Assembly: GCA_002099625.1 (NCBI GenBank)
Contig: GCA_002099625.1_4857.1
Reading direction: 5' to 3' (one strand)
DNA: 64,000 nt
Origin: Escherichia coli
Lineage (GTDB): Bacteria; Pseudomonadota; Gammaproteobacteria; Enterobacterales; Enterobacteriaceae
Shown: in pieces, positions 1 through 64,000 of the stretch
Position numbering within the stretch: the first letter of the stretch is position 1
How the letters are laid out: every line of letters starts with the position of its first letter
Notes under the pieces: generated by a model
What the model was told of the DNA's origin: nothing
The model's input: the letters and a program-made list of their open reading frames with translations, nothing else
Databases searched by the model: none
Position numbers and translations under genes: made by a program

Positions 1-83
1 AGCGCTAGGATTACTTGGTCTGTACATGATGCTTACCTTTTATAGTCGAGTTGGGGGAATTCAGATGAGGCTTTCTCATCTCA

Positions 84-104
84 CTTAGATAATATCTATC
101 TGCG
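84..104. promoter_or_regulatory. Copy 1 of recurring near-palindromic motif TAGATAATATCTATCT(G/C)AG
   Basis: tagataatatctatctg at 86-102; same core recurs at 22046, 53698 and 61262, always intergenic and 25-60 bp upstream of a gene start. Confidence 0.45.
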
Positions 105-118
105 AATATTTGGAATAC

Positions 119-160
119 AAAAAAAAAATAAAAGAGTTGTCCTCACTCCGAAGAGTGAGG
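119..160 (-). terminator. Rho-independent terminator
   Basis: Hairpin cctcactc-cgaa-gagtgagg (141-160) followed on the minus strand by a U-run (A-run 119-133 on plus); lies just downstream of CDS 253..1068. Confidence 0.5.
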
Positions 161-252
161 ACTTCCCTGGTGTTGGCATGTAAATCTACAAGGTCTTACA
201 AGGTCAGACGAGGGCTAATCGTCAGGAACATAGCTACTGGGCGTTAGCTAAT

Positions 253-1068
253 TCAGCGAAGGACGTCGGTAGTCTTACCGTGGGAGTTAACCACGTAAAC
301 TTCGTCGCCCTTATAAAACAATTCGTAAAGAGCACCGCTACTGATCTGGTTATCAGGATCGTGCCCAGATTCTTCTTCGATGCACATTGCGCCAATCAGT
401 TCATCGACTGAGCGGTCGCCTGGTCGCGCACCCTTCAAGACAGTAACGACAGATTCGCCATTTACCCATTGGGATTGTTCTTGTACATCGCAGAACTCCA
501 TGGTCGGCCCAGGTTCTAACTCGACCTGTTGCAGCTCAGCACGGGTATAAATGACTATATGTAAATCGCTATCTGGCGAAGGTTTTAAGTTAATGAGTTT
601 TTCAAGTGGTGTATAACCTCGTAGCTGCCGATTTACGGTAGCGATGTCTACAGTTACCGGTAACACCAAGATGGCAAACTCCGACAGGTCTCCGGCGATA
701 GCTCGGACGAAACTGTCTATATCTTTGTAAAAAACATAAACCCGGCCTGTGACGGAGTCAGGTAAAACAATATTTGGAAATATCGCCCGAAGGTATTCAT
801 ACCCGGCAGGTGCAGATGCTGCGAATCGAGTTTCAAAACTCAAGATGTCTGACGGCATACGCGTGTTCGGGTCGATTACATCAGGGGCAACGCGTTTTAA
901 CCCTGGATTAAGGGCTAACTTTTCATCGTCGAGAACTATATCGAAGCGCTCGTTCTCGAGCATTTTTAATGCCTCGCGGAATACACGAGACTTACGGTCA
1001 CCGATACGAACTTTTTCATGTTCGGTAATAATGCGGTCACCATCAATTACACGTTTAACTGTAAACAT
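253..1068 (-). CDS. Hypothetical protein (271 aa from MFTVKRVIDGD)
   Basis: ORF 253..1176 in track; AAGGAAAG ribosome-binding site sits 4 nt before the internal ATG at 1068, so the shorter start is preferred. Confidence 0.6.
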   Translation of the reverse strand: MFTVKRVIDGDRIITEHEKVRIGDRKSRVFREALKMLENERFDIVLDDEKLALNPGLKRVAPDVIDPNTRMPSDILSFETRFAASAPAGYEYLRAIFPNIVLPDSVTGRVYVFYKDIDSFVRAIAGDLSEFAILVLPVTVDIATVNRQLRGYTPLEKLINLKPSPDSDLHIVIYTRAELQQVELEPGPTMEFCDVQEQSQWVNGESVVTVLKGARPGDRSVDELIGAMCIEEESGHDPDNQISSGALYELFYKGDEVYVVNSHGKTTDVLR

Positions 1069-1229
1069 GTTGCTTTCCTTCTTACTACTATTGCTGCTTC
1101 TATTGGTAGTCCACGACATATCCCTCGTGGGTGGGTTCGGCGTGTAACCGAATAAGTTTTTCTGTTCCCAGGGCAACGCACCAGGCTTAAGTGATTTAGT
1201 TGGCTAACTAGGAACAGAAAAGGGAGAAC

Positions 1230-1440
1230 AAACCAGGGCGCGAGGTGGCTCTGGACGGATGCGTAAGAAAAACCCAAACGGCCCTGGTCTGTAATTTGGC
1301 CCGAAGTCACCGTGTCGGAGGACAGCCCATGCAGGTAGGCGGCAATGGACACGGTGACCGCGGAAGTGGTTCGTGTTATCCTTGACCCGTGTGTGGATAC
1401 GCGTCTTATTTCGAATGCCTTCGGGATAAGGATAACACAA
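1230..1440 (-). ncRNA. Candidate structured stable RNA downstream of the tRNA cluster
   Basis: No credible ORF; 11-bp inverted repeats gtcaccgtgtc/gacacggtgac (1306-1316/1348-1358) and gtgttatcctt/aaggataacac (1373-1383/1428-1438), plus ccagggc/gccctgg. Confidence 0.3.
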
Positions 1441-1442
1441 AT

Positions 1443-1518
1443 TGGCGACTCTGGCAGGATTTGAACCTGCGACATATGGATTAACAGTCCACCGTTCTAC
1501 CAGCTGAACTACAGAGTC
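1443..1518 (-). tRNA. tRNA-Asn (anticodon GTT)
   Basis: Reverse complement folds as a canonical cloverleaf: acceptor gactctg/cagagtc, D-arm gttc-agctggta-gaac, anticodon loop ctGTTaa, T-arm gcagg-ttcaaat-cctgc, encoded CCA. Confidence 0.85.
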
Positions 1519-1526
1519 TTAAAGAG

Positions 1527-1602
1527 CGAGCATGTGACGGGATTCGAACCCGCGAAATATCCGATTATGAGTCGGGTGTTAATTCCTCTAACTTCACTGC
1601 TC
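1527..1602 (-). tRNA. Atypical tRNA-like gene, anticodon CAT (Met or Ile2), possible pseudo-tRNA
   Basis: Good T-arm gcggg-ttcgaat-cccgt and anticodon loop ctCATaa, but acceptor stem pairs only with a bulged A, position 8 is A not U, C27-A43 mismatch, no encoded CCA. Confidence 0.4.
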
Positions 1603-1604
1603 TT

Positions 1605-1674
1605 GCTTTGACCGGTCTCGAACCGGCGACTTTCCTCGAAGAGGCTGCTCTACCTACCTGAGCTACAAAGCCAT
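1605..1674 (-). tRNA. tRNA-like element with truncated anticodon arm
   Basis: Canonical 5' acceptor and D-arm (ggctttg-ta-gctc-aggtaggta-gagc) and T-arm (gccgg-ttcgaga-ccggt), but only about 19 nt between D- and T-arms; anticodon arm reduced to cctc-ttc-gagg hairpin. Confidence 0.3.
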
Positions 1675-1679
1675 TGTTC

Positions 1680-2710
1680 ATGGCATCATGATAGTTACAC
1701 TCAACGTACCACACCCCTACTGGTTTCCGTTTCGGAGGACTTAACCAGACACCATACGTCCAAGGTCGACGCTTAGGTGTGTTATCAGTTGCCTGACTGG
1801 AAATCTCTTACGAGACGTCTACGTTGAACCGGCAAGCCGGCCATGATGTGAAGATGGGGGAACGCCCAGGCTTCCGCCCAGTCGAGTGAGGTACGAATCC
1901 TTCACTCCTGTCATCACTGATGGTGACAGCGCTCCCATTGTAAGGTGCCGGTGCATCCCGGCGTGTGTTAGTGCATTCAGCTCCCTCGGGCTTATCTGCG
2001 GCAACACGTTGCCCGGCGCACCGACATATACCACAGTAACCTCGTAAAGTCACTCTGGTATTGTTCGTTGCATACTACTAAGTTATCACGTAAACGATTT
2101 CACCACTTCCAATAATTAACCTAAATTCATTTCTGAATGCGGGTGATGGACTTCTTCTTCTGAGCCTGGCCGTAAGGTCAGGTCTTAGCGTCTCCAAGCA
2201 CCACCCGCTATCACGTACATTCGTGGCGTACCGGCCGTATGAGGTACCGCGCCTACGGTGACACACAGTCACCCTAACACTGGGAACTCAATCCCATTCG
2301 GTTATCAGATTGTGGATTTACAGGCGTAGCGTGGCGGCTTAATGGGCCGGTGCTTGCCTGTCCCCTAGGGACGGTTGTCGTGGAGACGCCAGTCTGTAAG
2401 TGGGGCCCTTGCGGGAAAACCCATCGCCTGTAAACCAAACATGATTGAATACCCAGAACCGGACGTTGGAAATCAACATCCTGATGTACTGGAGTATTTC
2501 ATGCATAAACGTGTCTCGTATCGAATGAGGTTATGACCGGTCAGATACCCAGCATCCTGTACAAGCGACCTGGTGCTTTGTGTACCTGGCTGCTACGGAT
2601 TTATCGGCTTACCGTAGGTCTAAGCTACTACCGGCTCATGCGGGACATCAACCCGCACAATCTGAGTAAGTATCACGGCTCGAATAGGGTTAGTGGGCCG
2701 AAGCCCACTG
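1680..2710 (-). other. About 1 kb of GC-rich non-coding DNA, candidate structured RNA
   Basis: Only short ORFs (60-81 aa) without ribosome-binding sites; flanked by tRNA-like genes and a small CDS in the same orientation; hairpin gggccgaagcccac near 2695. Confidence 0.25.
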
Positions 2711-2711
2711 T

Positions 2712-2954
2712 TTAGCCAGCGTTGAACGATTCATGAACGACGGTCCCAGCAGGATAGTGCGTAGTACCGATAAGAGTAACGGTCAGGGTAAGCCCTTCAT
2801 CCCAGCGCTCTTTCGGTAACCAGCGGCAGTCCATCCAATGACCACAGTCGGGAGGAATTGCACACGCGGCTTGCTCCGTAGGAGCCGCCACGATTATGGA
2901 ATCAAATTCATCATACCCGATATCGTCAGTTCGTTCTAGCAAGTACAAATTCAT
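2712..2954 (-). CDS. Small hypothetical protein (80 aa, Cys/His-containing)
   Basis: ORF 2712..2966; GGAGAA ribosome-binding site precedes ATG at 2954 (MNLYLLERTDD); track start is a TTG. Confidence 0.4.
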   Translation of the reverse strand: MNLYLLERTDDIGYDEFDSIIVAAPTEQAACAIPPDCGHWMDCRWLPKERWDEGLTLTVTLIGTTHYPAGTVVHESFNAG

Positions 2955-3018
2955 GTTGTTCTCCAACAGTTGACAAATCTGTGTCTTCTGTGTTAAACCT
3001 GAATTCGTTGGCTAAAAG

Positions 3019-3094
3019 TGGCGGGGGCACGAGGTTTCGAACCTCGAACCTTCGGTTTTGGAGACCGGTGCGCTACCAATTGCGCCATACCCCC
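3019..3094 (-). tRNA. tRNA-Trp (anticodon CCA)
   Basis: Reverse complement gggggta-tg-gcgc-aattggta-gcgc-a-ccggt-ctCCAaa-accga-aggtt-cgagg-ttcgaaa-cctcg-tgccccc-g-cca; closely resembles E. coli tRNA-Trp; C27-A43 mismatch. Confidence 0.85.
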
Positions 3095-3188
3095 CAGAAT
3101 TCTTTAAACGTGTTTATACGGATGCGCTACCCCGTTATCGCAGGCGATTGATGGGGTCAAGCTTGCGTGCTTCTGACTCCCGCATGAT

Positions 3189-3680
3189 TCACCTCCGTAG
3201 TTCGTAAGTGCTAATCTCACCACCGGTATAGATATCGCATTCGGACGCAATCTCAACAGCACGAACCGCATTCGCGCCCATCTTCATCGCACCCAACGCG
3301 TACTCGTAACCGCTTCCGGTTGCCAGAGGTGGTGTGGCTTCACTCCACCACAACGACACGTCGTCTTCACGCTTCCCACCGACTATCGCTTTCCCTGAGG
3401 CCAGAAGCATCAGGAAAGTAAAATCCATCTTCGCAGGTAACTGCGAGCTTTGTGTTAACCCCTTGTAGCCGGGTCTCAAGCGGACCGTTTCCAGCAGGGC
3501 CAATTGTCCTGTGATGTCGCCGCTTACCCCGAACACCACAATTCGTTCACCGGTAATCCACCACTCCTCGTCGGGAGGACAGACGAATAACTTCTGGGTA
3601 TTCAGGTTGCAGATATTCGACCCACGGGTTAACTGGCCGTCAGCAGCTAAGACTTTTCCATCGAACGCTATCGTGGTCAT
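3189..3680 (-). CDS. HslV/proteasome beta-like N-terminal-nucleophile hydrolase
   Basis: N-terminus MTTIAFDGKVLAADGQLTRG matches the HslV/proteasome beta start (Thr1 nucleophile exposed after Met removal; TTI...VLAADGQ); GGAGAA ribosome-binding site before ATG at 3680. Confidence 0.6.
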   Translation of the reverse strand: MTTIAFDGKVLAADGQLTRGSNICNLNTQKLFVCPPDEEWWITGERIVVFGVSGDITGQLALLETVRLRPGYKGLTQSSQLPAKMDFTFLMLLASGKAIVGGKREDDVSLWWSEATPPLATGSGYEYALGAMKMGANAVRAVEIASECDIYTGGEISTYELRR

Positions 3681-4626
3681 GATTTAATTCTCCGTTTGGT
3701 TTATCATACCTCACGCAGAATCTGTAAATTTTAATCAGCCAGGTACCGTCGTTTCTCAACGGGAGTACCCACCCCTCTCGTCTGTTCCGAGCCGGCAAGA
3801 TATGGACCAACCTCCTCATCGGAGTTATCCCCCAAGTCTGCGGTTCTACACGCAGACCCCTTTTCGACGCAACGCCGAATTCGAATCAGTTTTGGCCCGA
3901 CGCCAGAGCGGAATCAGCGATAACTATCGGAGGTAAGTTCAACGACGTCTCTCCGCTGCCCAGTCCTCTGGCGCTGCCACGGTCAACTCGGATTTTGTCA
4001 TGGGTGCGCAGTCGACTTTCTCGACACTCTCGCAAACCGAACTACGCCCGACGTAGCACCGTCGGCAGGTCGGTTATTTACCGAGTACCTGAATGGGTGG
4101 TGATTGTCGGAATCCCCGCCGACGCTCACCGGTTCTGTTCCACGGCGAAAGTTTTCCAGAACATAATAAATCACGCAGTGTTAGATTGCGCTTTGTCGAA
4201 GACACCACGGTAGGTATTTTCGAAAAAGCGTCCTGGGTAACAATCCCAGGACTTGGAGCCCTAGCGTGCAGGGTTTAAAAGTGATTGGACCATTGGCGCG
4301 GTCAATCGCTATTCGCATATAACAACAAACTCACGTAATCAAAAAATTACCGGCTCGAGGCGTAGGCGTCCAGGAGCCGGTGAGTCACACAGCAGTGAGT
4401 CCCTCTGCGGGGATTTTCGTGGAGCTTGTCGTTGGAATAAAAATCCGTCCCCGGACGGGTTGGTGGTGTGGGTCGACTTGTCAGAGTCTGCCGTCCAGGG
4501 AGGCGGCCACCGAAGCTATGGGTTTTGGACATCGAGTGGTGGTCTGAACACACGATAGGGAAACCACGTAAAAAATACACAGGGTACCCAAACCAGGACG
4601 TCTGTCCGATCACGATCTCTTAATAA

Positions 4627-4797
4627 GGATCACGCGCGCGCCCGCACGCGTTTTAAGATCTTAATATATTAATATATTTATTTATATAAATAATTATAAT
4701 AATTAAATATAATACCTAAAGGTATTATTATATTTAATATTATTATATATTTTAAAAGATCCTGGAGGATACGGGTGTGCGCACGCGCACGCGTATA
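4627..4797. repeat. AT-rich imperfect palindrome (about 100 bp, >95% A+T) flanked by alternating CG/CA GC-rich blocks
   Basis: Left clamp cacgcgcgcgcccgcacgcg (4631-4650), AT tract 4651-4760 centred on aatacc-taaa-ggtatt (4711-4726), right clamp gtgtgcgcacgcgcacgcgt (4776-4795); GATC at both inner borders. Confidence 0.7.
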
Positions 4798-4888
4798 AGG
4801 AAAGGGTCTTCGACCCGATCCACAGGATCGATCTAAAAAACAATCTAAGTGATTGTTTTAAAAAGAAATTTTGAGAATTAGATTAAAT

Positions 4889-4911
4889 TATCCCCTAAGG
4901 GGGATTTTTAG
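4889..4911 (+). terminator. Terminator-like hairpin in non-coding region
   Basis: atcccc-taag-ggggat followed by ttttt; no annotated upstream plus-strand gene, so it may end a small RNA. Confidence 0.3.
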
Positions 4912-5394
4912 AGTGAGTTAACAACCCAAAGAACTCGTAAGTAACCGACAGTGTGTGTCGGTTACAGAACGATCCAGTTTTCACCCAGACATGGCACGAA
5001 GTGCTACCCAACGTGTGATCGTCGTCGCGGCCGGCGACCGTCGTCCCGGAACCGAAACGGGAATGGCTCTCTCGCGCTCTCAGCGGCCCGCTGGCGAGAT
5101 TTTCCGGTAGGGGGAACCCAAGTGTACTGGGTTGGGTATAAATCTCTTTCTAGCGCCTTCTAGAGCGTTTTTAATAACTGGTTAAAAAACATACAATCCT
5201 GAATCCCCATTCCCCGTATTTCCTCGCCCCGACAAAAATAAATTCTCTGTCTCGATACATAACCCCCTCTAAAACGCACGTAACCGACCCTAGAAAACGA
5301 TAAACTGCCAAAAACGAGCTACCCTACATCCAGACCACTTAATCGTTTTCTGACGTCTCCTAGACCCCCTTTAACCGGCCGGTTAAAAAAATAA

Positions 5395-5447
5395 TCAAAA
5401 AAAAAATAAAAAAAATAAGATTGGCGTACTCCCCGAAGAGAGTACGC
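5395..5447 (-). terminator. Rho-independent terminator
   Basis: Hairpin gcgtactc-cccgaaga-gagtacgc (5424-5447) followed on the minus strand by a long U-run (A-run 5390-5420); immediately downstream of CDS 5456..5965. Confidence 0.55.
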
Positions 5448-5455
5448 CTAGTGAC

Positions 5456-5965
5456 TTAACACTTGATGGTATAGCCATCAAGGCCAAGGTGTACTGGTTT
5501 TATCCATAACCCTGGCTCCCCGAAAATATTCAGGTCGTAAGTTTGGTAATGCATGATCTTTGCAGGAACATGCACACCCATGCGTTGCAGAAATTCCCAG
5601 ACGGCGACGTAACGTTCACGAGTGATGAACATTAATCCGGAGTCGAACCCGGAACCGATGTCTAGGAAATTACCAAGAGAACTGTCAAAACTTGACACAC
5701 CATCTTGAGTAAGTGCGACCAACCCTTTAGTTAAATCTCTGTGGTTGTCAATGAAGTTACAGAGATCTACGATGGTTATTTGACCGTAAATACGACGGAG
5801 GACGGCAGCAACAGCCAAAATCTCGCTGGTATTTCCGTAGTCACCTAAAGGGTTATGGTCCATCATCGCAGTAATTATGCTTGTGTCGCAGAGGTCGATT
5901 AACCGCTGGTCGTGTACCACCAGGTTAAGACCTTGCCCCACCTGCACGGTTGGCGCAGTAAACAT
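5456..5965 (-). CDS. Hypothetical protein (169 aa)
   Basis: ORF 5456..6010; AAGGAG ribosome-binding site precedes ATG at 5965 (MFTAPTVQ), removing the overlap with the upstream gene. Confidence 0.6.
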   Translation of the reverse strand: MFTAPTVQVGQGLNLVVHDQRLIDLCDTSIITAMMDHNPLGDYGNTSEILAVAAVLRRIYGQITIVDLCNFIDNHRDLTKGLVALTQDGVSSFDSSLGNFLDIGSGFDSGLMFITRERYVAVWEFLQRMGVHVPAKIMHYQTYDLNIFGEPGLWIKPVHLGLDGYTIKC

Positions 5966-5975
5966 AGGAGGCTCC

Positions 5976-7109
5976 TTACGTTTTGACTGACTGTGAAGGT
6001 ACTCTGGCATCGTACATTAAAAAGATTTCCAGCAGACTCATACCCGTCGCGTAAAAGATTTGGTCTGTAATGACACTCACCAACGCTTCTGGGTCAATCG
6101 CGTCTACTGCAAAATCACTGTCGAACTGCCAGAACTCGACGTCATCCCCCTTTTCAAATGTCGCGGCATACAATCCAGGTTTCACACCACGCCGGAACGA
6201 AAAGAGTTTTGCGTCAGACTCAGTGTCCTTACCATAGATTTCCCCGTCGGTCCGTGTGATCGCTGCGCGTTTACACCGAGTTACCGTAAGGAGCGCACGG
6301 TTTGCAGATGCTTGCGATTTAAACGGATAGGGGCCATCGTATGTCGGGACATTCTGGTCGCCTAAGGCATCAAGTGCCTTACTCCGATAGACTACCGGAG
6401 ACTTAAAATTACACAGTCGATTCCCTTCGGTAAACATTGTGTATTCGACCTTAACGTCGGTACCGACGAGGTCAGCAGGGGACACTTTGTAGTGTGCTAA
6501 CTGTCCCTGCACGCGGCGAGAAAGCATCGATGCCAGGAAGGTATGGTTGCCCTGTGTACGCAAGACATAACCGAACTCTGTGCAGTCGACGATACGAGCG
6601 TCCATACGTCGTACAGGCTCCAGCCGGTAAGTCACATCATTCGCTTCGATAAGAAACTGACTGATGCTAACATCGCGAGATCGATGTTTGATTGCTTCAA
6701 ACACTTCACCCGCTTCCAGAATAGCTGGTTCAATTACATTGACCTGGAATGGGAGGGGTTTCGTCGGCCGTTGACCCATTGTTGTCACTGTCATCGAACG
6801 TAGCCACGGATCGTCCTCGCTAGGGTCATTGGAAAGCCAATGTGTTAACCAGCGAGAAAGGTTCTGAGGAATCGTTGCGGTTGAATATAAAATCACGGTA
6901 CCCATTATGCCTGCATCGGCCAGCAAGCGCGCGAGTACCGTGTTCATCGAATCGTATTTGCCATTTCGAAGAATAGGTAATCCTCCGACCTGGACCATTT
7001 CGCAGATGACGCCGTGTGGCAACACCCACATCTTCACTTGTTGGGCAGAATGTATCTGCCCAGTGCGCAGCTTTTCTTGCCACGCGTGCTTACGTTCAAA
7101 GTTCATCAT
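5976..7109 (-). CDS. Hypothetical protein (377 aa)
   Basis: Long ORF, tandem ATG start, co-directional with neighbours. Confidence 0.65.
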   Translation of the reverse strand: MMNFERKHAWQEKLRTGQIHSAQQVKMWVLPHGVICEMVQVGGLPILRNGKYDSMNTVLARLLADAGIMGTVILYSTATIPQNLSRWLTHWLSNDPSEDDPWLRSMTVTTMGQRPTKPLPFQVNVIEPAILEAGEVFEAIKHRSRDVSISQFLIEANDVTYRLEPVRRMDARIVDCTEFGYVLRTQGNHTFLASMLSRRVQGQLAHYKVSPADLVGTDVKVEYTMFTEGNRLCNFKSPVVYRSKALDALGDQNVPTYDGPYPFKSQASANRALLTVTRCKRAAITRTDGEIYGKDTESDAKLFSFRRGVKPGLYAATFEKGDDVEFWQFDSDFAVDAIDPEALVSVITDQIFYATGMSLLEIFLMYDARVPSQSVKT

Positions 7110-7181
7110 TGGGTAAAATCTCCTTCAGGTATACTCTCAGTATGATAACATATATCCGTAAATTTTTAGAGGTTTAGTGCC

Positions 7182-8558
7182 ATGTCTGAACTGGTTTATG
7201 ATTTCAGTACCGGTTGTTATCGCGATACCGGAGTGAAGGTTGCCGTCGAATCATTCGGACGTGACCCATTCTTCGACGATGACACGTATTCTACGGGCTT
7301 GTACTACGACTATGGTTTTGGCGGCTACGTCCCGATGGGTTTGGTGGTTGCTGCAGAAGCCATGAAGAATGACCGATTACGTAAAGTGTTTGACGAATGC
7401 TTTAAACACGTCGTAATCGATCGTCGTTTTGCAAAGCAAATTCAACTTCACGTGGATAACATTCTTAAACGTGAAGGCAATGTGGAGTGGCTAGGGTCTA
7501 ACCTGCTAGGTGTCCACACTATCCGTTTTTACGATTCTGACCGTAACCGCTTTTTTGAAGATGTCTTGAAAGTGGATGAAGATTATCTGTTCGAGATGAT
7601 TAAAGAATCGGGTACGATTAACACCGACTGGGCAGTGGCTGGTGATCCGTATAACCTCTCTACGGTGTATACTCTACATCGAATGATGTCGAAATTCGCC
7701 GATCGTGAAATCCACGCCGCGGCTGTATCGTTAGTAACGCTTCTGCAATTCAAATTCTACTCCAGTATATATTACCACTTCTTCCCCAAGCCGGTCGACA
7801 TGGCCGCTGCCGACGCTGCGTATTCAATGCTGTCGTTAAAGTTCGATATTCGACGTTTAGGTAACTGGGGCTTGCACATGCAGGAGCGTTCAGAATACTT
7901 CTGTTCCCCAGAGTACCCAAACTACGATGCGGTTAAACGCTTCGATACGCCGGATTTGGTGCTGCGCTTCATCACCGACTTGAACACCCGTACCAAACAA
8001 ACCGTGAAGGACTATTACGCGGTACTGGACAAAGTACGTCGCGATAATAGCCGTGTGATTACGCAGTCAACTCGTATAGAGTTAGACGGCGAATCGATTA
8101 TTCGCGACAAAGTGGGTGCGCTGGATATCGCTAAGCAGAATCTGTTCGATGCGTCTTACGATATCAACAATCTTTACAAAGAGCAATTAGCAAAAGTGGT
8201 GTTGGAGCTAGTACCCAAAGCATCTCCCGCGGCACTGAAAACTTTGCTGGCGTATATTGCAAGTCTACCGCTTGGCAAAAAGCGTGATGAAATTAACGCT
8301 ATCATGGAGGACACGCTATCGCACGCGTTCGACGAAGTTGTTACCTCTCGTCTGAACTTTAACGACGCGAGTACGGTTCTGCTGCGTATGCGTTCGTTGT
8401 ATCAGGCCTCGAAGTCCCCCAACCCGTACGTGTTATCGTTACGTGAACGGATTGAGAAACTGGCTGCACGAGAAACACATATCCGTCATGAAGCCGCCTT
8501 GGCCGCTTTGCGTAATGCGTTGTTGTTGTACTTCTTGATCCGCTCTTTGCAGAAGTAA
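7182..8558 (+). CDS. Hypothetical protein (458 aa)
   Basis: Long ORF on the plus strand ending at a strong terminator. Confidence 0.7.
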   Translation: MSELVYDFSTGCYRDTGVKVAVESFGRDPFFDDDTYSTGLYYDYGFGGYVPMGLVVAAEAMKNDRLRKVFDECFKHVVIDRRFAKQIQLHVDNILKREGNVEWLGSNLLGVHTIRFYDSDRNRFFEDVLKVDEDYLFEMIKESGTINTDWAVAGDPYNLSTVYTLHRMMSKFADREIHAAAVSLVTLLQFKFYSSIYYHFFPKPVDMAAADAAYSMLSLKFDIRRLGNWGLHMQERSEYFCSPEYPNYDAVKRFDTPDLVLRFITDLNTRTKQTVKDYYAVLDKVRRDNSRVITQSTRIELDGESIIRDKVGALDIAKQNLFDASYDINNLYKEQLAKVVLELVPKASPAALKTLLAYIASLPLGKKRDEINAIMEDTLSHAFDEVVTSRLNFNDASTVLLRMRSLYQASKSPNPYVLSLRERIEKLAARETHIRHEAALAALRNALLLYFLIRSLQK

Positions 8559-8567
8559 AATAAAATG

Positions 8568-8609
8568 CCACCTCTCCAGTTTCGGAGAGGTGGCTACGTC
8601 GTATTTTTT
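8568..8609. terminator. Bidirectional rho-independent terminator
   Basis: Hairpin gccacctctcc-agtttc-ggagaggtggc (8568-8595) with T-run 8603-8609 on plus and A-run upstream; sits between convergent genes. Confidence 0.6.
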
Positions 8610-8624
8610 CGAGTTAAAGTTGAT

Positions 8625-8867
8625 TCAGGCGAGTGCTCCCGATACGGCAACTTGATGTAGGGTATACACAACGTGTAGCCCCGCGGTCGATAGTCCACCG
8701 ATAAGCAATACGCCAAAGCTACAGATAATCTGTCCGAGCCGCATTGTGCGTGTGCAGACATCGTGACTTTGTGCGTGTATGCGTATTACTTCGATGGTGT
8801 GGCGTAAGCCAAAGTATAGGCAAATCCACATTACCAGCACGATTGCGTAGTAGAGTTGAGTCATCAC
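8625..8867 (-). CDS. Small membrane protein (80 aa, two predicted TM helices)
   Basis: ORF overlaps terminase stop by 4 nt; hydrophobic stretches YYAIVLVMWICLYFGL and ICSFGVLLIGGLSTAGL. Confidence 0.45.
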   Translation of the reverse strand: MMTQLYYAIVLVMWICLYFGLRHTIEVIRIHAQSHDVCTRTMRLGQIICSFGVLLIGGLSTAGLHVVYTLHQVAVSGALA

Positions 8868-10975
8868 TTCATCCTCTGTCGTTGGATTAGCTCTTTCAAG
8901 CTTTCCATCGATGCGACGTTACGAACGTCAGTGTTGAGTTGAGAGACGAGCGCTTGAATACGATTCTTGTACATGAGCTGTTGTACCGGGTCGGCCACAA
9001 CTTGACTCTGTCTAATCATCGTTTCAATTTGCCCCATCAGTTGTTGTTGCTTTTCTTCTTCCTCGACTGCAGCCTCTTCATCGAATTCACCTGCCATGCC
9101 CCCGAGCATATTGCGGTTGCGCATCATCAGTCGGCTGTTACTTATACCGTAGTGGCCTAAGTTGTTGCCGAACAGAAGTAACCACATTGCCAGAAGCCAG
9201 GATATTACCAGGTCATCGTGACCGGATGCACGGTGGTCTATGCGCCCGTTTCGTTCGACGAGACCGAGGATTTGGTCGATCAATTCGCCTGACCGCAGTA
9301 AGTCCGCAGAAAGACGCAACGCCGTGGTAAATACTTCACCATACAACTTACGGCGTTTATCCTGGTCGGTTGAGAAACCGATGTATTTACGGAATTTGTC
9401 CCAGAAGCGCTCTGGACTGCCCACAGGGCCACGATGGAACTCTTTGTAAAGTTCATCGTTCCTTGAGTAATCCTGGGTCACTTTCACGTACAAACGACGA
9501 TGCAAATCGCGAACCTTAGATTGCAGCTGCAGTATGATGGCATCTGCTACCGAGGAGCCGGTAGACCGTCGTTCCAGAATGAGTACCGTGTTCGGATATT
9601 CGATCATGAAGTCTGCTAAGTGAATCGCAAACCCGATGACGTTTGTTTCGTTCACGGTGAGCTTGCCGGCATATTCGGCAGTGACAGAGTTGACGATTGA
9701 CATGGCAATGGCGTCCCGCCCCACGGCTTCGGAAGTATCCAAACCGATGATGTGGCGGTCTTGCATTTTAACCAGCATCTGTTCTTCAGTGTAATACCAA
9801 TCCGTTACGTAGTTGGAAGCAGAGATAATTTTCTGTGCTGCCCGAATACGCGAGGCGTTCATACGTCTTGCATCATCGCCTGAGAACGGTTTGTTGTAAC
9901 CACCGGTTGTCCATTCACCACCGAAGTCACGGCGGATTTGGTCTGGTGTACCTGGGGCGTTCGCAATCATATCTGCGAGTTCTTCGTCCGTAGTACCGAG
10001 CTGGCGGTGGTTGTATTTCACGTAGAACATGATACGTGGAATCTTCGCAGTAGAGCCTTTGCGAATCATGTCAATCAGTTGTGCACGAGTCGGAATGTCG
10101 ATATACCGTTCATCCCACGAAATCCCCGACGTCATCAGGCTGTACATGTACTCGCCTTCTTCTGTCGCCAAATCCCCAGGCGTTGTTGCGAAGACGTTGC
10201 CGTATGGAACACCTTCGGCTTCGTTAATACGACGCGCCGCGGTACCCGATGCTAGTGCAGCGGGGAGAATATGGTGGATGTTGTTGGTAAACGGTCCTTC
10301 ATCCGAGAACAGGCGTCCGGCTGTGAGTCCACGACCTACCCCGTTCGCAGCTTCCTTATCGTTTTGACCGATGCCGGTGATAAGTTTGTTGCCCTGCGCT
10401 AGACATGCAAATGTCTCACGGTTATCAGGATCGTCCGGGTGATGAGGCCAGAGGTAATCCGGTAACGCGTTACGCAGTTGCTTCATCTTGTTGATAGTTT
10501 CTTCACGCAGGGCAGGACCCTTCGTGATAAGAATCGTGCGTGAGTTCTCCAGGAAGCGCATCAGCCACAATAGCAATGCGGACATCCCGACAGTTTTACC
10601 ATGCTGACGGAGAAACTCGATAGCGGCGTCGATGTTGTTGAAGAAAATCCAGTACATCGAAAAGTTACCGCGGTCTAGACGAAACGGCATCCCGTTCTTT
10701 ACACCATCCGCAGGGACACGGACACATTCACGGAAGAAGTACCATGGGTTTTCCGCACACTCCGTAACAATCATCGCTTTTTGTTCGAGTGTTAAATCCG
10801 GACTGAACGGATCAACACCACGGAGTTCGGGATTGTGTAATGCCAGGTGGACGTACCAATGCTGGACACCTAATCCTTGTAGTGTTGTGGCGAATTGAAG
10901 GAAGTGCACGTTTGGTGTGACGTCGTCAACAATCGCCCCCGGATAGTGTCGCCAATCGTTTTTTCGCAGTATCAT
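8864..10975 (-). CDS. Terminase large subunit
   Basis: 703 aa; Walker A-like LRQHGKTVG, a pattern like T4 gp17 SRQLGKT; C-terminal nuclease-like IGLDTSEAVGRD and GHDDLVISW; GGAG ribosome-binding site before ATG at 10975. Confidence 0.8.
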   Translation of the reverse strand: MILRKNDWRHYPGAIVDDVTPNVHFLQFATTLQGLGVQHWYVHLALHNPELRGVDPFSPDLTLEQKAMIVTECAENPWYFFRECVRVPADGVKNGMPFRLDRGNFSMYWIFFNNIDAAIEFLRQHGKTVGMSALLLWLMRFLENSRTILITKGPALREETINKMKQLRNALPDYLWPHHPDDPDNRETFACLAQGNKLITGIGQNDKEAANGVGRGLTAGRLFSDEGPFTNNIHHILPAALASGTAARRINEAEGVPYGNVFATTPGDLATEEGEYMYSLMTSGISWDERYIDIPTRAQLIDMIRKGSTAKIPRIMFYVKYNHRQLGTTDEELADMIANAPGTPDQIRRDFGGEWTTGGYNKPFSGDDARRMNASRIRAAQKIISASNYVTDWYYTEEQMLVKMQDRHIIGLDTSEAVGRDAIAMSIVNSVTAEYAGKLTVNETNVIGFAIHLADFMIEYPNTVLILERRSTGSSVADAIILQLQSKVRDLHRRLYVKVTQDYSRNDELYKEFHRGPVGSPERFWDKFRKYIGFSTDQDKRRKLYGEVFTTALRLSADLLRSGELIDQILGLVERNGRIDHRASGHDDLVISWLLAMWLLLFGNNLGHYGISNSRLMMRNRNMLGGMAGEFDEEAAVEEEEKQQQLMGQIETMIRQSQVVADPVQQLMYKNRIQALVSQLNTDVRNVASMESLKELIQRQRMK

Positions 10976-10987
10976 ACAATCTCCATA

Positions 10988-11011
10988 CCTCCACCCCCGA
11001 AGGGGTGGAGG
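10988..11011 (-). other. Intergenic GC hairpin with UUCG tetraloop (RNA), no U-tract
   Basis: cctccacccc-cgaa-ggggtggagg between the 547-aa gene stop and the terminase ribosome-binding site. Confidence 0.4.
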
Positions 11012-11019
11012 AAGGTTTG

Positions 11020-12663
11020 TTACTCGATGTGGTGCGCCAGCATTGGCGTAGCCGCGAGGTTAAGCGTATCCGTAGGAGTGCGACGAATCCAGCGAATAAC
11101 TAACGAATCGTCCAGAGCGATACGATAATCTACCGTTTGCTCATTTAACCACTCATCGATGCTGTGGGTGTAAACCTTACCACCGACATGCACCTCAAAG
11201 TGTGTAGGCTCGGGAGCCTCAGATTCATTACGACGATCGTAGAGTGGATAAATCGGCTCGTACAGCGCTTTAAGCCACTCGGCTTTAGAGGCACAACCAC
11301 AACGAAGGTTCAGCGTGGAGTAGTTGACGTTAGAGTATTTGAACTCCGCCCAAATTTCATTACCGTAGACCAGCCCATCAGGCAGGTACTCGATAAGGAA
11401 GTTGGTATTCAACTCGTTACCTGGGTTCACTAACGTGATGGCGAAAGACTGCGCCTGGATGAATGCGCGGAATTGTGGATTTACTTTGCTGATATCCACC
11501 TGCACATTCAGACGCTGTTTCACACCCATCAACAGTGGGTCGAATGTAGTCCCTGTGGTGTACTGGATGTTTGCGGTCGCGTCGTAGACTTGGCCGCGTG
11601 TCAGGTTGTACAGCAGGAACGACAGACGATAACCACGGTTCGCATCCAACCAACGCGGAACCACAAACAGCTTCATGGAATAAGCACCATCGACTGTTTC
11701 GGTTACAGCGGTGTAGTCTTTGACAATTGTGTCTTTAACAATGTCAGTACCACCGTAGGTTTCACCACGGGCCAACTGATAGCTTAACTGGCAAGGTAGC
11801 TCATTACCGGCGTTTGACGCAATGTAGAACGTGTCGTGAGCACCAGAGTTACGCAGACCGTTAAATTTCACACGCGAACCATCGATAGGCAGGCGTTTGG
11901 TTCCGTCGCTGTACTGGATGTCGCACCACAACGGAATAGATTCCAGTGGGATGTTAATCGGCAGTGTCAGCGTAGTACCATTGTCGTCTACCAGGAACGG
12001 CGAAACCAGTTTAATGCCCAGCACAGTACGAGACGGTGTCTCTTGCGCCATCACCAGGTTGGTCTTGATGATGTGGCCGTGGGCGATCTGAACAACGTTA
12101 CCGACGTCAGAGTAAACCAGGAAAGTACACTCTTCACCGTTACTGACTTCGGCCAGACAGCTGCCAGGAATCGCTTGTTTCACCACAGTTTCTGCGTCAG
12201 CTGCACTGATGGTCTGCACCGGCAGATAGTTCTTTTTCAGAACCCCGTCTTTGTAATACCCAGACAGGATTTCTGCAGCATCGTTTACAGATGAGCCACG
12301 CAGGATACGCACACCATCGATATCAGGACCGTTGAAAGTGACGGCATCATCGATAACCATCGTCGGTGGAAGTTTGGTGCTGTCCACGTAGACGCGATAT
12401 TTGTCAGAGCGTAATGGGTAGTGGCCATTAAGACGCCCGTCTTGGTTTGCCACACCAACGCCGCCGAACGGTTCTGTTTCCCACGACGGTACCGAATAGT
12501 TCACGCTAACCACACGGTCAAAGCCGGAGGTCATGTCGTTCACGATGAGGTCGCGTGGGTTAGGTACGTAACCTGTTGGTTTGTTTGGTTCGTACAATTC
12601 ACTCGGGTCCCAGACTTCGAACCCGCGATCCTTGTCGATTAATTTGGACGCAATCTTCGCCAT
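11020..12663 (-). CDS. Hypothetical protein, possibly virion structural (547 aa)
   Basis: Long ORF tightly coupled to the upstream gene (stop 12666, start 12663). Confidence 0.6.
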   Translation of the reverse strand: MAKIASKLIDKDRGFEVWDPSELYEPNKPTGYVPNPRDLIVNDMTSGFDRVVSVNYSVPSWETEPFGGVGVANQDGRLNGHYPLRSDKYRVYVDSTKLPPTMVIDDAVTFNGPDIDGVRILRGSSVNDAAEILSGYYKDGVLKKNYLPVQTISAADAETVVKQAIPGSCLAEVSNGEECTFLVYSDVGNVVQIAHGHIIKTNLVMAQETPSRTVLGIKLVSPFLVDDNGTTLTLPINIPLESIPLWCDIQYSDGTKRLPIDGSRVKFNGLRNSGAHDTFYIASNAGNELPCQLSYQLARGETYGGTDIVKDTIVKDYTAVTETVDGAYSMKLFVVPRWLDANRGYRLSFLLYNLTRGQVYDATANIQYTTGTTFDPLLMGVKQRLNVQVDISKVNPQFRAFIQAQSFAITLVNPGNELNTNFLIEYLPDGLVYGNEIWAEFKYSNVNYSTLNLRCGCASKAEWLKALYEPIYPLYDRRNESEAPEPTHFEVHVGGKVYTHSIDEWLNEQTVDYRIALDDSLVIRWIRRTPTDTLNLAATPMLAHHIE

Positions 12664-12665
12664 GA

Positions 12666-15179
12666 TTAACCCTTGATTATCAGATACTGATTAAGCTGCA
12701 CTTCGCCATTCAGATAACGTTCATTGACGCGGTCTAAGAAGGCAAAGCCAAGTTCGTTGATTTCTACCGTTTCGTACTTCACATGCGGATGCAGTTTCAC
12801 AAACGCTTTATCGTAACCGATATAAGCCGGGTCAAACGGCAGGAGGTCTTTATAACGCTCCATGATGTTATCCAGCTGCGACGTCGAAATACGATACTCT
12901 GGATCGTCTTCCCGTAGAATCAGAATACCTTGTAAGTAGTCCCACAAGATTTTGTTCAGGGTTGGCGAGTAGAGATGATACAGATACGGCAACGGTACCG
13001 GGTTAACCGGCGGTGGTGTTGGGAACCAGTTAGACAAATAAGCCTCAACGCGTGTGTCCAAATCGCGGGCAGTGTCGCGCAACTTGTAAGTATCGCCGCT
13101 TACCAACGTCCGTAACGGAATAGTCGGATCGTCGACTGAGTACGGGAACCCGTCTTGTACGATATCGACACCTACAGTGTTGTCTTCACGGAACACGACT
13201 TCGTCACGCAGTAACAGTGAACCACCACCCACAACGCGAATTACTTTGTCATCACGACAATCAAACTGATTGTTGTTAGACAGCAGTCCGCTTGACACGA
13301 AACCGTGTTTAGGAATACGGAGTTCACCGGTCACACCACGACAACGCACTGAGATTTTGTTGGTATCCCCGTCCGCCATCCAAGCTTTGCACACCACCAC
13401 GATTTCCGGCCAGCGGGTATGATAGTCAATCCCATGAACCAGCGGGTGGTTGTTCAACCACACTTCGACCGTTTCCATTGGTAACCACAGCGTGCGCTGC
13501 TGCCCGTCTTGGTTGCGTGCTACAATCGGAATACGTATCTGACCTTCCGATACTTTAACCTCCACTTCGAAGAACAAATGGAGGTCGTCGTAAATCACGG
13601 TCGGGTGACGTCGTGTCCGATCTACGGTCCAGGTGATTTTGTTTCCGTCGCGTGTGTAATCCGTTCCTTCCTCGGCTTTGTAGTAATCGTTGGTCGGAAC
13701 TTCCCCGATGACCATTCGAATCCACAGTCCAACGTTCGAACCTGGCTCAATTTCAAAGTCGGGAGCGTTGTCAACAATCTTCACCGCATCTGAGACTTCA
13801 CCTGCAATTGCCTCAATGATTCGTGCTTCCGGATTGCGAGGGATGTAAACATCGTAGCCTGCATTACGGTGATGCTCTAACAGCAACCCATCGGCATCGT
13901 ATTCGTATACAGTCGACAATGTTGCCAGTAGGTCAGGCAAAATACCACGATAACCGCCAGAGGTAAGTTCCAGACGCTGCGGTGTGTCGGCGCTGTAACG
14001 TGCAGCAGCGTTGTAGCCGTACGCATCAGTGCAAAGATCGCGCGTGATGTTCCGGAGTTTGGCCGCCGCTAACCGATTCGCTGCCGATTCTTCGAGCGCT
14101 GCTGCGGTCCACTCTGGTACGTTGGAGTTTGCCCCCACCATCGCACCGATGATTTGCTCGTCGCTAAGACGATAGAGATCATGCGTGTGGGTGGAATTAT
14201 ACAGCGGCTTCAGGTCAAGGAAATCGTCGCGTATCAATAAACGAATCGTTAGTTCGTCGATATCATTCATCGGGGTGTTGAACGCGGTGCGGTACTTCGA
14301 AATCCGCATCGAAGGAATCGATAGATCGTTCCACGTCAATTGTCGTACGGCCAGATGGCGGTGGCGATGGTAGTAACGTCCCTCGCCTTTCCACAACAAC
14401 TGAATTTCACAATCGCTGTTGAAAATCCAAATGCCATCCCCTTTTGGAATGTGCAGCAGGTATTTTCGTGTTTGGTCAAGCGTTGAGTAGAACGTTTGCA
14501 AATCCCCACAACGGTATTCAATCACACGACGAATACGCCCATCGACACGGATTTCAACATCGTCCCACGCTTTGATATCCGCGGGCTTAGGATCAGCAAT
14601 CATCTTTCCGTTTACCCAGAAATCGACATAGCCGATTTTCTGGCCTTTCAACAGATTATAACGGTCTAAGACGATCTGGATCTGTTGTGGGTTCGGCGGA
14701 TTATACGGTTCGATGAACGTCGGTTTAACAACAGGAGCGTTTTCGCCGCCATCATTACCAGCATAAATGCGCAGATAACACGGCGTGTCGTCTAACCACT
14801 TGTAGCGTTCCGTTTGCGGAATCGCCATGTAAATCTGACCAGAGAGTGTCCGCCAGAAATACACAGAGTTCGACGGGATAATTGTCCCATCTTCGTTGTA
14901 CACCTGCATCCACGCATGGAAGTTATTTACACACGTAGTAAGTTTCTTCCAGCGCTCAGGAGGGATACTCAAGTTGCCGTAGTTGAGGTGGAGCTTGTCA
15001 ATTACAAACGCGTGCCACCACCCCTCGCCCGGTAAAGGAATCGGATTACGCCCGTGCTTGAAAAACCCGATCGCTCCGGTCTTTTCAGTTAATCGAAAAG
15101 GCGCAATGTTCAACACCCCATCGAGGTACGGACGCTGCCACGCATTTTTAACGGCGTGAGCGACCAGCCAGTTCTCCAT
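12666..15179 (-). CDS. Hypothetical large protein, possibly virion structural (837 aa)
   Basis: Long ORF; AAGAGG ribosome-binding site before ATG at 15179. Confidence 0.65.
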   Translation of the reverse strand: MENWLVAHAVKNAWQRPYLDGVLNIAPFRLTEKTGAIGFFKHGRNPIPLPGEGWWHAFVIDKLHLNYGNLSIPPERWKKLTTCVNNFHAWMQVYNEDGTIIPSNSVYFWRTLSGQIYMAIPQTERYKWLDDTPCYLRIYAGNDGGENAPVVKPTFIEPYNPPNPQQIQIVLDRYNLLKGQKIGYVDFWVNGKMIADPKPADIKAWDDVEIRVDGRIRRVIEYRCGDLQTFYSTLDQTRKYLLHIPKGDGIWIFNSDCEIQLLWKGEGRYYHRHRHLAVRQLTWNDLSIPSMRISKYRTAFNTPMNDIDELTIRLLIRDDFLDLKPLYNSTHTHDLYRLSDEQIIGAMVGANSNVPEWTAAALEESAANRLAAAKLRNITRDLCTDAYGYNAAARYSADTPQRLELTSGGYRGILPDLLATLSTVYEYDADGLLLEHHRNAGYDVYIPRNPEARIIEAIAGEVSDAVKIVDNAPDFEIEPGSNVGLWIRMVIGEVPTNDYYKAEEGTDYTRDGNKITWTVDRTRRHPTVIYDDLHLFFEVEVKVSEGQIRIPIVARNQDGQQRTLWLPMETVEVWLNNHPLVHGIDYHTRWPEIVVVCKAWMADGDTNKISVRCRGVTGELRIPKHGFVSSGLLSNNNQFDCRDDKVIRVVGGGSLLLRDEVVFREDNTVGVDIVQDGFPYSVDDPTIPLRTLVSGDTYKLRDTARDLDTRVEAYLSNWFPTPPPVNPVPLPYLYHLYSPTLNKILWDYLQGILILREDDPEYRISTSQLDNIMERYKDLLPFDPAYIGYDKAFVKLHPHVKYETVEINELGFAFLDRVNERYLNGEVQLNQYLIIKG

Positions 15180-15189
15180 AGTGGGCCTC

Positions 15190-16095
15190 TTACTTGATGT
15201 TCAGTGGTTTGGTGTTTTGATTCAACAGAAGGTTGTAAGTGAATTCAAACTTATCGCGTTTCTTAGCGGTGTCTGACTTCTTCACAATCCCACCTAACCG
15301 ACTGCGGTTAAACATGTTATTATCCAGACAAGCCTTAATCATAACGAAGAGACTAGGCGGATATTCGATGGCGCTGGTAGCGAGTTGTTTTTCATAACTC
15401 ACCCCGAAGAAGCTGGTATTCAACATCTGCTGCAGAGACAGAATGCTCAGGTCACGCACCCGCGGAGTGATATCTGCAGCCTGCACCATTTCGACGAATT
15501 CTGCGATATTACGCGGGAAAAGATATTCTGTGTGGCCTGTCACTGATTCAAACAGTTCCGCAGGTAAGCCTAATTGTTGCTCCAGCATCTGCTGCAAACG
15601 TAAAGCTTTCACATCATCTTCGACGTGATTATAGAACTGTCCCACAGAGAACAATGCAGCCAACGCTTTGATTTGCCCACTTTGATATGGAGCAAGTGCA
15701 AACGTGTGGGTAATCGCATCCGACACCCATTTGCTGAAAATCTCATGGTGGTAGGGCATCTGTGCCATCAGTGCAGCAAGCTTACCATTACTCCGTTTCC
15801 ACACCAATTCCCAGCGAGCCTGGTCGAGACGCAATGCGTGTTCGACTGGGTTTCGTATTTTTAGCTCGTTGGTCTTATCCAGCGTGGTAAACGTGGCTGC
15901 GTATACATAAACGTCGTCGCCGATAACAATCGGCAAAGGAAACGGTTTTACATCAGCGGTCTCAACAACGTAATGAACTTCATCGGACTGTGAGACAGTT
16001 TGGTTAAGTTTACGGGCTAATTCCAGGTCTGCCTTGGTGCGAGTAAGGTCAAGTGCATTAAAGGGATTACCGCTGTAAGCGTTTTCGAGTGCCAT
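15190..16095 (-). CDS. Hypothetical protein (301 aa from MALENAYSG)
   Basis: ORF 15190..16257; AAGGA ribosome-binding site precedes ATG at 16095; the longer form would overlap the divergent gene start at 16153. Confidence 0.55.
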   Translation of the reverse strand: MALENAYSGNPFNALDLTRTKADLELARKLNQTVSQSDEVHYVVETADVKPFPLPIVIGDDVYVYAATFTTLDKTNELKIRNPVEHALRLDQARWELVWKRSNGKLAALMAQMPYHHEIFSKWVSDAITHTFALAPYQSGQIKALAALFSVGQFYNHVEDDVKALRLQQMLEQQLGLPAELFESVTGHTEYLFPRNIAEFVEMVQAADITPRVRDLSILSLQQMLNTSFFGVSYEKQLATSAIEYPPSLFVMIKACLDNNMFNRSRLGGIVKKSDTAKKRDKFEFTYNLLLNQNTKPLNIK

Positions 16096-16152
16096 GAGTA
16101 TGATCCTTAGTATGACCATCAGGTCTTTAAGACGAATATATGGAGACGTTCC

Positions 16153-18198
16153 ATGACTTTTATTCCACGAAACGGCGCGCCGTTGAATAACAAGCAAGGT
16201 TGGCAGGATAACTCTGTCCCCGAGCTTGTGCGTACCCCTACGGGTGACGCAATTCATAAGCCGCTGATCTTCACCTTTGCCGCGCGCGGGGTAGACAACG
16301 AGGCGTTCCCGTTAACCGGGGATAATGCACTGTCTCTGCTTGGTCGCAATGTCTTTGACTTGCGAGGCCCCTACGCGACGTTCAACACGCCCTATCAGGC
16401 GATGTTCAACGCTAACGCAAACGAGTGTATGTATCAGCGCTTGATCCCTGAAGATGCGAAAACCGCAAGTGTTCGCGTATTCGCCGACGTACTCGAAACG
16501 AAAGTTCCGTCCTACGAACGCGACAGCAACGGGATCGTTCAGTACGACAACTCGGGCAAGCCCAAGATCAAAGAACAAGTTGACGGTTTGGTAATCGTCT
16601 TCCGTTCTGTCGTAATCGACGAAACTACCCCGGCCATCGGCGCAGGTGTGGTTATCGAGGGGACGATGACTGGCGAAGGCGGCACGAAATCGAAGCTGTA
16701 TCCGTTGTTCGATATCGCAGGCCCGTATGCGGGTGCTGACGTCAACGGTTTCGGTTTCAAACTGATCCCACTCAGCGAGAAATCCAGCCCGGCTCTGACC
16801 TCCTCCTATCAAAATGAAGTCGGTGGTCGTGTTTACACCCTGCAATGGTTCGAAACCCTGGCAGGCGTGACTTCTCCGGTAGTGTGGAAAACTCTCACTG
16901 GCATGAGTAGCATCAATTTTAGCTTTAAGCCCGATGCATACTATCAGCCGATGAGAACGCAACTCGACTTCGAAGTTGTTGTTGCGGATGCATATCGTCA
17001 GACGATGCCTGACATTGGCGAGCTGCCAGATTATGGTCCTTTCGAGCAGTTCTATCTGTATCGCGAGAACCTGGAAACTGTACTGGGCTTGGCTCAGGCC
17101 GCTATCACAACTGATGCGCCTGCTGACCCGTATATGGTTGACATCTTTGGCGGCTATGATTTACTGGGCCAGCCTTACGATGGTCTTCAGGTAAACCCGG
17201 CTACTGAAACCGGTAAAGTTGTGTTCTCCGCATCCAACATCCACTACCTGCAAGGTGGTAGCGATGGTACCATGAACAACGACGTTTACGACGAACTCGT
17301 TCGCCGTGAAATGCTGCTGTTCCCGGATGGCGGTAAAGTCCGTTACGACAACGAGCTGAAATACTCGCTGGGTTGTTTCTGGGACTCTGGCTTTAGCTTC
17401 GATACTAAAGCTGCGCTCGTGAACTTCATCGGTCGTTCACGTAACACCTTCTTGACGCTGGCGACTCACGTTCACAACCAAGGTCGTAACGATGAGCAGA
17501 CAGAAGAAAGTGCAAAAATCGCCCTGATCGAATTGATCACTGCGGTACCGGAATCTGCCTATTACGGTACTCCGGCTGCACGTGGTATGGTCACTGGCCA
17601 ATCGGCGTTCATCAAGAACTCTTCCTACAAGAAGCCTGTTCCGATGAACTATTCCCTGGCGAACTTCTTCTCGAAGTACCTGGGTGCTGCTGAAGGTCGT
17701 GCAAAACCGGCTTATCGTTTCAGCCGTGGCGAACTGACGATTATCGAAGATCTGACTGACCTGAGTATGCCGTGGAAAGGCAACGAAGTGTATGCATCTG
17801 ACTGGGATGTGTCGCTGATCACTGCCCGTTCCTACGACTACTATCGCTTGTTCATTCCGGCGATTCAGTCAATCTACAGCGAAGATCGTTCTGTACTGAA
17901 CAACGCCCTGTTCAACTTCATGATGACCTACGTCTATCGTGTTTCCGACCGTGTATGGGCGGACATGTCTGGCGAAGCGGCCATGACGGATGATGAACGT
18001 GCGAAGATGATTGAGAACAAAATTATCGAACGTCTGGAAGGCCGTCTCGATAACGTTGCTGTTGTCACTCCGAAGGCGTACTTCACTGCAGACGATAAAT
18101 CCAATGGTTACTCTGTGACGCTGGACCTGATCGCTGAAGGCGGTGTGCTGCTCACCCAGTTCAACACCACTATCAAAGTTTACCGTCGGGAGAGCTAA
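16153..18198 (+). CDS. Putative tail sheath protein (681 aa)
   Basis: Codon usage typical of highly expressed genes; size and gene order (followed after 3 nt by a 291-aa gene, then a strong terminator) fit a sheath-tube pair; functional call is inference only. Confidence 0.4.
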   Translation: MTFIPRNGAPLNNKQGWQDNSVPELVRTPTGDAIHKPLIFTFAARGVDNEAFPLTGDNALSLLGRNVFDLRGPYATFNTPYQAMFNANANECMYQRLIPEDAKTASVRVFADVLETKVPSYERDSNGIVQYDNSGKPKIKEQVDGLVIVFRSVVIDETTPAIGAGVVIEGTMTGEGGTKSKLYPLFDIAGPYAGADVNGFGFKLIPLSEKSSPALTSSYQNEVGGRVYTLQWFETLAGVTSPVVWKTLTGMSSINFSFKPDAYYQPMRTQLDFEVVVADAYRQTMPDIGELPDYGPFEQFYLYRENLETVLGLAQAAITTDAPADPYMVDIFGGYDLLGQPYDGLQVNPATETGKVVFSASNIHYLQGGSDGTMNNDVYDELVRREMLLFPDGGKVRYDNELKYSLGCFWDSGFSFDTKAALVNFIGRSRNTFLTLATHVHNQGRNDEQTEESAKIALIELITAVPESAYYGTPAARGMVTGQSAFIKNSSYKKPVPMNYSLANFFSKYLGAAEGRAKPAYRFSRGELTIIEDLTDLSMPWKGNEVYASDWDVSLITARSYDYYRLFIPAIQSIYSEDRSVLNNALFNFMMTYVYRVSDRVWADMSGEAAMTDDERAKMIENKIIERLEGRLDNVAVVTPKAYFTADDKSNGYSVTLDLIAEGGVLLTQFNTTIKVYRRES

Positions 18199-18201
18199 TA
18201 G

Positions 18202-19077
18202 ATGGCAATCAAAGATCGTCTCATTTTGCCTGATCAGGGTCTGCACGTCGACGGCGGCCAGTACGATATGGTCAACGCGTTCTCCTCGGGCCAAAACGGC
18301 CCGGTTGGACAGGTTGGCAAGTTCGTTACTAACGCCTCTCGTCTGCGTCGTAACGTCATTGCGCGTGTCATGGAATTCCCTCGTTGGGTGGATTACATGC
18401 CGAACCCGCAAATGTGGCGTCAGGCTATCAAGTCCTTTATCGAGGTTCACTCCGAGATTACTGGTCTGGATAAAACCCTGAGCCATGCGGCAGTTGAAAC
18501 TCAACAGGGCCGTAACAACCGCACCCAGTATGAAGCTGGTCTGGTAACGGAAGCACTGTCCTCTGTTACCTTCACCACCCCGGATAAACTCGGGAAGGTG
18601 TACCAGAACATGCTGTGGGCGTGGCTGGTTTACGGTGTTTGCGATCCCCAGACTGGTCACCCAGGCCTGGCCGCAATCAACCCGAACGTTCCTGACCACC
18701 TGCCGGATATGTACAGCATGACCGTGCTGTTCATCGAACCGGATGCATATCAGCGTAAACCGCAGAATGCGTGGTGGTTAACGAACATGATTCCGGAAAC
18801 CGCCGGCCAGGATATCGGTGAGCGTGAAACCAACACCGGTCCGCAGATTAACGAACTGTCAATCGCCTTTACCTCCCAGCAATGGACAGGTTGGGGTCCG
18901 ATGCAGGCTGCTGCGAAAGAGCTGGAGCGTATGAAGCTGTACGGTCTGCGTCCTTACGAGCGCAAACTGTGGCTTACTCCGTCTCAGCAGACCGATGGTA
19001 TCAACCCGGACGTCAACGCAACCCCAGGTGGCTACAACTCTGTCTCCGACGAGCAGATGGCCAACCAGATGCGCTAA
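18202..19077 (+). CDS. Putative tail tube protein (291 aa)
   Basis: Immediately follows the putative sheath gene; highly expressed codon usage; GGGAGAG ribosome-binding site. Confidence 0.35.
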   Translation: MAIKDRLILPDQGLHVDGGQYDMVNAFSSGQNGPVGQVGKFVTNASRLRRNVIARVMEFPRWVDYMPNPQMWRQAIKSFIEVHSEITGLDKTLSHAAVETQQGRNNRTQYEAGLVTEALSSVTFTTPDKLGKVYQNMLWAWLVYGVCDPQTGHPGLAAINPNVPDHLPDMYSMTVLFIEPDAYQRKPQNAWWLTNMIPETAGQDIGERETNTGPQINELSIAFTSQQWTGWGPMQAAAKELERMKLYGLRPYERKLWLTPSQQTDGINPDVNATPGGYNSVSDEQMANQMR

Positions 19078-19094
19078 GACAAAAAAACAAGCGT

Positions 19095-19133
19095 TACCTC
19101 TCTCCATTTGGAGAGAGGTACGTTTTATTTTTT
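19095..19133. terminator. Bidirectional rho-independent terminator
   Basis: Hairpin tacctctctcca-ttt-ggagagaggta followed by T-run 19123-19133 on plus; A-run 19081-19087 serves the convergent minus-strand gene. Confidence 0.6.
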
Positions 19134-19667
19134 CGGTTGGCCAGCATCAATTTCACGCTGCGCATTGGCACGAATCAGCAAGTTCTTGATTTGCAGCAAT
19201 AACAGATAGGTTACGAGCACATCGAATTCAGACGGTGGTTGAACATCACCCAAGTCAGGGTGGGCAATCTTCCAGAGAGACATCCCGTCTTTATAACCTT
19301 GCCCTGATTCTGCCGCGAGAATGTCGTTGGCGGACATGCTAATGAGTTCGTGTTCCAGCCGACGGAGTACATCGTCACCCAATTCTACCTGCAACAGACA
19401 TTTAAAGCGAATGATAAAACCCGCGATAATACGACCGCTACTACCTTTGGTGATCGTGTCGAGAAAACGTTGGTAGCCGTTGATGGTGTGCGGGATGATT
19501 TCAACCGGATATTCGGCAATGGTTTCGAAAGCATCTTCCAGTATAGCTTTCATGGACAACGTAAACACGTCACCGATCTGATTGATGTGGCGAATAATGT
19601 CTTCACGTTTCATATCAGATGGAATCGGTTTGATATCATCCTGACCGAGAGTATTAAGTTGCTTCAT
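19125..19667 (-). CDS. Hypothetical protein (180 aa from MKQLNTLGQ)
   Basis: ORF 19125..19748; GGAG ribosome-binding site before ATG at 19667. Confidence 0.55.
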   Translation of the reverse strand: MKQLNTLGQDDIKPIPSDMKREDIIRHINQIGDVFTLSMKAILEDAFETIAEYPVEIIPHTINGYQRFLDTITKGSSGRIIAGFIIRFKCLLQVELGDDVLRRLEHELISMSANDILAAESGQGYKDGMSLWKIAHPDLGDVQPPSEFDVLVTYLLLLQIKNLLIRANAQREIDAGQPKK

Positions 19668-19722
19668 TGTAGCTCCAAAATCAAAAAAAAATAGGGCAGT
19701 CATAAGACCACCCCATTGTTTA

Positions 19723-19926
19723 CTACTTCCGACCGTATAGCGAAGCAAGCCCTTCTAACTGCAGCGGCTTCGGCATAGGTTTAGGGAAGGTGACGGTGAG
19801 ACCGATTTCCTCGTGTGACGCAATGGTGCCATCCCAACGTAACCCAGTAGCAGGATTCACATTAGGATGACATTCCACTTTAGCCCCGAGTAGCTCAGCG
19901 AGTTCCTTTGGGCTGGACGGAATCAT
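19723..19926 (-). CDS. Small hypothetical protein (67 aa)
   Basis: ORF in co-directional block; start unverified. Confidence 0.35.
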   Translation of the reverse strand: MIPSSPKELAELLGAKVECHPNVNPATGLRWDGTIASHEEIGLTVTFPKPMPKPLQLEGLASLYGRK

Positions 19927-20414
19927 TATTCGTCGTCTTCGTCTTCTTCATCGGTTGCCATCATGGACTTGGCAAACTCTTTACGCAGCTTGCCTTCCAA
20001 CGCTTTAGACTTTGGAGAACCGAAACCGTAAGAGATGGACGCTGCCCATTCTTTCTGAGTTGGGTTTTCAGTAACCGGGCGAGAGAACACGGTAGAGAAT
20101 GCTGCGTTACCGATATCCAGCGTTAAGTCCAGTGCACCGATATCGCTATCCGCTTTCGCACGGTCAGCAATCAGACCACCGGCAACGCCACCGAACAGTT
20201 CAGTGAAGTTTGCGTCGTGCTGTCGCAGAGCGTCCGCGTCTTCCAGTGTGAAGCGATAGTCCACATCCCCAACTTTCGTTACGGGGAGTGTTTCTTCGTA
20301 AATCTTAACCAGCGGGTCGGCGTTCAGCGCCAGGTCTTCGGACAGGGTTGCTGCCGGCGTGTCCAGTTCAGCGATCAGTTTGTGCAGTGCTTTCATTGAA
20401 GTTACTTCAGCCAT
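19926..20414 (-). CDS. Hypothetical acidic protein (162 aa, C-terminal DEEDEDDE)
   Basis: AAGGAA ribosome-binding site before ATG at 20414; strongly acidic tail. Confidence 0.6.
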   Translation of the reverse strand: MAEVTSMKALHKLIAELDTPAATLSEDLALNADPLVKIYEETLPVTKVGDVDYRFTLEDADALRQHDANFTELFGGVAGGLIADRAKADSDIGALDLTLDIGNAAFSTVFSRPVTENPTQKEWAASISYGFGSPKSKALEGKLRKEFAKSMMATDEEDEDDE

Positions 20415-20440
20415 CTTAATATTCCTTAAGGTCAGTGTGA

Positions 20441-21112
20441 TTAATCGTGTGAAAGACGAGCTTCGAGGTCGTCGATAATGGTATCTGTGAAATAGCTAAT
20501 ATCTAGCTGCTCCACGAAATCCCTGCGTTCCAGAATGCGCTCTGCGAAGAGCGTACCGTACCAACTAGGGACATTACTAACACCGTTGCGTCCGAACTTC
20601 TGTTGGACGTGACCAACGGCATGGAATTTTGCATCGCCTTTACTTTTACCCTGTTCACGGGCAAACAGATAAGAACGGTGCATGTAATTGCTCACGTCAT
20701 CTACAGACGGTATACCACGGTCAGCTGCGGCAACTATCTCAGAGACAATCCCGTTGTAGTTCCCTTTGTGAGAACTGCGGTGTTCTAAGACTGCATGGGC
20801 AATCGTCAAACATTCATCATCGGTAAGTTTATACTTACGTTTGAGCACTGGCTTGTTATCCAGTATCCAGCTATACCCTTTGATGTGGTGCGACGCACGG
20901 TCTTCTTTGGTAGAGAAGATATCGTGAGCTGCCACCGCAATCAGTATCAGCTTCAGGTGTTCGGTTTGCCCAAGCATATACGCGATACGAATCGCATTTG
21001 ATTTAACTGAGTTGATGTGATCCATGCGATGCGCACTATCGGTATAACGATAGAAGTCGCGGAATTGACGAACCAGTTTTTCCCAAAGTTTGTTGAGTTC
21101 AGTGCCCTGCAT
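20441..21112 (-). CDS. HD-domain phosphohydrolase
   Basis: Motifs RMDHINSV ... LILIAVAAHDI ... HH match the H...HD metal-binding signature of HD phosphohydrolases. Confidence 0.6.
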   Translation of the reverse strand: MQGTELNKLWEKLVRQFRDFYRYTDSAHRMDHINSVKSNAIRIAYMLGQTEHLKLILIAVAAHDIFSTKEDRASHHIKGYSWILDNKPVLKRKYKLTDDECLTIAHAVLEHRSSHKGNYNGIVSEIVAAADRGIPSVDDVSNYMHRSYLFAREQGKSKGDAKFHAVGHVQQKFGRNGVSNVPSWYGTLFAERILERRDFVEQLDISYFTDTIIDDLEARLSHD

Positions 21113-21129
21113 GTAAATATTCCTTACGA

Positions 21130-21143
21130 TAATGGTCGATTAA
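21130..21143 (-). promoter_or_regulatory. Leader motif TTAATCGACCATTA, copy 1 (18 nt upstream of the HD gene start)
   Basis: Minus-strand leader ttaatcgaccattatcgtaaggaatatttac-ATG nearly identical to the leader at 22009-22022. Confidence 0.4.
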
Positions 21144-21146
21144 CTA

Positions 21147-21536
21147 CTACGAGAATGTGTGATAACAACGTGTCAGTGTAACCTTCACGTTATCAGAATG
21201 GTCTTCGTTGGTATACACCACCGGCCAGATAATGTTATCAGACGAAAGCGCCTTTGATAACCCTTCAATCAATTCCTTCATTGAGGTTCCCTTCAGCCGA
21301 TGGGTCGTACGCCACCTGTGTGACGTCATACGGCTATAAACCACCATATCTGGTGTAAGGGTACTACTTTCCTCTTTAATCTCCTCTAAACGCTTCTCCT
21401 CGCTTTCTACGAAGCTTAGTAAAGCATCCGGATTTCGAACAAACTCACCGAAACGATCGTCTCGGCGCAAGCCACAAAGAACCCATAGCGTGAATGGGTC
21501 TCTGCACGCATCTACTAACCCCTCTGCGATTTTCAT
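21147..21536 (-). CDS. Hypothetical protein (129 aa)
   Basis: ORF in co-directional block. Confidence 0.55.
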   Translation of the reverse strand: MKIAEGLVDACRDPFTLWVLCGLRRDDRFGEFVRNPDALLSFVESEEKRLEEIKEESSTLTPDMVVYSRMTSHRWRTTHRLKGTSMKELIEGLSKALSSDNIIWPVVYTNEDHSDNVKVTLTRCYHTFS

Positions 21537-21590
21537 TTTATTCCTTCCTACACAGTCAAAGGATTTGTACGATTCGTGATTTTTGAGAGA

Positions 21591-21989
21591 TCAGATTAGC
21601 TGCTCAGCGCGCAAACGTCTCAAAGTGTTCGTTGCTGTAACAAGAACATCTTGCAGTTCTTGCATTGCTTTACCAACAAAGAACGGTTTAAGATGCAGGT
21701 CGCTAGTGATGAGTCCGCCGTATTTGTACGGTAGGTCTGTAATATCACAGACGATGGGATTTTTTGCTCGCCACTCTTCATCAGCAACGAGAATAAGAAA
21801 CTTCCAGGCGTCTTGATTGCCGAGCGATTCACCGGTTTCTGGCTTGTAGAGTTCTTTTAAACGTTTATCGCGCTCGGAGATAAGGTATTCGTCATCAGTC
21901 AACAGACGAATTAAATCGGCTTCGTTGCTCTCGGCTTTAGCACAAAGCATCATGGCAACAAACGGGTCTTGGCGTAGTTGGTTAGTCAT
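21591..21989 (-). CDS. Hypothetical protein (132 aa)
   Basis: ORF; GAAGGAG ribosome-binding site before ATG at 21989. Confidence 0.55.
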   Translation of the reverse strand: MTNQLRQDPFVAMMLCAKAESNEADLIRLLTDDEYLISERDKRLKELYKPETGESLGNQDAWKFLILVADEEWRAKNPIVCDITDLPYKYGGLITSDLHLKPFFVGKAMQELQDVLVTATNTLRRLRAEQLI

Positions 21990-22008
21990 TGTAAATACTC
22001 CTTCTGGG

Positions 22009-22022
22009 TAATGGTCGATTAA
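22009..22022 (-). promoter_or_regulatory. Leader motif TTAATCGACCATTA, copy 2
   Basis: Minus-strand leader ttaatcgaccattacccagaaggagtatttaca-ATG, 20 nt upstream of the ATG at 21989. Confidence 0.4.
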
Positions 22023-22045
22023 AGCGTTAACGTGTAACGCTCACC

Positions 22046-22064
22046 TAAGTAATATATATCTCAG
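22046..22064. promoter_or_regulatory. Copy 2 of recurring near-palindromic motif (taagtaatatatatctcag)
   Basis: Intergenic, about 55 bp upstream of the minus-strand gene start at 21989. Confidence 0.45.
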
Positions 22065-22135
22065 TTCTTTTTGAATGCAATTAATAAAATAAAAAGACTC
22101 ACCCGTATCCGAAGATAGGATGAGCCTAGTGGAGC

Positions 22136-22684
22136 TTAGACTTGCAGTAGTGTCCCCGAGTGACTAATCGGGTCATTGTAGAACGCTTCACACTGGAGGC
22201 AAATGCCATCAATGTTCGGTTCTTCAGTTCGCGACCATATCGCCGCACCACCTTGCAAAATCCATTCTCGACAGTTACGACCATAATCGTCGACAAGCAA
22301 ATTACCTCGCGAGGCGTAAGCTTTCTTCTGCCCTGAACTTTCGGTGACGATGACTTTGTCAGCTGGTACCCCAAAGTGCTTCATGAACCACCGTTGTTTT
22401 GAATCCACAACCAATTGGTGGTCGTAGTGATCTTCTGACCCAGAGGTGAGTATTGCCCAACTGTCGCAAAGTCTATCTACCGTTTCCAGGATTCGCTCTA
22501 CACCCTCAATTGGTTCGAGTTTGTAAAACAAGTCAGGATCGTTCTGATACATCGAACGAACCAAACTACGACGACGGAGTTCAGGTAATGCGTTAAACTC
22601 TTTAATCGTCATTCCGGGAAAATGTGTGGATAAAACGTATTTACGCCAGCGTGCAAAAACGCCATCGCTATCCAGATAAAACAT
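22136..22684 (-). CDS. HAD-superfamily 5'-nucleotidase-like protein (182 aa)
   Basis: ORF 22136..22729; AAGGA ribosome-binding site before ATG at 22684; N-terminal MFYLDSDGVF is HAD motif I (DxDG). Confidence 0.55.
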   Translation of the reverse strand: MFYLDSDGVFARWRKYVLSTHFPGMTIKEFNALPELRRRSLVRSMYQNDPDLFYKLEPIEGVERILETVDRLCDSWAILTSGSEDHYDHQLVVDSKQRWFMKHFGVPADKVIVTESSGQKKAYASRGNLLVDDYGRNCREWILQGGAAIWSRTEEPNIDGICLQCEAFYNDPISHSGTLLQV

Positions 22685-22737
22685 TTTCTTGTCCTTATTT
22701 TGTTCCCCAACACATGAAACCAACGTCATGTAAAAAA

Positions 22738-23037
22738 TTACATCTGCTTTATTGCCATATTCGAACGATACGGCTCAGTGAGTAGAAAGTAAGTACGGCG
22801 ATAGTCGATTGTCACTCCGGCCTCTTTAATGTCGCAATAGAGCGCCATGATATCTAGCGACGCGATTCCGGAGATAATGTTATTAACCTTGCGTTTTGTA
22901 TCAAAACGTTCCGATAAGATTTCGGCAAGCACTTCCTTACCAGCCTTTCCTTGGATGGCGTAGATCGCTAACGCTTTCAGTTCTTCCGGCGTCAAACAAC
23001 GAAGGGTCGGAGGTATTGCGATGTTAACGACCTTCAT
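22738..23037 (-). CDS. Hypothetical protein (about 100 aa)
   Basis: ORF 22738..23082; ATG at 23037 or GTG at 23082, not resolved. Confidence 0.45.
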   Translation of the reverse strand: MKVVNIAIPPTLRCLTPEELKALAIYAIQGKAGKEVLAEILSERFDTKRKVNNIISGIASLDIMALYCDIKEAGVTIDYRRTYFLLTEPYRSNMAIKQM

Positions 23038-23092
23038 GCGTCCCCCTACTGTAGTGGTTTTTAGTTGTGATTTGCAGACCACGAACTAGGCA

Positions 23093-23722
23093 CTACGGTG
23101 AAACGACGTATTCGTTCAGTGCGTTATCAAAAGCAGTACGCGCAGTGGCGACCGCCTCCGAGACCTTAACTTCACCGCGCTCCCAGTTGACGCTGATAAC
23201 CAGTCGATAAAATTCGCCGGCTTTCAACAGTTGACTGGTAGACAGGCGCACATCTTGTCCGAAACTTAAGTGATAGACAAAAACATGGCCACCGTTGCGA
23301 AGTTCTGACAACCGCATCTCGCCCAGGTAAATCGGTTTGATATCCCAGTTCGACATGCGGTGTGGTACAATCCATACTTCACCCGCCCGATTCGGTTCCT
23401 GTGTCAGGTTGACCGAAGGCTGCGCTACATCACGTTCATCAAAACCGTAAAGATACAATCGTGTGGGTATTTCGATTGCAGAGAAGTTGTGACGTGCACC
23501 CTTAATCGCTCGCTCTAAATCTACCGAGCAGCAAATCCTGGGCACGGTCTTGTCTTCATCTGGCGCGCACGAAAGTGGGATACGCGGCGAAAACGTCGGT
23601 ATCTTACACTTGCTTAAATGCAGCGGCTGTTCAGTCAGTTTACGCAACGTCAACTTTTTGGCGACGTGCGGCATCTGGCGTTCACACCACCGCTCTAATG
23701 ACGGGTCGATATGTTCTGCCAT
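23093..23722 (-). CDS. Hypothetical protein (209 aa)
   Basis: ORF in operon-like minus-strand block downstream of the RNA-polymerase-like genes. Confidence 0.55.
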   Translation of the reverse strand: MAEHIDPSLERWCERQMPHVAKKLTLRKLTEQPLHLSKCKIPTFSPRIPLSCAPDEDKTVPRICCSVDLERAIKGARHNFSAIEIPTRLYLYGFDERDVAQPSVNLTQEPNRAGEVWIVPHRMSNWDIKPIYLGEMRLSELRNGGHVFVYHLSFGQDVRLSTSQLLKAGEFYRLVISVNWERGEVKVSEAVATARTAFDNALNEYVVSP

Positions 23723-23726
23723 TTTT

Positions 23727-24530
23727 TTACCAGCTCCTTACACCCATGCCCATTACCCGCAGATTGGACACTTTCGGAGCCAGCTGCAGGTATTCCTGCG
23801 CGAGTTGCTGGAGAGCACCACGACGGGACTCAGTGGCAACAGCGCTGGTCGTTGTCGGATTGTACAGAATGTCTTCCAACACTTGACGACTGATAGGGCG
23901 GTCGACGTAAGTGCGAGTAGATTCCTGTGCCACTTTACTACCGCGTTGAATCGCAGAGTATTTGTTACAGATTTGCAGGCCATCTTCAATAACCCAGTCA
24001 AAGGTGACCAGTTTATCGATGCGGCGTACGATTGTCGTACCCAGACGACCTTCACGAACGATAGCACGCAGTGAGAAACACACGTTCTGATGTGGGTTCT
24101 CTAGTGCTTCCGCCAGAAGCGGACCACGTTCACGGTTAGGTTTAATCCAACCCCAGATTTCCATCACCGGCAGACCGTTACACATCTGGTCGGTCGGCTT
24201 CACTTCTACTTCGCGAATGTGCATACACACGTTACGCGTTTCGATCCATTCGTTACGTTCGATCCACTGGGCTTCGCTCATGCCTTGTTCGTATTGCGGA
24301 TGGTCTTCTTCACCGAAGAGATTCCCCGCTAAAACTTTACGCATGAAAACGTTAGAGCGCTCGAAGACATGTTTTGACTCGTTATAGGCGTAGTAAATAT
24401 TCTCAGAGTTGAAAATATTCAGTGCACCTAACAGGACGTAATAATACCCGTCCGCATCTTTCTTTAGCGTTGCCCCTTTATTGACCCCAGCGAGTGCCAC
24501 GCAGTTATAACGTAGTGACAAGTTTTCCAT
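23727..24530 (-). CDS. Hypothetical protein (267 aa)
   Basis: ORF in same block. Confidence 0.6.
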   Translation of the reverse strand: MENLSLRYNCVALAGVNKGATLKKDADGYYYVLLGALNIFNSENIYYAYNESKHVFERSNVFMRKVLAGNLFGEEDHPQYEQGMSEAQWIERNEWIETRNVCMHIREVEVKPTDQMCNGLPVMEIWGWIKPNRERGPLLAEALENPHQNVCFSLRAIVREGRLGTTIVRRIDKLVTFDWVIEDGLQICNKYSAIQRGSKVAQESTRTYVDRPISRQVLEDILYNPTTTSAVATESRRGALQQLAQEYLQLAPKVSNLRVMGMGVRSW

Positions 24531-24592
24531 TGGTTTCCCCAGTTGTTATTACCGAAGCGGGTTATTGGGGACGTACAATAACCCTACCTCAG

Positions 24593-25321
24593 TTACCTCA
24601 TATACAAATCCTCGAGTGGCTCTGCACGTACCGGATCGACCTGGAGTGCAGAACGGATACCCTGTTTCAGTTCCACATCTGCAATCTTGGCCAACCGGGA
24701 AGTTTTGTTCAATGAACCTGAACGCAGCGGAATAAACTGCACCCGATTCATCAAATCGCTGTCTTTTTTCAGGGTGTAGCGGAAATACGTCCGCGGGTCG
24801 CCAACCTTACGCTGTGTGTGGGCAGCATAACAGTCAGCGGTGATCTGGTCGTTAAAGACCGTAAAGCCGTTCCACGTCTTAGTGTCAGACAATAGCTCAG
24901 CGTCATCTACTGCGGTGTACCAGAAAGGCCGGTTTCCGAAGTCGTAGATGTACGAAGCGATGTTGTAGACTGGCGAGGAGAGCACTTGCAGCATTCGGTT
25001 GGGGAACACCACCGTGCCGGGGTCAAAACGGAACTCGTAATACGGCACACCCTGAACATCAATTTCCTCAAACGCCGACGGGGTAATTTCAATGAACGTC
25101 GTGACGTTCGATACCCCGTAGGTTTTGCGGTCAGTGGAGATAGCGAAAATGCCGACGATTTCGACTTGCGAAGAAATTACCGCCAGCTCTTTAGCCACGA
25201 AGCCAACAGGGATGTAAATGTAACATCCCCCTTTGGTGATGGTGGCCGTGCCTTGGTCCACTAAATCTGCATGAATTTTCGTCGCGTCACGACGTGCTGT
25301 TTCAATGGCGCTCACGACCAC
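24593..25321 (-). CDS. Hypothetical protein (242 aa)
   Basis: ORF in same block. Confidence 0.6.
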   Translation of the reverse strand: MVVSAIETARRDATKIHADLVDQGTATITKGGCYIYIPVGFVAKELAVISSQVEIVGIFAISTDRKTYGVSNVTTFIEITPSAFEEIDVQGVPYYEFRFDPGTVVFPNRMLQVLSSPVYNIASYIYDFGNRPFWYTAVDDAELLSDTKTWNGFTVFNDQITADCYAAHTQRKVGDPRTYFRYTLKKDSDLMNRVQFIPLRSGSLNKTSRLAKIADVELKQGIRSALQVDPVRAEPLEDLYMR

Positions 25322-25330
25322 CTCTCTTTA

Positions 25331-26806
25331 TTAAACTTTGCTCGGTACAGAAATAACCACACCGCCACAAATCCAATCCAGGACGTAGTTAATCATCCAG
25401 TCGGTCGCCACCTCGTCAGGCTGACGGTTAGCAATCATACCACGATGAATATCCAGCATCAGCTTGGACAGTTCGTATTCACCGAAGACCTCAGTCGCGG
25501 AGACCTTGATAACGAACTCAGTGATGTCTGTGGTGTCGGTTGTGAAGAACGAATCGATGAAGCTTGCCGTTGATTTCTTAACGAACTCCGGCGTTGCTAC
25601 CTGACCGTCCTGTCCACGCCAGAACAGTTCAGGATCGGTCGCATCGATAGCCACGTTAAACGCTTGTTTCAGTGACTGGCGATTGCGTGTTACCCAACTG
25701 CTGTCGAGCTTAGCACGCTGAATCGCAGAACGGTGGCCCCAGGCAGCGATGTAGTCTTTCTGTTTTTCCAACAGTGAAGCTACACGCGTGGAGACATTGG
25801 TGTCACCTTCGTCCAGCTGGTAGATAGCGCCCAGTAACGCTTCAACGCTACCACCTTTTTCCAGATAGTCGTCCATCACTTCCTGACAGATATACACTTT
25901 CTTCTCAACGTTGTCGTATCCGAAGACAATGTTACCGGTCTTGATGCGGGTAACGATGTTCTGGGTGTAGGCGTAAACCCAACCGATATAGCTGTAATGC
26001 AATGGCAGCATCTGTGCTTTCCACTGCCCGCTATTCAGACCAGAGTCTTTCCACGGCATTTCCAGGTAGTAGCCAGAAAGCAGCATAAACAGAATGTTGC
26101 GTTTCAGGTTGTGTGGTGCCTGGTCGCTTACCGGAGAGAGCATGTTCCCTTCGAGCATGTTGCGAACGGCTTCGTTGATATTCCAACCCAGCGCATTCAA
26201 CAGTTCTTTAACCAGATCGTCGTAAGCTTTGCTGCCGGTTTCTGGCAGTTCGATATCGGCAGGGACGTTGGCTTTAACTGCAGGGTGCGTAGTACCATTG
26301 CCCAGCGGGTTTTCTACCGAATCAATTAATGCCTGTACCACCGGGGAGTTCAACGCCGGGTCCATACCTGCAGGCACAAGTGCCCATTCTTCGCTAACTG
26401 CCTGGTTTTCAATACCCTGGTTGTTTTGGATAACCAGTTGAACAAACGGCTGAATAACGTTACGGGCAAAGTCAAGCATACCCTGACAACGTTGGATAGC
26501 CATACGTTTCAGTTCGAACAGTGTCGGTTCGTGGTCTTCGACGTTCAGCGTTTCTGGACCCGCTGCAGTATCTGCGATTACAGACGCTTCGCCTGTACCG
26601 GCCTGCGGCGTTTTCAGTGCAGTGATATCCGGCAGAGACTGGAAGAACTCCTCGTCAGTTATCTGTGTATCGAAAACGCTCTGCTGCGTAGTCGCTTTTG
26701 TCAGTAGACCAACAGGACTGTCAACGTCAGCTTCCAAACGAACCCGGTGTTGTTTCGCCAGTTTCATTGCGTTGGTGACAGCATTAAGTGAATATAAGTT
26801 GATCAT
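25331..26806 (-). CDS. Hypothetical protein (491 aa)
   Basis: Long ORF; 4-nt overlap with the upstream 97-aa gene. Confidence 0.65.
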   Translation of the reverse strand: MINLYSLNAVTNAMKLAKQHRVRLEADVDSPVGLLTKATTQQSVFDTQITDEEFFQSLPDITALKTPQAGTGEASVIADTAAGPETLNVEDHEPTLFELKRMAIQRCQGMLDFARNVIQPFVQLVIQNNQGIENQAVSEEWALVPAGMDPALNSPVVQALIDSVENPLGNGTTHPAVKANVPADIELPETGSKAYDDLVKELLNALGWNINEAVRNMLEGNMLSPVSDQAPHNLKRNILFMLLSGYYLEMPWKDSGLNSGQWKAQMLPLHYSYIGWVYAYTQNIVTRIKTGNIVFGYDNVEKKVYICQEVMDDYLEKGGSVEALLGAIYQLDEGDTNVSTRVASLLEKQKDYIAAWGHRSAIQRAKLDSSWVTRNRQSLKQAFNVAIDATDPELFWRGQDGQVATPEFVKKSTASFIDSFFTTDTTDITEFVIKVSATEVFGEYELSKLMLDIHRGMIANRQPDEVATDWMINYVLDWICGGVVISVPSKV

Positions 26807-27096
26807 GCCTGACCCCCGTTTTTGGTGCTGATAGAATCCTGGATGCGACCAGTAATACGCGCACCCACCATATCAGCGATGTCTCGTTTCAGCAAACGCT
26901 GATCGCCCATGCGGTCAGACAGGCCATTGCTGCCCTTCAGCAGTCCGTGAATAATTTCGGTGGCCAATTCAACCGCATTGCCCAGAACAACAAAGTTCAT
27001 GCGTTGCTGTGGGGAATAACCTTCCGTTTCCGGATTCGTGCTATTACGGCCCACCGGAATCCCATGCTGCTGCTTGAGCGTATCTAAAATTCCCAT
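26803..27096 (-). CDS. Hypothetical protein (97 aa)
   Basis: ORF with GGAG ribosome-binding site; preceded by GC hairpin 27121-27139. Confidence 0.5.
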   Translation of the reverse strand: MGILDTLKQQHGIPVGRNSTNPETEGYSPQQRMNFVVLGNAVELATEIIHGLLKGSNGLSDRMGDQRLLKRDIADMVGARITGRIQDSISTKNGGQA

Positions 27097-27120
27097 TATT
27101 AACTCCGGAGTTTATTTACC

Positions 27121-27139
27121 GGGCGGGAGCGACCCGCCC
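27121..27139 (-). other. Intergenic GC hairpin (RNA), no U-tract
   Basis: gggcggg-agcga-cccgccc between the beta-like gene stop (27144) and the next start (27096). Confidence 0.4.
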
Positions 27140-27143
27140 TACA

Positions 27144-30100
27144 TTAGTTGATTTTAGCCGGCAAGGCTGGGACGTCTTCACCATCTAAGATGCGTCCGAT
27201 ATTCTCCCCACCACGATACCCGACAGCGTTGGTGGTTCCGATGCGCATGATAGAACCTACGATACGTGCGTCGACGGAATCACGACCAAAGATAATGTCG
27301 AGTTCCTGCCCGTCTTCCGTTTTGTTGGTTCCATACATCACTTCCTGAACCGTCGTTTTCAGCTGGTTAGCAATAACCATCTTATCCGCTGCTGCCATCT
27401 CTACCCGGTGTGTGATGTAGAATCGGACACACAGGCTATTGTACGCTAACGGCACCCCCTCAACACGAAAATCACCGTTGACTCGACCATCCTTCGGCTC
27501 GTCACGTTTGAGAGCCAGCGCAGTCTTCCGACGTATACGGTCGTATTTACGAACCATCTCCGCCAAAGACGGGGTCATATCTTCCACCTCGCCGTGGTAA
27601 ACCACTTCGATTTTGTCGATAAACCCACGAACACCAGAGCGTGGTGCAAAGGAGCTTAACTCACGCAGCGTTTCCGCTGCTTCTTTACTGAACCCGCTCA
27701 TATCGCCGGTCAGGTTGTCGGTGAAGGTGCATAGAATTGAATCCACGTCTACGTGGTCCCCTTCTTTTACCATCTCCAACAGGTTCTGGGTAAACGTCAT
27801 TGTGACTTCTTTGAGTTTGGTAACATCGGCTTCAGCCTTAGCAGCGAACCGCTCACTAATGGCGTTGGAGTCCTCAATTACTTCTTCCCCTTCAATCAAA
27901 GCGACAGTTGCCAGTATCCCGTTTTTAAAGCTGACTTGCGTTGGATCGTAGATGTCTGGTTCAAAGTGTTGTTCGTTGTACGTGATAACGGCACCGGCAG
28001 GGAGTTTATCTCCGCGCTTCCATTTCGTTACCAGGGTGTGTGGGTAGTAAGTCCCTTCGTGCGGACCGAACCAACGGCCCAGTGGGAAAGCTTCTTCCTC
28101 TCCGTCGTCGTATTTGATTTTAACGTGGTCGTTAAGAACCTCCACAATCTTGCCAGGTTTATCGATTACGCGTGCGTGCTTCACAGAAGTACGGTGTGCC
28201 ACGAACTTTTCTTGCTCGGTACGATACGGTGTGGTGGTTGCGCCAACACAACTGGTCGCAGAACCGAATTGAATCCCAACGAAGTTCTGACGCTTAGCAT
28301 CGTCCATCAGGGTATCCGGCACCAAGCCATCAATAAACGACAGTGCCTCACCTGGCTTCAGTTTATCGAGGTCCTTTTTAAAGGTCGTGCCGTCCACGGT
28401 GTCGTAACGCGGATTGTTTGTTGCAAAGGCGGTGATACCTACATCGCCGTTATCGACCGTGTTACCGGAGACAATCCCCAGGTCGCTCGGTTGGAATTCA
28501 CGGGTACTGTAGACCATGGTCTTGCGGTTACGACCACCTGTACCGCCCATGGTAACAACATCTTTTTCTTTGATGTTCTGTACCGGGTTTGCGCCAGGAG
28601 CCAGCAGAACAGACGGGTCGGAGTTAATTGCACCCCACACCATGTCCTGCGTCAACTCAAACTTACGATTCGAGTTAGGCGCGTTGTTGTAGTTACGCAT
28701 CGCCCGCACCATCGCGGTGTAGATGTGATACGAAATACGTTGGTTCCCGATGAACATCATTTCGTCACCGTTAATTTCCGGTAACGTGTGGTCCGTCTGC
28801 AGCAGTTCGTTAGAACGCTCCAGTAAGCCGATAAAGGTTTCCGGCTCGCCCATTTTCCTGAGGATACGCGCGTGCATGTCGTCAACAAATGCGGTCCGCA
28901 TCAGTTTCAGCTCTTTGATGTAGCGTGGTGTTAGCCCATCTGCATCGCGTAACAGGTTCAGGTAAATGTCTTCCCGGTCAACTTCCGACTCGGTATACGT
29001 GGTAAAATGTTTAATGTAACGGTCTAAGCCGTTGACAATCATCCTCTGTTGATCGTTCTCGCAGACAATTGCAATTTTCGCATCCTGGAGACGAATAATG
29101 GAGTCGAACTGACTTTTATCGATACGTTGTCCGACAGAGAGAACCTCGTAACTGATACCAAAGTGTTTCAACATCCCGGTTAACCCGAGATAGTACGCAA
29201 ACACAAAGCCCAGCGAGATTGATTTGCCCATCAGTGACAGTTCGGTCATTTCACGTGGAGCCTTAGAGGTGTCCACGCCAAAGACTTCGGCGAGCGTACC
29301 CAGTGGTTCGGTCTTATCCTTATCCACTCGATAGAGCTGGGAGTTTTTATCCATACCGACGATGACATGACTCCGCGGTTTCTTCGCCACAGGTACCAGC
29401 TCGACACGGTCCGCGTCTGCCAGTTGCCCTTCGTTAAAGAATGCCGCTTTCTGTTTAATGTCAAAGTTCCATTGGTACCCAATTGCGTTGAACGCTGCTA
29501 CACGACGTGCCACCTCGGTGTACTGACGCGGCAGTTTAGACAGCGGATCGAACACATTCGCCAGTTTTGCATCAGTAATTTCGGTGTTCTTCGGATCGAC
29601 CGCGCGAGTAATAATCGCATTAGTGAGCCAACGTCCGTAATCATTGACGACTTTATCACTGCGACGGACAAAGTTCTTCCCGTAGGCAGTGGTTAACGCT
29701 ACGGTATCGTGGGACACTTTACGGATAGGAAGATCAACACGCTGACGACGCATTGTATATTCCACACCATTTGCAACCCAAGTACCGTCTTCGGTTAATG
29801 CAGGAATTGAAAAACGTACCGTGGTTGGTTCTCCGCCAATCGGCTGAATACGCAACGTGTGGTGTTCGATATTCCCGGTAACGGAAATCTCTTTCTCAAC
29901 AGTGTGATTGTGAATCGCCAAACCGAGACGCTGAGATGACGCTACTGCCCCCAGAATATCTTTCGGGAAGATTTCTTGGTTGTACTGACGAATGATTTGG
30001 TCGGTGGTATTTTCCGCCCAGGCTTCATCCGTAACTAAGCGTTCAATCTTCTTAGGCTCGGCTTTAACTTCGAGTTTCTTCGGATCGATGGTCAGACCTT

Positions 30101-31349
30101 CGCCGTACGTCTCTTTAGGATTGTACGGGTTGGGTAAGTTTACGAAACGTTTAGAAGATTCGTTCAGAAACTGATACGCTTTGGCGGTGACGCGGCCCGC
30201 TTCTGCCAGGCGCTCAACTTCCTGTTTAATCACAGCATCGTGTGGGATGGTGCGTTCTACGACGATGGTGGTTGGTTTGACATCTTCTTTCGGCGCTTCG
30301 ATGACCAGATCTTCTTTCTCATCGAACTCATGATCGTTCAATGTATCGTCAACGTTGTCGCTTTGTGTTGCTTCATCGTCGACGATATCGAGGCTTTCTT
30401 CCGGTTTACTGGCAACGGTTTCAACAGCATCGTCGTCCTCTCCCAGATGTACGCGTTCATCCCCTTCCGGTGTAACGAACTCGTCATCTTCGTAGTCGGT
30501 AGACGGCGGTGTGGTCATCACCGTAGTCAGTGTACGGTAGAACATTCTGCCCATCTGCACGTCAGTCAAACGACCACCGGCAGACTTACGCATTCTTTCA
30601 ATTACACCCATGTTCATGGATGTAAAACCACCGTTGTGTGTGAAGATAAAGTTCACACGAGACAGCTGGTTCATGTCCATACCGTCGAACAGGGTTGCTT
30701 GCTGATCGCCGTAAGCCCAACCGAACAGTTCCAGTAACCACAGCAGGTTAAAGTCTTTAAAGTGTTCCAGTTTGGTTTTAACACGATCGTTATACGTCAT
30801 TTTAAAACGATCAAAAGAAGGCAGTACGTTACCCAGTTCGATGATGTAGTAGTTCTGACGCATGTACTCACGTGAGTCAGTTTTCATCTGGTTAGTTATC
30901 AGCAGCTGAATGTTGTGCAGACGTTCGTACCAGGACATTAAAGTATCTGGGTAGAAATAATGCGGCAGCATCGGAGTGTAGTTTTCGATGAGCAGCACTT
31001 TCGGATCGGAACGTACCACGCCGTCTTCAATCATGCGACGAATACGACGGTTGTTACGATGGTACTGGAAGATTTGGCGCTCTTGACCAACAACCGGTTT
31101 CTTACGCGGGTGGCCAATAATGCCGTCTTCAGGCAGCTGGAAGTGGTGACGAATCATCGCCGGTTTTTCCAGCTGACCAAAACATGGTGTGGTTAACGGT
31201 GGTGCTAAAACCACCTGGTCTAAATCGATGGTGTGGTAGATAGAACCACGTGGGAGCTGGAGCTTCTCCAGCGGGATAATACGCGGACGACCGAACTCAT
31301 CGGTCTTGCGCACGGTAAAGCGCTGGTTAAACTGTTTCAGAAAAATCAT
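27144..31349 (-). CDS. Multisubunit RNA polymerase beta-like subunit (1401 aa)
   Basis: C-terminal region IEGEEVIEDSNAISERF resembles the bacterial beta-subunit active-site segment (NFEDAIxxSE); lies directly downstream of the beta-prime-like gene; assignment from eye-matched motifs only. Confidence 0.5.
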   Translation of the reverse strand: MIFLKQFNQRFTVRKTDEFGRPRIIPLEKLQLPRGSIYHTIDLDQVVLAPPLTTPCFGQLEKPAMIRHHFQLPEDGIIGHPRKKPVVGQERQIFQYHRNNRRIRRMIEDGVVRSDPKVLLIENYTPMLPHYFYPDTLMSWYERLHNIQLLITNQMKTDSREYMRQNYYIIELGNVLPSFDRFKMTYNDRVKTKLEHFKDFNLLWLLELFGWAYGDQQATLFDGMDMNQLSRVNFIFTHNGGFTSMNMGVIERMRKSAGGRLTDVQMGRMFYRTLTTVMTTPPSTDYEDDEFVTPEGDERVHLGEDDDAVETVASKPEESLDIVDDEATQSDNVDDTLNDHEFDEKEDLVIEAPKEDVKPTTIVVERTIPHDAVIKQEVERLAEAGRVTAKAYQFLNESSKRFVNLPNPYNPKETYGEGLTIDPKKLEVKAEPKKIERLVTDEAWAENTTDQIIRQYNQEIFPKDILGAVASSQRLGLAIHNHTVEKEISVTGNIEHHTLRIQPIGGEPTTVRFSIPALTEDGTWVANGVEYTMRRQRVDLPIRKVSHDTVALTTAYGKNFVRRSDKVVNDYGRWLTNAIITRAVDPKNTEITDAKLANVFDPLSKLPRQYTEVARRVAAFNAIGYQWNFDIKQKAAFFNEGQLADADRVELVPVAKKPRSHVIVGMDKNSQLYRVDKDKTEPLGTLAEVFGVDTSKAPREMTELSLMGKSISLGFVFAYYLGLTGMLKHFGISYEVLSVGQRIDKSQFDSIIRLQDAKIAIVCENDQQRMIVNGLDRYIKHFTTYTESEVDREDIYLNLLRDADGLTPRYIKELKLMRTAFVDDMHARILRKMGEPETFIGLLERSNELLQTDHTLPEINGDEMMFIGNQRISYHIYTAMVRAMRNYNNAPNSNRKFELTQDMVWGAINSDPSVLLAPGANPVQNIKEKDVVTMGGTGGRNRKTMVYSTREFQPSDLGIVSGNTVDNGDVGITAFATNNPRYDTVDGTTFKKDLDKLKPGEALSFIDGLVPDTLMDDAKRQNFVGIQFGSATSCVGATTTPYRTEQEKFVAHRTSVKHARVIDKPGKIVEVLNDHVKIKYDDGEEEAFPLGRWFGPHEGTYYPHTLVTKWKRGDKLPAGAVITYNEQHFEPDIYDPTQVSFKNGILATVALIEGEEVIEDSNAISERFAAKAEADVTKLKEVTMTFTQNLLEMVKEGDHVDVDSILCTFTDNLTGDMSGFSKEAAETLRELSSFAPRSGVRGFIDKIEVVYHGEVEDMTPSLAEMVRKYDRIRRKTALALKRDEPKDGRVNGDFRVEGVPLAYNSLCVRFYITHRVEMAAADKMVIANQLKTTVQEVMYGTNKTEDGQELDIIFGRDSVDARIVGSIMRIGTTNAVGYRGGENIGRILDGEDVPALPAKIN

Positions 31350-31367
31350 ACATGTGCCTTATGGGTA

Positions 31368-32981
31368 TCATTTCAACAGCGCAGCAGTCGTTCTTTTAAT
31401 CACGTTGTTAACCGGATTGATTTTGAAACTGCCGTCTGTTGCAAACCAGTAGTTTTTCGAACTGACCCACTTCCGATTTTCCTCGAGCGCTTCGGTTGAC
31501 ATCGGGCAGTTTGCTGAGCCGGTGTCACCATCGTAGTCACCACCCAAGCCCCCTAATCGGGATGGGTGTGGTGCCATGGATTCCACAAAGGTTTTCACGG
31601 TACGGTCAGGGAAACTAATTGCACCCTTCTCTTTTAACGTGACCCAATCGTCTTCCAGTTCATGCAAATAGAGGGAAGAAGTGGTGGTCTCCAATCTTAT
31701 GGTCGAGGAGTAAGTCGAACCGCGTCCCGTAACCGGATAACGCGTGATGAACGAGAAGTAGTCATTCCAAATATCGTAACCTGACAAATAGAGGAGTTCC
31801 GCTAAGCTCAGTCCGCGGACAAGCTTACGGTCACGTCCTTCCGGCAGGTCTTCAATATCGTAAAAGATTTTGAAGCTGCGTTTGTCCTGGTAGATTAATG
31901 CCACGTAATGGTCCGGATCAATCATCAGCGGTTTATGTCGAAGCTCGCGCGCTTCCATTCTGTTGATGAGTGTTTCGATGCCATCGTCGGTAGTGAAAAG
32001 GTCATACACCCGCCCGGAGACTTCCAGGAACTCACGCTTGAGTGTTTTGGTGTTAACGCCGTATAAGTTGCCGTCCCCTGCCCGGATGTTACTGAGGTAA
32101 CGTTCACGGATGTGGTATTGAGCCACAGGCAGTAATGCCTTCAGGGTTTGGTACAAACCGATACGGGTATCCGTTGGACGAATCGCATCTTCGCGACCCA
32201 TGACCTTGGAACCGGTTGAGAATGAAGACAGTACGTTACGCGTACCGTTCATTAACTTACGTGACGTCACTTTACGACGTGCAAAACCACCTTTACCGTC
32301 TTGGATGTTGAAGAAGTACATCCAGATATCATTAAAGGTTTGTTGGAGCTTCCAGCGAACCGGGTCAGTCAGTTCCGTTCGCGTACTGCGGTCGGGGATT
32401 GCACGTGCCAGAGAAATCAGACGGCGGTAGAGTCCGCCAATCTCTTCTTCTTGGTCGCGGCCATCCTGACGAATGACCAAATCACGTAATCCCGCAGGCA
32501 GAACCAGCACATAGCGGCTGAGACTGACCGGACGGAACTTATTGAAGAAATCGACTGTCTCGTCGCGACGCATCGATTCGTTGCGTCCCGGTGTCAGTTG
32601 TTCGTAGTAGCGTAGGAAGAAGTTGAAGCCGGTGTCTGCACCTTTATCACTGGGCAGAGCCGGCTCGAAGTCTTTTTCTTTCTCATTCCAGATAGCGAAT
32701 CGCTTCCCGGAACAGATTTCTTCGTACAGCTGTTTCAGCTGGAACAATGCCAAACAAACGGTCGGCGAAATGATATCCAGTTTGATATCAATGTACGAGA
32801 ACGTTGAGTCTCGTGCTTCGCTCCCTGTGAGGCCAAAAATTTCGGTTGAATACAGTCCTTCAGGGTGAAAGTTTTTCGTCAGTCCCTGAAAGGTGTCTGT
32901 TGTTGTAACTGGTTTTAAATGCGACACCAGGGACTTGTTGACGTTTAACAAGTAAAAGTCAACCCAGTTTAGCTTTCTCAC
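31368..32981 (-). CDS. Multisubunit RNA polymerase beta-prime N-terminal-like subunit (537 aa)
   Basis: GGDYDGDTG about 465 residues in, matching the position of the beta-prime catalytic NADFDGD motif; N-terminal PEGLYSTEIFG resembles beta-prime RDGLFCARIFGP; GTG start with AGGAG ribosome-binding site. Confidence 0.6.
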   Translation of the reverse strand: MRKLNWVDFYLLNVNKSLVSHLKPVTTTDTFQGLTKNFHPEGLYSTEIFGLTGSEARDSTFSYIDIKLDIISPTVCLALFQLKQLYEEICSGKRFAIWNEKEKDFEPALPSDKGADTGFNFFLRYYEQLTPGRNESMRRDETVDFFNKFRPVSLSRYVLVLPAGLRDLVIRQDGRDQEEEIGGLYRRLISLARAIPDRSTRTELTDPVRWKLQQTFNDIWMYFFNIQDGKGGFARRKVTSRKLMNGTRNVLSSFSTGSKVMGREDAIRPTDTRIGLYQTLKALLPVAQYHIRERYLSNIRAGDGNLYGVNTKTLKREFLEVSGRVYDLFTTDDGIETLINRMEARELRHKPLMIDPDHYVALIYQDKRSFKIFYDIEDLPEGRDRKLVRGLSLAELLYLSGYDIWNDYFSFITRYPVTGRGSTYSSTIRLETTTSSLYLHELEDDWVTLKEKGAISFPDRTVKTFVESMAPHPSRLGGLGGDYDGDTGSANCPMSTEALEENRKWVSSKNYWFATDGSFKINPVNNVIKRTTAALLK

Positions 32982-33010
32982 TTTTAAGCTCCTGAATTGG
33001 AAGAAACATT

Positions 33011-36000
33011 ATGGCAAAAAGAGGCAAAGACGGTTTCGATGATATCGATTTAGATAGACTCGACGACTGGGATGATTTCGGTGAACCACCCCGTCCCAAA
33101 GACGAGAAAAAACGAAGCCCGATACTCAGTACCCTGAATGTTGCCAGGAAGTCGGCGTTGTCAACTATCTGGCCAGAAGGGAAACGCGACCAAGTTATCC
33201 TCAAGGGGATGCCTAAGCCGGCAGCTGATGCATACGAGGGCTATCAGTCAGCGGCAGCTGCAGCAAAGGACATTTACGCCCATACGAAAGGGGAGCTTGA
33301 GAAGACCGAGCGCACGCTGAAGATGCAAGCGCGTCAACTCGGTCCGACAATGAAGAAATACTTGCCGGATGCAGTTACTAAACGCTTCGACAAGTGGTCA
33401 AAATCTGACCAGTTAGATTACCAGAACTACGATCCGAATCAGGCATTGATGGATCGTGAACTGGGCGACGTATTCTCAGGTGTGCCAAAGGACGCCGATG
33501 AGCAACGTCAGCTGCAGGATCGCATGGTAGAGGACAAGCTCCGTGACAGCATCAAAGAGATGCGCGCGGATGCAATGCACCAAACCATGATTGGGATGGC
33601 GAAAGATATTAACCTGTTAACCGGGTTAAGCCGTGGGGTATTCTTAAACATCGAGCGTAAGAAGCTCGAATTGCAATACCGCACCCTGTTCGCCATTCAA
33701 GACATCGTGAAGATGAAGCAGTCGGAGTTCGATCGTAACACGCCTGCTTTAGAAGCCATCGTGAAGAACACGGCACTGCCGGATTACGCGAAGGAAGATT
33801 TCTCAGAAGTCCGTTGGGCGAACGTTAAACGCCAGGCTGCGGAATGGATGAACCCGTTGCGTTATGCTGACGGGTTTATGGACATGATTCGCGAAAATAC
33901 CAAGAAGAAAATTTCTGGTATATTTGGCGAAGGTCGTGGTTTGTTAGAGTCCGTTCTCGGCATGGGTGTTGAAGACGATTTCGGCATGAGCGATAGCTCT
34001 TCGTTGACTGCCGAACGTCGCAAAACAAATGCTCGCGATAAAGCAACTGCATGGGGTAGCGGATTCCTTGCGAAGAAACTACTCGGCCCACAAATCGAGA
34101 AACTCCAGAAATGGACTCGTGAGGAGATGGAGAAAAATCCAGAGGTCATGAAACGCCTGCAGAAGGGCGCGTTCACCTTTGGTAATCTTTCCTCTATCTC
34201 GAACTCAGCTATCGCAGGCGAAACGCAAGGACCGTTGGCGGATTTGTTCCGGGTATTGAATGAACTCGGTATTGTCCAACCGTTAAACCGCGAGAAAGCT
34301 TTTCTTGATGAGCGTAATGGCGAAACGTTAAGCCGTTCGGCGAAGTTTGACCGCAAAGCGTATCTTAGCATAGTTGAAGTTATTCCTGCCTGGCTGGCAG
34401 AGATTAACAAATCTGTTCGTCGTGGCTATGGCGAACATGCCGACCTGGAATATGACATCACCAGCCGTGGTTTCGTAGACCGCAAAGTGGTCGGTAATCG
34501 TGTACGAAAAGCGGTTGCAAATGATGAGCAGCGTCTGCGTCTTCAGAATTCCATTAATAGCACTGTGGATTTTGTTGACCGCGGCAAAACACTCTCGCAG
34601 AAGGATCGTCAGCATCTTGCCGACTATATTGAGTCGCGTGCCTCGCAGGGCCGTGCATTCGACGTAGAAGCAATTTTGAAAGACCCGATGCATCTTCATC
34701 GGTATATGCCAGGAAACTCTGCAGAACGCATTAAGGAAGCGTTACAGGGGCATTCTGATAGCCTGGTCGGTGGTAGCAACGAATTAAGTAACGAACTGGC
34801 TCGCAAAATCTCCACAGTGCAGTCATCTATCACCCAACGTCAGGCAATTATCGACGAGGCGGTGAATATTTACGGCGAGCGAGCGTTGCGTGATGCGGGT
34901 ATCTTTAACTACGACGCGAAGAGTGACACCTTCGGCGTGGATAAAGACCTGTCCGATCCCTATACCTTGTTTAATGACTTGGCGATGGGTAAGACACGCA
35001 GCGGGCGTGCATTGACTCGTGACCAGGAGATTCAACGTAAGCTGCAAAATGGTTCGGCGTTAGGCGACTATCTGCGCCGAATGAACCAAGGGGCAAGTGG
35101 TGGTGCCGATGACACGTCGTTACCGCCGGCTTTACGTGGCGGTGGTAAAGGCCGCGGAATGTCGCCTCGGCAGCTAGCCGCGGTTCTCTACGGTGAAACC
35201 TCGACTAACTTTGTTGAATTGTTGAGTCAACGTAACCGTGGCGAAGAAGCGCCACGGAATAACTTTGACGGTATCATCGAAGCGATTCGGGGTAACAACA
35301 ACAGTGACACCCTCCAGAAAATTCTGGAACACGTCAGAAGCATGGACGAAGAAGGGGTTCTCCTGGCTTCGTTAGCAGGGGGTGCTGGTTCTGGCGATGA
35401 AGAAATGGGCCCGCCTCGCCCTGGCGGTGGTAGCGGTGGCGGTAAACGCCGTCGTATTATCATCGGTGAGGATGGGCTTATTCGTCGTTGGGGTGGTGTG
35501 TTGTTCGACACCGCAACAGGAATCGGCGGCTTTGCAAAACGTGGTGTTAAGGGTGCCTGGAATAAACTGAACCAGTTCGGTGGCTGGGCACGCGGTAAAG
35601 TCGCAGGAATGGGTGGCGGAGAAGGTCCTGGTTTCTTAACCCGGATGCGTGGCCTTATTAGTGGTAGTGTCCGTGGGGGCTTTGAAGCAGTAAGCTCTTT
35701 CGGTAAAGGACTACTGGGTATCCGCGACATTTACGATGACCACGGTAATGTTGTTCTGCAGGGCGCACGCCTGGAAGCTGGGGAATACTACCAGGTTATT
35801 GATGGTAAGATGGTTCAGTTGAAAACACTGGACGACATCAAGCTGGGGAGCGACATTGTTGACTCCGCAGGTAATCTGGTATTAGCGGCCGCTGACTTAG
35901 CCGCTGCGGGTAAACTCCGCTACTATAAAGGCGGGAAAATCCAAGCACTGACCCAAGGTCTGGCCAGTAAGATTGGTTTAGGCTTTAATAAGGTGGCTAA

Positions 36001-39000
36001 GCTACCGAAAAGGTTCCTGGATTTCCTGTCACCAAAAGCGGGCAGCATCGTTGGTAAGATTAAGGACTGGCTGAACGAGATTCCGGAAGGCGAAGAAAAG
36101 ACACGTCTCCAGAAAGCGTTCAACCGTGTAACGAGCTTACCGGGTAAAGTGCTCGGTTTTGCGAAACGTGGTGTCGATCGTCTGAAAGACATGATTACCG
36201 ACAACCCACTGACGCGTTGGTGGAAAGGCCGTAAAGATGGTGGGGGTGGTGGTTTCAGTCTCTTCTCATCAACCGGCAAGAAAACCAACCACATCCTTAT
36301 CCGTATCTATAAACTGTTGAACCAACGTTTACCGGGAGATCCGGAAGACGAAAGTTGGACAGAGGAAATGGAGAAGGGCGTCGGGGGTGGCGGTAGTACG
36401 ATCGGTCGTGCAGTACGCGGGGCGTATGATCGTGCGAAAGCGTCATTGTCTGAACGTTTTGGTGGACGTTGGTCAAGAACAAAAGCGTTCTTTGGTCGTG
36501 GACGTGACCGCCTGCGTGGTTGGTTCAGTGGTTTCCGAGGCCGGGCTGGGGATATGCTCGATGGATATCGTGGAGCACGACACGACATTGCTACACGTTA
36601 CGAAGTTGAACGTCGGTTGGCTGGACGCGATGACGATGTTGCTGAGTTTTATCGCAGCCATTTGAACGCGAAAGGTGGCCTTTCTGGCCGTAAAGTCTAC
36701 GGCGATGCGAAGGAAGACCTTGAGACCGCACGTGATGCAGCAGGGAGGGTTATTAACAAAGGGAAGAATGCTGCCAAGTCTGCAGGTGCAAGGTTATTCG
36801 AACGCTTGGACCGAATGATTGGCTTGCAAGAGATGTCGTGGTTTAACACCATGCGCGAATCAGTATCCCGTGCAGGTGGTGACGATGGCATTATTCGCAC
36901 CATGTTTGCGAAGTTCGGTAAACGTAACAAGCCGCCTGAAGGTGATGAAAAACGCGACTACTTTAACTTCTTCAAACGTTGGCGTGAGAAACGTAAGGAG
37001 AAGAAAGAGAAAGCGCAGGGCTCCAAAGGGAAATCTGGCGGTCTGTGGGATATGGTGAAAGGCTTACCTATCATCGGCCCCATCGTCAGTATCTTGGGAA
37101 CTGTGGGTAATATACTCGGTTCTATCACGAAATGGGGGGTGTTAAAACCCGTAGGTCTTTTAGGTAAGGCTGCGTGGAACGTTGGTAAGTTCGCAGTAAC
37201 CCGTTTGGCGGCACCCGCGGTGTCCGCTGTGGCAACTGCGGCATCTGCCGTCGTGACAGCAGTGGGCTGGCCGGCAATTCTTATCGGTGGCGCGATCGCT
37301 GCGGCAGGTTACGCCGCGTACAAGATCGCAACGACTACCTATACCCAGTACCTGGATAAGATGCGTTTAGCTCAGTACGGTTTCCGTGATTACGATAAGT
37401 GGTCGTCGGACGACGGGGCGAAGGCGCGTTACTTAGAAGACGCATTGCGTGAGTATGTGTCTTACGCGGAAGATGGCCAAGCCAGTCTCCGCGGACTAAG
37501 TGGAAAAGACGTTCAGAAGTTAGCTGAAGGGTTCGGTATCAACGTTGAGGAAAAAGGCGAGATGTTGGCCTTCCAAGCGTTTATGCTTCAGCGCTTCATT
37601 CCGATTTATCTCCGCTGGATTACGGCACTGAAATCGATGCCGAACAGTATCCAGTTGGCTGACGTCGGCGATGCGAAGAAAGTATCGAAAGAGGACATGC
37701 AGACACTCTTCAACAAAATGAAGATGACTAAGGATGCAAAAGCGTTCTCTTCGTTAACTGACCCACGCAAAGTCAACCAAGGTTTCTTCTCGAAAGCTTG
37801 GGACGTTGTAACCTTTACACCGAAGGAGTTTTTGAGCGGTGAAGAGGTTATGGAAGTGCAGAATGAAGTTGAGCGTGCAATCAAGTTCAGAATGGACGAT
37901 AAGAAAGCACGTAAGTACGGAATGGCACCGGCTGTAGAGGGGATTAAGTCCGCGGGCGTTGATGAAGCTATCAACAAACTTGGACAGTTGGATAACGAAC
38001 GTAATAAAAATCTGGCGAAGGTAGAGGGTTGGGAAGACGGAACAGAGCAGGTTCAGATTCAGGTAGACTGGAATGCGGTGCTCGACCAGAAAGACATGAA
38101 TGCGATGGAGTCGGTACGTTGGAAGACTTATGGTTTTACCACCATCGACAACGCCACACGCACGTTGATTACGGTATTCGAGAAAAACGTCATCAAAGAC
38201 ATTGACGTGAAAACCGCAAGCTACAAAGGTGATTGGAAGAAAGCAATCGCCTCAATGGTTCCAGACGCTATCGGCACACCGAAAGAAGATCGTTTGAAGC
38301 GGTGGTTCTTTGACCGTTTCTTACCGGTATTCATGACGTACTTGGTTGGGGTGAAACGCTACCTGCCAACAGCTGATCCGCTGAACTTGAAACTGACCGG
38401 CGGTTACCTGTACGAAATCAGTTTGATGATGTCAACAGCTTATAGCTTGAAGGGCGGTATAAGACAGTCGGTGTGGGAAGTGAATATCAACCCATTAGGG
38501 GGCGATGCTAACACTAATCCGTCGTCTATCAAAGCCGAGCTGGAAACGCTGAAGCTGTTATCAAAAGAAGCTGACCTTGCCGTGCGTAACATGATTAAAG
38601 CCATTAAAAATAATGGCAAGCGTGCACGCTGGAAGGATCGTAACAAGAACCGCAGTTCTCTGGAAGTCACCGGTGAAGATGAAGAAGACTCGAACATCAG
38701 TTCGGGAGATTCTTTGTCATCTGACGGTGCTCGCGCCTCAGGCTACATTCCATCGGGCACGAGTGGCGGTGTGCCGGGTAACTTAGGTCAAGTCGTCGAT
38801 GCGGTTGGTGGTGTGCGGAACTACGCTGCAATGACCACTGGTTCGTCGTCGATTAACCTGAGTGATGTGAAAGACGGTGATTATAAGTCACTGGCTGAAA
38901 AATACCCGATAGAAATGTTGGGTAGAAAGGGTGCGTTGAACGTTCCGAATATCAAAGCATTGATTACCGATGCAGCGAACATGATGGGCGTGCCACCTGC

Positions 39001-40132
39001 AGTGGCGTTAGCAATGGCTAAGGCGGAGTCCGGATTTAACTACACCGCTAAAAACCCGTATGCTTCGGCGTCTGGGTTGTTCCAGTTTGTTAACGGCACG
39101 TGGGACGGGATGATGAAGGGGTATTCGCGGAAGTTTGGTATTCCGCGTGTTAACCAAATGGACCCGTGGGCGAATGCTATACTGGGTGTACAGTTCATTC
39201 GTGACAACATCCAACAAGCACAACGTGACCTGGGTGGTAAAGCACCACCTCCAGCCGTGGCTTATCTGTACCACTTCCTAGGTGCAGGCGGCGGTAAGAA
39301 ATTCCTGGAAGCGTGGAAGCGTAATCCGAATATGGCGGCATCGAGTGCTCCTGGGATTACATCCGCAATATTGAGAGGGAATGCCAACGTCTTCTACAGC
39401 AACGGTCGTATACGTAGCGTAGATGGGGTTATTCAGGAACTGAACCGCCGCATGGGTGCAATTTCCGCCAACGAAGTCGCTGCCGATCCGAGCAAGACGA
39501 AGGATATGGTTGCAGGATTGTCGCCTAATTCACCAACCAACCCGGCAGCGGCAATGGGTGCACCGGCCGCTAATGACCCGAGTCTGTCGCCAGCAGATAA
39601 CCTGCCAGCAGATAATGCTAATCGTCGTGATGACGCATTGACGCAGAAAGGGGCCATGGCGGCACAAGATGCAATGGCTACCGCCGCAGGTAATGTAGGA
39701 CCAGCAGCACCTACACCAACCACAGGCGGTACCGGAACATCCGATGCCTCAACAACGGCCGAAACCGTAGCGTCGCAAGCTGCAGCAGAAGGATTGTCTG
39801 CGACGGATGTTGCTAAAGTGAAAGCAGGCGCGGAAGCGCAGGTTAACGCAGCAGCTCGTCCAGTTGCCGCTCCAACTTCTGATGCTACAGCATCGACGCC
39901 AACGCTGAATGGTGACCCGATAGATGTTCAGCAGCTCAAGGTACTGATTCAGTCTCGCGATTACTTGAAAGAGATTCGTGATATTTTGAAATCAAATCCA
40001 AGAGCGGCAAACGACACACGGGGTGGTAGTATCCAGCAAGCGGCAAATGTGCCTCCTCCTGGCTCAGCTGCACGTAGGCAGGAAATAACCCAACCGACAC
40101 CGTCGTTAAACGTAAGTCGGAAAGCAAGCTAA
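33011..40132 (+). CDS. Giant virion protein (2373 aa) with TM segments and a lytic transglycosylase domain
   Basis: Lytic transglycosylase motif AKAESGFNYTAKNPYASASGLFQFVNGTW (about nt 39000-39130); hydrophobic cluster around nt 37060-37340; Gly/Arg-rich repeats; Ala/Pro/Thr-rich C-terminus; architecture like phiKZ gp181 or T7 gp16. Confidence 0.8.
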   Translation: MAKRGKDGFDDIDLDRLDDWDDFGEPPRPKDEKKRSPILSTLNVARKSALSTIWPEGKRDQVILKGMPKPAADAYEGYQSAAAAAKDIYAHTKGELEKTERTLKMQARQLGPTMKKYLPDAVTKRFDKWSKSDQLDYQNYDPNQALMDRELGDVFSGVPKDADEQRQLQDRMVEDKLRDSIKEMRADAMHQTMIGMAKDINLLTGLSRGVFLNIERKKLELQYRTLFAIQDIVKMKQSEFDRNTPALEAIVKNTALPDYAKEDFSEVRWANVKRQAAEWMNPLRYADGFMDMIRENTKKKISGIFGEGRGLLESVLGMGVEDDFGMSDSSSLTAERRKTNARDKATAWGSGFLAKKLLGPQIEKLQKWTREEMEKNPEVMKRLQKGAFTFGNLSSISNSAIAGETQGPLADLFRVLNELGIVQPLNREKAFLDERNGETLSRSAKFDRKAYLSIVEVIPAWLAEINKSVRRGYGEHADLEYDITSRGFVDRKVVGNRVRKAVANDEQRLRLQNSINSTVDFVDRGKTLSQKDRQHLADYIESRASQGRAFDVEAILKDPMHLHRYMPGNSAERIKEALQGHSDSLVGGSNELSNELARKISTVQSSITQRQAIIDEAVNIYGERALRDAGIFNYDAKSDTFGVDKDLSDPYTLFNDLAMGKTRSGRALTRDQEIQRKLQNGSALGDYLRRMNQGASGGADDTSLPPALRGGGKGRGMSPRQLAAVLYGETSTNFVELLSQRNRGEEAPRNNFDGIIEAIRGNNNSDTLQKILEHVRSMDEEGVLLASLAGGAGSGDEEMGPPRPGGGSGGGKRRRIIIGEDGLIRRWGGVLFDTATGIGGFAKRGVKGAWNKLNQFGGWARGKVAGMGGGEGPGFLTRMRGLISGSVRGGFEAVSSFGKGLLGIRDIYDDHGNVVLQGARLEAGEYYQVIDGKMVQLKTLDDIKLGSDIVDSAGNLVLAAADLAAAGKLRYYKGGKIQALTQGLASKIGLGFNKVAKLPKRFLDFLSPKAGSIVGKIKDWLNEIPEGEEKTRLQKAFNRVTSLPGKVLGFAKRGVDRLKDMITDNPLTRWWKGRKDGGGGGFSLFSSTGKKTNHILIRIYKLLNQRLPGDPEDESWTEEMEKGVGGGGSTIGRAVRGAYDRAKASLSERFGGRWSRTKAFFGRGRDRLRGWFSGFRGRAGDMLDGYRGARHDIATRYEVERRLAGRDDDVAEFYRSHLNAKGGLSGRKVYGDAKEDLETARDAAGRVINKGKNAAKSAGARLFERLDRMIGLQEMSWFNTMRESVSRAGGDDGIIRTMFAKFGKRNKPPEGDEKRDYFNFFKRWREKRKEKKEKAQGSKGKSGGLWDMVKGLPIIGPIVSILGTVGNILGSITKWGVLKPVGLLGKAAWNVGKFAVTRLAAPAVSAVATAASAVVTAVGWPAILIGGAIAAAGYAAYKIATTTYTQYLDKMRLAQYGFRDYDKWSSDDGAKARYLEDALREYVSYAEDGQASLRGLSGKDVQKLAEGFGINVEEKGEMLAFQAFMLQRFIPIYLRWITALKSMPNSIQLADVGDAKKVSKEDMQTLFNKMKMTKDAKAFSSLTDPRKVNQGFFSKAWDVVTFTPKEFLSGEEVMEVQNEVERAIKFRMDDKKARKYGMAPAVEGIKSAGVDEAINKLGQLDNERNKNLAKVEGWEDGTEQVQIQVDWNAVLDQKDMNAMESVRWKTYGFTTIDNATRTLITVFEKNVIKDIDVKTASYKGDWKKAIASMVPDAIGTPKEDRLKRWFFDRFLPVFMTYLVGVKRYLPTADPLNLKLTGGYLYEISLMMSTAYSLKGGIRQSVWEVNINPLGGDANTNPSSIKAELETLKLLSKEADLAVRNMIKAIKNNGKRARWKDRNKNRSSLEVTGEDEEDSNISSGDSLSSDGARASGYIPSGTSGGVPGNLGQVVDAVGGVRNYAAMTTGSSSINLSDVKDGDYKSLAEKYPIEMLGRKGALNVPNIKALITDAANMMGVPPAVALAMAKAESGFNYTAKNPYASASGLFQFVNGTWDGMMKGYSRKFGIPRVNQMDPWANAILGVQFIRDNIQQAQRDLGGKAPPPAVAYLYHFLGAGGGKKFLEAWKRNPNMAASSAPGITSAILRGNANVFYSNGRIRSVDGVIQELNRRMGAISANEVAADPSKTKDMVAGLSPNSPTNPAAAMGAPAANDPSLSPADNLPADNANRRDDALTQKGAMAAQDAMATAAGNVGPAAPTPTTGGTGTSDASTTAETVASQAAAEGLSATDVAKVKAGAEAQVNAAARPVAAPTSDATASTPTLNGDPIDVQQLKVLIQSRDYLKEIRDILKSNPRAANDTRGGSIQQAANVPPPGSAARRQEITQPTPSLNVSRKAS

Positions 40133-40135
40133 TCG

Positions 40136-40157
40136 TAGGGGGTGGCAACACCCCCTA
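40136..40157 (+). other. GC hairpin with GCAA tetraloop right after the giant gene stop, no U-tract
   Basis: tagggggtg-gcaa-cacccccta, 9-bp stem. Confidence 0.4.
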
Positions 40158-40180
40158 ATCATCTTACAGAGAGGTTTTAC

Positions 40181-42403
40181 GTGGAAGCAAGACAACTAAA
40201 AGATTCAGGATGGGTAACCGGCCTGTTTGGCGGTACAACCGCACAGCGCGATGAGCGCTTCCTGGGTTTGCGTCGTTACTCTAACGCGATGCTCTCGTTT
40301 GAAGATACCACGATGGGTGGTTCGCAAGCGTTAAATGCGCCGCCGCAGTTTACGATGTTTGCTGATCCGAGTTCAACAGGTGCCTTTGCACAACCTGATG
40401 CGGGTCGTGGCTCGTACTCAAAGTACGTTAAAGGTCAAGACCAACGTGGTTCCTATCGTCTAGGGACTTTCTATTACGAAGCTATTAACCAAAACAGTTT
40501 TTATCTTCATTGTCGTTTCGGTAAACCCCGATATATCGGGGTCGCTGCATTCTTCGCGAATATGTACGATTCCAACCTAGCGTATCTGGCGCGCACAGGT
40601 GACTACCCAGGTATGTTACGTGCGATGGGGACGTATGTTGCCGCCGCAGCAATATGGGCTGCAGTAGGTACGGTTGCCTTTGCGGTTATTCTGATTACGC
40701 CACGTATGTTGAAGATGGTGCTGAACAAGCAGACTTCTCGCTACTACTACGTGAAACCGACAATGCATTTGTATCTGCGCGCTGTGCAGAATATGGTCAA
40801 TACCCAGTTAGTTTATCGCCGATTGGTACCAACGGGTGTGTTAGGGACTTTCCAGCTTGCTAATGCTGTAGATGGGTCTGAGAAAGGCGGTACTGCTAAT
40901 AAGTACAACGGCGACCGTAAAGAGTGGTATTCCATGCTGCCAGAAATCTGGACAGCTGATGGTGAGTTCGATATCTATCGAATGATTAACCGCTACCAAA
41001 CATTAGCCAACTACCAGGCGAAAACCATCGATAAAATTCGTAAAGAGTCGAGTAACGAAGAGGACATGGCTCGTCGTTTGCGAAACTTCTATCTGGAAGC
41101 GACGTACTCAACAACCCATTTGGAGAAAGCTGCGCAGTACGAGGTTTCTTTACGTAACCTTGAATACGTAGCCAAAGCCGGTAAAGGGTACGATGCTGGT
41201 TTTGAAAACGTCGATAACAAAGAAGACGAACTGGTAGCAGGGATGAACGGAAGCATTCAGGATGCTCAGTCACAAGGAGGTAAAGCTGAAAACTTCGAAA
41301 ACGAAGGTGATGCGCAACGTAAAGAGCTTGCCGAGCGTATGGCACAGGTTGAAAAGAACCAGGCTCAGGTTGCTAAAAGTCAGACCGAAGCAAACTCAAT
41401 GGATGAGAATAATCTCGACATTGGGAAGATTGAAAACTGGATGGACCAAGGCCAGAAAGAATCTGTCGGTAGCGTCTTCAAAGACTATATCGATATTTTA
41501 GAAGGCGCTATGGATGGGTTAACTTCGAACATCGCTTCGGAGATACGCAATGGTTCGCAGTGGATTACTTGGCGTGTTGATGGACGTGATACCGTAGGGC
41601 GTTCGTTCTCCAACACCACCAAAGAACCTGAAATCTCTGGCACGGTTAACTCCGCCACACAGAAAGCACGTTCTTTGGAAGTAAACCTCTCTGGTGGTAA
41701 GACTGGTTTCGACGCAGTCGATGGTCTCATTACTGGGTTGAAGTCCGCCTTTACAGGCGCACTCGATTTCTTGCATTTATCAGGGATTATGTCGCTGTAC
41801 AACTCGTCAGTGATTGACTTCCCGGAAGTGTGGGACTCCTCAGACACCTCAGGTGACGATATCTCGCTAAGCATTCCCCTTCGCTGTTGGTCGGGTAACG
41901 ACTTAGATGTGTTCCAGGATCTGATTGTCCCGTTGTCGTTCTGGTTAGCGGCAGTTTGCCCGTTAGCAACCGGTAAACAATCGTTTACGCACCCGTTCTA
42001 TCTGGAGTGTTATTCTCGTGGTCGTTATTCCATGCGTAATGCCATGGTAACTAACTTGAGTCTCCAGTTTGGTACAGGTGGGTTAGGGTGGCGTGCTGAC
42101 GGTCTGCCGTTGTCGTGTGATATACAGGTAACTATTCGTGACCTGTCACGCGTTATGTACATGCCGATTGTAACCGATATTGGTGTGTTTGATGATGATA
42201 ACAAGTTCAGTGAATTTATGTCTGTGTTGGGTGCTGCCACGCTTTACGAGCGTACCAACGGTATCGCGCAGGCTAAAATCAACGCGTCTATCTGGGCGCA
42301 GAACTGGGCAAGTGCCTGGTCACAGGGCAGCATCGTCAACGCCGCGTTAGATATCATACCGGCACGACAAATCGCGAACATTTTCCTACCACAAGCGCGA
42401 TAG
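40181..42403 (+). CDS. Hypothetical protein, likely virion-associated (about 740 aa)
   Basis: ORF 40142..42403; GTG at 40181 has GAGAGG ribosome-binding site (40142 GTG is the alternative); internal hydrophobic segment GTYVAAAAIWAAVGTVAFAVILI. Confidence 0.6.
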   Translation: MEARQLKDSGWVTGLFGGTTAQRDERFLGLRRYSNAMLSFEDTTMGGSQALNAPPQFTMFADPSSTGAFAQPDAGRGSYSKYVKGQDQRGSYRLGTFYYEAINQNSFYLHCRFGKPRYIGVAAFFANMYDSNLAYLARTGDYPGMLRAMGTYVAAAAIWAAVGTVAFAVILITPRMLKMVLNKQTSRYYYVKPTMHLYLRAVQNMVNTQLVYRRLVPTGVLGTFQLANAVDGSEKGGTANKYNGDRKEWYSMLPEIWTADGEFDIYRMINRYQTLANYQAKTIDKIRKESSNEEDMARRLRNFYLEATYSTTHLEKAAQYEVSLRNLEYVAKAGKGYDAGFENVDNKEDELVAGMNGSIQDAQSQGGKAENFENEGDAQRKELAERMAQVEKNQAQVAKSQTEANSMDENNLDIGKIENWMDQGQKESVGSVFKDYIDILEGAMDGLTSNIASEIRNGSQWITWRVDGRDTVGRSFSNTTKEPEISGTVNSATQKARSLEVNLSGGKTGFDAVDGLITGLKSAFTGALDFLHLSGIMSLYNSSVIDFPEVWDSSDTSGDDISLSIPLRCWSGNDLDVFQDLIVPLSFWLAAVCPLATGKQSFTHPFYLECYSRGRYSMRNAMVTNLSLQFGTGGLGWRADGLPLSCDIQVTIRDLSRVMYMPIVTDIGVFDDDNKFSEFMSVLGAATLYERTNGIAQAKINASIWAQNWASAWSQGSIVNAALDIIPARQIANIFLPQAR

Positions 42404-42425
42404 TACACCACAGAGGTAGCGCATT

Positions 42426-42977
42426 ATGAGTTTATTTGGAAAGACCGCAAAAGAGTTGGTTTACGATCTTATCGTGTCCCAGAATCCCGGACTGACTGGC
42501 AAGGGCGTGACCATCGATAAATTGTCGTTCGGTAACCCGTCGCACATCACCGCATCCGATCCTGACCCAGAACAGTACACCAGACTGAACACCAGTCTCG
42601 ATGTTTCTGGTATCGTTGAGAAAGGTACGTTTGGTAAGATGGGTCTTACTTACCGTCGACTGGACGTAGCTCACCTGTTTGAAAACGTGGTGCTGTCTGT
42701 GGACGGTAGTAGCGCCAATACAGCCGCCGACCTCGTTCCGTTGTTACAGGCCAAGTACAATTGGTTGATTGATGCGAGCGAGATTTATGCGACGGAGTCA
42801 ATGACGTCTTCCACGAAACACAATTTGCGTTTCAATGGAAAGTCACTGGCGTGGACGGGTACGGTTGAAGTTTATTTGACCGAAGTTCCGAGCGATGGTG
42901 TCGATATCAGTAAACTGATCACCGTTACCGAGTTGAACGGTCTGGTTTATGACATCTCTGACATGACTCAAGCGTAA
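42426..42977 (+). CDS. Hypothetical protein (183 aa)
   Basis: GAGGTAG ribosome-binding site; last gene of the plus-strand block before a terminator. Confidence 0.6.
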   Translation: MSLFGKTAKELVYDLIVSQNPGLTGKGVTIDKLSFGNPSHITASDPDPEQYTRLNTSLDVSGIVEKGTFGKMGLTYRRLDVAHLFENVVLSVDGSSANTAADLVPLLQAKYNWLIDASEIYATESMTSSTKHNLRFNGKSLAWTGTVEVYLTEVPSDGVDISKLITVTELNGLVYDISDMTQA

Positions 42978-42994
42978 CAAAAAAATAAGTAATG

Positions 42995-43032
42995 CGAGTA
43001 CCCCTAACGGGGTACTCGTTTGCTTTATTTTT
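42995..43032. terminator. Bidirectional rho-independent terminator
   Basis: Hairpin cgagtacccc-taac-ggggtactcg with T-run 43019-43032 and upstream A-run; between convergent genes. Confidence 0.6.
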
Positions 43033-43454
43033 TAGCGTTCAATAATCACTTTTACGATATCTTCTACCGGAGGGTAATACCACAGAACCACGCTGTTTCG
43101 TCCCAAGTCTTTTGGAAACGTTTGACAGTACGCAATGTCGGTGCCGAAGCGTTCAGAGAGCTTTAAAACGTTCTCTGGGAATTGACAGCCTCCTCGCCAA
43201 TCATGCGTATAGAGTACCTGCTGTAGTAACTTCACATTAGCATCGAAGAAGTACAGATTTTCTACCGGTGCAATGTGAGGTACCGGAATCGGTGTGTCGG
43301 TAAGTACGAACTCCAAACCACCGCATTGTTCTGAACGCTCCGCTAGGAATTTCAGATGCCATGGCATTAGACCGTGGTCTTCCCAGACGATGTTGTTGAC
43401 CAGTAAACGATCAACGTATTCATCGTAATCAACCGTGAACAGTTTCTTCGCCAT
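43032..43454 (-). CDS. Hypothetical protein (140 aa)
   Basis: GAAGGTGA ribosome-binding site before ATG at 43454; overlaps the 3' end of the upstream gene by 26 nt. Confidence 0.55.
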   Translation of the reverse strand: MAKKLFTVDYDEYVDRLLVNNIVWEDHGLMPWHLKFLAERSEQCGGLEFVLTDTPIPVPHIAPVENLYFFDANVKLLQQVLYTHDWRGGCQFPENVLKLSERFGTDIAYCQTFPKDLGRNSVVLWYYPPVEDIVKVIIER

Positions 43455-44343
43455 CTTTCACCTTCTGCTCAAGTTCAGCGGCAGTCATGTCTGCTTCTTT
43501 AACGAAGATACCGTCCGCGTTCAGGAAACCCTTACGGTCTTTGATTTCGTCCCACGCCAGAGAGAAGCACTGTTCCAGAGTCATATCGTACGCATTAGCC
43601 AGCGCATTGGCGTATTCGACCATCTGAGCGAAGTGACATTCGATCATTACCGCGTCGCTGTTCTCGAAGTGTTTATATTCGAGTTGCTTAGCTGAGTCGA
43701 TGCCGGCTTGATCCCAGATGTAATCAACAGCTGCTGTGAGATGGAAACGCATTTTGTGGAACAGGTAATGACTGTTCCCGGCAAGTGGGTTCTTTGAACG
43801 CGCTTCGTTGACATATGTGCTGATATCGGTCGAGTCAAACTTAATGAGTTCCATCAAGTTAACCAACACGACCAGAGCATCACCGATACCGTCCATGATG
43901 TAACGGCGTTTGTTTTTACTGATACCGGTTGCCGCTTCACCGTCTTCTTCGTAGAGTTTGGTGGCTTGGCTATACCAGACGCCGTTATCCAGAATACCAC
44001 GCGCTTTAGACCAACCCATAACGTTAGTAATACATTGTGGGATGGTGTACAAAGGTACGTAACGCGGACGATCAACCGTACCACGATACTCGACACCTTC
44101 CAACGTCCACGGCATTTCGAAATCATTTATTTCCAAACTCTGGTCGCCTGTGAATACTTTACCTTCGACGTAAGTGTGACCGGTTTCACTGTTCACGCAC
44201 AGGGTGTACAGTTTCTCAAAGGACCACGGTTCAACAAACTGACGTTGGCAGAATCCAGCCAGAAGCTCATTAATCTGTGCCAGGTACTGGTTAGGTTCAA
44301 CAATAACGTTATACGGAATCTGGATAATGAAACGGTCGCCCAT
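43429..44343 (-). CDS. Hypothetical protein (304 aa)
   Basis: Long ORF in minus-strand block. Confidence 0.6.
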   Translation of the reverse strand: MGDRFIIQIPYNVIVEPNQYLAQINELLAGFCQRQFVEPWSFEKLYTLCVNSETGHTYVEGKVFTGDQSLEINDFEMPWTLEGVEYRGTVDRPRYVPLYTIPQCITNVMGWSKARGILDNGVWYSQATKLYEEDGEAATGISKNKRRYIMDGIGDALVVLVNLMELIKFDSTDISTYVNEARSKNPLAGNSHYLFHKMRFHLTAAVDYIWDQAGIDSAKQLEYKHFENSDAVMIECHFAQMVEYANALANAYDMTLEQCFSLAWDEIKDRKGFLNADGIFVKEADMTAAELEQKVKDGEETVHG

Positions 44344-44407
44344 TTTGATAGCTCCTTAAACAAAAAAAAATAAGTAGGGTGTCCATATGGACACCCTAAT
44401 ACGTATT

Positions 44408-44596
44408 TTAAATCTTGCACGCACCACCAGTGCAGTTGTCGTCGTCTTTCGACGGGTCAACGCCACCTTCCACACCTGCGTCAGGGTCAAGTCCAGGGAT
44501 AACCATCTCGTCATCCGGAGACATGTTTACATCCGCACCTAACCCATCACGATACATGAACGTTGTGGCTTGCCCACGACCGAGTTCTCCAGCCAT
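44408..44596 (-). CDS. Small hypothetical acidic protein (62 aa)
   Basis: Short ORF filling an intergenic gap; weak support. Confidence 0.3.
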   Translation of the reverse strand: MAGELGRGQATTFMYRDGLGADVNMSPDDEMVIPGLDPDAGVEGGVDPSKDDDNCTGGACKI

Positions 44597-44608
44597 ATTT
44601 TCCTCTAC

Positions 44609-45088
44609 TTAATTAATCAGGTGTATCACAACGTCTGGCGTTACTACGTCGACCAGACTGCGATAGATTTTATCGTAACTGAACTTGTTGAAGAAGAAAC
44701 CCGCTTCATCGACAATAACCAAGCCGAATTTCTCGTAGCCGGATATACCAGCACCCGTCGCGCGTTTCCAACCCTCGGGCAAGTAGTTACAGTGCACGGT
44801 CAGCCAACCGTTCCCAGCGGCTTTTTCATGGAATTTCTCCACCACTTCGCTCCGTAACGCTTCGTTGTGAACCAGATACAGAACGCTGCCGTGGAACTTT
44901 GCTGACATATCAACAGCGTGTGTTGTAACGCCTTTCTGACGACCAGCGCCATAGCGGATAGTGCGGAACTCGCTCAGTGCAATATGTGGTAAAAAGCCAC
45001 AGCTGCGGGCTTCATTGGAGTCCAGTTCGATAAGACCTTTGGACAGTTCTTTTACTACGGCGCGATAATCGATCCGAGTTATAGACAT
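44609..45088 (-). CDS. Hypothetical protein with Walker B-like motif (159 aa)
   Basis: LVIVDEAGFF resembles Walker B; only a degenerate P-loop (GAGRQKGVTT) upstream. Confidence 0.5.
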   Translation of the reverse strand: MSITRIDYRAVVKELSKGLIELDSNEARSCGFLPHIALSEFRTIRYGAGRQKGVTTHAVDMSAKFHGSVLYLVHNEALRSEVVEKFHEKAAGNGWLTVHCNYLPEGWKRATGAGISGYEKFGLVIVDEAGFFFNKFSYDKIYRSLVDVVTPDVVIHLIN

Positions 45089-45099
45089 CTGTTTTCACC

Positions 45100-45867
45100 T
45101 TATTTGTAGTTAACCGTATACGGCGCGCCCTGCTTAGTAAAGCCAACCGTCAGCTTGCTCGCCTCTTTCTTTACCCATGCGGGTAATTCTTCACGGAATG
45201 CCGGGTTCAAGAACCAAATCTGCTCATAGCGCCCGTCAATCTTTTCAACAACACGTTCCCAACCTTCGACGTACGTCAACGAGAACCATTTAAAACGCGC
45301 ATGGCGTGCCCAGTAGTGGTATTCGATGGTTCGACCGACGTGAGTCAAGACATCAATCAGAACTTGGTAGAAGCTCGGCTTTCCGATGACATGGGTATAC
45401 TCGAAGATAACAGATTCTTCGCCAGGGACGAAGTTATCTTCAAAATTCTTCTCCCCTGCTAAAGGTACCATTATCGTGTCGTTGTTGATACACAGCAACC
45501 AGTGCTTATTCGAAAATATCGGCGTGTCGCCCGAGAAACGAGCCCAGCGATAATTTTCAATCGCGACGCCAATCTGTGGCCGTAGTGTATCGACCACCTT
45601 CGCTATCGCTGCAGGATCTATCGGCTCATAGACCAGACAAATCGCTTGCACTTGCTCTCTTTCCTGCTCAGGTTCCGCAGGTCGTGGTCGCCGCCCCAGC
45701 ATCAAAATCCCACTAAGATTAGTTTCCCCAATCTCAATGATTTCTATTTCGCTAGTAGGAAGCTGCCGTTTAGCGTCCTCCATGTCGACGGCCCCTAATA
45801 ACCCGTATTCGTAGTCGTCGAATTCCACTGTGTAGAATTCATCGGAGAACGCAAAGAGTTTCATCAT
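45100..45867 (-). CDS. Hypothetical protein (255 aa)
   Basis: ORF in block. Confidence 0.6.
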   Translation of the reverse strand: MMKLFAFSDEFYTVEFDDYEYGLLGAVDMEDAKRQLPTSEIEIIEIGETNLSGILMLGRRPRPAEPEQEREQVQAICLVYEPIDPAAIAKVVDTLRPQIGVAIENYRWARFSGDTPIFSNKHWLLCINNDTIMVPLAGEKNFEDNFVPGEESVIFEYTHVIGKPSFYQVLIDVLTHVGRTIEYHYWARHARFKWFSLTYVEGWERVVEKIDGRYEQIWFLNPAFREELPAWVKKEASKLTVGFTKQGAPYTVNYK

Positions 45868-45868
45868 C

Positions 45869-46132
45869 TTATTTCTCCATTGTTTTAAAGAGAACGTCTA
45901 CGCTGTTACGGAGCATATTCAATTCTTCTTCTTTCTTACGCAGCAGCATTTCAGGAGCGTTCTTTGCAAACTCTTTCAATGCCATTTGGACGACATGCGA
46001 ATCGGTTTCGTCCGGGAACAGGGCCTTTAATGCAACCCATTCTTCCGCCGTGAAAACATCGCCTTTGCGAACATTACGCTGTTGTGGTAGTCGAATTGTT
46101 TTACTGAGTCGGTCAGTCATAGCTCCACCCAA
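45869..46132 (-). CDS. Hypothetical protein (87 aa)
   Basis: ORF in block. Confidence 0.45.
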   Translation of the reverse strand: MGGAMTDRLSKTIRLPQQRNVRKGDVFTAEEWVALKALFPDETDSHVVQMALKEFAKNAPEMLLRKKEEELNMLRNSVDVLFKTMEK

Positions 46133-46653
46133 ATCAGTTTAAAGGTATTACCTTCTAAGCCGGTCGGATGGATAATCATCGCTTCGGTATAGATAGGCTC
46201 TTCTTCTGCAATACGGTGCTCAGCTGCTAAGCCTGAAAGGTGCATGTAGAGGTCTTCATCCATATCCCCGTTAAAAGATGAGGTCAGGATGAAAGGTGTG
46301 GATTCTGCGATTTGCAAAAGCGTTTCTTTGCTAATCTGCATCTCCATTGTCCGACGTCGTTCCATCCAACTGCCTTGTTCGTGGATATACGGGTCGGTAT
46401 TAATGCGAACGACAGGTTCCGTAGACATACCCAGACCACGCGACATCATCTGGATAGCCAGAAGCGTCCACCATTCTTGTTCAGCTATCGGGAAACCGAT
46501 GGCTTTCATTGTACCGTCTGGTTGTGGAACGTGCAATTGTCCACGATGTTCGTCTGGAAACTCGATGATCTTCTGTCCGTTGATAGGAATAAACGGCGGT
46601 TCGTCCGTAGCAACCACCGCTTTAGGCTTGAAGGGAACGACGTTGTCAGCCAT
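46117..46653 (-). CDS. Hypothetical protein (178 aa)
   Basis: ORF in block. Confidence 0.55.
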   Translation of the reverse strand: MADNVVPFKPKAVVATDEPPFIPINGQKIIEFPDEHRGQLHVPQPDGTMKAIGFPIAEQEWWTLLAIQMMSRGLGMSTEPVVRINTDPYIHEQGSWMERRRTMEMQISKETLLQIAESTPFILTSSFNGDMDEDLYMHLSGLAAEHRIAEEEPIYTEAMIIHPTGLEGNTFKLIWVEL

Positions 46654-46665
46654 AAACGCTCCTAA

Positions 46666-47703
46666 TTAGATAGCGACAGGTGCTTTAATTGGGTCGTGTG
46701 ATACGTAATCCTGGATCTCAAAATCATCGAACTTATAATCGAAGATAGATTCCGGTTTACGTTTGATGACCAGTTTCGCCAAAGGTAAAGGTTCGCGCGT
46801 CAGCTGCAGCTTGGCCTGCTCCAGATGGTTGGAGTACAGATGCACGTCACCGCCGCTCCAAACGAAATCGCCTGGCACCATGTTAACTTGCTGAGCTACC
46901 ATGTGTACGAGTAATGCGTAAGACGCGATATTGAACGGTACGCCAAGGAAAAAATCTGCACTACGTTGATAGAGCTGGCATGAAAGAATGCGGCGAGGTA
47001 TTTCAAGTGCGTCCATCTCAACGTGGAACACTGCGTCATCTGCTACAGCTTCATTACTAAAGCGGGAATCGTTAAATTGATCTGGAAGGTTCTTTTCAAA
47101 CCAATCAAGGCGCTCGTCGATAGACAGCTCACGAGTGTAGAACTGAAAGAACGCATGACACGGAGCTAACGCCATTTGATCCAACTCGCCCACGTTCCAT
47201 GCGCTGACAATAATACGACGACTGTCCGGGTCGTTACGCAGCTGGCCCATAACCGTCTGGATTTGGTCGTGCTCTTTCAGAAGTACACGCGCATCGAACA
47301 TTTGTGAACCATCGTCCGCGTCGCCATAATCTGCGTATCCAGCATCCTGCAGTTTCTCGAGTAAAGCTGCATTTTTCTTAGGCACCAGTTTCACATCTTT
47401 CCAACGTCTCCATTGTGCACCATAGATTTCACCTAGGTCACCGTTCTCATCTTGCCACTCACGCCAGATTGTGACCCCGTTGTCTTCCAGATATTTGGTG
47501 TTGGTGTCACCGTTAAGGAACCAGAGAAGTTCGTGAATAATAGAACGCAGGTGGAGTTTTTTAGTCGTGACTAACGGGAAGCCTTTGCGCAAATCAAAAC
47601 GCATTTGGCGACCAAAGACGGAGAGCGTCCCTGTCCCAGTACGATCGCCCTTAACATGCCCTTCATCCAGAATATTCTGCATCATTTCAAGATACTGTTT
47701 CAC
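46666..47703 (-). CDS. thyA: Thymidylate synthase (ThyA-type) with two insertions
   Basis: GTG start with AAGGAAA ribosome-binding site gives [15 protein letters not shown]...; near-identical blocks to E. coli ThyA ([50 protein letters not shown] with catalytic Cys, [19 protein letters not shown]); two extra segments of about 36 and 45 aa. Confidence 0.85.
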
Positions 47704-47705
47704 AA

Positions 47706-48575
47706 TTATTTTCCTTTCAATAAATTCAAAATGTCTCTTAAATCGTCGTTCGCACAAATGTTTACGGCGTTACCGTCGAACTTAACATCAACGCGAGGGT
47801 TACGATTGAACAACATTTGTTTTCTTACTATCCACGGTTCAAAGTGCGCCTTGAGAAGCTCTTGCAGCTTTTCGTTCATAATGTCCTCCATCCGCAGCAA
47901 TAGCTGCGGCATGGCGACTTCACCGTTATGTTCGGTTTGTAAATCATTCGATGTGGCCAAAAGGCAATTTACAATAATGTCGTGAACTGACTCGTTGGTT
48001 TTGTACACCGTCTGATAGGTTTGTTTCGCCAAATCGTCGTCGGATAACGGCAACGATGCTTTGAGCAGTTCGCCGAGCGTGCTTGTCGTTTCAGGCGTCT
48101 TAACGAGCTTACGATGGCCATTAAAAACAACACGGTCAAACTCCAGCCCGCAACGACACGCCAACAATTGATACTGTCTCATCAACTTACGAAGCAGCGC
48201 GCTATAACTCTTAGCGTCAGGTTCTGGTTCACGCAAAACAACACTAACGGTCTCGACTGCAATTAACATGAGCTGCTGCAGTTGTCCTTCTTTCGTGCCA
48301 GTTGTAGTACGAACAGACACCGCATCACTCAACGGAACGACAATATCACCGAGGTTAGAATGTGGACCGAGGTGTAGCAGCGCGGCAAATGTCCAAATCG
48401 ATTCACCGATACCGGCAGCCACCTTTAAGTTATCCAGTTCATCGACACCTGCTGAGATCCTGCCGAGTGTGACGTAATACTTCACCAACTGACGTTCAGT
48501 CGCTTTCTGTTGGTAAATATCTGTCTTGCGAAACCACTCTTCGACTGCCTGAACTTGCTGAATGATGCTAGGCAC
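47706..48575 (-). CDS. Hypothetical protein (about 289 aa)
   Basis: ORF 47706..48668; GGGAGGAAG ribosome-binding site precedes GTG at 48575, overlapping the upstream stop (GTGccTAG), suggesting translational coupling. Confidence 0.5.
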
Positions 48576-48990
48576 AGACTTCTTCCTCCCGATACGCGTA
48601 GCAGATTGCAAAGTTAAGCTGGCCGGTTGCGCGAGAAACGACAACGGCGATAGTCTGGTCTTCCACACCCGACATCGGTGTGCCCTGGTTAACCATTTGA
48701 CCTGCGGCCTTGCTTACCGGACCCAGCAAACGCCAGCTGTACAGACGGCTACGTAACGCTGCGTTTTGTAAGAAAGCGGAGCCGCAATCATAGTCGACAT
48801 TAAACGCTGCAAACATTGGACCACAGTCTGCCATCGTGCCGTTTAACGGCAGCTCGCTCGTTACCACAATCTTCACAGGCTTGTCTTTGAGACGCTGTGC
48901 TAACGCTTCCCAGTTAGCGTTATTAGTGCCAGCGATGATGGTGTTGTTCAGAAGTAAGCCAACGCCTTTTTCAAACGCGATATTGTTCAT
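48568..48990 (-). CDS. Hypothetical protein (140 aa)
   Basis: AAGGAGAA ribosome-binding site 5 nt before ATG at 48990. Confidence 0.6.
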   Translation of the reverse strand: MNNIAFEKGVGLLLNNTIIAGTNNANWEALAQRLKDKPVKIVVTSELPLNGTMADCGPMFAAFNVDYDCGSAFLQNAALRSRLYSWRLLGPVSKAAGQMVNQGTPMSGVEDQTIAVVVSRATGQLNFAICYAYREEEVCA

Positions 48991-49038
48991 TATAGTTCTC
49001 CTTGAGGTCTTTTACATACGTACAGCCGTGGCCGTAAA

Positions 49039-49401
49039 TTATCGAAGAATAAGAATTTGACTACAGTCGTGCACATTGTACGTATTCATCCTGGGCTTGC
49101 TAGGCGGGTTGAATCCCATCAATAATTCGCACAATACACGACCAGGCTGCCCACTGAAGATAACCAGATGCGTGGTGTCTTCGCCGTCTCCAAGTCGGGA
49201 GAAAGCAACGCGTGGCGACGCAGCTTGCGTGTAGAGTTGCAATAGTTGAAACTTACCTTCTGCGAAGGGAGCAAGTTTCTCTTTCCACTCGACCATAGAT
49301 GTTTCGTCGAGTTCTAACGTGCGTACACGTCTCCCGTCACTATCCGGAACACCACAAACAAACACGATTCCGTGACGATTAAAGAAGAAGCCGATTTGCA
49401 T
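49039..49401 (-). CDS. Hypothetical protein (120 aa)
   Basis: AAGGAG ribosome-binding site before ATG at 49401. Confidence 0.55.
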   Translation of the reverse strand: MQIGFFFNRHGIVFVCGVPDSDGRRVRTLELDETSMVEWKEKLAPFAEGKFQLLQLYTQAASPRVAFSRLGDGEDTTHLVIFSGQPGRVLCELLMGFNPPSKPRMNTYNVHDCSQILILR

Positions 49402-49418
49402 TTACATACTCCTTAAGA

Positions 49419-49453
49419 TAAAAAATAAAGATACCCTCTCCCGAAGGAGAGGG
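49419..49453 (-). terminator. Rho-independent terminator
   Basis: Hairpin ccctctcc-cgaa-ggagaggg (49434-49453) followed on the minus strand by a U-run; downstream of CDS 49460..50122. Confidence 0.55.
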
Positions 49454-49459
49454 CACGAC

Positions 49460-50122
49460 TTAGATGCGGGTTTCATTATCCCAGTAGTTCCGAATGACTT
49501 CCTGGGCTTCAGCATCCGACGGGTTGCCTGGAATAGCGTCTTCTACTGCAAACGGCAATACGTCCTTGATAGACGTCAGCTCAAATCGCTCAACTTCCAG
49601 TTCGACTTTTACCCACTCGCCGAATGTAGTGGAGTCGCGCAGTTCGTTGACAAGGTCTTCGAAACCTGCCTGCGATTCGATAACTGGGTGACCTGCCAGT
49701 TTAAAGAACAAGTCGATATCCCAATGCTTCGCACCTTGCTCTGCCAGTTCACCTGGTTCGAGTTTGATACGACGCACGAGATGTGCAAGATTGCCATCTT
49801 CGTAGAAGGTCAGACCCGAGGCAAACCCGATATCCGAGTTCTCTTCGATACGACCATCAGATGCTTGTCGTTTTAACGTTAAGACTGCGGTTTTATCGGT
49901 GGACAACCGCACACGACGTTTGCCGTTAACGACCGGCATGATGACATCCAGGAACGTTTCACCTGTCTGACCAAACAGCCATTGCCAACCTTCTTCAGTG
50001 GGTTTAACCCACATGCAATACTCACGTTCCTTCTCCGTAGAGATGGACTCACGCGCAACAGTAATGACTTCTTTTTCCTGCTGCTCGTCTAAGTTTTTGA
50101 GAATATCAAATAGTCCCATCAT
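49460..50122 (-). CDS. Hypothetical protein (220 aa)
   Basis: ORF in block. Confidence 0.6.
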   Translation of the reverse strand: MMGLFDILKNLDEQQEKEVITVARESISTEKEREYCMWVKPTEEGWQWLFGQTGETFLDVIMPVVNGKRRVRLSTDKTAVLTLKRQASDGRIEENSDIGFASGLTFYEDGNLAHLVRRIKLEPGELAEQGAKHWDIDLFFKLAGHPVIESQAGFEDLVNELRDSTTFGEWVKVELEVERFELTSIKDVLPFAVEDAIPGNPSDAEAQEVIRNYWDNETRI

Positions 50123-50957
50123 CGATTCCTAGTTTCTTCAAAAGTTCGGTTCGATCAAACGTACTGTCCTCAGGATCGATATGTTCAGCTATCATCTCAA
50201 TCAGATTTGGTAGCCAGTCCCAGTGTGCTGGGAATATCTTACGCCCTTGCATCATGTAATAATGCTTAAGCGGGATACGTGCTCGCAGAATCTCTGCAAA
50301 TACATTACCTAACGATGTCCCGTCGACCGACAGTATAAAGAGTTTATTTACCAGCGCATGGATAAAGCGGCTTTCTGTAACCGGGGTAAATGAACCGGGC
50401 TTATAACTGGTTCCTCCGTAGATTTCCGCTTTCAGATTACGACCTAGCCGGATACAGTCGCTGCCATCTAGTGCACGCAACTTCTCAATATCAGGCCAGG
50501 TGTTCACTGCCTGTCGCATGATATCAAATTCCATCACCGAAGTGCGGTTATCAATTTCACGCATTAAGTAATCCAGAATACGCAGGTAATGATAATAACC
50601 TTCGAGCGTCCGGAAAGGTCCGTGGGGGGTAACAAAATACTCACCAGGGCGAGCATAGAAGTTACTCGCCATCCGACCTATCTCAGTTCGCCCCTGCGAA
50701 TAGATGTTGAAGTGATTCAGACCGTCTGTAGACGGCGTGATATCCACCAAGGTACTCTGGTAACCCATACGCAGTAAATAGCGTACAAAGGCTTCCTTTT
50801 CTTCTGGTGGTAGGATGGGACGTAAAACAGGATATGTGGCTTCTACCGAGGCGGGCAACGTAAACCCAAAAGCAGCCGCCAAAGCATCCACCGATGCACC
50901 ATCGACACGTAGACGTTCCAACGCACTACGCAAAAACTTACCTTCATCTTTCGACAT
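50106..50957 (-). CDS. Hypothetical protein (283 aa)
   Basis: ORF in block. Confidence 0.6.
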   Translation of the reverse strand: MSKDEGKFLRSALERLRVDGASVDALAAAFGFTLPASVEATYPVLRPILPPEEKEAFVRYLLRMGYQSTLVDITPSTDGLNHFNIYSQGRTEIGRMASNFYARPGEYFVTPHGPFRTLEGYYHYLRILDYLMREIDNRTSVMEFDIMRQAVNTWPDIEKLRALDGSDCIRLGRNLKAEIYGGTSYKPGSFTPVTESRFIHALVNKLFILSVDGTSLGNVFAEILRARIPLKHYYMMQGRKIFPAHWDWLPNLIEMIAEHIDPEDSTFDRTELLKKLGIDDGTI

Positions 50958-50966
50958 AGAGGTACC

Positions 50967-52241
50967 TTACAAGGCGAAATAGCTCTGCACCAGCGTACTG
51001 GCAGACTGATATTGGACACTACCACCGGCGATAACGTACGGACGTTTCTCGGTGGTCAGGAGTGCTTGAATCGCATTACTGTTGGCGTACGTGTAAAGCT
51101 TAAGCTCAACCATTCCAGGATTCGTTTTAGAGATATCCCAGTTTGGATTAAGCGCATTAAACAACGTCAACAGTCGCTGACCGTAGGTGCTGTAACCCAC
51201 CCCCGGCTCAACGTTAAGGTTCATCAGAAGATTCTGAATAACAGTATCTGCAATCTCAGCACCTTGACCTGGCTGTAGTTTAGGCAAGTAATACTCAACA
51301 GAATTGAGATTGCCAGCAGCCGCAGCCTGTATCATCAGTTCGCCGTACAACGCTTGTTGTGCAATAGGATCGGTGATAGCCTGAATCATCGGATCGATGC
51401 GATTCGGCAGACCGTATTGATTGAGCTTTGTGGACATACCGTATATCAACGCAGACGAGGTGTTGATATCCAGCGAGGAGAAATTCCCACTCCCGCCCGT
51501 AAAGCTATCAATGATCCCGTCGATAGACAAGAAGTCGTCCAGGTCCTTAAAGCTATCAAACGTGTGCGTAACATCGTCAATCAGTGCGGTGACTTGCCAC
51601 TTGGCGCTATTGGCCATATCGACGTAGTTACCGATTTCACGCTGTACCTCACCAGGCAGTTTGGCAAGCTGTCCCGCGATGTTCATCGTGGACTCCAGGC
51701 GAGCTTTCACTGACGCATAATCTGTCCCGACCGCGCTTAAAGCGCTATCGCGAAGATCAGTCAGTGTATCCCATCCCTTACTTAACAGACTACCTGCACC
51801 GCCCGGTGAGAGATAGCTCAGTGCAGTTTTCCCTTCCTGGTTTACCTTCTGAAAGGGTTCGGACACATCGCGCTTCTGTGGATCGATAACTGGCAGCGCT
51901 TCTTTCGTGTTGGAAGCAAAAGTAGGCACACGTTGAGGCGGCGATACTCCGGAAGCCGCTGAACCTGCTGCCTTTTTACCACCTACCGTGACTTGGTCGC
52001 CACCCCCGAACACGTTACCAAATTTTTCACTTATCGTGTTGCCAATGTTGGAGATCTTGTCGAAAGTTTCCCCTGCTTTGGCGGTTACGTTATTGTACAA
52101 ATTTTGAGCACTTTCAATACCGCGCTCGGCATTACCAATTGTTGACTGGACACGGTTTTGAACATCGTTAACTTTGTTCTCTATTGCGCCCGTTGTGCTG
52201 CTTATCTGGTTGGTAATCCCATCAAGGTTGTTCAGTTTCAT
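50967..52241 (-). CDS. Hypothetical protein, possible virion or fibre-like protein (424 aa)
   Basis: N-terminal heptad-like, Asn/Gln/Ser-rich segment (AIENKVNDVQNRVQSTIGNAERGIESAQNLYNN) and Gly/Ser-rich regions. Confidence 0.55.
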   Translation of the reverse strand: MKLNNLDGITNQISSTTGAIENKVNDVQNRVQSTIGNAERGIESAQNLYNNVTAKAGETFDKISNIGNTISEKFGNVFGGGDQVTVGGKKAAGSAASGVSPPQRVPTFASNTKEALPVIDPQKRDVSEPFQKVNQEGKTALSYLSPGGAGSLLSKGWDTLTDLRDSALSAVGTDYASVKARLESTMNIAGQLAKLPGEVQREIGNYVDMANSAKWQVTALIDDVTHTFDSFKDLDDFLSIDGIIDSFTGGSGNFSSLDINTSSALIYGMSTKLNQYGLPNRIDPMIQAITDPIAQQALYGELMIQAAAAGNLNSVEYYLPKLQPGQGAEIADTVIQNLLMNLNVEPGVGYSTYGQRLLTLFNALNPNWDISKTNPGMVELKLYTYANSNAIQALLTTEKRPYVIAGGSVQYQSASTLVQSYFAL

Positions 52242-53100
52242 TGGAACTCCAGAATCTATACGTCGCTAACGGAACGTCGTCGCTGACCTCATATTCTCTA
52301 CCGCTACGATGACGAACTTTGAAAGTGATTTCGAACTCACGTACGTCCAGCGCTTGTAAGATTATTAGAAACCAACGCCAGGTGATTGCCTCGGTGTGAC
52401 GCATCGCCTGTTTCATGTTGTTTCGTCTGTCCCCACGTTTGGATGATGTGCCTGGGCACAACTTAGGGTTGTTGACGTAGTTCGTCGTCCACCGTTCCAG
52501 TTTATCACCATCGATTTTATACCCACGAATAACTTTGTAGATTAAACGCAGGAGAATGTGCTTCATCACATGTTCGATAGTGTGGTCGATGTTCGCGACA
52601 TACTCGTTAACGTCGTAAGATGCGGGATGCTCGAAACGCTCTTTACGTTTCTTCCTGTTCTCATTACGTAAGTTCTTAATGAAGTCCTCACGCACAAACG
52701 TACTGTCGAATACAAAACACTTCGTGTCAAAGCTTCCCCGCTTAGTCAGCAGGGTGACTGTTAGCGTTTGCATCTCCAGGATAACTAATCCCTCGATGAA
52801 ACGTTTCCACGTAAAATCGACTGTCAGGTTACGTACCGAACCACCCGTAAGTGAGGTGTTCAGCCGGTTAACGCGGTCGGTCATCGTGGTCAGTTTGCTG
52901 TCACGAAACTGTTTCAGATACTCCGGGTCGTTGACATGTTGACGGATAAGGTCTTTCCATATCCCGTCGCTAATACCCATCAACTTAACCAGATTCCAAT
53001 AAGCTTTCCTTAACGGGTAGCTGGAATCTGACGCCGGTGGCGTACCGTGCCAAATTTGCTCGCGTGTGCTATTCAGCGGCGGCTTTTTCTCATCATCCAT
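52222..53100 (-). CDS. Hypothetical protein (292 aa)
   Basis: ORF in block. Confidence 0.55.
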   Translation of the reverse strand: MDDEKKPPLNSTREQIWHGTPPASDSSYPLRKAYWNLVKLMGISDGIWKDLIRQHVNDPEYLKQFRDSKLTTMTDRVNRLNTSLTGGSVRNLTVDFTWKRFIEGLVILEMQTLTVTLLTKRGSFDTKCFVFDSTFVREDFIKNLRNENRKKRKERFEHPASYDVNEYVANIDHTIEHVMKHILLRLIYKVIRGYKIDGDKLERWTTNYVNNPKLCPGTSSKRGDRRNNMKQAMRHTEAITWRWFLIILQALDVREFEITFKVRHRSGREYEVSDDVPLATYRFWSSNETEQP

Positions 53101-53133
53101 ACATCACCTTGTTACAAGGGAATAGATTAAAAG

Positions 53134-53664
53134 TTAGAGATAGTGTTCCACTATCACTTCTAACTCGCGGAAGATATGTGCGGTTTGATTAAACAGCGTA
53201 TCCTGTTCGGGTGTTTGTTTATCAAATGCACGCTGATACAGTTCTAACATAGCGAAGACTGTGCGCAGTTTATCGCGCGCGACTTCAGGATCGGATGCAC
53301 CGAAATAATGATCAAGCCATCGTGGTTCTGAACTCTCTCCTTTTCTATCGATTGCCTCAGGCAACTCTAACCAACGTTGATTGGGAATGTTGCTACTGGA
53401 TACACGGTTATACTCAGAAATGAAGAATTCCAATCGCTCCACCAACGTGTCAAAATCTCGAATACGTAATTCGAGTTGTCCACGCAATGAAAAAGGAAGG
53501 TATTCTTTCCCATTATATTCCAGAGGCTCTGTAATGAGTTCTAAGCCCACCATCACTCTGTGCAGGGTGTTATGGGTATTCTTATGAAACTCAGCCTCCA
53601 AAGAGCGTCTGCGAGCTTCTATAGCCTTACGACGCAGGAGTGTTGAAAGCCATTTAAAAAGCAT
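53134..53664 (-). CDS. Hypothetical protein (176 aa)
   Basis: ORF; recurring motif lies about 33 bp upstream of its start. Confidence 0.55.
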   Translation of the reverse strand: MLFKWLSTLLRRKAIEARRRSLEAEFHKNTHNTLHRVMVGLELITEPLEYNGKEYLPFSLRGQLELRIRDFDTLVERLEFFISEYNRVSSSNIPNQRWLELPEAIDRKGESSEPRWLDHYFGASDPEVARDKLRTVFAMLELYQRAFDKQTPEQDTLFNQTAHIFRELEVIVEHYL

Positions 53665-53697
53665 AGGTGTTATCCTATTATGAGATGTTGTCTCGGA

Positions 53698-53716
53698 TAG
53701 ATAATATCTGTCTGAG
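53698..53716. promoter_or_regulatory. Copy 3 of recurring near-palindromic motif (tagataatatctgtctgag)
   Basis: In a 76-bp divergent intergenic region between the minus gene start at 53664 and the plus gene start at 53741. Confidence 0.5.
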
Positions 53717-53740
53717 TTCTTTTTGAGATGAGGTTATCCC

Positions 53741-54211
53741 ATGAGCGAAGAAGTGAAATACCAAGCGTTCGACGGAGATGTGGACAACGAAGATTCGCTT
53801 CTCCGCCAAACACAACAGCTACGCGTTAAGCTCGTCACGGATATGGTGAACGACGGTGAAGTACACAAAGACTTAAAAGCCGTCGACCGAATCGAACGCC
53901 TAATCAACGGCATCGACAAACAGGTCATGACGAAGCGGAAAATTAAAGCTGCTGAGAAAGGCGCTGAGGCGACTCAAGATTTGGCCAACAGTTTAAACGG
54001 CTTCTTAATGACCCGTGCAGGCGTTGGTATCAAACGTCACGACGATGAAGAAGATTTAAATAACGGATACCAACCCACCGTCCCACAGATTGCCGCAGTA
54101 CGGCCTCCGAAAGAAGGTGAGTTGGCACCAGTAGGCGAAAAGATTGACGTTGACCAGATCATGGCGTCTGCGTTTGCGAGTCGTCGTCCTGCTGATGACG
54201 ACGAAGACTAA
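53741..54211 (+). CDS. Hypothetical acidic protein (156 aa, C-terminal DDDED)
   Basis: GAGG ribosome-binding site; the only plus-strand gene in this region; 3' end overlaps the convergent gene by about 50 nt. Confidence 0.55.
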   Translation: MSEEVKYQAFDGDVDNEDSLLRQTQQLRVKLVTDMVNDGEVHKDLKAVDRIERLINGIDKQVMTKRKIKAAEKGAEATQDLANSLNGFLMTRAGVGIKRHDDEEDLNNGYQPTVPQIAAVRPPKEGELAPVGEKIDVDQIMASAFASRRPADDDED

Positions 54212-54887
54212 ACAGAGCAGTGTCCTTTACGTCAGTACCGACGTATTGAGCAAGAAAACGGGTGGACTCCTTAAAGGGGTTCACCTTATCTCTTTTTATT
54301 TGCGCGATTGCTTCTTCCGTCAATTCGCTGGTCAGCATACTCGGTCGGGTAATGGTGAAATCCGGAATCGGTTTCTGGAAATGGCCCGCGTGTTGTTCTA
54401 TCCACGGGTACCAGTCGTACATTATCCAACCGTCCCACGCCGAAGCAAGTCGTCCTGGTGTAAGATCGCTGTGAGGAATAACAACGACGTCTACTTGCAC
54501 TTCGTTGTAGTAGTAGCGAAGTTCTTCCAAAAACGCATGACGTTCTTCATCATCGAGATCGGCGTATGGCCACAGGTTAAACGTTAAGACAGGTCGCTCG
54601 ATAGGAGCGTGCATCTGTATCGTCATTAACATTGCCTGTACTTCGTTCTTTAGCGTAAGCAACATTTCTGTTGGCTGCGCGTTCTGCAACGCGCGTTTAT
54701 CACGCTCCGCGAACTTTTTATTCCAGTCCTGAATTCCTACCACTTCGGCCCACGCATCCGTGAACCGCATCCGATACACTTCTAAATCAAGCTTCTCTAA
54801 TACATCAGGCTGCAGCACTTTCGCCCAACCAATTCGTGTATCGAAGATTGTGTCGATATCGACTAAGAAACGGCGTCCTAATCTCAT
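54159..54887 (-). CDS. Hypothetical protein (242 aa)
   Basis: ORF in block. Confidence 0.55.
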   Translation of the reverse strand: MRLGRRFLVDIDTIFDTRIGWAKVLQPDVLEKLDLEVYRMRFTDAWAEVVGIQDWNKKFAERDKRALQNAQPTEMLLTLKNEVQAMLMTIQMHAPIERPVLTFNLWPYADLDDEERHAFLEELRYYYNEVQVDVVVIPHSDLTPGRLASAWDGWIMYDWYPWIEQHAGHFQKPIPDFTITRPSMLTSELTEEAIAQIKRDKVNPFKESTRFLAQYVGTDVKDTALFSLRRHQQDDDSQTQTP

Positions 54888-55552
54888 TCCGGGCGTCCTA
54901 AGTTGTTACCGATGTGCATTGCTTTAAAGTACGAAGACCATGTACGCGGCGCTTTTGAACTGGTACGCTCAGCCCCTTCCAGGTTGATGCGACCTTTACC
55001 GGTTTGCCGTAGCGATTGATAGAACGCACGTTGTAACGTATCGTTACCACCACGCGCCCACAGGAACTCCTGGAGCGTTGAGTCGTGTCCATCCGAGTAC
55101 ATGATGTACGCTTCTGGAAACGAAACACCCGAGGCTTTGGAAGGCCCTACTACCTGACCTGAGAGTTTATCGCGGACTTTATCGTTCTTCGCCACCGCCA
55201 TTTTCTTCTCTTGCATCTGCGTCTGGCGACGTGCAGGTAGCCGGAAGACTAAATGGGGGTAACGGGTACGCTGTAGGATACCGGTTTTCGGTTCCGTGAG
55301 CCACAGGCGCTGACACAAGTTCAGTCCCATCGCTTCGCAAATTTTAATATTGCGCATATGGTCAATTTTGACCTTGCCGCCAGTTGGGTTGTAAACAGGC
55401 AACCCTTCGCGCAGACGATTGAACTCTTCGTCAGACATTCGTGAGAAAGCGCGCTTGGCAGCTTCCGCGTTAATCCCGGTCGGGTCAACTAAGTTCAGTA
55501 ACTGTAAAGCATAAGCTTCTGCTTTTTTTCGCCGTGCCGGGTCTAATCTCAT
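54884..55552 (-). CDS. Hypothetical basic protein (222 aa)
   Basis: ORF in block; 4-nt overlaps on both sides. Confidence 0.55.
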   Translation of the reverse strand: MRLDPARRKKAEAYALQLLNLVDPTGINAEAAKRAFSRMSDEEFNRLREGLPVYNPTGGKVKIDHMRNIKICEAMGLNLCQRLWLTEPKTGILQRTRYPHLVFRLPARRQTQMQEKKMAVAKNDKVRDKLSGQVVGPSKASGVSFPEAYIMYSDGHDSTLQEFLWARGGNDTLQRAFYQSLRQTGKGRINLEGAERTSSKAPRTWSSYFKAMHIGNNLGRPE

Positions 55553-55824
55553 TTTTTCATCCTCTCGCGGAGCACTGGAAGAACCACACGTTCCAGGTCT
55601 TCAATCCAGTACGGGATATCTTCATTGTGTTCAGGCACACCGACCGCATCAACCTTCGGTTTATCATTAATCAGGTTGCCGTAATGGGCATTTACCTGAT
55701 GACTAAATTCAGACAGTGCATGTCGCGGTGCTGAGAACTCGTTATGGAACGCGGTGCTAAGTTCCTGGCTAATACCAGCGAGACCCAGACACAGACGCTC
55801 TACAATATCTTTCTGATAACGCAT
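55549..55824 (-). CDS. Hypothetical protein (91 aa)
   Basis: ORF in block. Confidence 0.5.
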   Translation of the reverse strand: MRYQKDIVERLCLGLAGISQELSTAFHNEFSAPRHALSEFSHQVNAHYGNLINDKPKVDAVGVPEHNEDIPYWIEDLERVVLPVLRERMKK

Positions 55825-55837
55825 CGCTAATCCTCAG

Positions 55838-55864
55838 GGGAAAAAACAGGCGGGTTGCCCCGCC
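55838..55864 (-). terminator. Rho-independent terminator
   Basis: Hairpin ggcggg-ttgc-cccgcc followed on the minus strand by a U-run (A-run 55840-55846); downstream of CDS 55870..57363. Confidence 0.5.
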
Positions 55865-55869
55865 CATGC

Positions 55870-57363
55870 TTATTTCTTCTTAGTCAAGAACTTAGGTTCC
55901 AGACCATCCACGGCCATCGCCAGTAATGACATTGCTGTTAAGCAACGCTTACCACCTTTGACTTCCTGATCCTTGAACATCCAGTATTCCACTGTATTGT
56001 CCAGAATTTCATTCCAGTCCCACTTTTCGTCGATAACTTTATAAAGCTCCGCCGGTGAGAGATGGTACTTCATTTCCAGTCGGTGGTAGTTATTCTGCAT
56101 GTACGCTAGTGCGGCGGTGATTTCCAACGCACGGCGCAAACGCGGGTTGCTGTCACACATGTCGCGAATCGTGGTACGCATGAAAGATGTACCAGGTAGC
56201 AAATCGAGGGTATAGTTAGCACCACTACGTTTGTAGCCCCATTCATCTTTCAGTGTGTCGCTCAGGTAATGCCACAGAGAGAGGTGATAAAGCAGACCCA
56301 TCTCCTGCGAGAAGACCATTTTGAACTTAACGCCTGTGTGACCACCCTTCGCACGGTACTGCGTGAAAACAATTTCTTTCAGGTCGTTCACCGAAGCATT
56401 CATTGCTTTCGAACGCGCAGTCGGGTATTTCTCTTCGTTTACACCGGTCTTCGCGTTGTAAGTCTGATCCTGCTTCAACTCACCAGACTTGGTTGCAACC
56501 AGCAGGGAGTTAGTTAAGAACGACAACTGACGGCGCGGGATACCCGCAAACTTCAGATCATCGCCTGCATCGTCCAACAGTTTACCGTTCGCCTTCGGTC
56601 CACCACGGCCACCTGCCGCCATTGCTTTACCCGCATCGTCGGCCAACTGAGCAACGAAGCCCATATAGAAACCACCACGCGCAAACGCAGACGGCCAACG
56701 GCTCATCATGTTCGATTTCTGCAGCGCATCGTGGGCGTTCAGGATGTTCTGTTCAGAATCACCGACCTCTGATTTGGCGTGTTTCTCTTCCAGGGAAGAG
56801 GTGTGCCATTCGGACAGGGAGTCAATCGAGTACAACCACGGGTCGAGAATCTTTTTCGCAGAGCGACGGATTGGGTCCGGGAACGGTGTTTCACGTGCCT
56901 TACCAGCCATATACTCTTTGAAACGTTTTTCGACTTCGTCACGGATATAAGCAGAGTAATACTCCTCACCCGCCATGATATCCGAGCCAACCATGTTGTA
57001 ACGACCTTCGTGGATCAGGTCCAGCACGCCGCCTGTTGGCGATACTTCTAATCCGTTTGCTTTCGCTGCGGAAATGTACCCCGTTTCCAGACGACTTAAT
57101 GCTGCCGTAACTTCGGTATCGTATTTCGATCCCCAGGCTGCATTATAACGTTGCAGAATCATGAAAATACAGAAGTCCAATAAGGTAGACTTAAAGGTAT
57201 TACCACGACCTGCGAAGCCCATGATGTGGGCAAAACCACCGTTGAGGTAGTACAAACCATCTTCCCCGCGCTCGTAGTTACCGAGAGCGTGGTCCATGAT
57301 GGTATATACGTTAAAACGAGGGCGAATCACTTCACCCATGACTTGTTTAGCTGGACCTGCCAT
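55870..57363 (-). CDS. Hypothetical protein (497 aa), degenerate P-loop-like segment
   Basis: Codon usage suggests high expression; GFAGRGNTFKST is one residue off a canonical Walker A, so no function is assigned. Confidence 0.6.
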   Translation of the reverse strand: MAGPAKQVMGEVIRPRFNVYTIMDHALGNYERGEDGLYYLNGGFAHIMGFAGRGNTFKSTLLDFCIFMILQRYNAAWGSKYDTEVTAALSRLETGYISAAKANGLEVSPTGGVLDLIHEGRYNMVGSDIMAGEEYYSAYIRDEVEKRFKEYMAGKARETPFPDPIRRSAKKILDPWLYSIDSLSEWHTSSLEEKHAKSEVGDSEQNILNAHDALQKSNMMSRWPSAFARGGFYMGFVAQLADDAGKAMAAGGRGGPKANGKLLDDAGDDLKFAGIPRRQLSFLTNSLLVATKSGELKQDQTYNAKTGVNEEKYPTARSKAMNASVNDLKEIVFTQYRAKGGHTGVKFKMVFSQEMGLLYHLSLWHYLSDTLKDEWGYKRSGANYTLDLLPGTSFMRTTIRDMCDSNPRLRRALEITAALAYMQNNYHRLEMKYHLSPAELYKVIDEKWDWNEILDNTVEYWMFKDQEVKGGKRCLTAMSLLAMAVDGLEPKFLTKKK

Positions 57364-57378
57364 TTAGCGCTCCGTCAA

Positions 57379-57678
57379 TTAGCGTTTTTTCAGTGGGAGT
57401 AACAGACGACGTTTATGCCAAACTTCGAAATGCACTTCTGCCCACTCGGTGACTTGGTTGTCATCCTTAGGATTGATGTTAGAAATGCTTTTGAAGCGGT
57501 TACGGTTACGTTCGTCGATTTCGATTTCCAGAACGCGTTGACCATCAGCACGTGTGGTCACGTTCAGGATTTTACCAACCACGATCGGACTACCATCGGT
57601 ATTCTTCTTCGTCGGGGTGGTGTAAATCTCAGGTTCGATACGAGAGGTTAAAGCGCGAGTCAGTAATTTGATTCTCAT
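57379..57678 (-). CDS. Hypothetical protein (99 aa)
   Basis: ORF in block. Confidence 0.5.
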   Translation of the reverse strand: MRIKLLTRALTSRIEPEIYTTPTKKNTDGSPIVVGKILNVTTRADGQRVLEIEIDERNRNRFKSISNINPKDDNQVTEWAEVHFEVWHKRRLLLPLKKR

Positions 57679-57776
57679 CAGATGTTACCTTTTTGCAGTT
57701 CTCGTACATAAGGTTTGGGTGATACGTAAAAGACTTACTATGTAGCCCAATCCCTTATATATTCGAGGTTGATAGA

Positions 57777-58532
57777 ATGAATGTTAATCCACTTGCAGCG
57801 TTGTCGGGCTTTGTTGCCAAAGCATCCACGATTCTGCCTAAAGCCTTTAGCGGCTCTCAACAGGAACTCGCGCTGACCACCTATGACGACATGTCTGATG
57901 TGTCCAAGTGGATGCAGCAAGAGAAGTTTTTAAACTTTACCGGAATGCTTGTACCCGTACCACCGGGCTTCAACACGTATGTGATGGACCACATAGAACG
58001 GTTGGAATCTGTATGGGCTGTGCTCCAGAAGATTCAGGAAGGGGTTTTAAGTCCCATCGACAAACGTTTCGGCGCGATGACACACGACCTGGGCATGTTA
58101 ACTCTGCCGATTGGGTTTAAGTTCAAAGACCTGAACTATCCACTGAAAAACATCAATCCGAAAGACCTGGTTGAAAAACTGGCGAAGTCGTACACCAACA
58201 ATGTGATCGACCAGCGTGCGATTGAAAAGACCTACCACAGTGCAGGTGAGATTGACGTTGCGTTTAATCGTGCCAAAGCGCTGAACCTGGAAGTGACTAA
58301 GAAACTCCAGAAAGGTATTGACCGTACAGTTGAAAGCATCAACGTCTCTGTAGACATTATCTCTAATTCACAAGTCCATCCTAATGTGGCGGCAGAGTTA
58401 GTGAAAATGGCTGACATGGGTGCTGACTGGGTTGAGCTGTTCGGACTGTTTATGAAACAGATTAATGAACTGACAGAATGCCTGAACGTAACCGGTGATC
58501 GCCTCAAGACCCTGAAAGCAAACAAAAAATAA
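57777..58532 (+). CDS. Hypothetical protein (251 aa)
   Basis: GAGG ribosome-binding site; ends at a strong terminator. Confidence 0.6.
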   Translation: MNVNPLAALSGFVAKASTILPKAFSGSQQELALTTYDDMSDVSKWMQQEKFLNFTGMLVPVPPGFNTYVMDHIERLESVWAVLQKIQEGVLSPIDKRFGAMTHDLGMLTLPIGFKFKDLNYPLKNINPKDLVEKLAKSYTNNVIDQRAIEKTYHSAGEIDVAFNRAKALNLEVTKKLQKGIDRTVESINVSVDIISNSQVHPNVAAELVKMADMGADWVELFGLFMKQINELTECLNVTGDRLKTLKANKK

Positions 58533-58543
58533 AAAGTAAGCAG

Positions 58544-58584
58544 TACCCACTCCCCTTACGGGAGTGGGTAGGCTTTATTTTATT
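58544..58584. terminator. Rho-independent terminator (plus strand, partly bidirectional)
   Basis: Hairpin acccactccc-cttac-gggagtgggt followed by T-rich run 58573-58584. Confidence 0.6.
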
Positions 58585-58594
58585 TCGGACCGAT

Positions 58595-59137
58595 TTAGAA
58601 TTTACTGATAGCAAGAGGCTGCATTGGCTCGACCACAATCAGTATTTCTTTCAGACGTGAAACGATATGCTCCCAGACCTGTGCTTCGAGGTGACGTAGC
58701 ATGGTGGTGAACTCACCCATGTACATCTCTTTATACTCGTCGCGGTTGAGATGTTCCCACGCTTCTTTCAATGGGCCTGCTTCCGGTCCAGACATCTTAA
58801 TCATCATTTCGATGTCCTTCATTTCATCAAACGCTTTACCGACCTTATCAATAACCTCATCGGTCTTGAGTTCGAGTGAGAAGCGACCCATCTTAGACTG
58901 CAGGAAGCCGTCTTCAATGTCTTCGTCGTTGTATTCGAAACACGCAATACGTTGCGCGAGTTGATGAACTTCATTTACCGCGATATTGACGTACGCCGCA
59001 GAGATAAGTCCAGCGAGGTGTTGACGATCGATATTCTTCGGTATCAGATAGTCTTCACACTTACGCTTAAACTCGAACAACGCCGCTGGAAATATTTCAC
59101 GAAATTCGTCATCGAGTAAATCAATGAATATTTTCAT
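58595..59137 (-). CDS. Hypothetical protein (180 aa)
   Basis: ATGA start/stop overlap with the upstream gene. Confidence 0.55.
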   Translation of the reverse strand: MKIFIDLLDDEFREIFPAALFEFKRKCEDYLIPKNIDRQHLAGLISAAYVNIAVNEVHQLAQRIACFEYNDEDIEDGFLQSKMGRFSLELKTDEVIDKVGKAFDEMKDIEMMIKMSGPEAGPLKEAWEHLNRDEYKEMYMGEFTTMLRHLEAQVWEHIVSRLKEILIVVEPMQPLAISKF

Positions 59138-59673
59138 TCAACAGGTTTCCCATATTTCTCGCCGAGATACAGCAGTTCGCGACGACAGATAGCCAGCACC
59201 TTCATCTCCGCCTCACGATACAGCTTGGTGATTTTGTCAATGATTGGCTGGTCAACGATATCGGACCATGTTACCGTATCCGTAACGTTCGACGTTTGCC
59301 CGTTAATGACCACAGCAACATATGTCTCGCCCAGGTTCTCTTGATGTAACCCCGCCAGAGATTCACCAACCTTATCAAAGGCTTCACTCAATAAGTCGGT
59401 GATTTGGTCCGTCCCTTCTACCAGTTCAAAACGATGGGGATAGTTCAGAATGTTACGCAGCCGCGTGAACATACGTTCAATAAGCTGATTTACCATATCC
59501 CCAGTGTCACAGATAGCCACATCTACACCCGAACCTATTTCGTCAGACAAACGATTTTCGTGGACGGCCAACGCATCGTGAAGTTCAAATTCCACGTCTC
59601 GTTTTAATCCTAACAGAATTTCATCTAGCTGACGTCTCGACTCCGACAGAGCGAAGTCAATTACGATTTGCAT
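59134..59673 (-). CDS. Hypothetical protein (179 aa)
   Basis: AAGGAG ribosome-binding site before ATG at 59673. Confidence 0.6.
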   Translation of the reverse strand: MQIVIDFALSESRRQLDEILLGLKRDVEFELHDALAVHENRLSDEIGSGVDVAICDTGDMVNQLIERMFTRLRNILNYPHRFELVEGTDQITDLLSEAFDKVGESLAGLHQENLGETYVAVVINGQTSNVTDTVTWSDIVDQPIIDKITKLYREAEMKVLAICRRELLYLGEKYGKPVE

Positions 59674-59683
59674 CTAATGCTCC

Positions 59684-60091
59684 TTAAAAGTTACTTACCT
59701 CGGGCTGCGTATACCAGTATCTGCACGCTACGAGATCCACAACGTTATATTTCAGTTGTCCACCGTGCTGTGACGTGTCTGCCAATTCATGCGCAAGCTT
59801 GTACGCCAAGTCTTCACGGTTGTCGAGGATAAGCAACACAACACGCTGCACCTCATTAAAGATATCCGGTTCACGTAAACAACTGTAGCGCTCGCTAAGA
59901 TGCTTAATAACGCCTTTATAAACATCTCCTGGTACAGCAGTGCCATTTTCTGCTACGTGGAATGAAACAAGCACGATTTTAATTAAAATCTCGACAACCA
60001 TGGAGTATATCATTCCACGGTTGCCGTTAATTTCCACATGCTTTAGATACTCTTGCAAGTCCATCAATGACTCGCTATACACCTTTAACAT
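59684..60091 (-). CDS. Hypothetical protein (135 aa from MLKVYSESL)
   Basis: ORF 59684..60157; GAGGTGG ribosome-binding site precedes ATG at 60091, removing the overlap with the upstream gene. Confidence 0.55.
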   Translation of the reverse strand: MLKVYSESLMDLQEYLKHVEINGNRGMIYSMVVEILIKIVLVSFHVAENGTAVPGDVYKGVIKHLSERYSCLREPDIFNEVQRVVLLILDNREDLAYKLAHELADTSQHGGQLKYNVVDLVACRYWYTQPEVSNF

Positions 60092-60102
60092 AGCGACCAC
60101 CT

Positions 60103-60480
60103 CTAGTTGGTTGCCGGCCACACCCCTGGCGATGGGATTGCATCGTATCCACGCCATTTCTTAATCACGACAAGGTTCGAGCCTGGAAGACCATCTAAAT
60201 CAAAACCAACAGTAGCAACGACATCAACTTCAGCATCCAGCGATACCTGATCGCGACCCTGTGTTCTGAAATGTGCAAGAGACACCAGTTTACCGCCAGT
60301 AATCGCAGTATCGCGAATAAGACGTGCCATATTGCGCATCTCTACTGTCACTTCTCCACGAATAGCGACACTCAGCGTTGCTTTATTTAACCAGGCTTCT
60401 TGTCCCGGTTCGACAATATAGAGAATCACACCTTCTTTGTAATACTGTTTTACCATCGTTTCAAATTCGTCTTGCGTCAT
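60103..60480 (-). CDS. Hypothetical protein (125 aa)
   Basis: ORF in block. Confidence 0.55.
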   Translation of the reverse strand: MTQDEFETMVKQYYKEGVILYIVEPGQEAWLNKATLSVAIRGEVTVEMRNMARLIRDTAITGGKLVSLAHFRTQGRDQVSLDAEVDVVATVGFDLDGLPGSNLVVIKKWRGYDAIPSPGVWPATN

Positions 60481-60493
60481 TTTAAATACTCCT

Positions 60494-61228
60494 TCAGTAG
60501 TTTAGTTTCTCAGCGACTTCTTTACGGATGCGACACATCACCACCATCGCACCATTCGGAATTTGGCTCACGCAGTTATCCGTGTAAAACTTACCTCCAC
60601 ACAGATAAAAGTCCAGACACATGGCATCGGTCAGCTCGTGCCACAGGGTGCCGAAACCATACTGCCAAGGACCGGAATGAATGACATCGTAATCGCCTTC
60701 AGTTATGCCAAATGCGGCAGTAGCGGAAGACCACAATGTTGAGGAGGTGGTATAAGTGTCATACCAGTAACCGAGCAGACGATGGTTACGACGTATCTCA
60801 GCTAACCGCTCGTACATTGGGATGAATACATCTTCCACCTGCGTGACAAAATCAGCCAGCATCAACTTTTCCGTGAACCACTCGATCCACGCAAAGATTT
60901 GTTCTTCAACGTCTTGTTGGCTTAACCCCGTGGCAGTAATGCCTTCTTCGTAGGTGTAACCTTCGTAGACGTCAACAACATTAATCTCTACATGTTCTAG
61001 CGTGAACAACCGTTCGGTGTTGATGCAGTCGTACATCTCTTGTAACCACGCAGTGAAGACTTCTATACAGACGTTGATGGCTGTGTACTTGAATTCATCG
61101 CGCAGTGGATACCACTGTGGGTTATCCTTTAGTTCGTTCTTCGCGAACGCGGGCCAATGCTTTTCGAACAACGCTTCAAAGAACTGGGGCGTGAGGTTTA
61201 AAAGCACTGGCACTTCGACTTTAAGCAT
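60494..61228 (-). CDS. Hypothetical protein (244 aa)
   Basis: AAGGAG upstream of ATG at 61228; recurring motif about 35 bp upstream. Confidence 0.6.
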   Translation of the reverse strand: MLKVEVPVLLNLTPQFFEALFEKHWPAFAKNELKDNPQWYPLRDEFKYTAINVCIEVFTAWLQEMYDCINTERLFTLEHVEINVVDVYEGYTYEEGITATGLSQQDVEEQIFAWIEWFTEKLMLADFVTQVEDVFIPMYERLAEIRRNHRLLGYWYDTYTTSSTLWSSATAAFGITEGDYDVIHSGPWQYGFGTLWHELTDAMCLDFYLCGGKFYTDNCVSQIPNGAMVVMCRIRKEVAEKLNY

Positions 61229-61261
61229 CGTGAATAAATTCTCCTTAAGGTTACGTCCCTG

Positions 61262-61280
61262 TAGATAATATCTATCTCAG
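61262..61280. promoter_or_regulatory. Copy 4 of recurring near-palindromic motif (tagataatatctatctcag)
   Basis: Intergenic between minus-strand genes, upstream of the start at 61228. Confidence 0.5.
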
Positions 61281-61281
61281 A

Positions 61282-62022
61282 TTACTTTAAGAGATGCAAG
61301 AAGCGTGCTGCCTGTTCTGTAAAGTGAAAATACTCGATGGTATCAGGTTCGTCCGAGTGAATGTCATCCGGGTCCAGCAGGTAGCCCGAGATATCATCCG
61401 TTAAAACCCAAGCGTCTCCCTGCAGGAAAATACCCATCGGTTTTTCTACCACGGACATCACCAAGTCGGAATAAGAGTTACCTTCTGCTACCTTTACAAT
61501 GTCTTCACACGGGTCAACAATATACAGGTTGCAGAGACTACGATCTTTAAGACTGCGATGAAACATCGCTCGATCGTACCAAATAACCTGAGAACAATTA
61601 TCTTCGTCACCCGCCACATCGACCAACTCTGTCCAGAAACGATGTAAGAACCAGTTCAACGCACCGGTTATTAGCTCGTTCGGTTTCAGCATTCTAACGT
61701 GTTCGTCGTACAACTCTTCCATTGTCCAGATTCGACAATGCTCACGATCGATTGTCGGTAGCGGAGGTATTTGCGGCGGGACTTGTTTAGGCATCGGTTC
61801 ATCACATCTTGCGTTGTAACGCGCAATTGTTTCGGTAACCAGCTCTGCCACAACATCACAAGCCGCTTCAAATCCCCACTTGTACAACACGTCGTAATCT
61901 TCCATGGGCGCAGCACCAAACTCACGGTTCGTTGCCATCCACGACATCCATCCGTATTGCTCCACACAGTTAATCAGACTTTGTGTGTGGAGCGTGAGCG
62001 ATTCACTCACGACTCGCAACAT
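61282..62022 (-). CDS. Hypothetical protein (246 aa from MLRVVSESL)
   Basis: ORF 61282..62082; GAAGAGGTG ribosome-binding site precedes ATG at 62022, one nt after the upstream TAA stop. Confidence 0.55.
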   Translation of the reverse strand: MLRVVSESLTLHTQSLINCVEQYGWMSWMATNREFGAAPMEDYDVLYKWGFEAACDVVAELVTETIARYNARCDEPMPKQVPPQIPPLPTIDREHCRIWTMEELYDEHVRMLKPNELITGALNWFLHRFWTELVDVAGDEDNCSQVIWYDRAMFHRSLKDRSLCNLYIVDPCEDIVKVAEGNSYSDLVMSVVEKPMGIFLQGDAWVLTDDISGYLLDPDDIHSDEPDTIEYFHFTEQAARFLHLLK

Positions 62023-62023
62023 G

Positions 62024-63538
62024 TTACACCTCTTCTTCTCGCAGTATGCGACGGTTTGCGTAATACGCACACCACAACCCATGATACTCTTTACCGATAT
62101 AGATTAAGAAGTAACGGATGTAGTATTTTTCAGGACGACACACCGCGATGTAATAACGGCCTTCGGGTTCTTTAATACGGTTGATTTCCGTACGCGATGG
62201 AATATCGATACCGCGAGTCAAAATAACCGAGACAGGTCGTTTACCCATCGGAAAGTCAATCTTTAACGTTATTGACTTATCGACGCTACGGTAGTATTCC
62301 TTAACAGGCTTACCTTTGTCATCGAACAACAAGTCAGTAATATCATTTAAGACATAACCCTTTTCCTGATGCAGAACATCTCTCAACGTTGTAGCGAGTT
62401 CGTCACGAATATCCAGCGCACGGTACGACAATAAGGGCGGGCGAAGCATTCTGGAGATGGCCAGGTCTTCAAAGAACCAGACATTGGAATCTTCTCCACT
62501 GAAATGCATCTTGTCTGCCGGTAATCCATCACCTGCCACGTCAACGAACTTCTTACGTTTAACGAACTCATTGTTAACAACACCGATTGGATCATACTGC
62601 CGCATCTTCGGTGTATCTTTCCATGCCAGGGCGGCGTGGTTGTTTACAATCGTGTAGATGTTATCCCACGGTTGTTTAGTGAACATTACGGAAAAGTGTG
62701 CATCAGGAATCATTTTCCCAATAAACACCAAGTCGTCCTTGTTCTTTGCATGGTTGCCACCAAACATGTAATAGAAAGTTTCATCTTTCACTTTTACAGT
62801 AGGATGGTCCTCGTTCACCAACGGATAGCAATATTTAACCGTACAAATCGGCGGATATGCCGCAAGGTTCATCCCAGCGGCGATGGGCTCGGGTTCCGCG
62901 GATGCAGGCAACTCATCCTTCGACCAGTACGGCTGATATGGAACGCCGTCGTTGGTCGCTGTGATGGCTGAACCTTTTCTAGCCAATTCGTCCGCCCGGT
63001 CGTTACCGTAGTGGCCGGAGTGTCCTTTGATTTTGATAACCTTAACACCCCGTCCTTCTTTTTTCATCTGCTGTTTGATTTCCCAGATACGAACAATAAG
63101 TTCTTTGTTCGCCAGCGGAGTACCGTCAGCACGAACCCAACCACGTTTATGCCAGCCGTCTATCCACTCGTTAAAAGTGTTTACAACGTAACTGGCATCC
63201 ACGTAGATGATATAGTTCTTCGCGCGGAAGGGCGCGTTCTCAAACAACGTGATGAAGGCGATTAACTCGCCCACATCTGAGTAGAACTCTTTCGGAACGG
63301 GAATAACGGCGTCGACAAATTGAACGGTGTCCGGCAACTCCGGACACTTCACATCCTGCGGCACTTTTTTGTATCCAACAGTGGTAATCCGTTCTGAAAC
63401 ACCCGGATGGCTATAAGCCTGACTGTCTTCCAAATCTCCGTTGTTGAATAAATAACCATGAATACCAGCCCCCGAACCTTTCGGGGACTCAGTATGACTA
63501 CCATCGGTATAAATAACCGCTACGTCGACGTCTTTCAT
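62024..63538 (-). CDS. RNase HI domain protein with about 290-aa C-terminal extension (504 aa)
   Basis: N-terminal VAVIYTDGS...GAGIHGY and YIIYVDASYVVNTFNEWIDGWHKRGWVRADG...KGHSGHYGNDRADELARKG parallel E. coli RNase HI (TDGS; STDSQYV..WKKRGWKTAD; KGHAGHPENERCDELAR); C-terminal half has no recognised motif. Confidence 0.7.
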   Translation of the reverse strand: MKDVDVAVIYTDGSHTESPKGSGAGIHGYLFNNGDLEDSQAYSHPGVSERITTVGYKKVPQDVKCPELPDTVQFVDAVIPVPKEFYSDVGELIAFITLFENAPFRAKNYIIYVDASYVVNTFNEWIDGWHKRGWVRADGTPLANKELIVRIWEIKQQMKKEGRGVKVIKIKGHSGHYGNDRADELARKGSAITATNDGVPYQPYWSKDELPASAEPEPIAAGMNLAAYPPICTVKYCYPLVNEDHPTVKVKDETFYYMFGGNHAKNKDDLVFIGKMIPDAHFSVMFTKQPWDNIYTIVNNHAALAWKDTPKMRQYDPIGVVNNEFVKRKKFVDVAGDGLPADKMHFSGEDSNVWFFEDLAISRMLRPPLLSYRALDIRDELATTLRDVLHQEKGYVLNDITDLLFDDKGKPVKEYYRSVDKSITLKIDFPMGKRPVSVILTRGIDIPSRTEINRIKEPEGRYYIAVCRPEKYYIRYFLIYIGKEYHGLWCAYYANRRILREEEV

Positions 63539-64000
63539 TATTCTCCTCGCAACTGCGGTGGAACGTATTCACCTGTGCACATTTCGCGGTGGGCTTCTAA
63601 CATGCGTTCGAAGCCGTACGTACGCGCGACCAGGGCCAAATGATAGATGCGTGCCGTAGAATACGCTTCCTTCGCAGCATCAAAGCTAGCGTTATGCTCG
63701 TACGCTTCTTTGCCACGGGTCCAATGGTGCGCTTCTGCGTGCCAGTTCGGTTCCAGGCCAAACGCATATGCAATACGTTCTGCAGTCCGGTCAGAGTCCA
63801 ATATAGAAAACTTGCGGTACTTGCCCGGCGGGATATCGCACTGCGCGAATGCGTTCATCAGAATTGGAGCATCGAAATCGGGACCGCGCATGGTGATAAC
63901 CATTTTCACGTTGCCCAGATCATCCAACCATTTTTTGGCCGCCCACAGTGCTTCTGGCAGTGGAGTGGTCCCAGAAAACGCTTCAATACGTGCTTTCTCG
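63538..64000 (-). CDS. DEDDh-type 3'-5' exonuclease-like protein, C-terminal part (start lies beyond window edge)
   Basis: Reading frame stays open to nt 64000 (track start at 63927 is a TTG); motif EHNASFDAAKEAY resembles exonuclease motif III (H-x4-D). Confidence 0.4.
   Translation of the reverse strand, partial: EKARIEAFSGTTPLPEALWAAKKWLDDLGNVKMVITMRGPDFDAPILMNAFAQCDIPPGKYRKFSILDSDRTAERIAYAFGLEPNWHAEAHHWTRGKEAYEHNASFDAAKEAYSTARIYHLALVARTYGFERMLEAHREMCTGEYVPPQLRGE

Follow-up and report, generated by a model that had tools for sequence, protein, structure and literature searches.

A conserved AT-rich motif upstream of genes in an SPN3US-like jumbo phage matches early promoters of phiKZ-type phages

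The window, i.e. the whole stretch of 64,000 nucleotides that was analysed, is part of an SPN3US-like jumbo Salmonella phage (Seoulvirus, Chimalliviridae; phiKZ-related), as it is 97–99% identical to the Salmonella phages 1252, SPFM and SPN3US. Two multisubunit RNA polymerases are encoded by this phage, that of the virion and a non-virion one. The virion polymerase is encoded by five genes (gp240, gp241, gp218, gp42 and gp244), and gp244 (24593..25321), gp241 (27144..31349), gp240 (31368..32981) and gp218 (54884..55552) are located in the window. For the non-virion polymerase, homologues of five phiKZ subunits (PHIKZ055, 068, 071, 074 and 123) were identified.

In the initial annotation, a near-palindromic 19-nt motif was described at four positions upstream of minus-strand genes. 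A search of the window with this pattern, in which up to 3 mismatches were allowed, located all of them, namely at 86-104 (site 1, 1 mismatch), 22046-22064 (site 2, 3 mismatches, TAAGTAATATATATCTCAG), 53698-53716 (site 3, no mismatch) and 61262-61280 (site 4, no mismatch). The coordinates of three sites had been given correctly, whereas site 1 had been placed at 86-102 and has to be extended to 86-104. Shuffled sequences yielded a mean of 0.04 matches, and six matches were reached in none of 100 shuffles. Two additional matches on the minus strand are echoes of sites 1 and 3 that result from their palindromic sequence. By means of a weight-matrix scan a fifth site was detected at 7142-7160 (site 5, minus strand), which precedes the minus-strand ORF 5976..7109 by 32 nt; its score of 42 compares with at most 14.9 among 20 shuffled windows. 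All five sites are intergenic, lie on the minus strand and are found 32–58 nt 5' of minus-strand start codons. The distances from motif end to ATG (58, 56, 33 and 33 nt for the sites at 86, 22046, 53698 and 61262) agree with the intergenic position 25-60 bp from a start codon that had been reported, and the common orientation with minus-strand genes was likewise found for all four of these sites.

Two architectures can be distinguished. At sites 5, 3 and 4 (7142, 53698 and 61262) a short leader of about 30 nt precedes the ATG, while sites 1 and 2 (86 and 22046) belong to a long-leader cassette of about 90 nt, in which the motif is followed by a stem-loop (7–9 bp) at the predicted 5' end, a AATCGACYATTA box and the Shine-Dalgarno sequence. 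Site 1 (81..116, minus strand, core 86-104, score 51.8) has its predicted start at G 82, and its target gene (ATG at 27-25, minus strand) extends past the left edge of the window. The stem-loop behind it (63..81, minus strand; 7 bp stem, 5-nt loop; -9.0 kcal/mol, z -2.37) keeps its pairing in the orthologue of the Erwinia phage phiEaH2 (Erskinevirus), and a degenerate leader box ACTCGACTATAA is present at 40-51. About 35 nt upstream of site 1, an intrinsic terminator with a T-run (139..162, minus strand; -22 kcal/mol, z -4.69) follows ORF 253..1176. Site 2 (22041..22076, minus strand, core 22046-22064, predicted start 22042, score 51.4) is organised in the same order of terminator, motif and leader. 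Here, the terminator (22095..22127, minus strand; -18.3 kcal/mol, z -4.71, T-run) follows ORF 22136..22729 about 30 nt upstream of the site, the stem-loop (22022..22042, minus strand; 8 bp stem, 5-nt loop; -8.1 kcal/mol, z -2.88) also pairs in the phiEaH2 orthologue despite a different stem sequence, and the leader box AATCGACCATTA (22009..22020, minus strand) lies 19 nt 5' of the ATG, before the Shine-Dalgarno sequence of ORF 21591..21989. The unit downstream of site 2 comprises the ORFs from 21591..21989 to about 19125. Orthologues of site 1 are located at SPN3US 4424 and phiEaH2 170861, those of site 2 at SPN3US 223274 and phiEaH2 148031.

Among the short-leader sites, sites 5 and 3 are situated in divergent intergenic regions. 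Site 5 (7137..7172, minus strand, core 7142-7160, predicted start 7138, score 42.4) precedes the ORFs 5976..7109 and 5456..6010 and has orthologues at SPN3US 238178 and phiEaH2 162331. Site 3 (53693..53728, minus strand, core 53698-53716, predicted start 53694, score 42.3) precedes a unit of five genes from ORF 53134..53664 down to ORF 49460..50122, which is probably ended by the strong intrinsic terminator at 49431..49456 (minus strand); equivalent unit ends were found at 5423-5448 for site 5 and at 19095-19120 for site 2. The site 3 block is invariant in five phages, although the downstream protein is only 43–59% identical and the adjoining leader varies; in a sixth phage, with 42% identity of the downstream protein, the motif is changed and still recognisable. 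Site 4 (61257..61292, minus strand, core 61262-61280, predicted start 61258, score 43.1) adjoins the stop codon of ORF 61282..62082 and has no upstream terminator. Its unit consists of the ORFs 60494..61228 to 58595..59137, and orthologous sites occur in L008, L009 and L012.

The motif search was also applied to complete genomes, as the initial annotation had proposed. In SPN3US, 23 sites were detected, all of them on the strand of the next gene. No site precedes any of the 33 genes on the opposite strand, and none was found in the structural block at 115–161 kb of this genome. Fully intergenic positions accounted for 21 of the 23 sites, compared to an intergenic share of 6.36% of the genome (binomial P 1.6e-23). 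An equal frequency of the motif inside genes, which had been named as an argument against a promoter, was thus not observed. The other two SPN3US sites touch coding sequence, and one of them (25223) lies within the gene of the PHIKZ068 homologue. The genome of phiEaH2 was left out of matrix building and is therefore an independent one; it contains 22 sites, all on the same strand and nearly all at orthologous positions, including orthologues of all five sites of the window.

The genes behind the sites include those of the non-virion RNA polymerase, for which each of the five subunit homologues is the first or second gene after a motif site. This does not apply to any of the five genes of the virion polymerase. 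In this respect the SPN3US-like phage, in which every non-virion polymerase gene has an adjoining upstream site, differs from phage 201phi2-1, where some of these genes have no early promoter nearby, so that the argument does not hold for the whole family. Across genera, the early promoter set and its link to every non-virion polymerase gene are conserved in position.

On the gene strand, the consensus consists of an A-rich tract followed by yTsAGAyAkATATTAyCTw..GTGAg. The conserved element exceeds the 19 nt originally described, since an A located 6 nt 5' of the 19-mer, inside the A-rich tract, is present in 45 of 45 sites, and a G four bases 3' of the 19-mer, which is the second G of GTG (G23), is invariant as well. 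Within the 19-mer, A10, T11, T13 and A15 are found in all 45 sites, and A at -5 and T at 0 occur in 38 and 37 of them, respectively. If transcription started at G23, A(-6), A(-5) and T0 would correspond to about -29, -28 and -23. The 45 sites share an AT-rich core with TATATTAC-like sequence and conserved A/T positions near -20 and -30, as in the early promoters of phiKZ-type phages. Site 2 contains the exact TATATTAC, and the other sites of the window differ from it at 2 of 8 positions; the TATATTAC-type subclass and the ATATTATC type are both present within one genome.

In phiKZ and 201phi2-1, mapped early promoters possess a TATATTAC core about 10 bp before the start and T/A-rich positions near -20 and -30. 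The sites described here resemble them in the AT-rich core with ATATTA, in the conserved positions near -20 and -30, in the presence of genes for both polymerases and in downstream genes that are mostly of unknown function; the GTG at the start region also occurs in the 201phi2-1 consensus. Start sites were measured in those phages, whereas they are predicted from the sequence in SPN3US-like phages. The sequence is almost that of the early-promoter consensus TTTCARRYAKATATTATYWAAGTG predicted for Pseudomonas phage OBP and Klebsiella phage N1M2 (PMC7058600, Table 2, citing Cornelissen et al. 2012). Measured against the 33 positions of the OBP consensus, the SPN3US sites show a median of 4 differences, and random positions a median of 20 and a minimum of 8. 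The upstream A/T tract, the RRYAKATATTATYW core and the downstream GTG are shared, and the copy numbers per genome are similar (31 in N1M2, 23 in SPN3US, 22 in phiEaH2). The OBP and N1M2 motifs, which are themselves bioinformatic predictions, belong to phages of other hosts and genera, and their upstream TTTC corresponds to yTsAG in the SPN3US-like sites.

The motif is therefore very probably an early-class promoter of the SPN3US-like phage, and the virion RNA polymerase that is injected is its most likely reader. The initial suggestion of a phage promoter similar to phiKZ early elements is supported by the relationship of the phage to phiKZ with its two multisubunit polymerases, the consensus match, the intergenic and co-oriented location, the conserved positions across genera and the placement of the non-virion polymerase genes. 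In all phages with mapped transcripts (phiKZ, 201phi2-1 and AR9), AT-rich motifs of this kind, with their centre near -10, are early promoters, and these have been attributed to the virion polymerase. Promoter activity is inferred here, and the start, its early timing and the polymerase involved are deduced from these other genera; a search of the accessible literature for 5' ends, time courses or rifampicin effects in SPN3US-like phages found none. As a later report of a virion polymerase recognising this motif class in vitro was not found in the literature either, the assignment to this enzyme is made by analogy. By homology with phiKZ-type phages, the core ATATTA would lie around -13 to -8 and conserved A/T positions would fall near -23 and -29, and transcription would start at or next to the invariant G (82, 7138, 22042, 53694 and 61258, minus strand). 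The multisubunit virion polymerase (gp240, gp241, gp218, gp42 and gp244), injected together with the DNA, would be the likeliest reader. It would turn on units of 2–6 genes, most of them uncharacterised. In other parts of the genome, it would also turn on every subunit of the non-virion polymerase, which would then take over.

Other readings of the motif have to be weighed against this one. Host polymerase acts right after injection in T4, and the core of the motif could serve as the -10 element of a sigma-70 early promoter, as it holds TATATT or TATTAT (4–5 of 6 matches to TATAAT) and the upstream A-rich tract could resemble an UP element. However, a conserved -35 element is absent (at most sites, the best match reaches only 2–3 of 6), a TG extension is missing as well, and the invariant positions A(-6), A10, T11, T13, A15 and G23 extend well past the sigma-70 contacts. 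When a TTGACA-like hexamer 16–18 nt 5' of a TATAAT-like hexamer was demanded, none of the five window sites and none of the 23 SPN3US sites scored in gene orientation, and such sigma-70-like sites are rarer in the window than expected (41 versus about 64). In addition, phiKZ, whose early promoters have the same core, develops without host RNA polymerase. A host promoter is hence improbable, and some use of the motif by the host polymerase may occur, given its -10-like core. It is very unlikely that the motif is instead a middle-class signal of the non-virion polymerase. Some phiKZ genes do have both early and middle promoters, but all five non-virion subunit genes follow the motif directly, and for this reason their product cannot be the first to read it. 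Moreover, the middle (TACT near -22) and late (TATG at the start) motifs of phiKZ differ from the present one, while the early motif matches.

The dyad symmetry of the motif had also led to the suggestion of an operator for a dimeric regulator of phage or host. The 13-nt palindrome TAGATATTATCTA is present at three sites of the window, with more symmetric bases in the flanks, and on the plus strand the whole element of site 3 folds into a hairpin of 11 pairs. Perfect palindromes occur in only 4 of 45 sites, though, and in the TATATTAC class two positions depart from the symmetry with no compensating change. Neither of the invariant bases A(-6) and G23 has a mirror partner, the invariant central T13 is always violated on the reverse strand, and every one of the 45 sites points in the direction of the gene behind it, the orientation never being reversed. 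The suggestion could not be upheld; an operator as the function of the motif has very little probability and the symmetry is incidental, although an operator could overlap a subset of the sites. Least credible of all is a repeated recombination or mobile cassette that has no promoter function of its own. The long-leader copies of about 90 nt, which are 67–81% identical to each other and precede unrelated genes, do recall the cassettes of T4-type phages. Yet the positions of the sites are conserved and not variable between genera, and mobility alone leaves the strict spacing to the start codon, the shared orientation with the genes and the agreement with promoters mapped in relatives unexplained; besides, a mobile cassette is compatible with promoter function and no alternative to it. 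A promoter as used by the N4-type virion RNA polymerase, which recognises a DNA hairpin upstream of the start, was also considered and rejected, as the stem-loops lie at or after the predicted start, are present at only 18 of 45 sites, and the polymerase is multisubunit and not N4-like.

Beside the early promoter itself, the stem-loop of the long-leader subclass deserves attention. A stem of 6 bp or more with no interruption, starting no more than 5 nt away from position 22 of the motif (next to the predicted start G at position 23), was found at these 18 sites, and the arm sequences differ among all of them. In seven hairpins of the same register, 94.6% of the cells are paired in comparison to 72% in shuffles, and 0 of 500 shuffles reached the observed value, a statistic which is inflated by the choice of hairpins folding in the same register. 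Double changes were found in 5 of 8 pairs. In E. coli, 5'-terminal stem-loops such as that of the ompA leader reportedly stabilise mRNAs (Emory, Bouvet and Belasco 1992). The phage leaders are similar in that the stem-loop has 0–2 unpaired bases at the predicted 5' end and in that the sequence is free while the pairing is kept; they differ in that both the 5' end and the function of the stem-loop are only predicted. Composite motifs of early promoter and stem-loop are known as PeSL cassettes from T4-type phages (PMC2839356, PMC4122927). These, too, are short conserved cassettes in which a stem-loop and an early promoter are joined, and they are repeated before unrelated, mostly uncharacterised genes. 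In contrast, PeSL promoters use the host sigma-70 polymerase and mark hyperplastic regions of gene shuffling, whereas the SPN3US-like sites are of the phiKZ early type and conserved in position between genera, and the covarying stem-loop, where present, is located in the transcript leader.

In the papers on phiKZ and 201phi2-1 that were consulted, no mention of a subclass with a 5'-terminal stem-loop was found, and the stem-loop with compensatory changes at the predicted 5' end is possibly the one new feature. Tentatively, and with some doubt, the conserved cassette of about 90 nt, in which about 40% of these promoters are placed, may be regarded as an undescribed RNA signal that is specific to early mRNAs in nucleus-forming jumbo phages, composed of a stem-loop, whose sequence changes from locus to locus and between genera while the pairing is maintained, and the AATCGACYATTA box ahead of the ribosome-binding site. 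Most plausibly, the stem-loop would shield the 5' end of the early mRNA from 5'-end-dependent decay, and it might guard this end against host RNases. More speculatively, it might label the transcripts of the injected polymerase so that they leave the early infection vesicle or are translated preferentially.

The motif is the same kind of signal as the described early promoters of phiKZ-type phages, a real and largely expected finding by which the current understanding is not overturned. For SPN3US-like phages, it provides a complete and testable map of the early regulon with five promoters in the window, 23 genome-wide and a predicted start for each. Amber mutants of the virion polymerase are available for SPN3US, which makes this phage the genetically tractable model of the phiKZ group. 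The promoters of this motif would represent compact parts that are orthogonal to host transcription, and the stem-loop subclass offers a lead on how early mRNAs of jumbo phages may be stabilised or handled.

A search with the pattern of the 19-nt near-palindromic motif (19-mer), allowing up to three mismatches, matched the window at all four sites reported by the initial annotation, namely 86-104, 22046-22064, 53698-53716 and 61262-61280 (sites 1 to 4; shuffle mean 0.04). The first of these had been given as 86-102, its correct span being 86-104, and site 22046 deviates at three positions from the consensus as originally written. An alignment of these four in gene orientation (minus strand) shows an A-rich tract followed by CTGAGATAGATATTATCTA and (a)GTGAG, and the reported placement just upstream of start codons was borne out, with the ATG 33-58 nt past the 19-mer. 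A weight matrix revealed a fifth, overlooked site at 7142-7160 (site 5, minus strand), 32 nt ahead of ORF 5976..7109. The five sites scored 42-52, in comparison to a maximum of 14.9 in shuffled windows.

Strong intrinsic terminators at 139-162 and 22095-22127 precede sites 1 and 2, respectively, by about 30-35 nt. According to the probable transcription units, which were derived from terminator scans, site 2 would drive about six genes including that of an HD-domain protein (probable end at terminator 19095-19120), site 3 five genes (terminator 49431-49456), site 4 five genes (convergent gene 57777..58532) and site 5 two genes (terminator 5423-5448), while the unit of site 1 runs past the window edge. 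None of the promoter-proximal first genes was assigned to a Pfam family, and their PHROGs are all of unknown function; the early genes of phage 201phi2-1 are likewise described as of unknown function. On the opposite (plus) strand of site 3, at 53692-53716, the palindrome and the A-tract form an 11-pair hairpin followed by TTCTTTTT, which scored as terminator-like and lies 25 nt ahead of the divergent gene 53741..54211.

Two queries, a 7.1-kb ORF and an intergenic segment of 600 bp, showed 97-99.8% identity to the Salmonella phages 1252, SPFM, SPLA and SPN3US, and the window thus derives from an SPN3US-like jumbo phage (Seoulvirus); Erwinia jumbo phages matched the same queries at 60-80%. Judged from its sequence, the phage is a phiKZ-related Seoulvirus with two multisubunit polymerases, the injected virion RNA polymerase (vRNAP) and a second, non-virion polymerase (nvRNAP). 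The window contains four of the five vRNAP genes (gp241, 27144..31349; gp240, 31368..32981; gp244, 24593..25321; gp218, 54884..55552). The window and SPN3US run in opposite directions, the minus strand of the former being the plus strand of the latter, and window position x maps to about 245315 minus the SPN3US position.

Further features were observed in the window. On the minus strand, tRNA-Asn (1443-1518) and tRNA-Trp (3019-3094) are encoded, and two adjoining weaker tRNA-like matches (1529-1600 and 1603-1672, minus strand) were barely above the Rfam threshold and not called by ARAGORN. About 850-1000 bp between 4400 and 5450 are devoid of a long ORF. Beyond a terminator and a long T-run, GC-rich CGCGTGCG-type repeats lie on either side of a block that is about 95 nt long and extremely rich in A and T (4660-4755). 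This block holds the inverted repeat AATATAATAATACC ttt AGGTATTATATT and the best sigma-70-like matches of the window (4727-4756, minus strand). The coordinate mapping puts both ends of the linear GenBank record of SPN3US close to window position 4900, and the region is a candidate origin, packaging region or terminus. In the scans for sigma-70 promoters and terminators, which covered 1-40000 and 44001-64000, sigma-70-like matches were below shuffle level three times (7 vs 20.6, 14 vs 18.7 and 20 vs 25.1), and terminator-like hairpins exceeded the shuffles (44001-64000, 36 vs 18.5; 1-20000, 32 vs 19.3). This combination fits a phage that is independent of the host polymerase and rich in intrinsic terminators.

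The initial annotation had named a motif equally frequent in coding DNA of the complete genome as a refutation of the promoter proposal, and this was not observed. In SPN3US (NC_027402, assembled from five annotated stretches for the scan), the weight matrix identified 23 sites, whose scores are clearly separated from the background. Of these, 21 are fully intergenic in a genome of which intergenic DNA makes up only 6.36% (binomial P 1.6e-23), and the next gene lies on the motif strand in all 23 cases. No site precedes any of the 33 opposite-strand genes, and sites are absent from the structural block at 115-161 kb. The Erwinia phage phiEaH2, which belongs to another genus and was left out of matrix construction, possesses 22 sites, all on a single strand and nearly all orthologous in position to SPN3US sites, including the five window sites. 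Tandem pairs are kept in both genera (SPN3US 15611/15704 and 72483/72681; phiEaH2 182310/182401 and 241269/242221). The protein encoded downstream of site 3 shares only 42-59% identity with its counterparts in six relatives, yet the block aaaaagaaCTCAGACAGATATTATCT is invariant in the five relatives with 43-59%; in the sixth (42%) it is diverged, still recognisable, and the adjoining leader diverges in all six. A related-locus search with the site 2 gene and nvRNAP gp34 returned only SPN3US and one close relative, and an exact 15-mer scan of IMG/VR gave more than 120 matches, mostly by chance, in unrelated contigs.

The tandem copies in SPN3US are spaced 93-198 nt apart, and both pairs precede units with nvRNAP subunits; downstream of 72483, a Shine-Dalgarno sequence and an ATG may start an unannotated small ORF. 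A strong motif copy (score 37) at SPN3US 25223-25241, inside the coding sequence of gp30 and 264 nt ahead of the next gene, is possibly an internal promoter. In phiEaH2, RefSeq annotates one plus-strand ORF (gp142) at 115984-116877, where SPN3US and four other relatives have a conserved divergent pair with the promoter in between. phiEaH2 also retains ATGAGCGAAGAAGT, the conserved start on the reverse strand, and the single-ORF call is probably a mis-annotation.

Early-promoter consensuses, predicted or mapped, have been published for phiKZ-related phages (PMC7058600): TBYAWWWWWTTTCARRYAKATATTATYWAAGTGWA for N1M2, BSHAWWWWWTTTYARRYAKATATTATYWWADTG for OBP, ...BTATATTACDWHDGTG for 201phi2-1 and TATATTAC for phiKZ. 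Measured against the 33 positions of the OBP consensus, the SPN3US sites show a median of 4 differences and random genome positions (n=5000) a median of 20 and a minimum of 8. Site 22046 includes an exact TATATTAC. Over 45 sites of SPN3US and phiEaH2, A at -6 of the 19-mer, A10, T11, T13, A15 and G23 are invariant. The transcript start is predicted at G23, four bases past the 19-mer, on the model of the 201phi2-1 motif, whose terminal GTG coincides with the start region. The core would then span about -13 to -8, and the upstream A's would sit near -29. A 2020 review (PMC7598289) states that AT-rich motifs of about 10 nt with their centre near -10 are detectable in all jumbo phages that encode an RNAP, that they turned out to be early promoters in every phage with transcript profiles, and that the vRNAP must be the enzyme recognising them. 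Mapping in phiKZ and 201phi2-1 is in line with the review, the core being placed some 10 bp ahead of the start and further conserved regions at -20 and -30. The proposal of a promoter is thus supported by conservation across genera, intergenic position, co-orientation and kinship to phiKZ-type early promoters, and the comparison supports assignment of the motif to this known class. Promoter activity, start site, timing and the polymerase used are inferred by analogy with relatives.

All five nvRNAP subunits of phiKZ (solved structure PDB 7OGP) have SPN3US homologues, each encoded by the first or second gene after a site: gp23 (PHIKZ055) is the second gene behind the tandem sites 15611/15704, gp30 (PHIKZ068) lies 60 nt after site 23807, gp34 and gp35 (PHIKZ071 and PHIKZ074) lie 29 nt after site 28966, and gp77 (PHIKZ123) is the second gene behind site 72681. 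No such placement is seen for any of the five vRNAP genes. The reader of the motif must therefore exist before the nvRNAP is made. Recognition by the nvRNAP itself, as a middle-class promoter, is in practice excluded, since every subunit gene of this enzyme stands behind the motif and an earlier enzyme is required; the motif is also unlike the middle and late motifs of phiKZ. A host sigma-70 promoter is improbable on sequence grounds: the sigma-70 rule in gene orientation was passed by none of the five window sites and none of the 23 SPN3US sites, a conserved -35 element and a TG extension are absent, and the conserved positions reach well past the -10 hexamer.

The dyad symmetry had also been read as an operator for a dimeric regulator, which is not supported. 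Perfect 13-nt palindromes occur at only 4 of the 45 sites, the TATATTAC subclass breaks the symmetry without compensation, no symmetric counterpart exists for the invariant A(-6) or G23, and the orientation is never reversed. Bidirectional firing of the palindromic core at five divergent gene pairs was likewise rejected as unsupported. The reverse reading always breaks an invariant position because the centre T13 is invariant, reverse scores reached at most 19 (forward, 20-54), and palindromy is not specific to divergent regions.

Within the early-promoter class, two site architectures were distinguished. At short-leader sites (window 7142, 53698 and 61262) the ATG follows about 30 nt past the 19-mer. 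Long-leader sites (window 86 and 22046) carry TTCAGATATATATTACyTAGGTGAG or a closely similar sequence, and the ATG lies 53-58 nt past the 19-mer. The transcript predicted for them opens with a stem-loop of 7-9 bp, after which come a AATCGACYATTA box and the Shine-Dalgarno sequence. The stem-loops of sites 86 and 22046 have folding energies of -9.0 kcal/mol (z -2.4) and -8.1 kcal/mol (z -2.9). In a search anchored at the motif and compared with shuffles, 18 of the 45 sites showed an uninterrupted stem of at least 6 bp beginning at most 5 nt from motif position 22; about 14 of the 18 individually reached P <= ~0.02 (less than one expected). The arm sequences differ in all 18, and at orthologous sites the pairing is kept with different sequences, as for window 22046 (GAGCGTTA/TAACGCTT) and its phiEaH2 orthologue (GAGATTA/TAATCTT). 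Seven same-register hairpins, a gapless subset selected for folding and thus a more biased measure than the anchored 45-site search, pair in 94.6% of cells vs 72% in shuffles (0/500 reach the observed value) and in 37-50% when the partners are slid; both-sided changes were found in 5 of 8 pairs. RNAalifold predicted no pairs on a MAFFT alignment of 15 leaders, because loop lengths differ and the 3' arms are out of register.

The resulting cassettes span about 90 nt and share 67-81% identity among themselves, and the genes behind them are unrelated. T4-type PeSL cassettes have a similar layout but probably differ in polymerase and mobility. The classic safeguard of E. coli mRNA against 5'-end-dependent decay is a stem-loop that leaves almost no 5' base unpaired, as in the ompA leader. 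We favour the reading that the leader stem-loop would shield early mRNA from such decay. In SPN3US, the leader after site 165684 (165703-165782) contains a 5' stem-loop and then a terminator-like hairpin (GGCTACCTTCGGGTAGCC and a T-run) before the gene, which suggests an attenuator or a source of short leader-derived RNA; 5'UTR-derived small RNAs were reported for 201phi2-1.

As a separate promoter the AATCGACYATTA box was rejected, its window count with up to two mismatches being at chance (8 found, 9 expected); only the exact copies in leaders are meaningful. Exact copies without the promoter motif occur at window 21130-21141 (minus strand), upstream of ORF 20441..21112 for the HD-domain protein, and at SPN3US 57146, 167592 and 224197, each 17-19 nt upstream of an ATG and just ahead of the Shine-Dalgarno sequence. 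The box may be an extended translation-initiation signal.

A literature string search for the motif yielded unrelated primers only, and the 2020 review (PMC7598289) credits Lavysh et al. 2016 with the location of such motifs in every RNAP-encoding jumbo phage; the present account is probably not the first description of the motif even for SPN3US. No literature report of a 5' stem-loop in phiKZ-type phages was found, and of all the parts only the stem-loop cassette may be novel. The initial observation holds and is extended here, and the element belongs to a known class, for which reason its interest is modest. SPN3US fits the scheme of phiKZ, which leads from the injected vRNAP via early genes, including those of the nvRNAP, to the middle and late genes: the injected vRNAP would read the motif and thereby switch on the early genes, the nvRNAP genes among them.

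Follow-up and report, generated by a model that had tools for sequence, protein, structure and literature searches.

A conserved RNA island with tRNA-shaped and structured non-coding RNAs in an SPN3US-like jumbo phage

The DNA analysed here, a stretch of 64,000 nucleotides (the window), belongs to a Seoulvirus, an SPN3US-like jumbo phage of Salmonella. Its positions 1266-3094 on the minus strand are best read as a single RNA island of this nucleus-forming phage, about 1.9 kb long and containing two ordinary tRNAs, an unusual conserved tRNA(CAU), a tRNA-shaped RNA that does not decode, and other folded RNAs. Every RNA gene of the island lies on the minus strand. Comparison across related phages indicates that selection maintains all of the island RNAs, none of which has a described function. 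The initial annotation had proposed an RNA island at this place, and the tRNAs, tRNA-like genes and covarying structured RNA reported below uphold that proposal. Our preferred reading, held with moderate confidence, is that the island is an RNA operon that would be cut at its tRNA and tRNA-like units into tRNAs and stable non-coding RNAs, with the non-decoding element X acting as a processing and stability unit.

Layout of the island

ARAGORN was run over the whole 64 kb, and the Rfam tRNA model was used with its gathering score of 29 bits. Related loci were located with the 80-aa protein encoded at 2712..2954 as the anchor. The features of the island are as follows.

3019..3094, minus strand: tRNA-Trp(CCA), canonical, CCA encoded (ARAGORN; Rfam tRNA model, 65.6 bits)
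2712..2954, minus strand: gene for an 80-aa protein, between tRNA-Trp and the structured RNA region (ORF list; PHROG 5444, E = 1e-36)
2507..2711, minus strand: leader segment upstream of the small ORF, with predicted hairpins (MFE fold; blastn map and upstream alignment)
2339..2506, minus strand: candidate 55-aa ORF (ORFs and protein alignment; PHROG 26199, E = 1e-4)
2135..2362, minus strand: M1, a structured RNA of about 230 nt (19-sequence alignment and RNAalifold)
1942..2134, minus strand: spacer S_c, AT-rich at its start, then with two strongly conserved predicted hairpin domains; Seoulvirus only
1855..1936, minus strand: M2, a cloverleaf-like RNA of 82 nt (28 pairs, 5 compensatory and 0 broken, in 4 lineages)
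1673..1854, minus strand: spacer S_d, lineage-specific, with predicted hairpins; absent from SPN3US and all other genera
1603..1672, minus strand: X, tRNA-shaped without a decoding loop (Rfam tRNA model, 35.7 bits; not called by ARAGORN)
1526..1602, minus strand: non-standard tRNA(CAU) without an encoded CCA (Rfam tRNA model, 31.9 bits, match 1529-1600)
1443..1518, minus strand: tRNA-Asn(GTT), canonical, CCA encoded (ARAGORN; Rfam tRNA model, 75.6 bits)
1266..1438, minus strand: M3 trailer, with hairpin A (1373-1438), hairpin B (1305-1359) and a GGGUUUUU run (1266-1275)

The genes, their folds, conservation, covariation and strand, and the absence of a known RNA family, are shown by the sequence analysis. 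The ARAGORN calls and scores of tRNA-Asn (GTT) and tRNA-Trp (CCA) agree with their earlier description as canonical; ARAGORN found no further tRNA in the 64 kb and no tmRNA in the window. Searches of the window and nine related loci, at the gathering threshold and at permissive E-values, revealed no Rfam family except tRNA, and weak matches to YrlA, Plastid-ycf2 and L17-leader were dismissed as tRNA cross-matches or noise. The 80-aa protein is conserved, with no assigned function (8 homologues aligned, mean column identity 70%). Other ORFs of up to 142 aa, in 1680-2339 and 1177-1475, were rejected as coding: their tblastn matches run along conserved nucleotide sequence in several frames, and indels break them up. 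The leader segment is kept within Seoulvirus, and its GGUAGGU..CCGU motif is also found in other genera.

No minus-strand terminator-like site was found between 3100 and 1177, a sigma-70 promoter scan gave no match within the island, and the promoter motif TATATATG, which occurs near M1 in Machinavirus, is absent from the window. A leader motif, ACAAU|G with U at -1, stands directly before X and M2, and also before tRNA(CAU) in loci that lack X. Several relatives have the ends of their records in the neighbouring ORF-free stretch at 3681-5455. These RNAs were not described in the literature searched, which also gave no expression, end-mapping or cleavage data for any Seoulvirus.

The tRNA(CAU) gene

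The tRNA(CAU) gene scores above the gathering score of 29 bits, and each of the 12 lineages compared has it. Its acceptor helix is formed by 8 bp, with one base bulged out of the 3' strand; the linker is 2 nt long, the D stem has 4 bp, positions 27 and 43 form a C27·A43 mismatch, and the base equivalent to position 8 is A. The bulged acceptor stem and the A at position 8 had been noted before for a gene with anticodon CAT, and both were confirmed in 1529-1600. Its anticodon loop, CUCAUAA, is a 7-nt loop with U33 and purine 37. Across the 12 lineages 93% of cells are paired, 9 of the 19 pairs show compensatory changes, and 27-43 is never a standard pair. Relatives score 31-46 bits with the Rfam tRNA model; the bulged base is found in half of the lineages, and three relatives have an added long variable arm. 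Covariation supports the stems, and since the 8-bp acceptor helix, C27·A43 and the low score are family traits in all relatives, we regard the gene as intact, neither damaged nor a decaying pseudogene.

The C27·A43 mismatch had been described as common to the anticodon stems of the Trp and CAU genes. It is present in both, but it is invariant in the CAU gene and lineage-specific in the Trp gene, whose relatives have U27-A43 or C27-G43. Because of these U-A and C-G pairs, its occurrence in both genes is a coincidence. An anticodon-arm scan of viral contigs found the same C27·A43 arm in at least 120 mostly unrelated contigs of phages of about 45 kb, in genes that look functional, so that the arm is widespread; the scan was no help in locating X.

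The gene probably encodes tRNA-Ile2 or tRNA-Met. Depositors have labelled its orthologues Met, Ile or Ile2, and its anticodon-stem core resembles that of E. coli ileX. AUA accounts for 9.6% of Ile codons in the window ORFs, near the share in the host, and codon usage was set aside as an argument for a CAU tRNA. The extra, eighth acceptor pair may be removed at maturation.

Element X, a tRNA shape without a decoding loop

X also scores above the gathering score of the tRNA model, and it lacks the decoding-loop feature (7 nt, U33, purine 37). The D and T arms are normal, acceptor pairs 2-7 are formed, positions 1 and 72 form a G1·A72 mismatch, and the 3' end reads ...GCAA. The anticodon arm is replaced by a 13-nt hairpin, GCCUC-UUC-GAGGA, with a 3-nt loop. 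The initial annotation had described an anticodon arm collapsed to a short hairpin, which agrees with this hairpin and with the missing ARAGORN call; its description of perfect acceptor, D and T arms holds for the latter two but not for the acceptor, with its G1·A72 mismatch. Because the anticodon loop is missing, X cannot decode.

X has orthologues in 12 lineages, directly 5' of the CAU gene; three genera are represented, together with one unclassified contig. No spacer separates X from tRNA(CAU) in Seoulvirus, Machinavirus and Erskinevirus, where the junction is CAA|GAGC or CAA|GAAC. A joint MAFFT alignment of both X architectures put the 5' strand of the acceptor in the wrong place, and pairs in X were therefore counted by an anchored script. 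Every lineage has Watson-Crick or G·U pairs at acceptor positions 2-7, with double changes in five of the six. The T stem covaries, G1·A72 (12 of 12 lineages) and A73 are invariant, and the nucleotides of the D/T elbow and a stem of anticodon type are kept as well. A standard 7-nt anticodon loop with U33 occurs in none of the 12 lineages. The anticodon region is instead a hairpin with a loop of 3-8 nt or, in SPAsTU, an arm about 40 nt larger, and the insertion in the Asesino and EaH2 element is larger still; a 7-nt loop can be drawn for the pSal04 copy, with C33 and C37. The tmRNA feature G3·U70 is absent, with C3-G70 or U3-A70 in all 12 lineages. Derivation of X from another tRNA of the array was considered and dropped, the comparison having given just generic D-arm and T-arm matches.

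The double substitutions that keep acceptor pairs 2-7 and the T stem paired in 12 lineages argue, in line with the initial annotation, that X is not a decaying pseudogene. The covariation check across related phages supported the stems of tRNA(CAU), M1, M2 and M3 as well as those of X.

X, perhaps together with M2 and the insertion-bearing tRNA-like RNAs of relatives, might be a tRNA mimic or decoy that titrates or diverts a host factor recognising the tRNA body, with processing not its main role. The target could be a defence nuclease directed at tRNA, an enzyme that modifies tRNA or adds CCA, or an aminoacyl-tRNA synthetase that ignores the anticodon. We consider this role rather unlikely. 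X keeps the full determinants of the L shape, beyond the needs of processing (elbow, anticodon-type stem, G1·A72 and A73), several different tRNA-like scaffolds recur in these arrays, and a review discusses phage tRNAs as counter-measures to tRNA cleavage by host RNases (PMC13282480). However, X has no anticodon loop and would be unable to bait anticodon nucleases, the best-known class. We know of no target for X.

M1 and the candidate small ORF

M1 comprises P0/P1 (with a CCAUUAA loop), an invariant P2 hairpin (UGGGA-UUGAGU-UCCCA), a covarying P3, a variable P4, and P5, a long closing helix with an inner hairpin and a purine-rich strand AGAAGAAGAAG. RNAalifold on the 19 sequences gave 43 pairs, 16 of them compensatory. 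Paired cells make up 95.6% in M1 and 29-46% in slid controls, and the covariation value is 0.292 against at most 0.069. A G·U at one pair in 17 of the 19 sequences identifies the minus strand as the RNA strand. By its covariance model M1 is present as a single copy per phage, in this clade only, and in none of the bacterial loci; it has no Rfam match. A motif scan of bacterial genomes gave 11 matches that were rejected as chance, none of them being M1 by the covariance model (best 14 bits). Distant loci, with 36-43% identity in the anchor protein, lack both tRNAs and M1. All loci examined in four genera have M1 on the upstream side of the tRNA array, either immediately adjoining it or no more than a few hundred nucleotides away.

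The candidate 55-aa ORF is open in 15 of 15 lineages, with Trp residues conserved in the peptide. Its 3' half runs through P0/P1, the covarying 5' helices of M1, with the stop codon inside the P1 hairpin loop. For the three codon positions, the N-terminal half has 129/80/157 substitutions and the C-terminal half 43/35/46. The ORF has no evident Shine-Dalgarno sequence.

The small ORF and M1 could form a translation-coupled leader, an attenuator-like or dual-function RNA that controls the downstream tRNA array, with the ORF stop held in the P1 loop. The frame that stays open in all 15 lineages, the weak codon-position signal in its N-terminal half, the embedding of its 3' half and stop codon in P0 and P1, the Trp residues, and the invariable order of ORF, M1 and tRNA array are consistent with such control. 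However, besides the lack of an evident Shine-Dalgarno sequence, no terminator/antiterminator alternative was identified, M1 is far larger and more ornate than known attenuators, and in Seoulvirus about 450 nt, including M2, lie between M1 and the next tRNA. A leader of this type is improbable in our judgement.

M2, M3 and the spacers

M2 has a closing stem of 7-8 bp (GGGAGCG/CGUUCCC) followed by CCA, with ACAAU in front. Of its three arms, one has a T-loop-like AUUCGUA loop and one a GGAA tetraloop. M2 is also found in SPAsTU, pEa_SNUABM_29 and Asesino, at differing positions in the array. In the M3 trailer, hairpin A has an 11-bp stem, GUGUUAUCCUU/AAGGAUAACAC, and hairpin B has a stem of 11-12 bp, GUCACCGUGUC/GACACGGUGAC, with the conserved apex GCCGCCUACCUGCAUGGGCUG above it. 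The hairpin B stems of four lineages have wholly different sequences with complementarity kept. The GGGUUUUU run at 1266-1275 may be the end of the operon.

For spacer S_c, RNAalifold on 4 sequences gave 55 pairs, mostly invariant, with 4 compensatory; an internal promoter, or else the leader sequence of the tRNA array, may lie in this spacer. A distant blastn search with S_d found 26 near-identical Seoulvirus records and nothing else. SPN3US has a deletion of 1677-1935, with a direct repeat, ACAATGG, at its bounds. The initial annotation had described long GC-rich non-coding stretches with 11-bp stems on either side of the tRNA-like genes. The stems are there, and folding is better than that of shuffled sequence (z = -5.6 for 1177-1442 and z = -3.6 for 1673-2660); however, GC content is only modestly raised, at 52-55% against 49% for the window, and 1680-2710 holds the candidate 55-aa ORF. 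The flanking stretches are modular folded RNAs, with stems supported by covariation.

A decaying tRNA array, in which 10-12 genes would have shrunk to the present set, the odd genes being pseudogenes and the long stretches leftover spacer, is very unlikely. Relatives do carry 8-12 tRNAs at the locus versus 3 here, and close strains differ: SPN3US lacks M2, S_d and Asn, and in phage 1252 a homing endonuclease gene occupies the place of Asn. The restriction of S_d homologues to 26 near-identical records also fits decay. Against it, X and the CAU gene show the same oddities in genera about 30% diverged, with stems maintained by compensatory changes, and M1, M2 and M3 covary. Furthermore, the Rfam search detected no tRNA remnants in 1673-2720 at E-values up to 10, and the tRNA blocks that are present in SPAsTU and missing here are clean indels between conserved modules. 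We see next to no likelihood that the palindromes act as DNA (a replication origin, packaging site or protein-binding sites), for although both strands fold better than shuffles and record ends of several relatives fall in the neighbouring ORF-free stretch, the opposite strand would have C·A in place of the conserved G·U pairs, the stem sequences change freely with complementarity retained, and strand and leader motifs are common to these elements and the tRNAs.

Proposed model

In the RNA operon that we favour, the island would probably be transcribed as one or two polycistronic precursors. Host tRNA-processing enzymes would cut the precursor at each tRNA-shaped unit, with RNase P acting at the 5' ends, followed by 3' trimming and CCA addition. 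The products would be tRNAs Trp and Asn, the non-standard decoding tRNA(CAU), and the stable non-coding RNAs M1, M2, X and the M3 trailer. X retains what the processing enzymes recognise, i.e., the acceptor helix, the T arm and the D/T elbow. Most likely, it would serve as a processing and stability unit, defining where the upstream RNA ends (3') and where the neighbouring tRNA(CAU) begins (5'). It would also survive as a small tRNA-like RNA in its own right, the variable "anticodon" hairpin being an insert that is tolerated or can be exchanged. We infer co-transcription, RNase P cleavage and product stability, as well as any function of M1, M2 or M3. In relatives, M1 is followed closely on its 3' side by an AT-rich, TATAAT-like sequence, which suggests that M1 may be transcribed separately from the tRNA array. 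Parts of the island are dispensable, at least in some hosts, because natural strains (SPN3US and phage 1252) lack them.

Two points speak against this role of X. An acceptor-T minihelix would suffice as a mere processing signal, which leaves the retained D arm, the anticodon-type stem and the invariant G1·A72 unexplained, and RNase P would accept the adjoining tRNA(CAU) as a substrate even if X were missing. A broader reading, which we offer tentatively as a possibility, is that SPN3US-like nucleus-forming jumbo phages carry a new set of RNA families: M1 (which may work together with a small basic peptide whose reading frame spans its 5' helices), the tRNA-shaped scaffolds X and M2, and insertion-bearing variants. 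These might act in trans on host translation or tRNA surveillance, or on the moving and maturing of phage-nucleus RNAs, and in that case G1·A72, A73 and an intact elbow would define X as a tRNA mimic dedicated to a non-decoding role, not as simple punctuation.

Comparison with known systems

Annotation of phage tRNA islands usually proceeds one gene at a time, with weak tRNA matches dismissed as pseudogenes. By cross-genus comparison, two tRNA genes that look "bad" and some 0.6 kb of sequence without annotation emerge here as conserved folded RNAs without an Rfam family. The analysis also corrects the annotation of these elements in GenBank, where many records label them "hypothetical protein", "tRNA-OTHER" or "tRNA-Asp", or give no label. 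Like tRNAs with 8-bp acceptor helices (tRNA-His with G-1:C73, tRNA-Sec and allo-tRNAs), the CAU gene has eight stacked pairs before the 2-nt linker; in contrast to them, its anticodon is CAU, not GUG or UCA, and the helix is bulged in half of the lineages.

The mascRNA and menRNA are tRNA-shaped RNAs with a reduced anticodon arm, located 3' of MALAT1 and NEAT1, and RNase P cleavage defines the RNA ends; in this type of element RNase P and RNase Z together produce the ends of both RNAs. X, with its 13-nt anticodon hairpin, follows about 1 kb of structured RNA and has the same arrangement, a reduced-arm cloverleaf immediately 3' of a long structured RNA. However, mascRNA and menRNA belong to another domain of life and have no homology with X (no Rfam match), and real tRNAs follow X. 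The signs of mascRNA-like processing at X are just the conserved U-1 leader ACAAU|G and the zero-spacer junction. Engineered tRNA scaffolds and YrlA resemble X in that a tRNA body carries a foreign hairpin in the place of the anticodon loop, comparable to the larger arm in SPAsTU. YrlA (RF02553) gave 24.7 bits against a gathering score of 69, with the match lying across two adjacent tRNA genes, and its topology is opposite to that of X, with the 5' and 3' ends of YrlA in its long (Ro-binding) stem. To our knowledge, nothing links these RNAs to a Ro-type protein. The locus is a natural, compact case of a tRNA body retained without its decoding loop.

GOLLD and ROOL lie near phage tRNA islands, and tRNAs are sometimes found inside the GOLLD linker (PMC12286853). 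Like M1, they are structured non-coding RNAs without an assigned function that adjoin phage tRNA islands. Their covariance models gave no match in the window even at E = 5-10, and none in nine related loci. M1, at about 230 nt, contrasts with about 580 and over 800 nt for these two families, and the island is modular, not one giant RNA. The homo-oligomeric RNA cage is a feature of GOLLD and ROOL.

The biogenesis of T4 tRNAs involves dimeric precursors, with adjacent units separated by little or no spacer and some tRNAs without an encoded CCA, as here. The T4 tRNA region also yields the small RNAs RNAC and RNAD (PMC3014915), or species 1 and 2, and is likewise a phage tRNA cluster with small non-tRNA RNAs of unassigned role (PMC3014915, PMC9697503). 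The partial RNAC sequence, compared by eye without alignment, has no obvious similarity to any module here, and a cloverleaf without an anticodon loop, a multi-helix RNA of about 230 nt and a nucleus-forming jumbo phage distinguish the island from the T4 region. Because the phage transcribes inside a protein nucleus and the tRNA-processing enzymes are those of the host, the island should be tractable for asking how and where phage RNAs mature. M1 is a new addition to the short list of tRNA-island phage RNAs, i.e., GOLLD, ROOL and T4 RNAC/RNAD, all without an assigned function.

Two canonical tRNAs and two tRNA-like genes

On the minus strand at window positions 1266-3094, the island comprises two ordinary tRNAs, a third tRNA that is non-standard yet conserved, and four or more conserved modules of structured RNA. 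Both canonical tRNAs of the initial annotation were called by ARAGORN, which made no further call in the window, and scored 75.6 bits (tRNA-Asn) and 65.6 bits (tRNA-Trp) with the Rfam tRNA model. This model gave two extra matches barely over the 29-bit threshold, namely X, an anticodon-less tRNA-like element, and a non-standard tRNA(CAU) gene (the CAU gene). The Rfam fold of X shows the collapsed anticodon arm described initially; its acceptor, described as perfect, carries a G1·A72 mismatch. The C27-A43 mismatch reported in both surviving anticodon stems is present in the CAU gene and in tRNA-Trp, where it is a private substitution of the window lineage. The flanking stretches contain the 11-bp stems noted before and fold better than dinucleotide shuffles (1177-1442, z = -5.6; 1673-2660, z = -3.6), with a GC content that is raised only slightly (52-55% vs 49%) rather than distinctly. 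The stretch 1680-2710, taken as non-coding, does hold structured RNA modules, with a possible small ORF inside. The earlier description was thus accurate apart from three small corrections, concerning the X acceptor, the tRNA-Trp C27·A43 and the small ORF.

Features of the island
3019-3094 (-): tRNA-Trp(CCA)
1942-2134 (-): spacer S_c, highly conserved within Seoulvirus; predicted hairpins, little variation for covariation
1855-1936 (-): M2, a cloverleaf RNA closed by GGGAGCG/CGUUCCC, then CCA
about 1673-1853 (-): spacer S_d, only in 26 near-identical records
1603-1672 (-): X, Rfam tRNA 35.7 bits; anticodon arm a 13-nt hairpin, GCCUC-UUC-GAGGA
1529-1600 (-): CAU gene, Rfam tRNA 31.9 bits; CUCAUAA loop, C27·A43, irregular acceptor
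1443-1518 (-): tRNA-Asn(GTT)
1373-1438 (-): hairpin A of the trailer, after tRNA-Asn
1305-1359 (-): hairpin B of the trailer, after tRNA-Asn

The island in related phages

Salmonella phage MET_P1_082_240 matches the region with 99.3% identity, SPN3US and its relatives with 95-98%, and the window phage belongs to the genus Seoulvirus, family Chimalliviridae. Between the flanking genes, the best-matching record is annotated with tRNA-Asn, tRNA-Trp and one small CDS only, and other records label parts of the island "hypothetical protein", "tRNA-OTHER", "tRNA-Ile" or "tRNA-Asp". The relatives compared were SPAsTU and pEa_SNUABM_29 (Seoulvirus), pSal-SNUABM-04, pEa_SNUABM_4 and ChrisDB (Machinavirus), Asesino and phiEaH2 (Erskinevirus) and pEa_SNUABM_11 (Wellingtonvirus). 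Their corresponding loci hold same-strand arrays of 8-12 tRNA genes, compared with which the tRNA array of the window lineage is reduced.

The island is a zone of fast gain and loss, which makes the retained elements informative. tRNA-Asn is missing from SPN3US and Proteus phage 7, and SPN3US also lacks the equivalent of window 1677-1935, with the direct repeat ACAATGG at the deletion borders. The copies at 1671-1677 and 1935-1941, which are the leaders of X and M2, lie exactly at the ends of the missing segment, suggesting deletion by recombination between these two leaders. In Salmonella phage 1252 (PP695294, L180), tRNA-Asn is replaced by an insert of about 590 bp (L180 646-1237, corresponding to window 1444-1514) encoding a 179-aa HNH_3/NUMOD4 homing endonuclease with 55% identity to a gene within the pEa_SNUABM_29 tRNA array. 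Indel turnover of the island is probably driven by homing endonucleases.

The flanking genes have no obvious RNA link: 3189-3680 encodes a homologue of HslV-family peptidases (PHROG 1040), and the product of 253-1176 falls in PHROG 17697, of unknown function. Window 3681-5455 (1.77 kb) has no ORF above 90 aa, is unannotated in relatives and shows numerous hairpin-plus-U-run sites on its minus strand, together with an AT-rich trough at 4650-4950 (GC 0.29) with sigma-70-like promoter matches. The GenBank records of SPN3US, Proteus phage 7, Lh1B and SPFM17 start within it, and patches at about 4681-4805 and 3772-3883 show 77-83% conservation in other genera. Additional small RNAs could be encoded here, or the stretch could contain a signal for replication or packaging.

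The CAU gene is a conserved non-standard tRNA

Orthologues of the CAU gene were found in 12 lineages, with a low Rfam score in every one (31-46 bits). In the 12-sequence alignment the cloverleaf is 93% paired, compared with 28-51% for slid partners, and 9 of 19 pairs show compensatory double changes. Position 27-43 is C·A in all 12 and never a standard pair, also in those lineages with U-A in place of C-G at the adjacent 28-42. Eight stacked pairs (GAGC.../...GCUC) make up the acceptor helix, which is followed by a 2-nt linker; six lineages, the window among them, carry one bulged base on the 3' strand of the helix, and the other six are bulge-free, with a U·U mismatch in the SNUABM4/ChrisDB pair. 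CCA is encoded by tRNA-Asn and tRNA-Trp and not by the CAU gene. The anticodon arm with C27·A43 (CCCGA-CUCAUAA-UCGGA) also turned up in at least 120 unrelated viral contigs, with 66 distinct genes (IMG/VR, L027-L146), mostly phages of about 45 kb with the gene annotated tRNA-Met. The mismatch seems to characterise a phage tRNA family that is widespread. Judged from these patterns, the CAU gene is a conserved, non-standard predicted decoding tRNA and not a damaged one; it is probably an Ile2 or a Met tRNA, and its mature form may have seven or eight acceptor pairs. AUA makes up 9.6% of Ile codons in the window, and usage offers no argument for a CAU tRNA. Three Machinavirus lineages (L007, L008 and L012) have a long variable arm of 22-24 nt on this tRNA, which, added to the 8-bp acceptor helix, makes the outline of this CAU-anticodon tRNA resemble tRNA-Sec/Ser.

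X retains a tRNA body without a decoding loop

X directly adjoins the 5' end of the CAU gene, with zero spacer (junction ...CAA|GAGC or ...CAA|GAAC), in 12 lineages of Seoulvirus, Machinavirus, Erskinevirus and one unclassified contig (L021). Class 1, with a normal D arm, includes the window, SPN3US, Proteus 7, SPAsTU, pSal04 and L021; in class 2, which includes pEa_SNUABM_29, pEa_SNUABM_4, ChrisDB, EaH2 and Caitlin, the D arm is replaced by a 5-bp hairpin with a UCGGU loop. All 12 copies have G1 opposite A72, G-C at 2-71 and A73 as the last base, and pairs 3-7 are Watson-Crick or G·U throughout with both sides varying (GGCUUUG/CAAAGC, GGCUCCG/CGGAGC, GGUUUCU/AGAAAC and GGCUACU/AGUGGC). The T stem covaries as well. 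At the anticodon position there is a stem of 4-6 pairs with a 3-8-nt loop lacking U33, or, in SPAsTU, a structured arm about 40 nt larger. Covariation together with the missing decoding loop across genera indicates that the tRNA body has been retained since the genera diverged, which rules out recent decay and bears out the initial view that the element is not a decaying pseudogene. The ARAGORN call of the pSal04 copy as "tRNA-Pro(cgg)" requires C33 and C37.

An ACAAU leader directly precedes G1 of both X and M2, and also the CAU gene where X is missing (Asesino, L012); the motif is not enriched across the whole window. A second non-decoding scaffold was noticed in genes annotated "tRNA-Ile(aat)" (93-121 nt) in Asesino, EaH2 and Huxley (noted at L004 2695-2815, which is Asesino, and at L010 and L016); their acceptor, D and T arms are normal, and the anticodon region carries a structured insertion that is bigger than in X.

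M1 and the other modules

The region 1673-2712 is modular, not one uniform stretch, and no tRNA remnants were detectable across it. The core of the structured RNA M1 (2135-2372) is 70-79% conserved in all four genera and always occupies an unannotated or sparsely annotated gap that, on the RNA strand, immediately precedes the tRNA array. In a 19-sequence alignment, which defines an RNA of about 230 nt, 16 of 43 predicted pairs show compensatory changes, and 95.6% of cells are paired versus 29-46% in slid controls; the covariation score of 0.292 (controls ≤0.069) was reached by none of 500 shuffles. At one pair, 17 of the 19 sequences have G·U, which would read C·A on the other strand; this identifies the minus strand as the RNA strand. 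A covariance model found exactly one copy per phage and none in the more distant relatives or bacterial loci from a motif scan. A metagenome scan added ten full-length copies, four on contigs of about 240-250 kb and the others on short fragments. M1 matched no Rfam family, GOLLD, ROOL, group I introns, RNase P, 6S and tmRNA included.

Upstream of the core, helices P0 (ACAGGC/GCCUGU in the window, GAAGGU/ACCUUC in Erskinevirus) and P1 enclose the final codons and UAA of the small ORF, which has 55-70 codons, is open in 15 of 15 lineages and matches PHROG 26199 (function unknown). Substitutions by codon position in its N-terminal half (129/80/157, including CGG-to-AGA Arg changes) suggest a weak coding signature; in the C-terminal half (43/35/46), conservation is attributed to RNA structure. 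No Shine-Dalgarno sequence is evident, and the ORF is possibly translated.

M2 has 28 pairs, with five compensatory and none broken in four lineages, and its array position varies among phages. The AT-rich start of S_c may be a promoter. The hairpin B stems of the window, SPAsTU, pEa_SNUABM_29 and L012 (11-16 pairs) have wholly different sequences beneath a conserved apex, GCCGCCUACCUGCAUGGGCUG, and a conserved GGGUUUUU run follows at 1266-1275. A terminator scan of the minus strand from 3100 to 1177 found no site.

Proposed processing and relation to known systems

The most economical reading, we infer, is precursor cleavage on the pattern of the T4 tRNA region, from which two unexplained RNAs, RNAC and RNAD, are also produced (PMC3014915, PMC9697503). 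Host RNase P and 3'-end enzymes would cut a polycistronic precursor at its tRNA-shaped units, with X as a non-decoding unit that sets the ends of its neighbours and may persist as a small tRNA-like RNA. The phage tRNAs of ΦKZ require the non-virion RNA polymerase (PMC12571901); the island would, by analogy, be transcribed inside the phage nucleus. X keeps its whole L-shape, G1·A72 and A73, more than punctuation needs, which leaves room for a mimic or decoy role, although we consider this unlikely. The fixed order of ORF, M1 and tRNA array similarly leaves room for M1 as a regulatory leader, a distinctly improbable role. That the island is pure decay, or acts at the DNA level, is poorly supported.

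A literature search found no description of these island elements, and their interest lies in several independent RNA families with strong covariation support. The closest known systems are the RNAs of the T4 tRNA region, GOLLD and ROOL, whose genes lie close to tRNA islands of phages (PMC12286853), and the mascRNA arrangement of eukaryotes. By covariance model the island RNAs show no homology to GOLLD, ROOL or mascRNA, and a partial T4 RNAC sequence compared by eye showed no obvious similarity; in kind we rate the elements as phage tRNA-island non-coding RNAs and tRNA-like elements.

Follow-up and report, generated by a model that had tools for sequence, protein, structure and literature searches.

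The locus and its phage genome

The window analysed here, a stretch of 64,000 nucleotides, belongs to a SPN3US-like Salmonella jumbo phage (Seoulvirus; 98-99.5% identity by megablast). On its minus strand, running from position 3680 to 3189, lies an ORF of 163 amino acids that begins with MTTIAFDGKVLAADGQ, the same residues as those quoted in an earlier, sequence-only reading of this DNA. The ORF is a real gene, and translation of the opposite (plus) strand over 3189-3680 is riddled with stops. An in-frame stop lies two codons 5' of the ATG and the protein therefore cannot carry a propeptide; it starts directly with Met-Thr-Thr. The encoded peptidase is 100% identical in SPN3US, SEGD1, MET_P1_082_240 and Lh1B, and in the RefSeq record NC_027402 the gene is ACQ60_gp001, named 'peptidase HslV family'. 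Its neighbours in the window all fall into PHROGs without known function, and the tRNA-Trp gene beside it is context only. Furthermore, a search of all six-frame ORFs of the window with the family profile (hmmsearch) found no second PPH or HslV copy. The features of the locus are collected in Table 1.

Table 1. Coordinates, in the window, of the peptidase gene, its predicted functional residues and adjacent features
Feature	Position	Strand	Basis or remark
CDS, PPH-type proteasome/HslV-like Ntn peptidase, 163 aa	3189..3680	-	SPN3US gp001 / YP_009153295.1
Shine-Dalgarno GGAG, 9 nt 5' of ATG	3690..3693	-	direct sequence reading
Thr2 codon, predicted N-terminal nucleophile after Met1 removal	3675..3677	-	aligns with HslV Thr1
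Asp14 codon, equivalent to Asp17 of HslV/proteasome	3639..3641	-	alignments
Lys30 codon, equivalent to Lys33	3591..3593	-	invariant in 135/135 aligned members
G51-V-S-G54	3519..3530	-	G51 equivalent to oxyanion-hole Gly (HslV G45 / proteasome G47); G54 family-invariant
Residues 68-92, loop of about 20 residues plus start of the next strand, in place of HslV helix H2/pore segment	3405..3479	-	pLDDT 76-80
G122-S123-G124, equivalent to HslV/proteasome Gly-Ser-Gly (Ser129) motif	3309..3317	-	alignments
D149-I-Y-T152-G153-G154	3219..3236	-	equivalent to proteasome β 'D166..S169-G-G' motif (β5 alignment)
tRNA-Trp (CCA)	3019..3094	-	ARAGORN; Rfam 65.6 bits; 94 nt 3' of the peptidase gene, same strand

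Fold and active site

Taken as a single sequence, the window peptidase scores 13.2 bits against the Pfam Proteasome family (PF00227), below the gathering threshold of 22.4. This low score reflects divergence and not missing homology, because a profile of the family matches the proteasome β5 subunit with E=2.6e-13. That value comes from a PDB search with a 51-sequence alignment (the window protein, 49 matches and one near-identical copy); the same search found Thermotoga maritima HslV at E=6.8e-12, so that the profile fits β5 at least as well as HslV. The peptidase also matches PHROG 1040, 'peptidase HslV family', with E=2.9e-38, and 57 homologs, most of them 140-170 residues long, were found among 5.8 billion proteins.

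Twelve positions are invariant in the 51-sequence alignment: M1, T2, T3, A5, A12, D14, K30, G54, G122, G124, A128 and A141. In a broader set of 135 cluster representatives drawn from an exhaustive HMMER scan, the invariant positions are K30, G54, G122 and G124, and at T2, D14, D149, G153 and G154 at least 90% of members agree. The position of the oxyanion-hole glycine is a Gly in the window peptidase and varies elsewhere in the family, being occupied by Gly, Ala and other residues. When the family was aligned by hhalign with E. coli HslV (a probe identical to PDB 5ji3_A at 175 of 176 residues), T2, D14, K30, G51 and the GSG at 122-124 were paired with T1, D17, K33, G45 and the GSG of HslV.

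An AlphaFold2 model of the window peptidase (pLDDT 92.5, pTM 0.88) contains the predicted four-layer α-β-β-α Ntn fold of the proteasome/HslV-type hydrolases (MEROPS T1), and a Foldseek search with this model placed Haemophilus influenzae HslV first (TMq 0.72), followed by β5 and BPH. The sequence-only reading had recognized an HslV/proteasome β signature with a Thr1 nucleophile and had proposed structure prediction and alignment as the check. Both agree with it: the predicted fold is the right one, and equivalents of Thr1, Asp17, Lys33 and Gly-Ser-Gly can all be aligned. The conserved catalytic residues argue for catalysis over a decoy role, and judged from them the window peptidase is probably active. 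Catalysis need not mean degradation, and the Ntn scaffold might instead serve another acyl transfer, for example as a connectase-like transpeptidase or ligase, or as an amidase acting on a small molecule or modified protein. We give little credence to such a non-degradative function.

Assignment to the PPH family

Fuchs et al. (2021) described PPH as a family of free-standing phage proteasome homologs (PMC8665760). Its members have about 140 residues, occur in Caudovirales phages and prophages, and have neither a propeptide nor the C-terminal elements S12/H5; their hallmark is the lack of helix H2, a trait otherwise found only in RPC, which carries a C-terminal extension (PMC8665760). The same authors found neither an informative gene context nor a co-occurring AAA+ partner for PPH, noted that all known PPH hosts are Proteobacteria with an HslU of their own, and cautioned that the loss of H2 may preclude a classical double ring (PMC8665760).

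The window peptidase has this architecture in its model. Strands 45-54 and 87-93 are separated by a single helix (56-66) and by a loop (residues 67-86); where HslV has about 30 residues that make up H2 and the pore segment, the window peptidase has this loop of about 20. Consistent with this, hhalign opens a gap of about 20 residues opposite H2 of E. coli HslV. The last element of the model is the strand 157-160, and no C-terminal S12/H5 follows. In the HMMER scan, the best family matches are proteins of 138-160 residues that are aligned from residue 1. From the predicted structural hallmark, together with the phage distribution, we assign the window protein to PPH, a compact relative of HslV, BPH and the proteasome β subunits.

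The window peptidase and the PPH of the 2021 survey are alike in being compact and single-domain, in having no propeptide, in keeping the Thr, Asp and Lys residues and in lacking H2 and S12/H5. Both occur in tailed phages of Proteobacteria or in prophages, and neither has a linked AAA+ gene. They differ in length, however, with 163 residues in the window peptidase against about 140. About 16 of the additional residues are inserted behind Lys30 (PPDEEWWITGERIV) and modelled as an extra β-hairpin, and others belong to the longer loop that replaces H2; both features are common to other jumbo-phage members. A second difference is that no co-occurrence with an HslU-like AAA+ protein was reported in the 2021 survey, whereas part of the lineage of the window peptidase has such a protein.

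Sequence scores indicate that the window peptidase is not HslV proper, and to this extent the sequence-only reading was overstated. Against the NCBIfam HslV equivalogs TIGR03692 and NF003964 it reaches 16.5 bits (cutoff 157.75) and 16.3 bits (cutoff 137), respectively, and H2 is missing. HslV (ClpQ), the peptidase of the bacterial ATP-dependent protease HslUV, is a dodecamer built from two hexameric rings and has helices H1-H4. Neither its H2 with the pore segment nor its pocket residues for the HslU tail are kept here. Moreover, HslV is normally accompanied by hslU, whereas the window peptidase has no adjacent hslU and SPN3US has none at all. BPH, the β-proteobacterial homolog (PDB 5ovs and 5ovu), is a cellular protein with four helices and a long acidic pore loop that forms heptameric double rings; the window peptidase, known here from a single-chain prediction, is phage-borne and lacks H2 and the pore segment. 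Finally, compared with β5 and β5i of the 20S proteasome, it is shorter by about 40 residues and is without H2, S12/H5, a propeptide and an α-ring partner.

Possible docking on host HslU

Since every known PPH host encodes HslU (PMC8665760), there is room for a reading in which rings of the phage peptidase are hijackers of the host HslU hexamer, either forming a hybrid ATP-dependent protease whose cleavage is set by the phage or competing with the host HslV. In the bacterial complex, the C-terminal tails of HslU bind pockets between HslV subunits that are lined by F54, F57, Q114 and the H2 residues A79 and K80 (PMC6429459). In the window peptidase, L60 and L63 stand at the places of F54 and F57, A79 and K80 lie in the deleted segment, and the region of Q114 cannot be aligned. 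Canonical docking on HslU is predicted to be unlikely because H2 is deleted and the pocket residues F54, F57 and Q114 are not conserved, and an adapted interface is possible. The score far below the HslV equivalog cutoff and the fit of the family profile to β5 also speak against a hijack of host HslU, which we regard as unlikely.

An HslU-like ATPase in related phages

No HslU- or ClpX-like gene was detected in the 64-kb window, where the best tblastn match has E=0.8 (the HslU probe was E. coli HslU, identical to 1g4a_E). Nor does the SPN3US genome contain one, where a 13-codon scar remains. The gene is present in relatives. In SPLA3, an HslU-like AAA+ gene lies at 115433-117193 (L004:4001-5761), about 100 kb from the PPH gene of that phage, and in MET_P1_082_240 the corresponding gene is annotated hslU. 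Its product, a protein of 586 residues assigned to PHROG 4339, has a giant I-domain of about 300 residues and retains Walker A (GPTGTGKT), the GYVG pore loop, Walker B, the Arg finger and sensor 2. The best NCBIfam match is hslU, with 208.6 bits and thus under the cutoff of 362.

A full-length copy is found in three of the 23 PPH-bearing Seoulvirus records (SPLA3, phage 1252 and MET_P1_082_240), with PPH proteins that are 97.5-100% identical. The gene is also present in SPAsTU, in pSal-SNUABM-04 and in many Erwinia jumbo phages, some 15 of which also carry PPH, and altogether PPH and the HslU-like ATPase occur together in about 20 jumbo-phage genomes. The sequence-only reading had called the peptidase an orphan. 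For the window and SPN3US this is correct, but for the lineage it is not, given that the HslU-like gene is found in SPLA3, phage 1252 and MET_P1_082_240 as well as in many jumbo phages of Erwinia. In SPN3US, at about 103090-103140 (L006), the gene has been cleanly deleted between GCGCT(A/G)TT repeats, leaving its first 13 codons; in Lh1B and JN03 a different deletion has left a stub of about 70 codons. By the evidence of the SPN3US scar, the HslU-like gene was ancestral in Seoulvirus.

These co-occurrences suggest another reading, namely that PPH and the ATPase are the two halves of a split phage HslUV and that phages of the SPN3US type are recent degenerates. The ATPase has the AAA+ motifs listed above and is found together with PPH in SPLA3, 1252, MET_P1_082_240, SPAsTU, pSal-SNUABM-04 and the Erwinia phages, its gene was ancestral in the genus, and no canonical HslV was found in genuine phage records that could serve the ATPase instead (the tblastn matches were confined to records resembling bacterial contaminants). 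However, the ATPase has been lost at least twice while PPH has stayed under purifying selection, and MET_P1_082_240, which has the HslU-like gene, and SPN3US, which does not, encode PPH proteins that are 100% identical. The two genes are unlinked. The converse also occurs, with the ATPase but no PPH detectable by tblastn in the RAY/Ea35-70, Kwan/Wellington and CR5/Phobos groups; among Erwinia records, 46 have the ATPase as against 22-24 with PPH. The C-termini of the ATPases are short and variable and lack [F/Y]-[I/L]-[I/L]-COOH, the tail motif that activates HslV (PMC4106860, PMC6429459), and the protein of Machina has no tail at all. In phage RAY, the ortholog gp116 is located in the phage nucleus together with DNA enzymes. 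Furthermore, hundreds of small phages have PPH and no ATPase: PPH is carried by phages of 40-90 kb (Jerseyvirus, Xp10, Jedunavirus and PAK_P1-like), and no HslU-like match at E<=1e-8 was found in Klebsiella, Xanthomonas, Proteus or Pseudomonas phage records or in Salmonella phages of 40-90 kb. We therefore consider a split phage HslUV very unlikely. Because PPH is kept, and even identical, without the ATPase, because there are ATPase groups without PPH and because the ATPase tails lack the HslV-activating motif, PPH does not appear to depend on a phage ATPase. In genomes with both genes, a facultative partnership is possible.

Several observations on individual relatives may be added. Special G, of the RAY group, encodes a divergent proteasome-fold protein of about 182 residues (BFVD A0A191ZBV1; Foldseek E=1.3e-5, 15% identity) and so, going by this structural match, phages of the RAY group may still hold some HslV-like protein. 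RAY gp117 and gp118, of 179 residues each and encoded beside the HslU-like gp116, were considered for this and showed no similarity. In SPLA3, a protein of 160 residues is encoded directly 3' of the HslU-like gene (L004:5842-6324); it corresponds to SPN3US ACQ60_gp149, annotated 'head maturation protease', belongs to phrog_7478 and has a weak Pfam S80 match (E=0.038). Possibly it is a shortened paralog of the S80 prohead protease; as a hidden HslV-like partner it was rejected (hhalign probability 0.2%). Finally, according to its published description, pSal-SNUABM-04 has HslV-like proteins encoded by two ORFs (1 and 116) but lacks HslU. In its record MT710307.1, the protein encoded at 106144-107871 carries the annotation 'putative DnaA protein' and shares 49% identity with the HslU-like ATPase of SPLA3. 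If this is ORF 116, then pSal-SNUABM-04 has an HslU-like gene and the published statement would be an annotation error.

Distribution and selection

Homologs of the window peptidase are present in 490 phage records (tblastn), of which 284 are from phages of Salmonella, 48 of Pseudomonas, 29 of Escherichia, 25 of Klebsiella, 24 of Erwinia and 21 of Vibrio; the remainder come from other hosts, and phages of Rhizobium, Aeromonas and Xanthomonas are also represented. The phages range from 40-kb siphoviruses (Jerseyvirus, Xp10) through the 49-kb Jedunavirus and 88-kb PAK_P1-like phages to jumbo phages, including EL. A single chromosomal homolog, P0052, was found in Salmonella enterica. At metagenome scale, the HMMER scan gave 986 clusters (50% identity) at E<=1e-30 and 10,269 at E<=1e-10, and BFVD contains 40 viral fold relatives at E<=1e-3.

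Within Seoulvirus, PPH is intact in all 23 records, with or without the HslU-like ATPase. Among six alleles, dN/dS is 0.016-0.18, and the most diverged pairs have up to 24 synonymous changes against four or five non-synonymous ones. These values indicate strong purifying selection on the PPH gene in this genus. The gene contexts in SS3e, Xp10, IME346 and EL have no partner gene in common, and in Xp10 and SS3e PPH is found among small early or accessory genes, away from the head modules. EL (14159-21644, L011) and the window (3189-10975) share one gene order, in which TerL and PPH are separated by three genes of unknown function, and in EL the tubulin gene PhuZ is next after PPH. This suggests that PPH was already at a TerL-proximal position in the common ancestor of the nucleus-forming jumbo phages related to EL and SPN3US.

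Head maturation and defence

A prohead-protease-like role had been put forward for the peptidase from the sequence, and its place about 5 kb from the large terminase gene, a position kept in EL, would fit a prohead or virion maturation protease. However, this role is already filled in the window. An S80 prohead protease is encoded on the minus strand at 23727-24530 (Pfam Peptidase_S80, E=1e-84) and is the ortholog of SPN3US gp245, the essential head-maturation protease, which explains every mapped cleavage of head proteins at the AXE motif (PMC10052503). Both are phage-encoded peptidases of the same genome, but the S80 protease (phiKZ gp175 / SPN3US gp245) is unrelated to PPH in fold and catalytic type, works in virion assembly and has AXE specificity; the ORF at 3189-3680 has no S80 match in Pfam. 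In addition, gp1 is mentioned neither in the SPN3US essential-gene study, which included virion proteomics, nor in the 2023 virion mass-spectrometry study. In small phages, PPH is unlinked to the head genes, being grouped with early or accessory genes. A role in prohead or virion maturation is thus extremely improbable.

The PADLOC defence-system models did not match PPH. A paper on the anti-Dnd protein JSS1_004 was considered as a source of a functional homolog, and as it mentions only the expression of host hslV it is irrelevant here.

Proposed mode of action and significance

The best explanation as a whole, and one that we hold to be probable, is that PPH is a free-standing threonine peptidase that acts during infection with no obligatory phage unfoldase. 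The host methionine aminopeptidase would remove Met1 and so expose the Thr nucleophile, as in E. coli HslV, and PPH would assemble as a ring or another oligomer. It would then work as a cytoplasmic, non-virion threonine peptidase in the infected cell, with no obligatory dedicated phage unfoldase, a mode of action also proposed for BPH and for the 20S proteasome in its uncapped form. Peptides, or unstructured or destabilised proteins of the host or the phage, would be the likely substrates of PPH. A literature search found no biochemical, localisation, expression or functional study of any PPH member.

A more specific reading starts from an ancestral two-part machine similar to HslUV, from which phages of the SPN3US type dropped the unfoldase; PPH would then remove specific host proteins, such as defence or stress-response factors, either with host HslU or independently of ATP. 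We consider this quite unlikely. If it were true, PPH would be the first viral homolog of the proteasome with a defined function and, given the 490 phage records in which it occurs, a widespread tool for counter-defence or takeover by proteolysis.

The sequence-only reading had considered roles that it called non-standard for the family. The observation itself is not new: the gene is annotated in RefSeq, the PPH family was described in 2021 (PMC8665760), and databases and literature already record both the gene and its standing as an 'orphan'. What is new here is the presence/absence polymorphism of the HslU-like ATPase in Seoulvirus, with its deletion scar, and the case made from structure against docking on HslU in the canonical way. 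Within the proteasome family, PPH has been described as the first truly viral member, and it is widespread, with about 1,000 clusters in addition to the phage records. SPN3US is a genetically tractable jumbo phage from which amber mutants have been isolated, and its relatives with and without the HslU-like ATPase are a ready-made natural comparison. The locus described here is therefore a reasonable entry point to how phages use a miniature proteasome subunit.

Other features around the gene

Besides tRNA-Trp, the window contains a tRNA-Asn gene at 1446-1518 and two weaker tRNA-like elements that adjoin it, at 1529-1600 and 1603-1672 (both on the minus strand), so that the cluster spans 1446-1672. 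The two elements score 31.9 and 35.7 bits in Rfam, above the gathering threshold, and were not called by ARAGORN; the RefSeq annotation of SPN3US places one 'tRNA-OTHER' in the same region. The two elements may be phage tRNAs of a degenerate or unusual type.

The 1.77 kb directly 5' of the peptidase gene (3681-5455) has annotated genes in no relative. It contains 11 terminator-like hairpins, mainly on the minus strand, as against 2.6 expected from shuffled sequences, and a search of this stretch against Rfam gave no match. The SPN3US record has its arbitrary first position within this stretch, at about window position 4866.

In SPLA1a (L015:2395-2970), SPFM4 and phage 1252, an extra ORF of 191 codons precedes the peptidase gene, and a 4-nt overlap between its stop and the ATG of the peptidase suggests that the two are translationally coupled. 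This ORF is missing from the window, from SPN3US and from SPLA3. Its product matches no Pfam, PHROG or peptidase family and is weakly similar (E=0.046) to the product of an 84-codon ORF at window positions 2712-2966, which belongs to phrog_5444.
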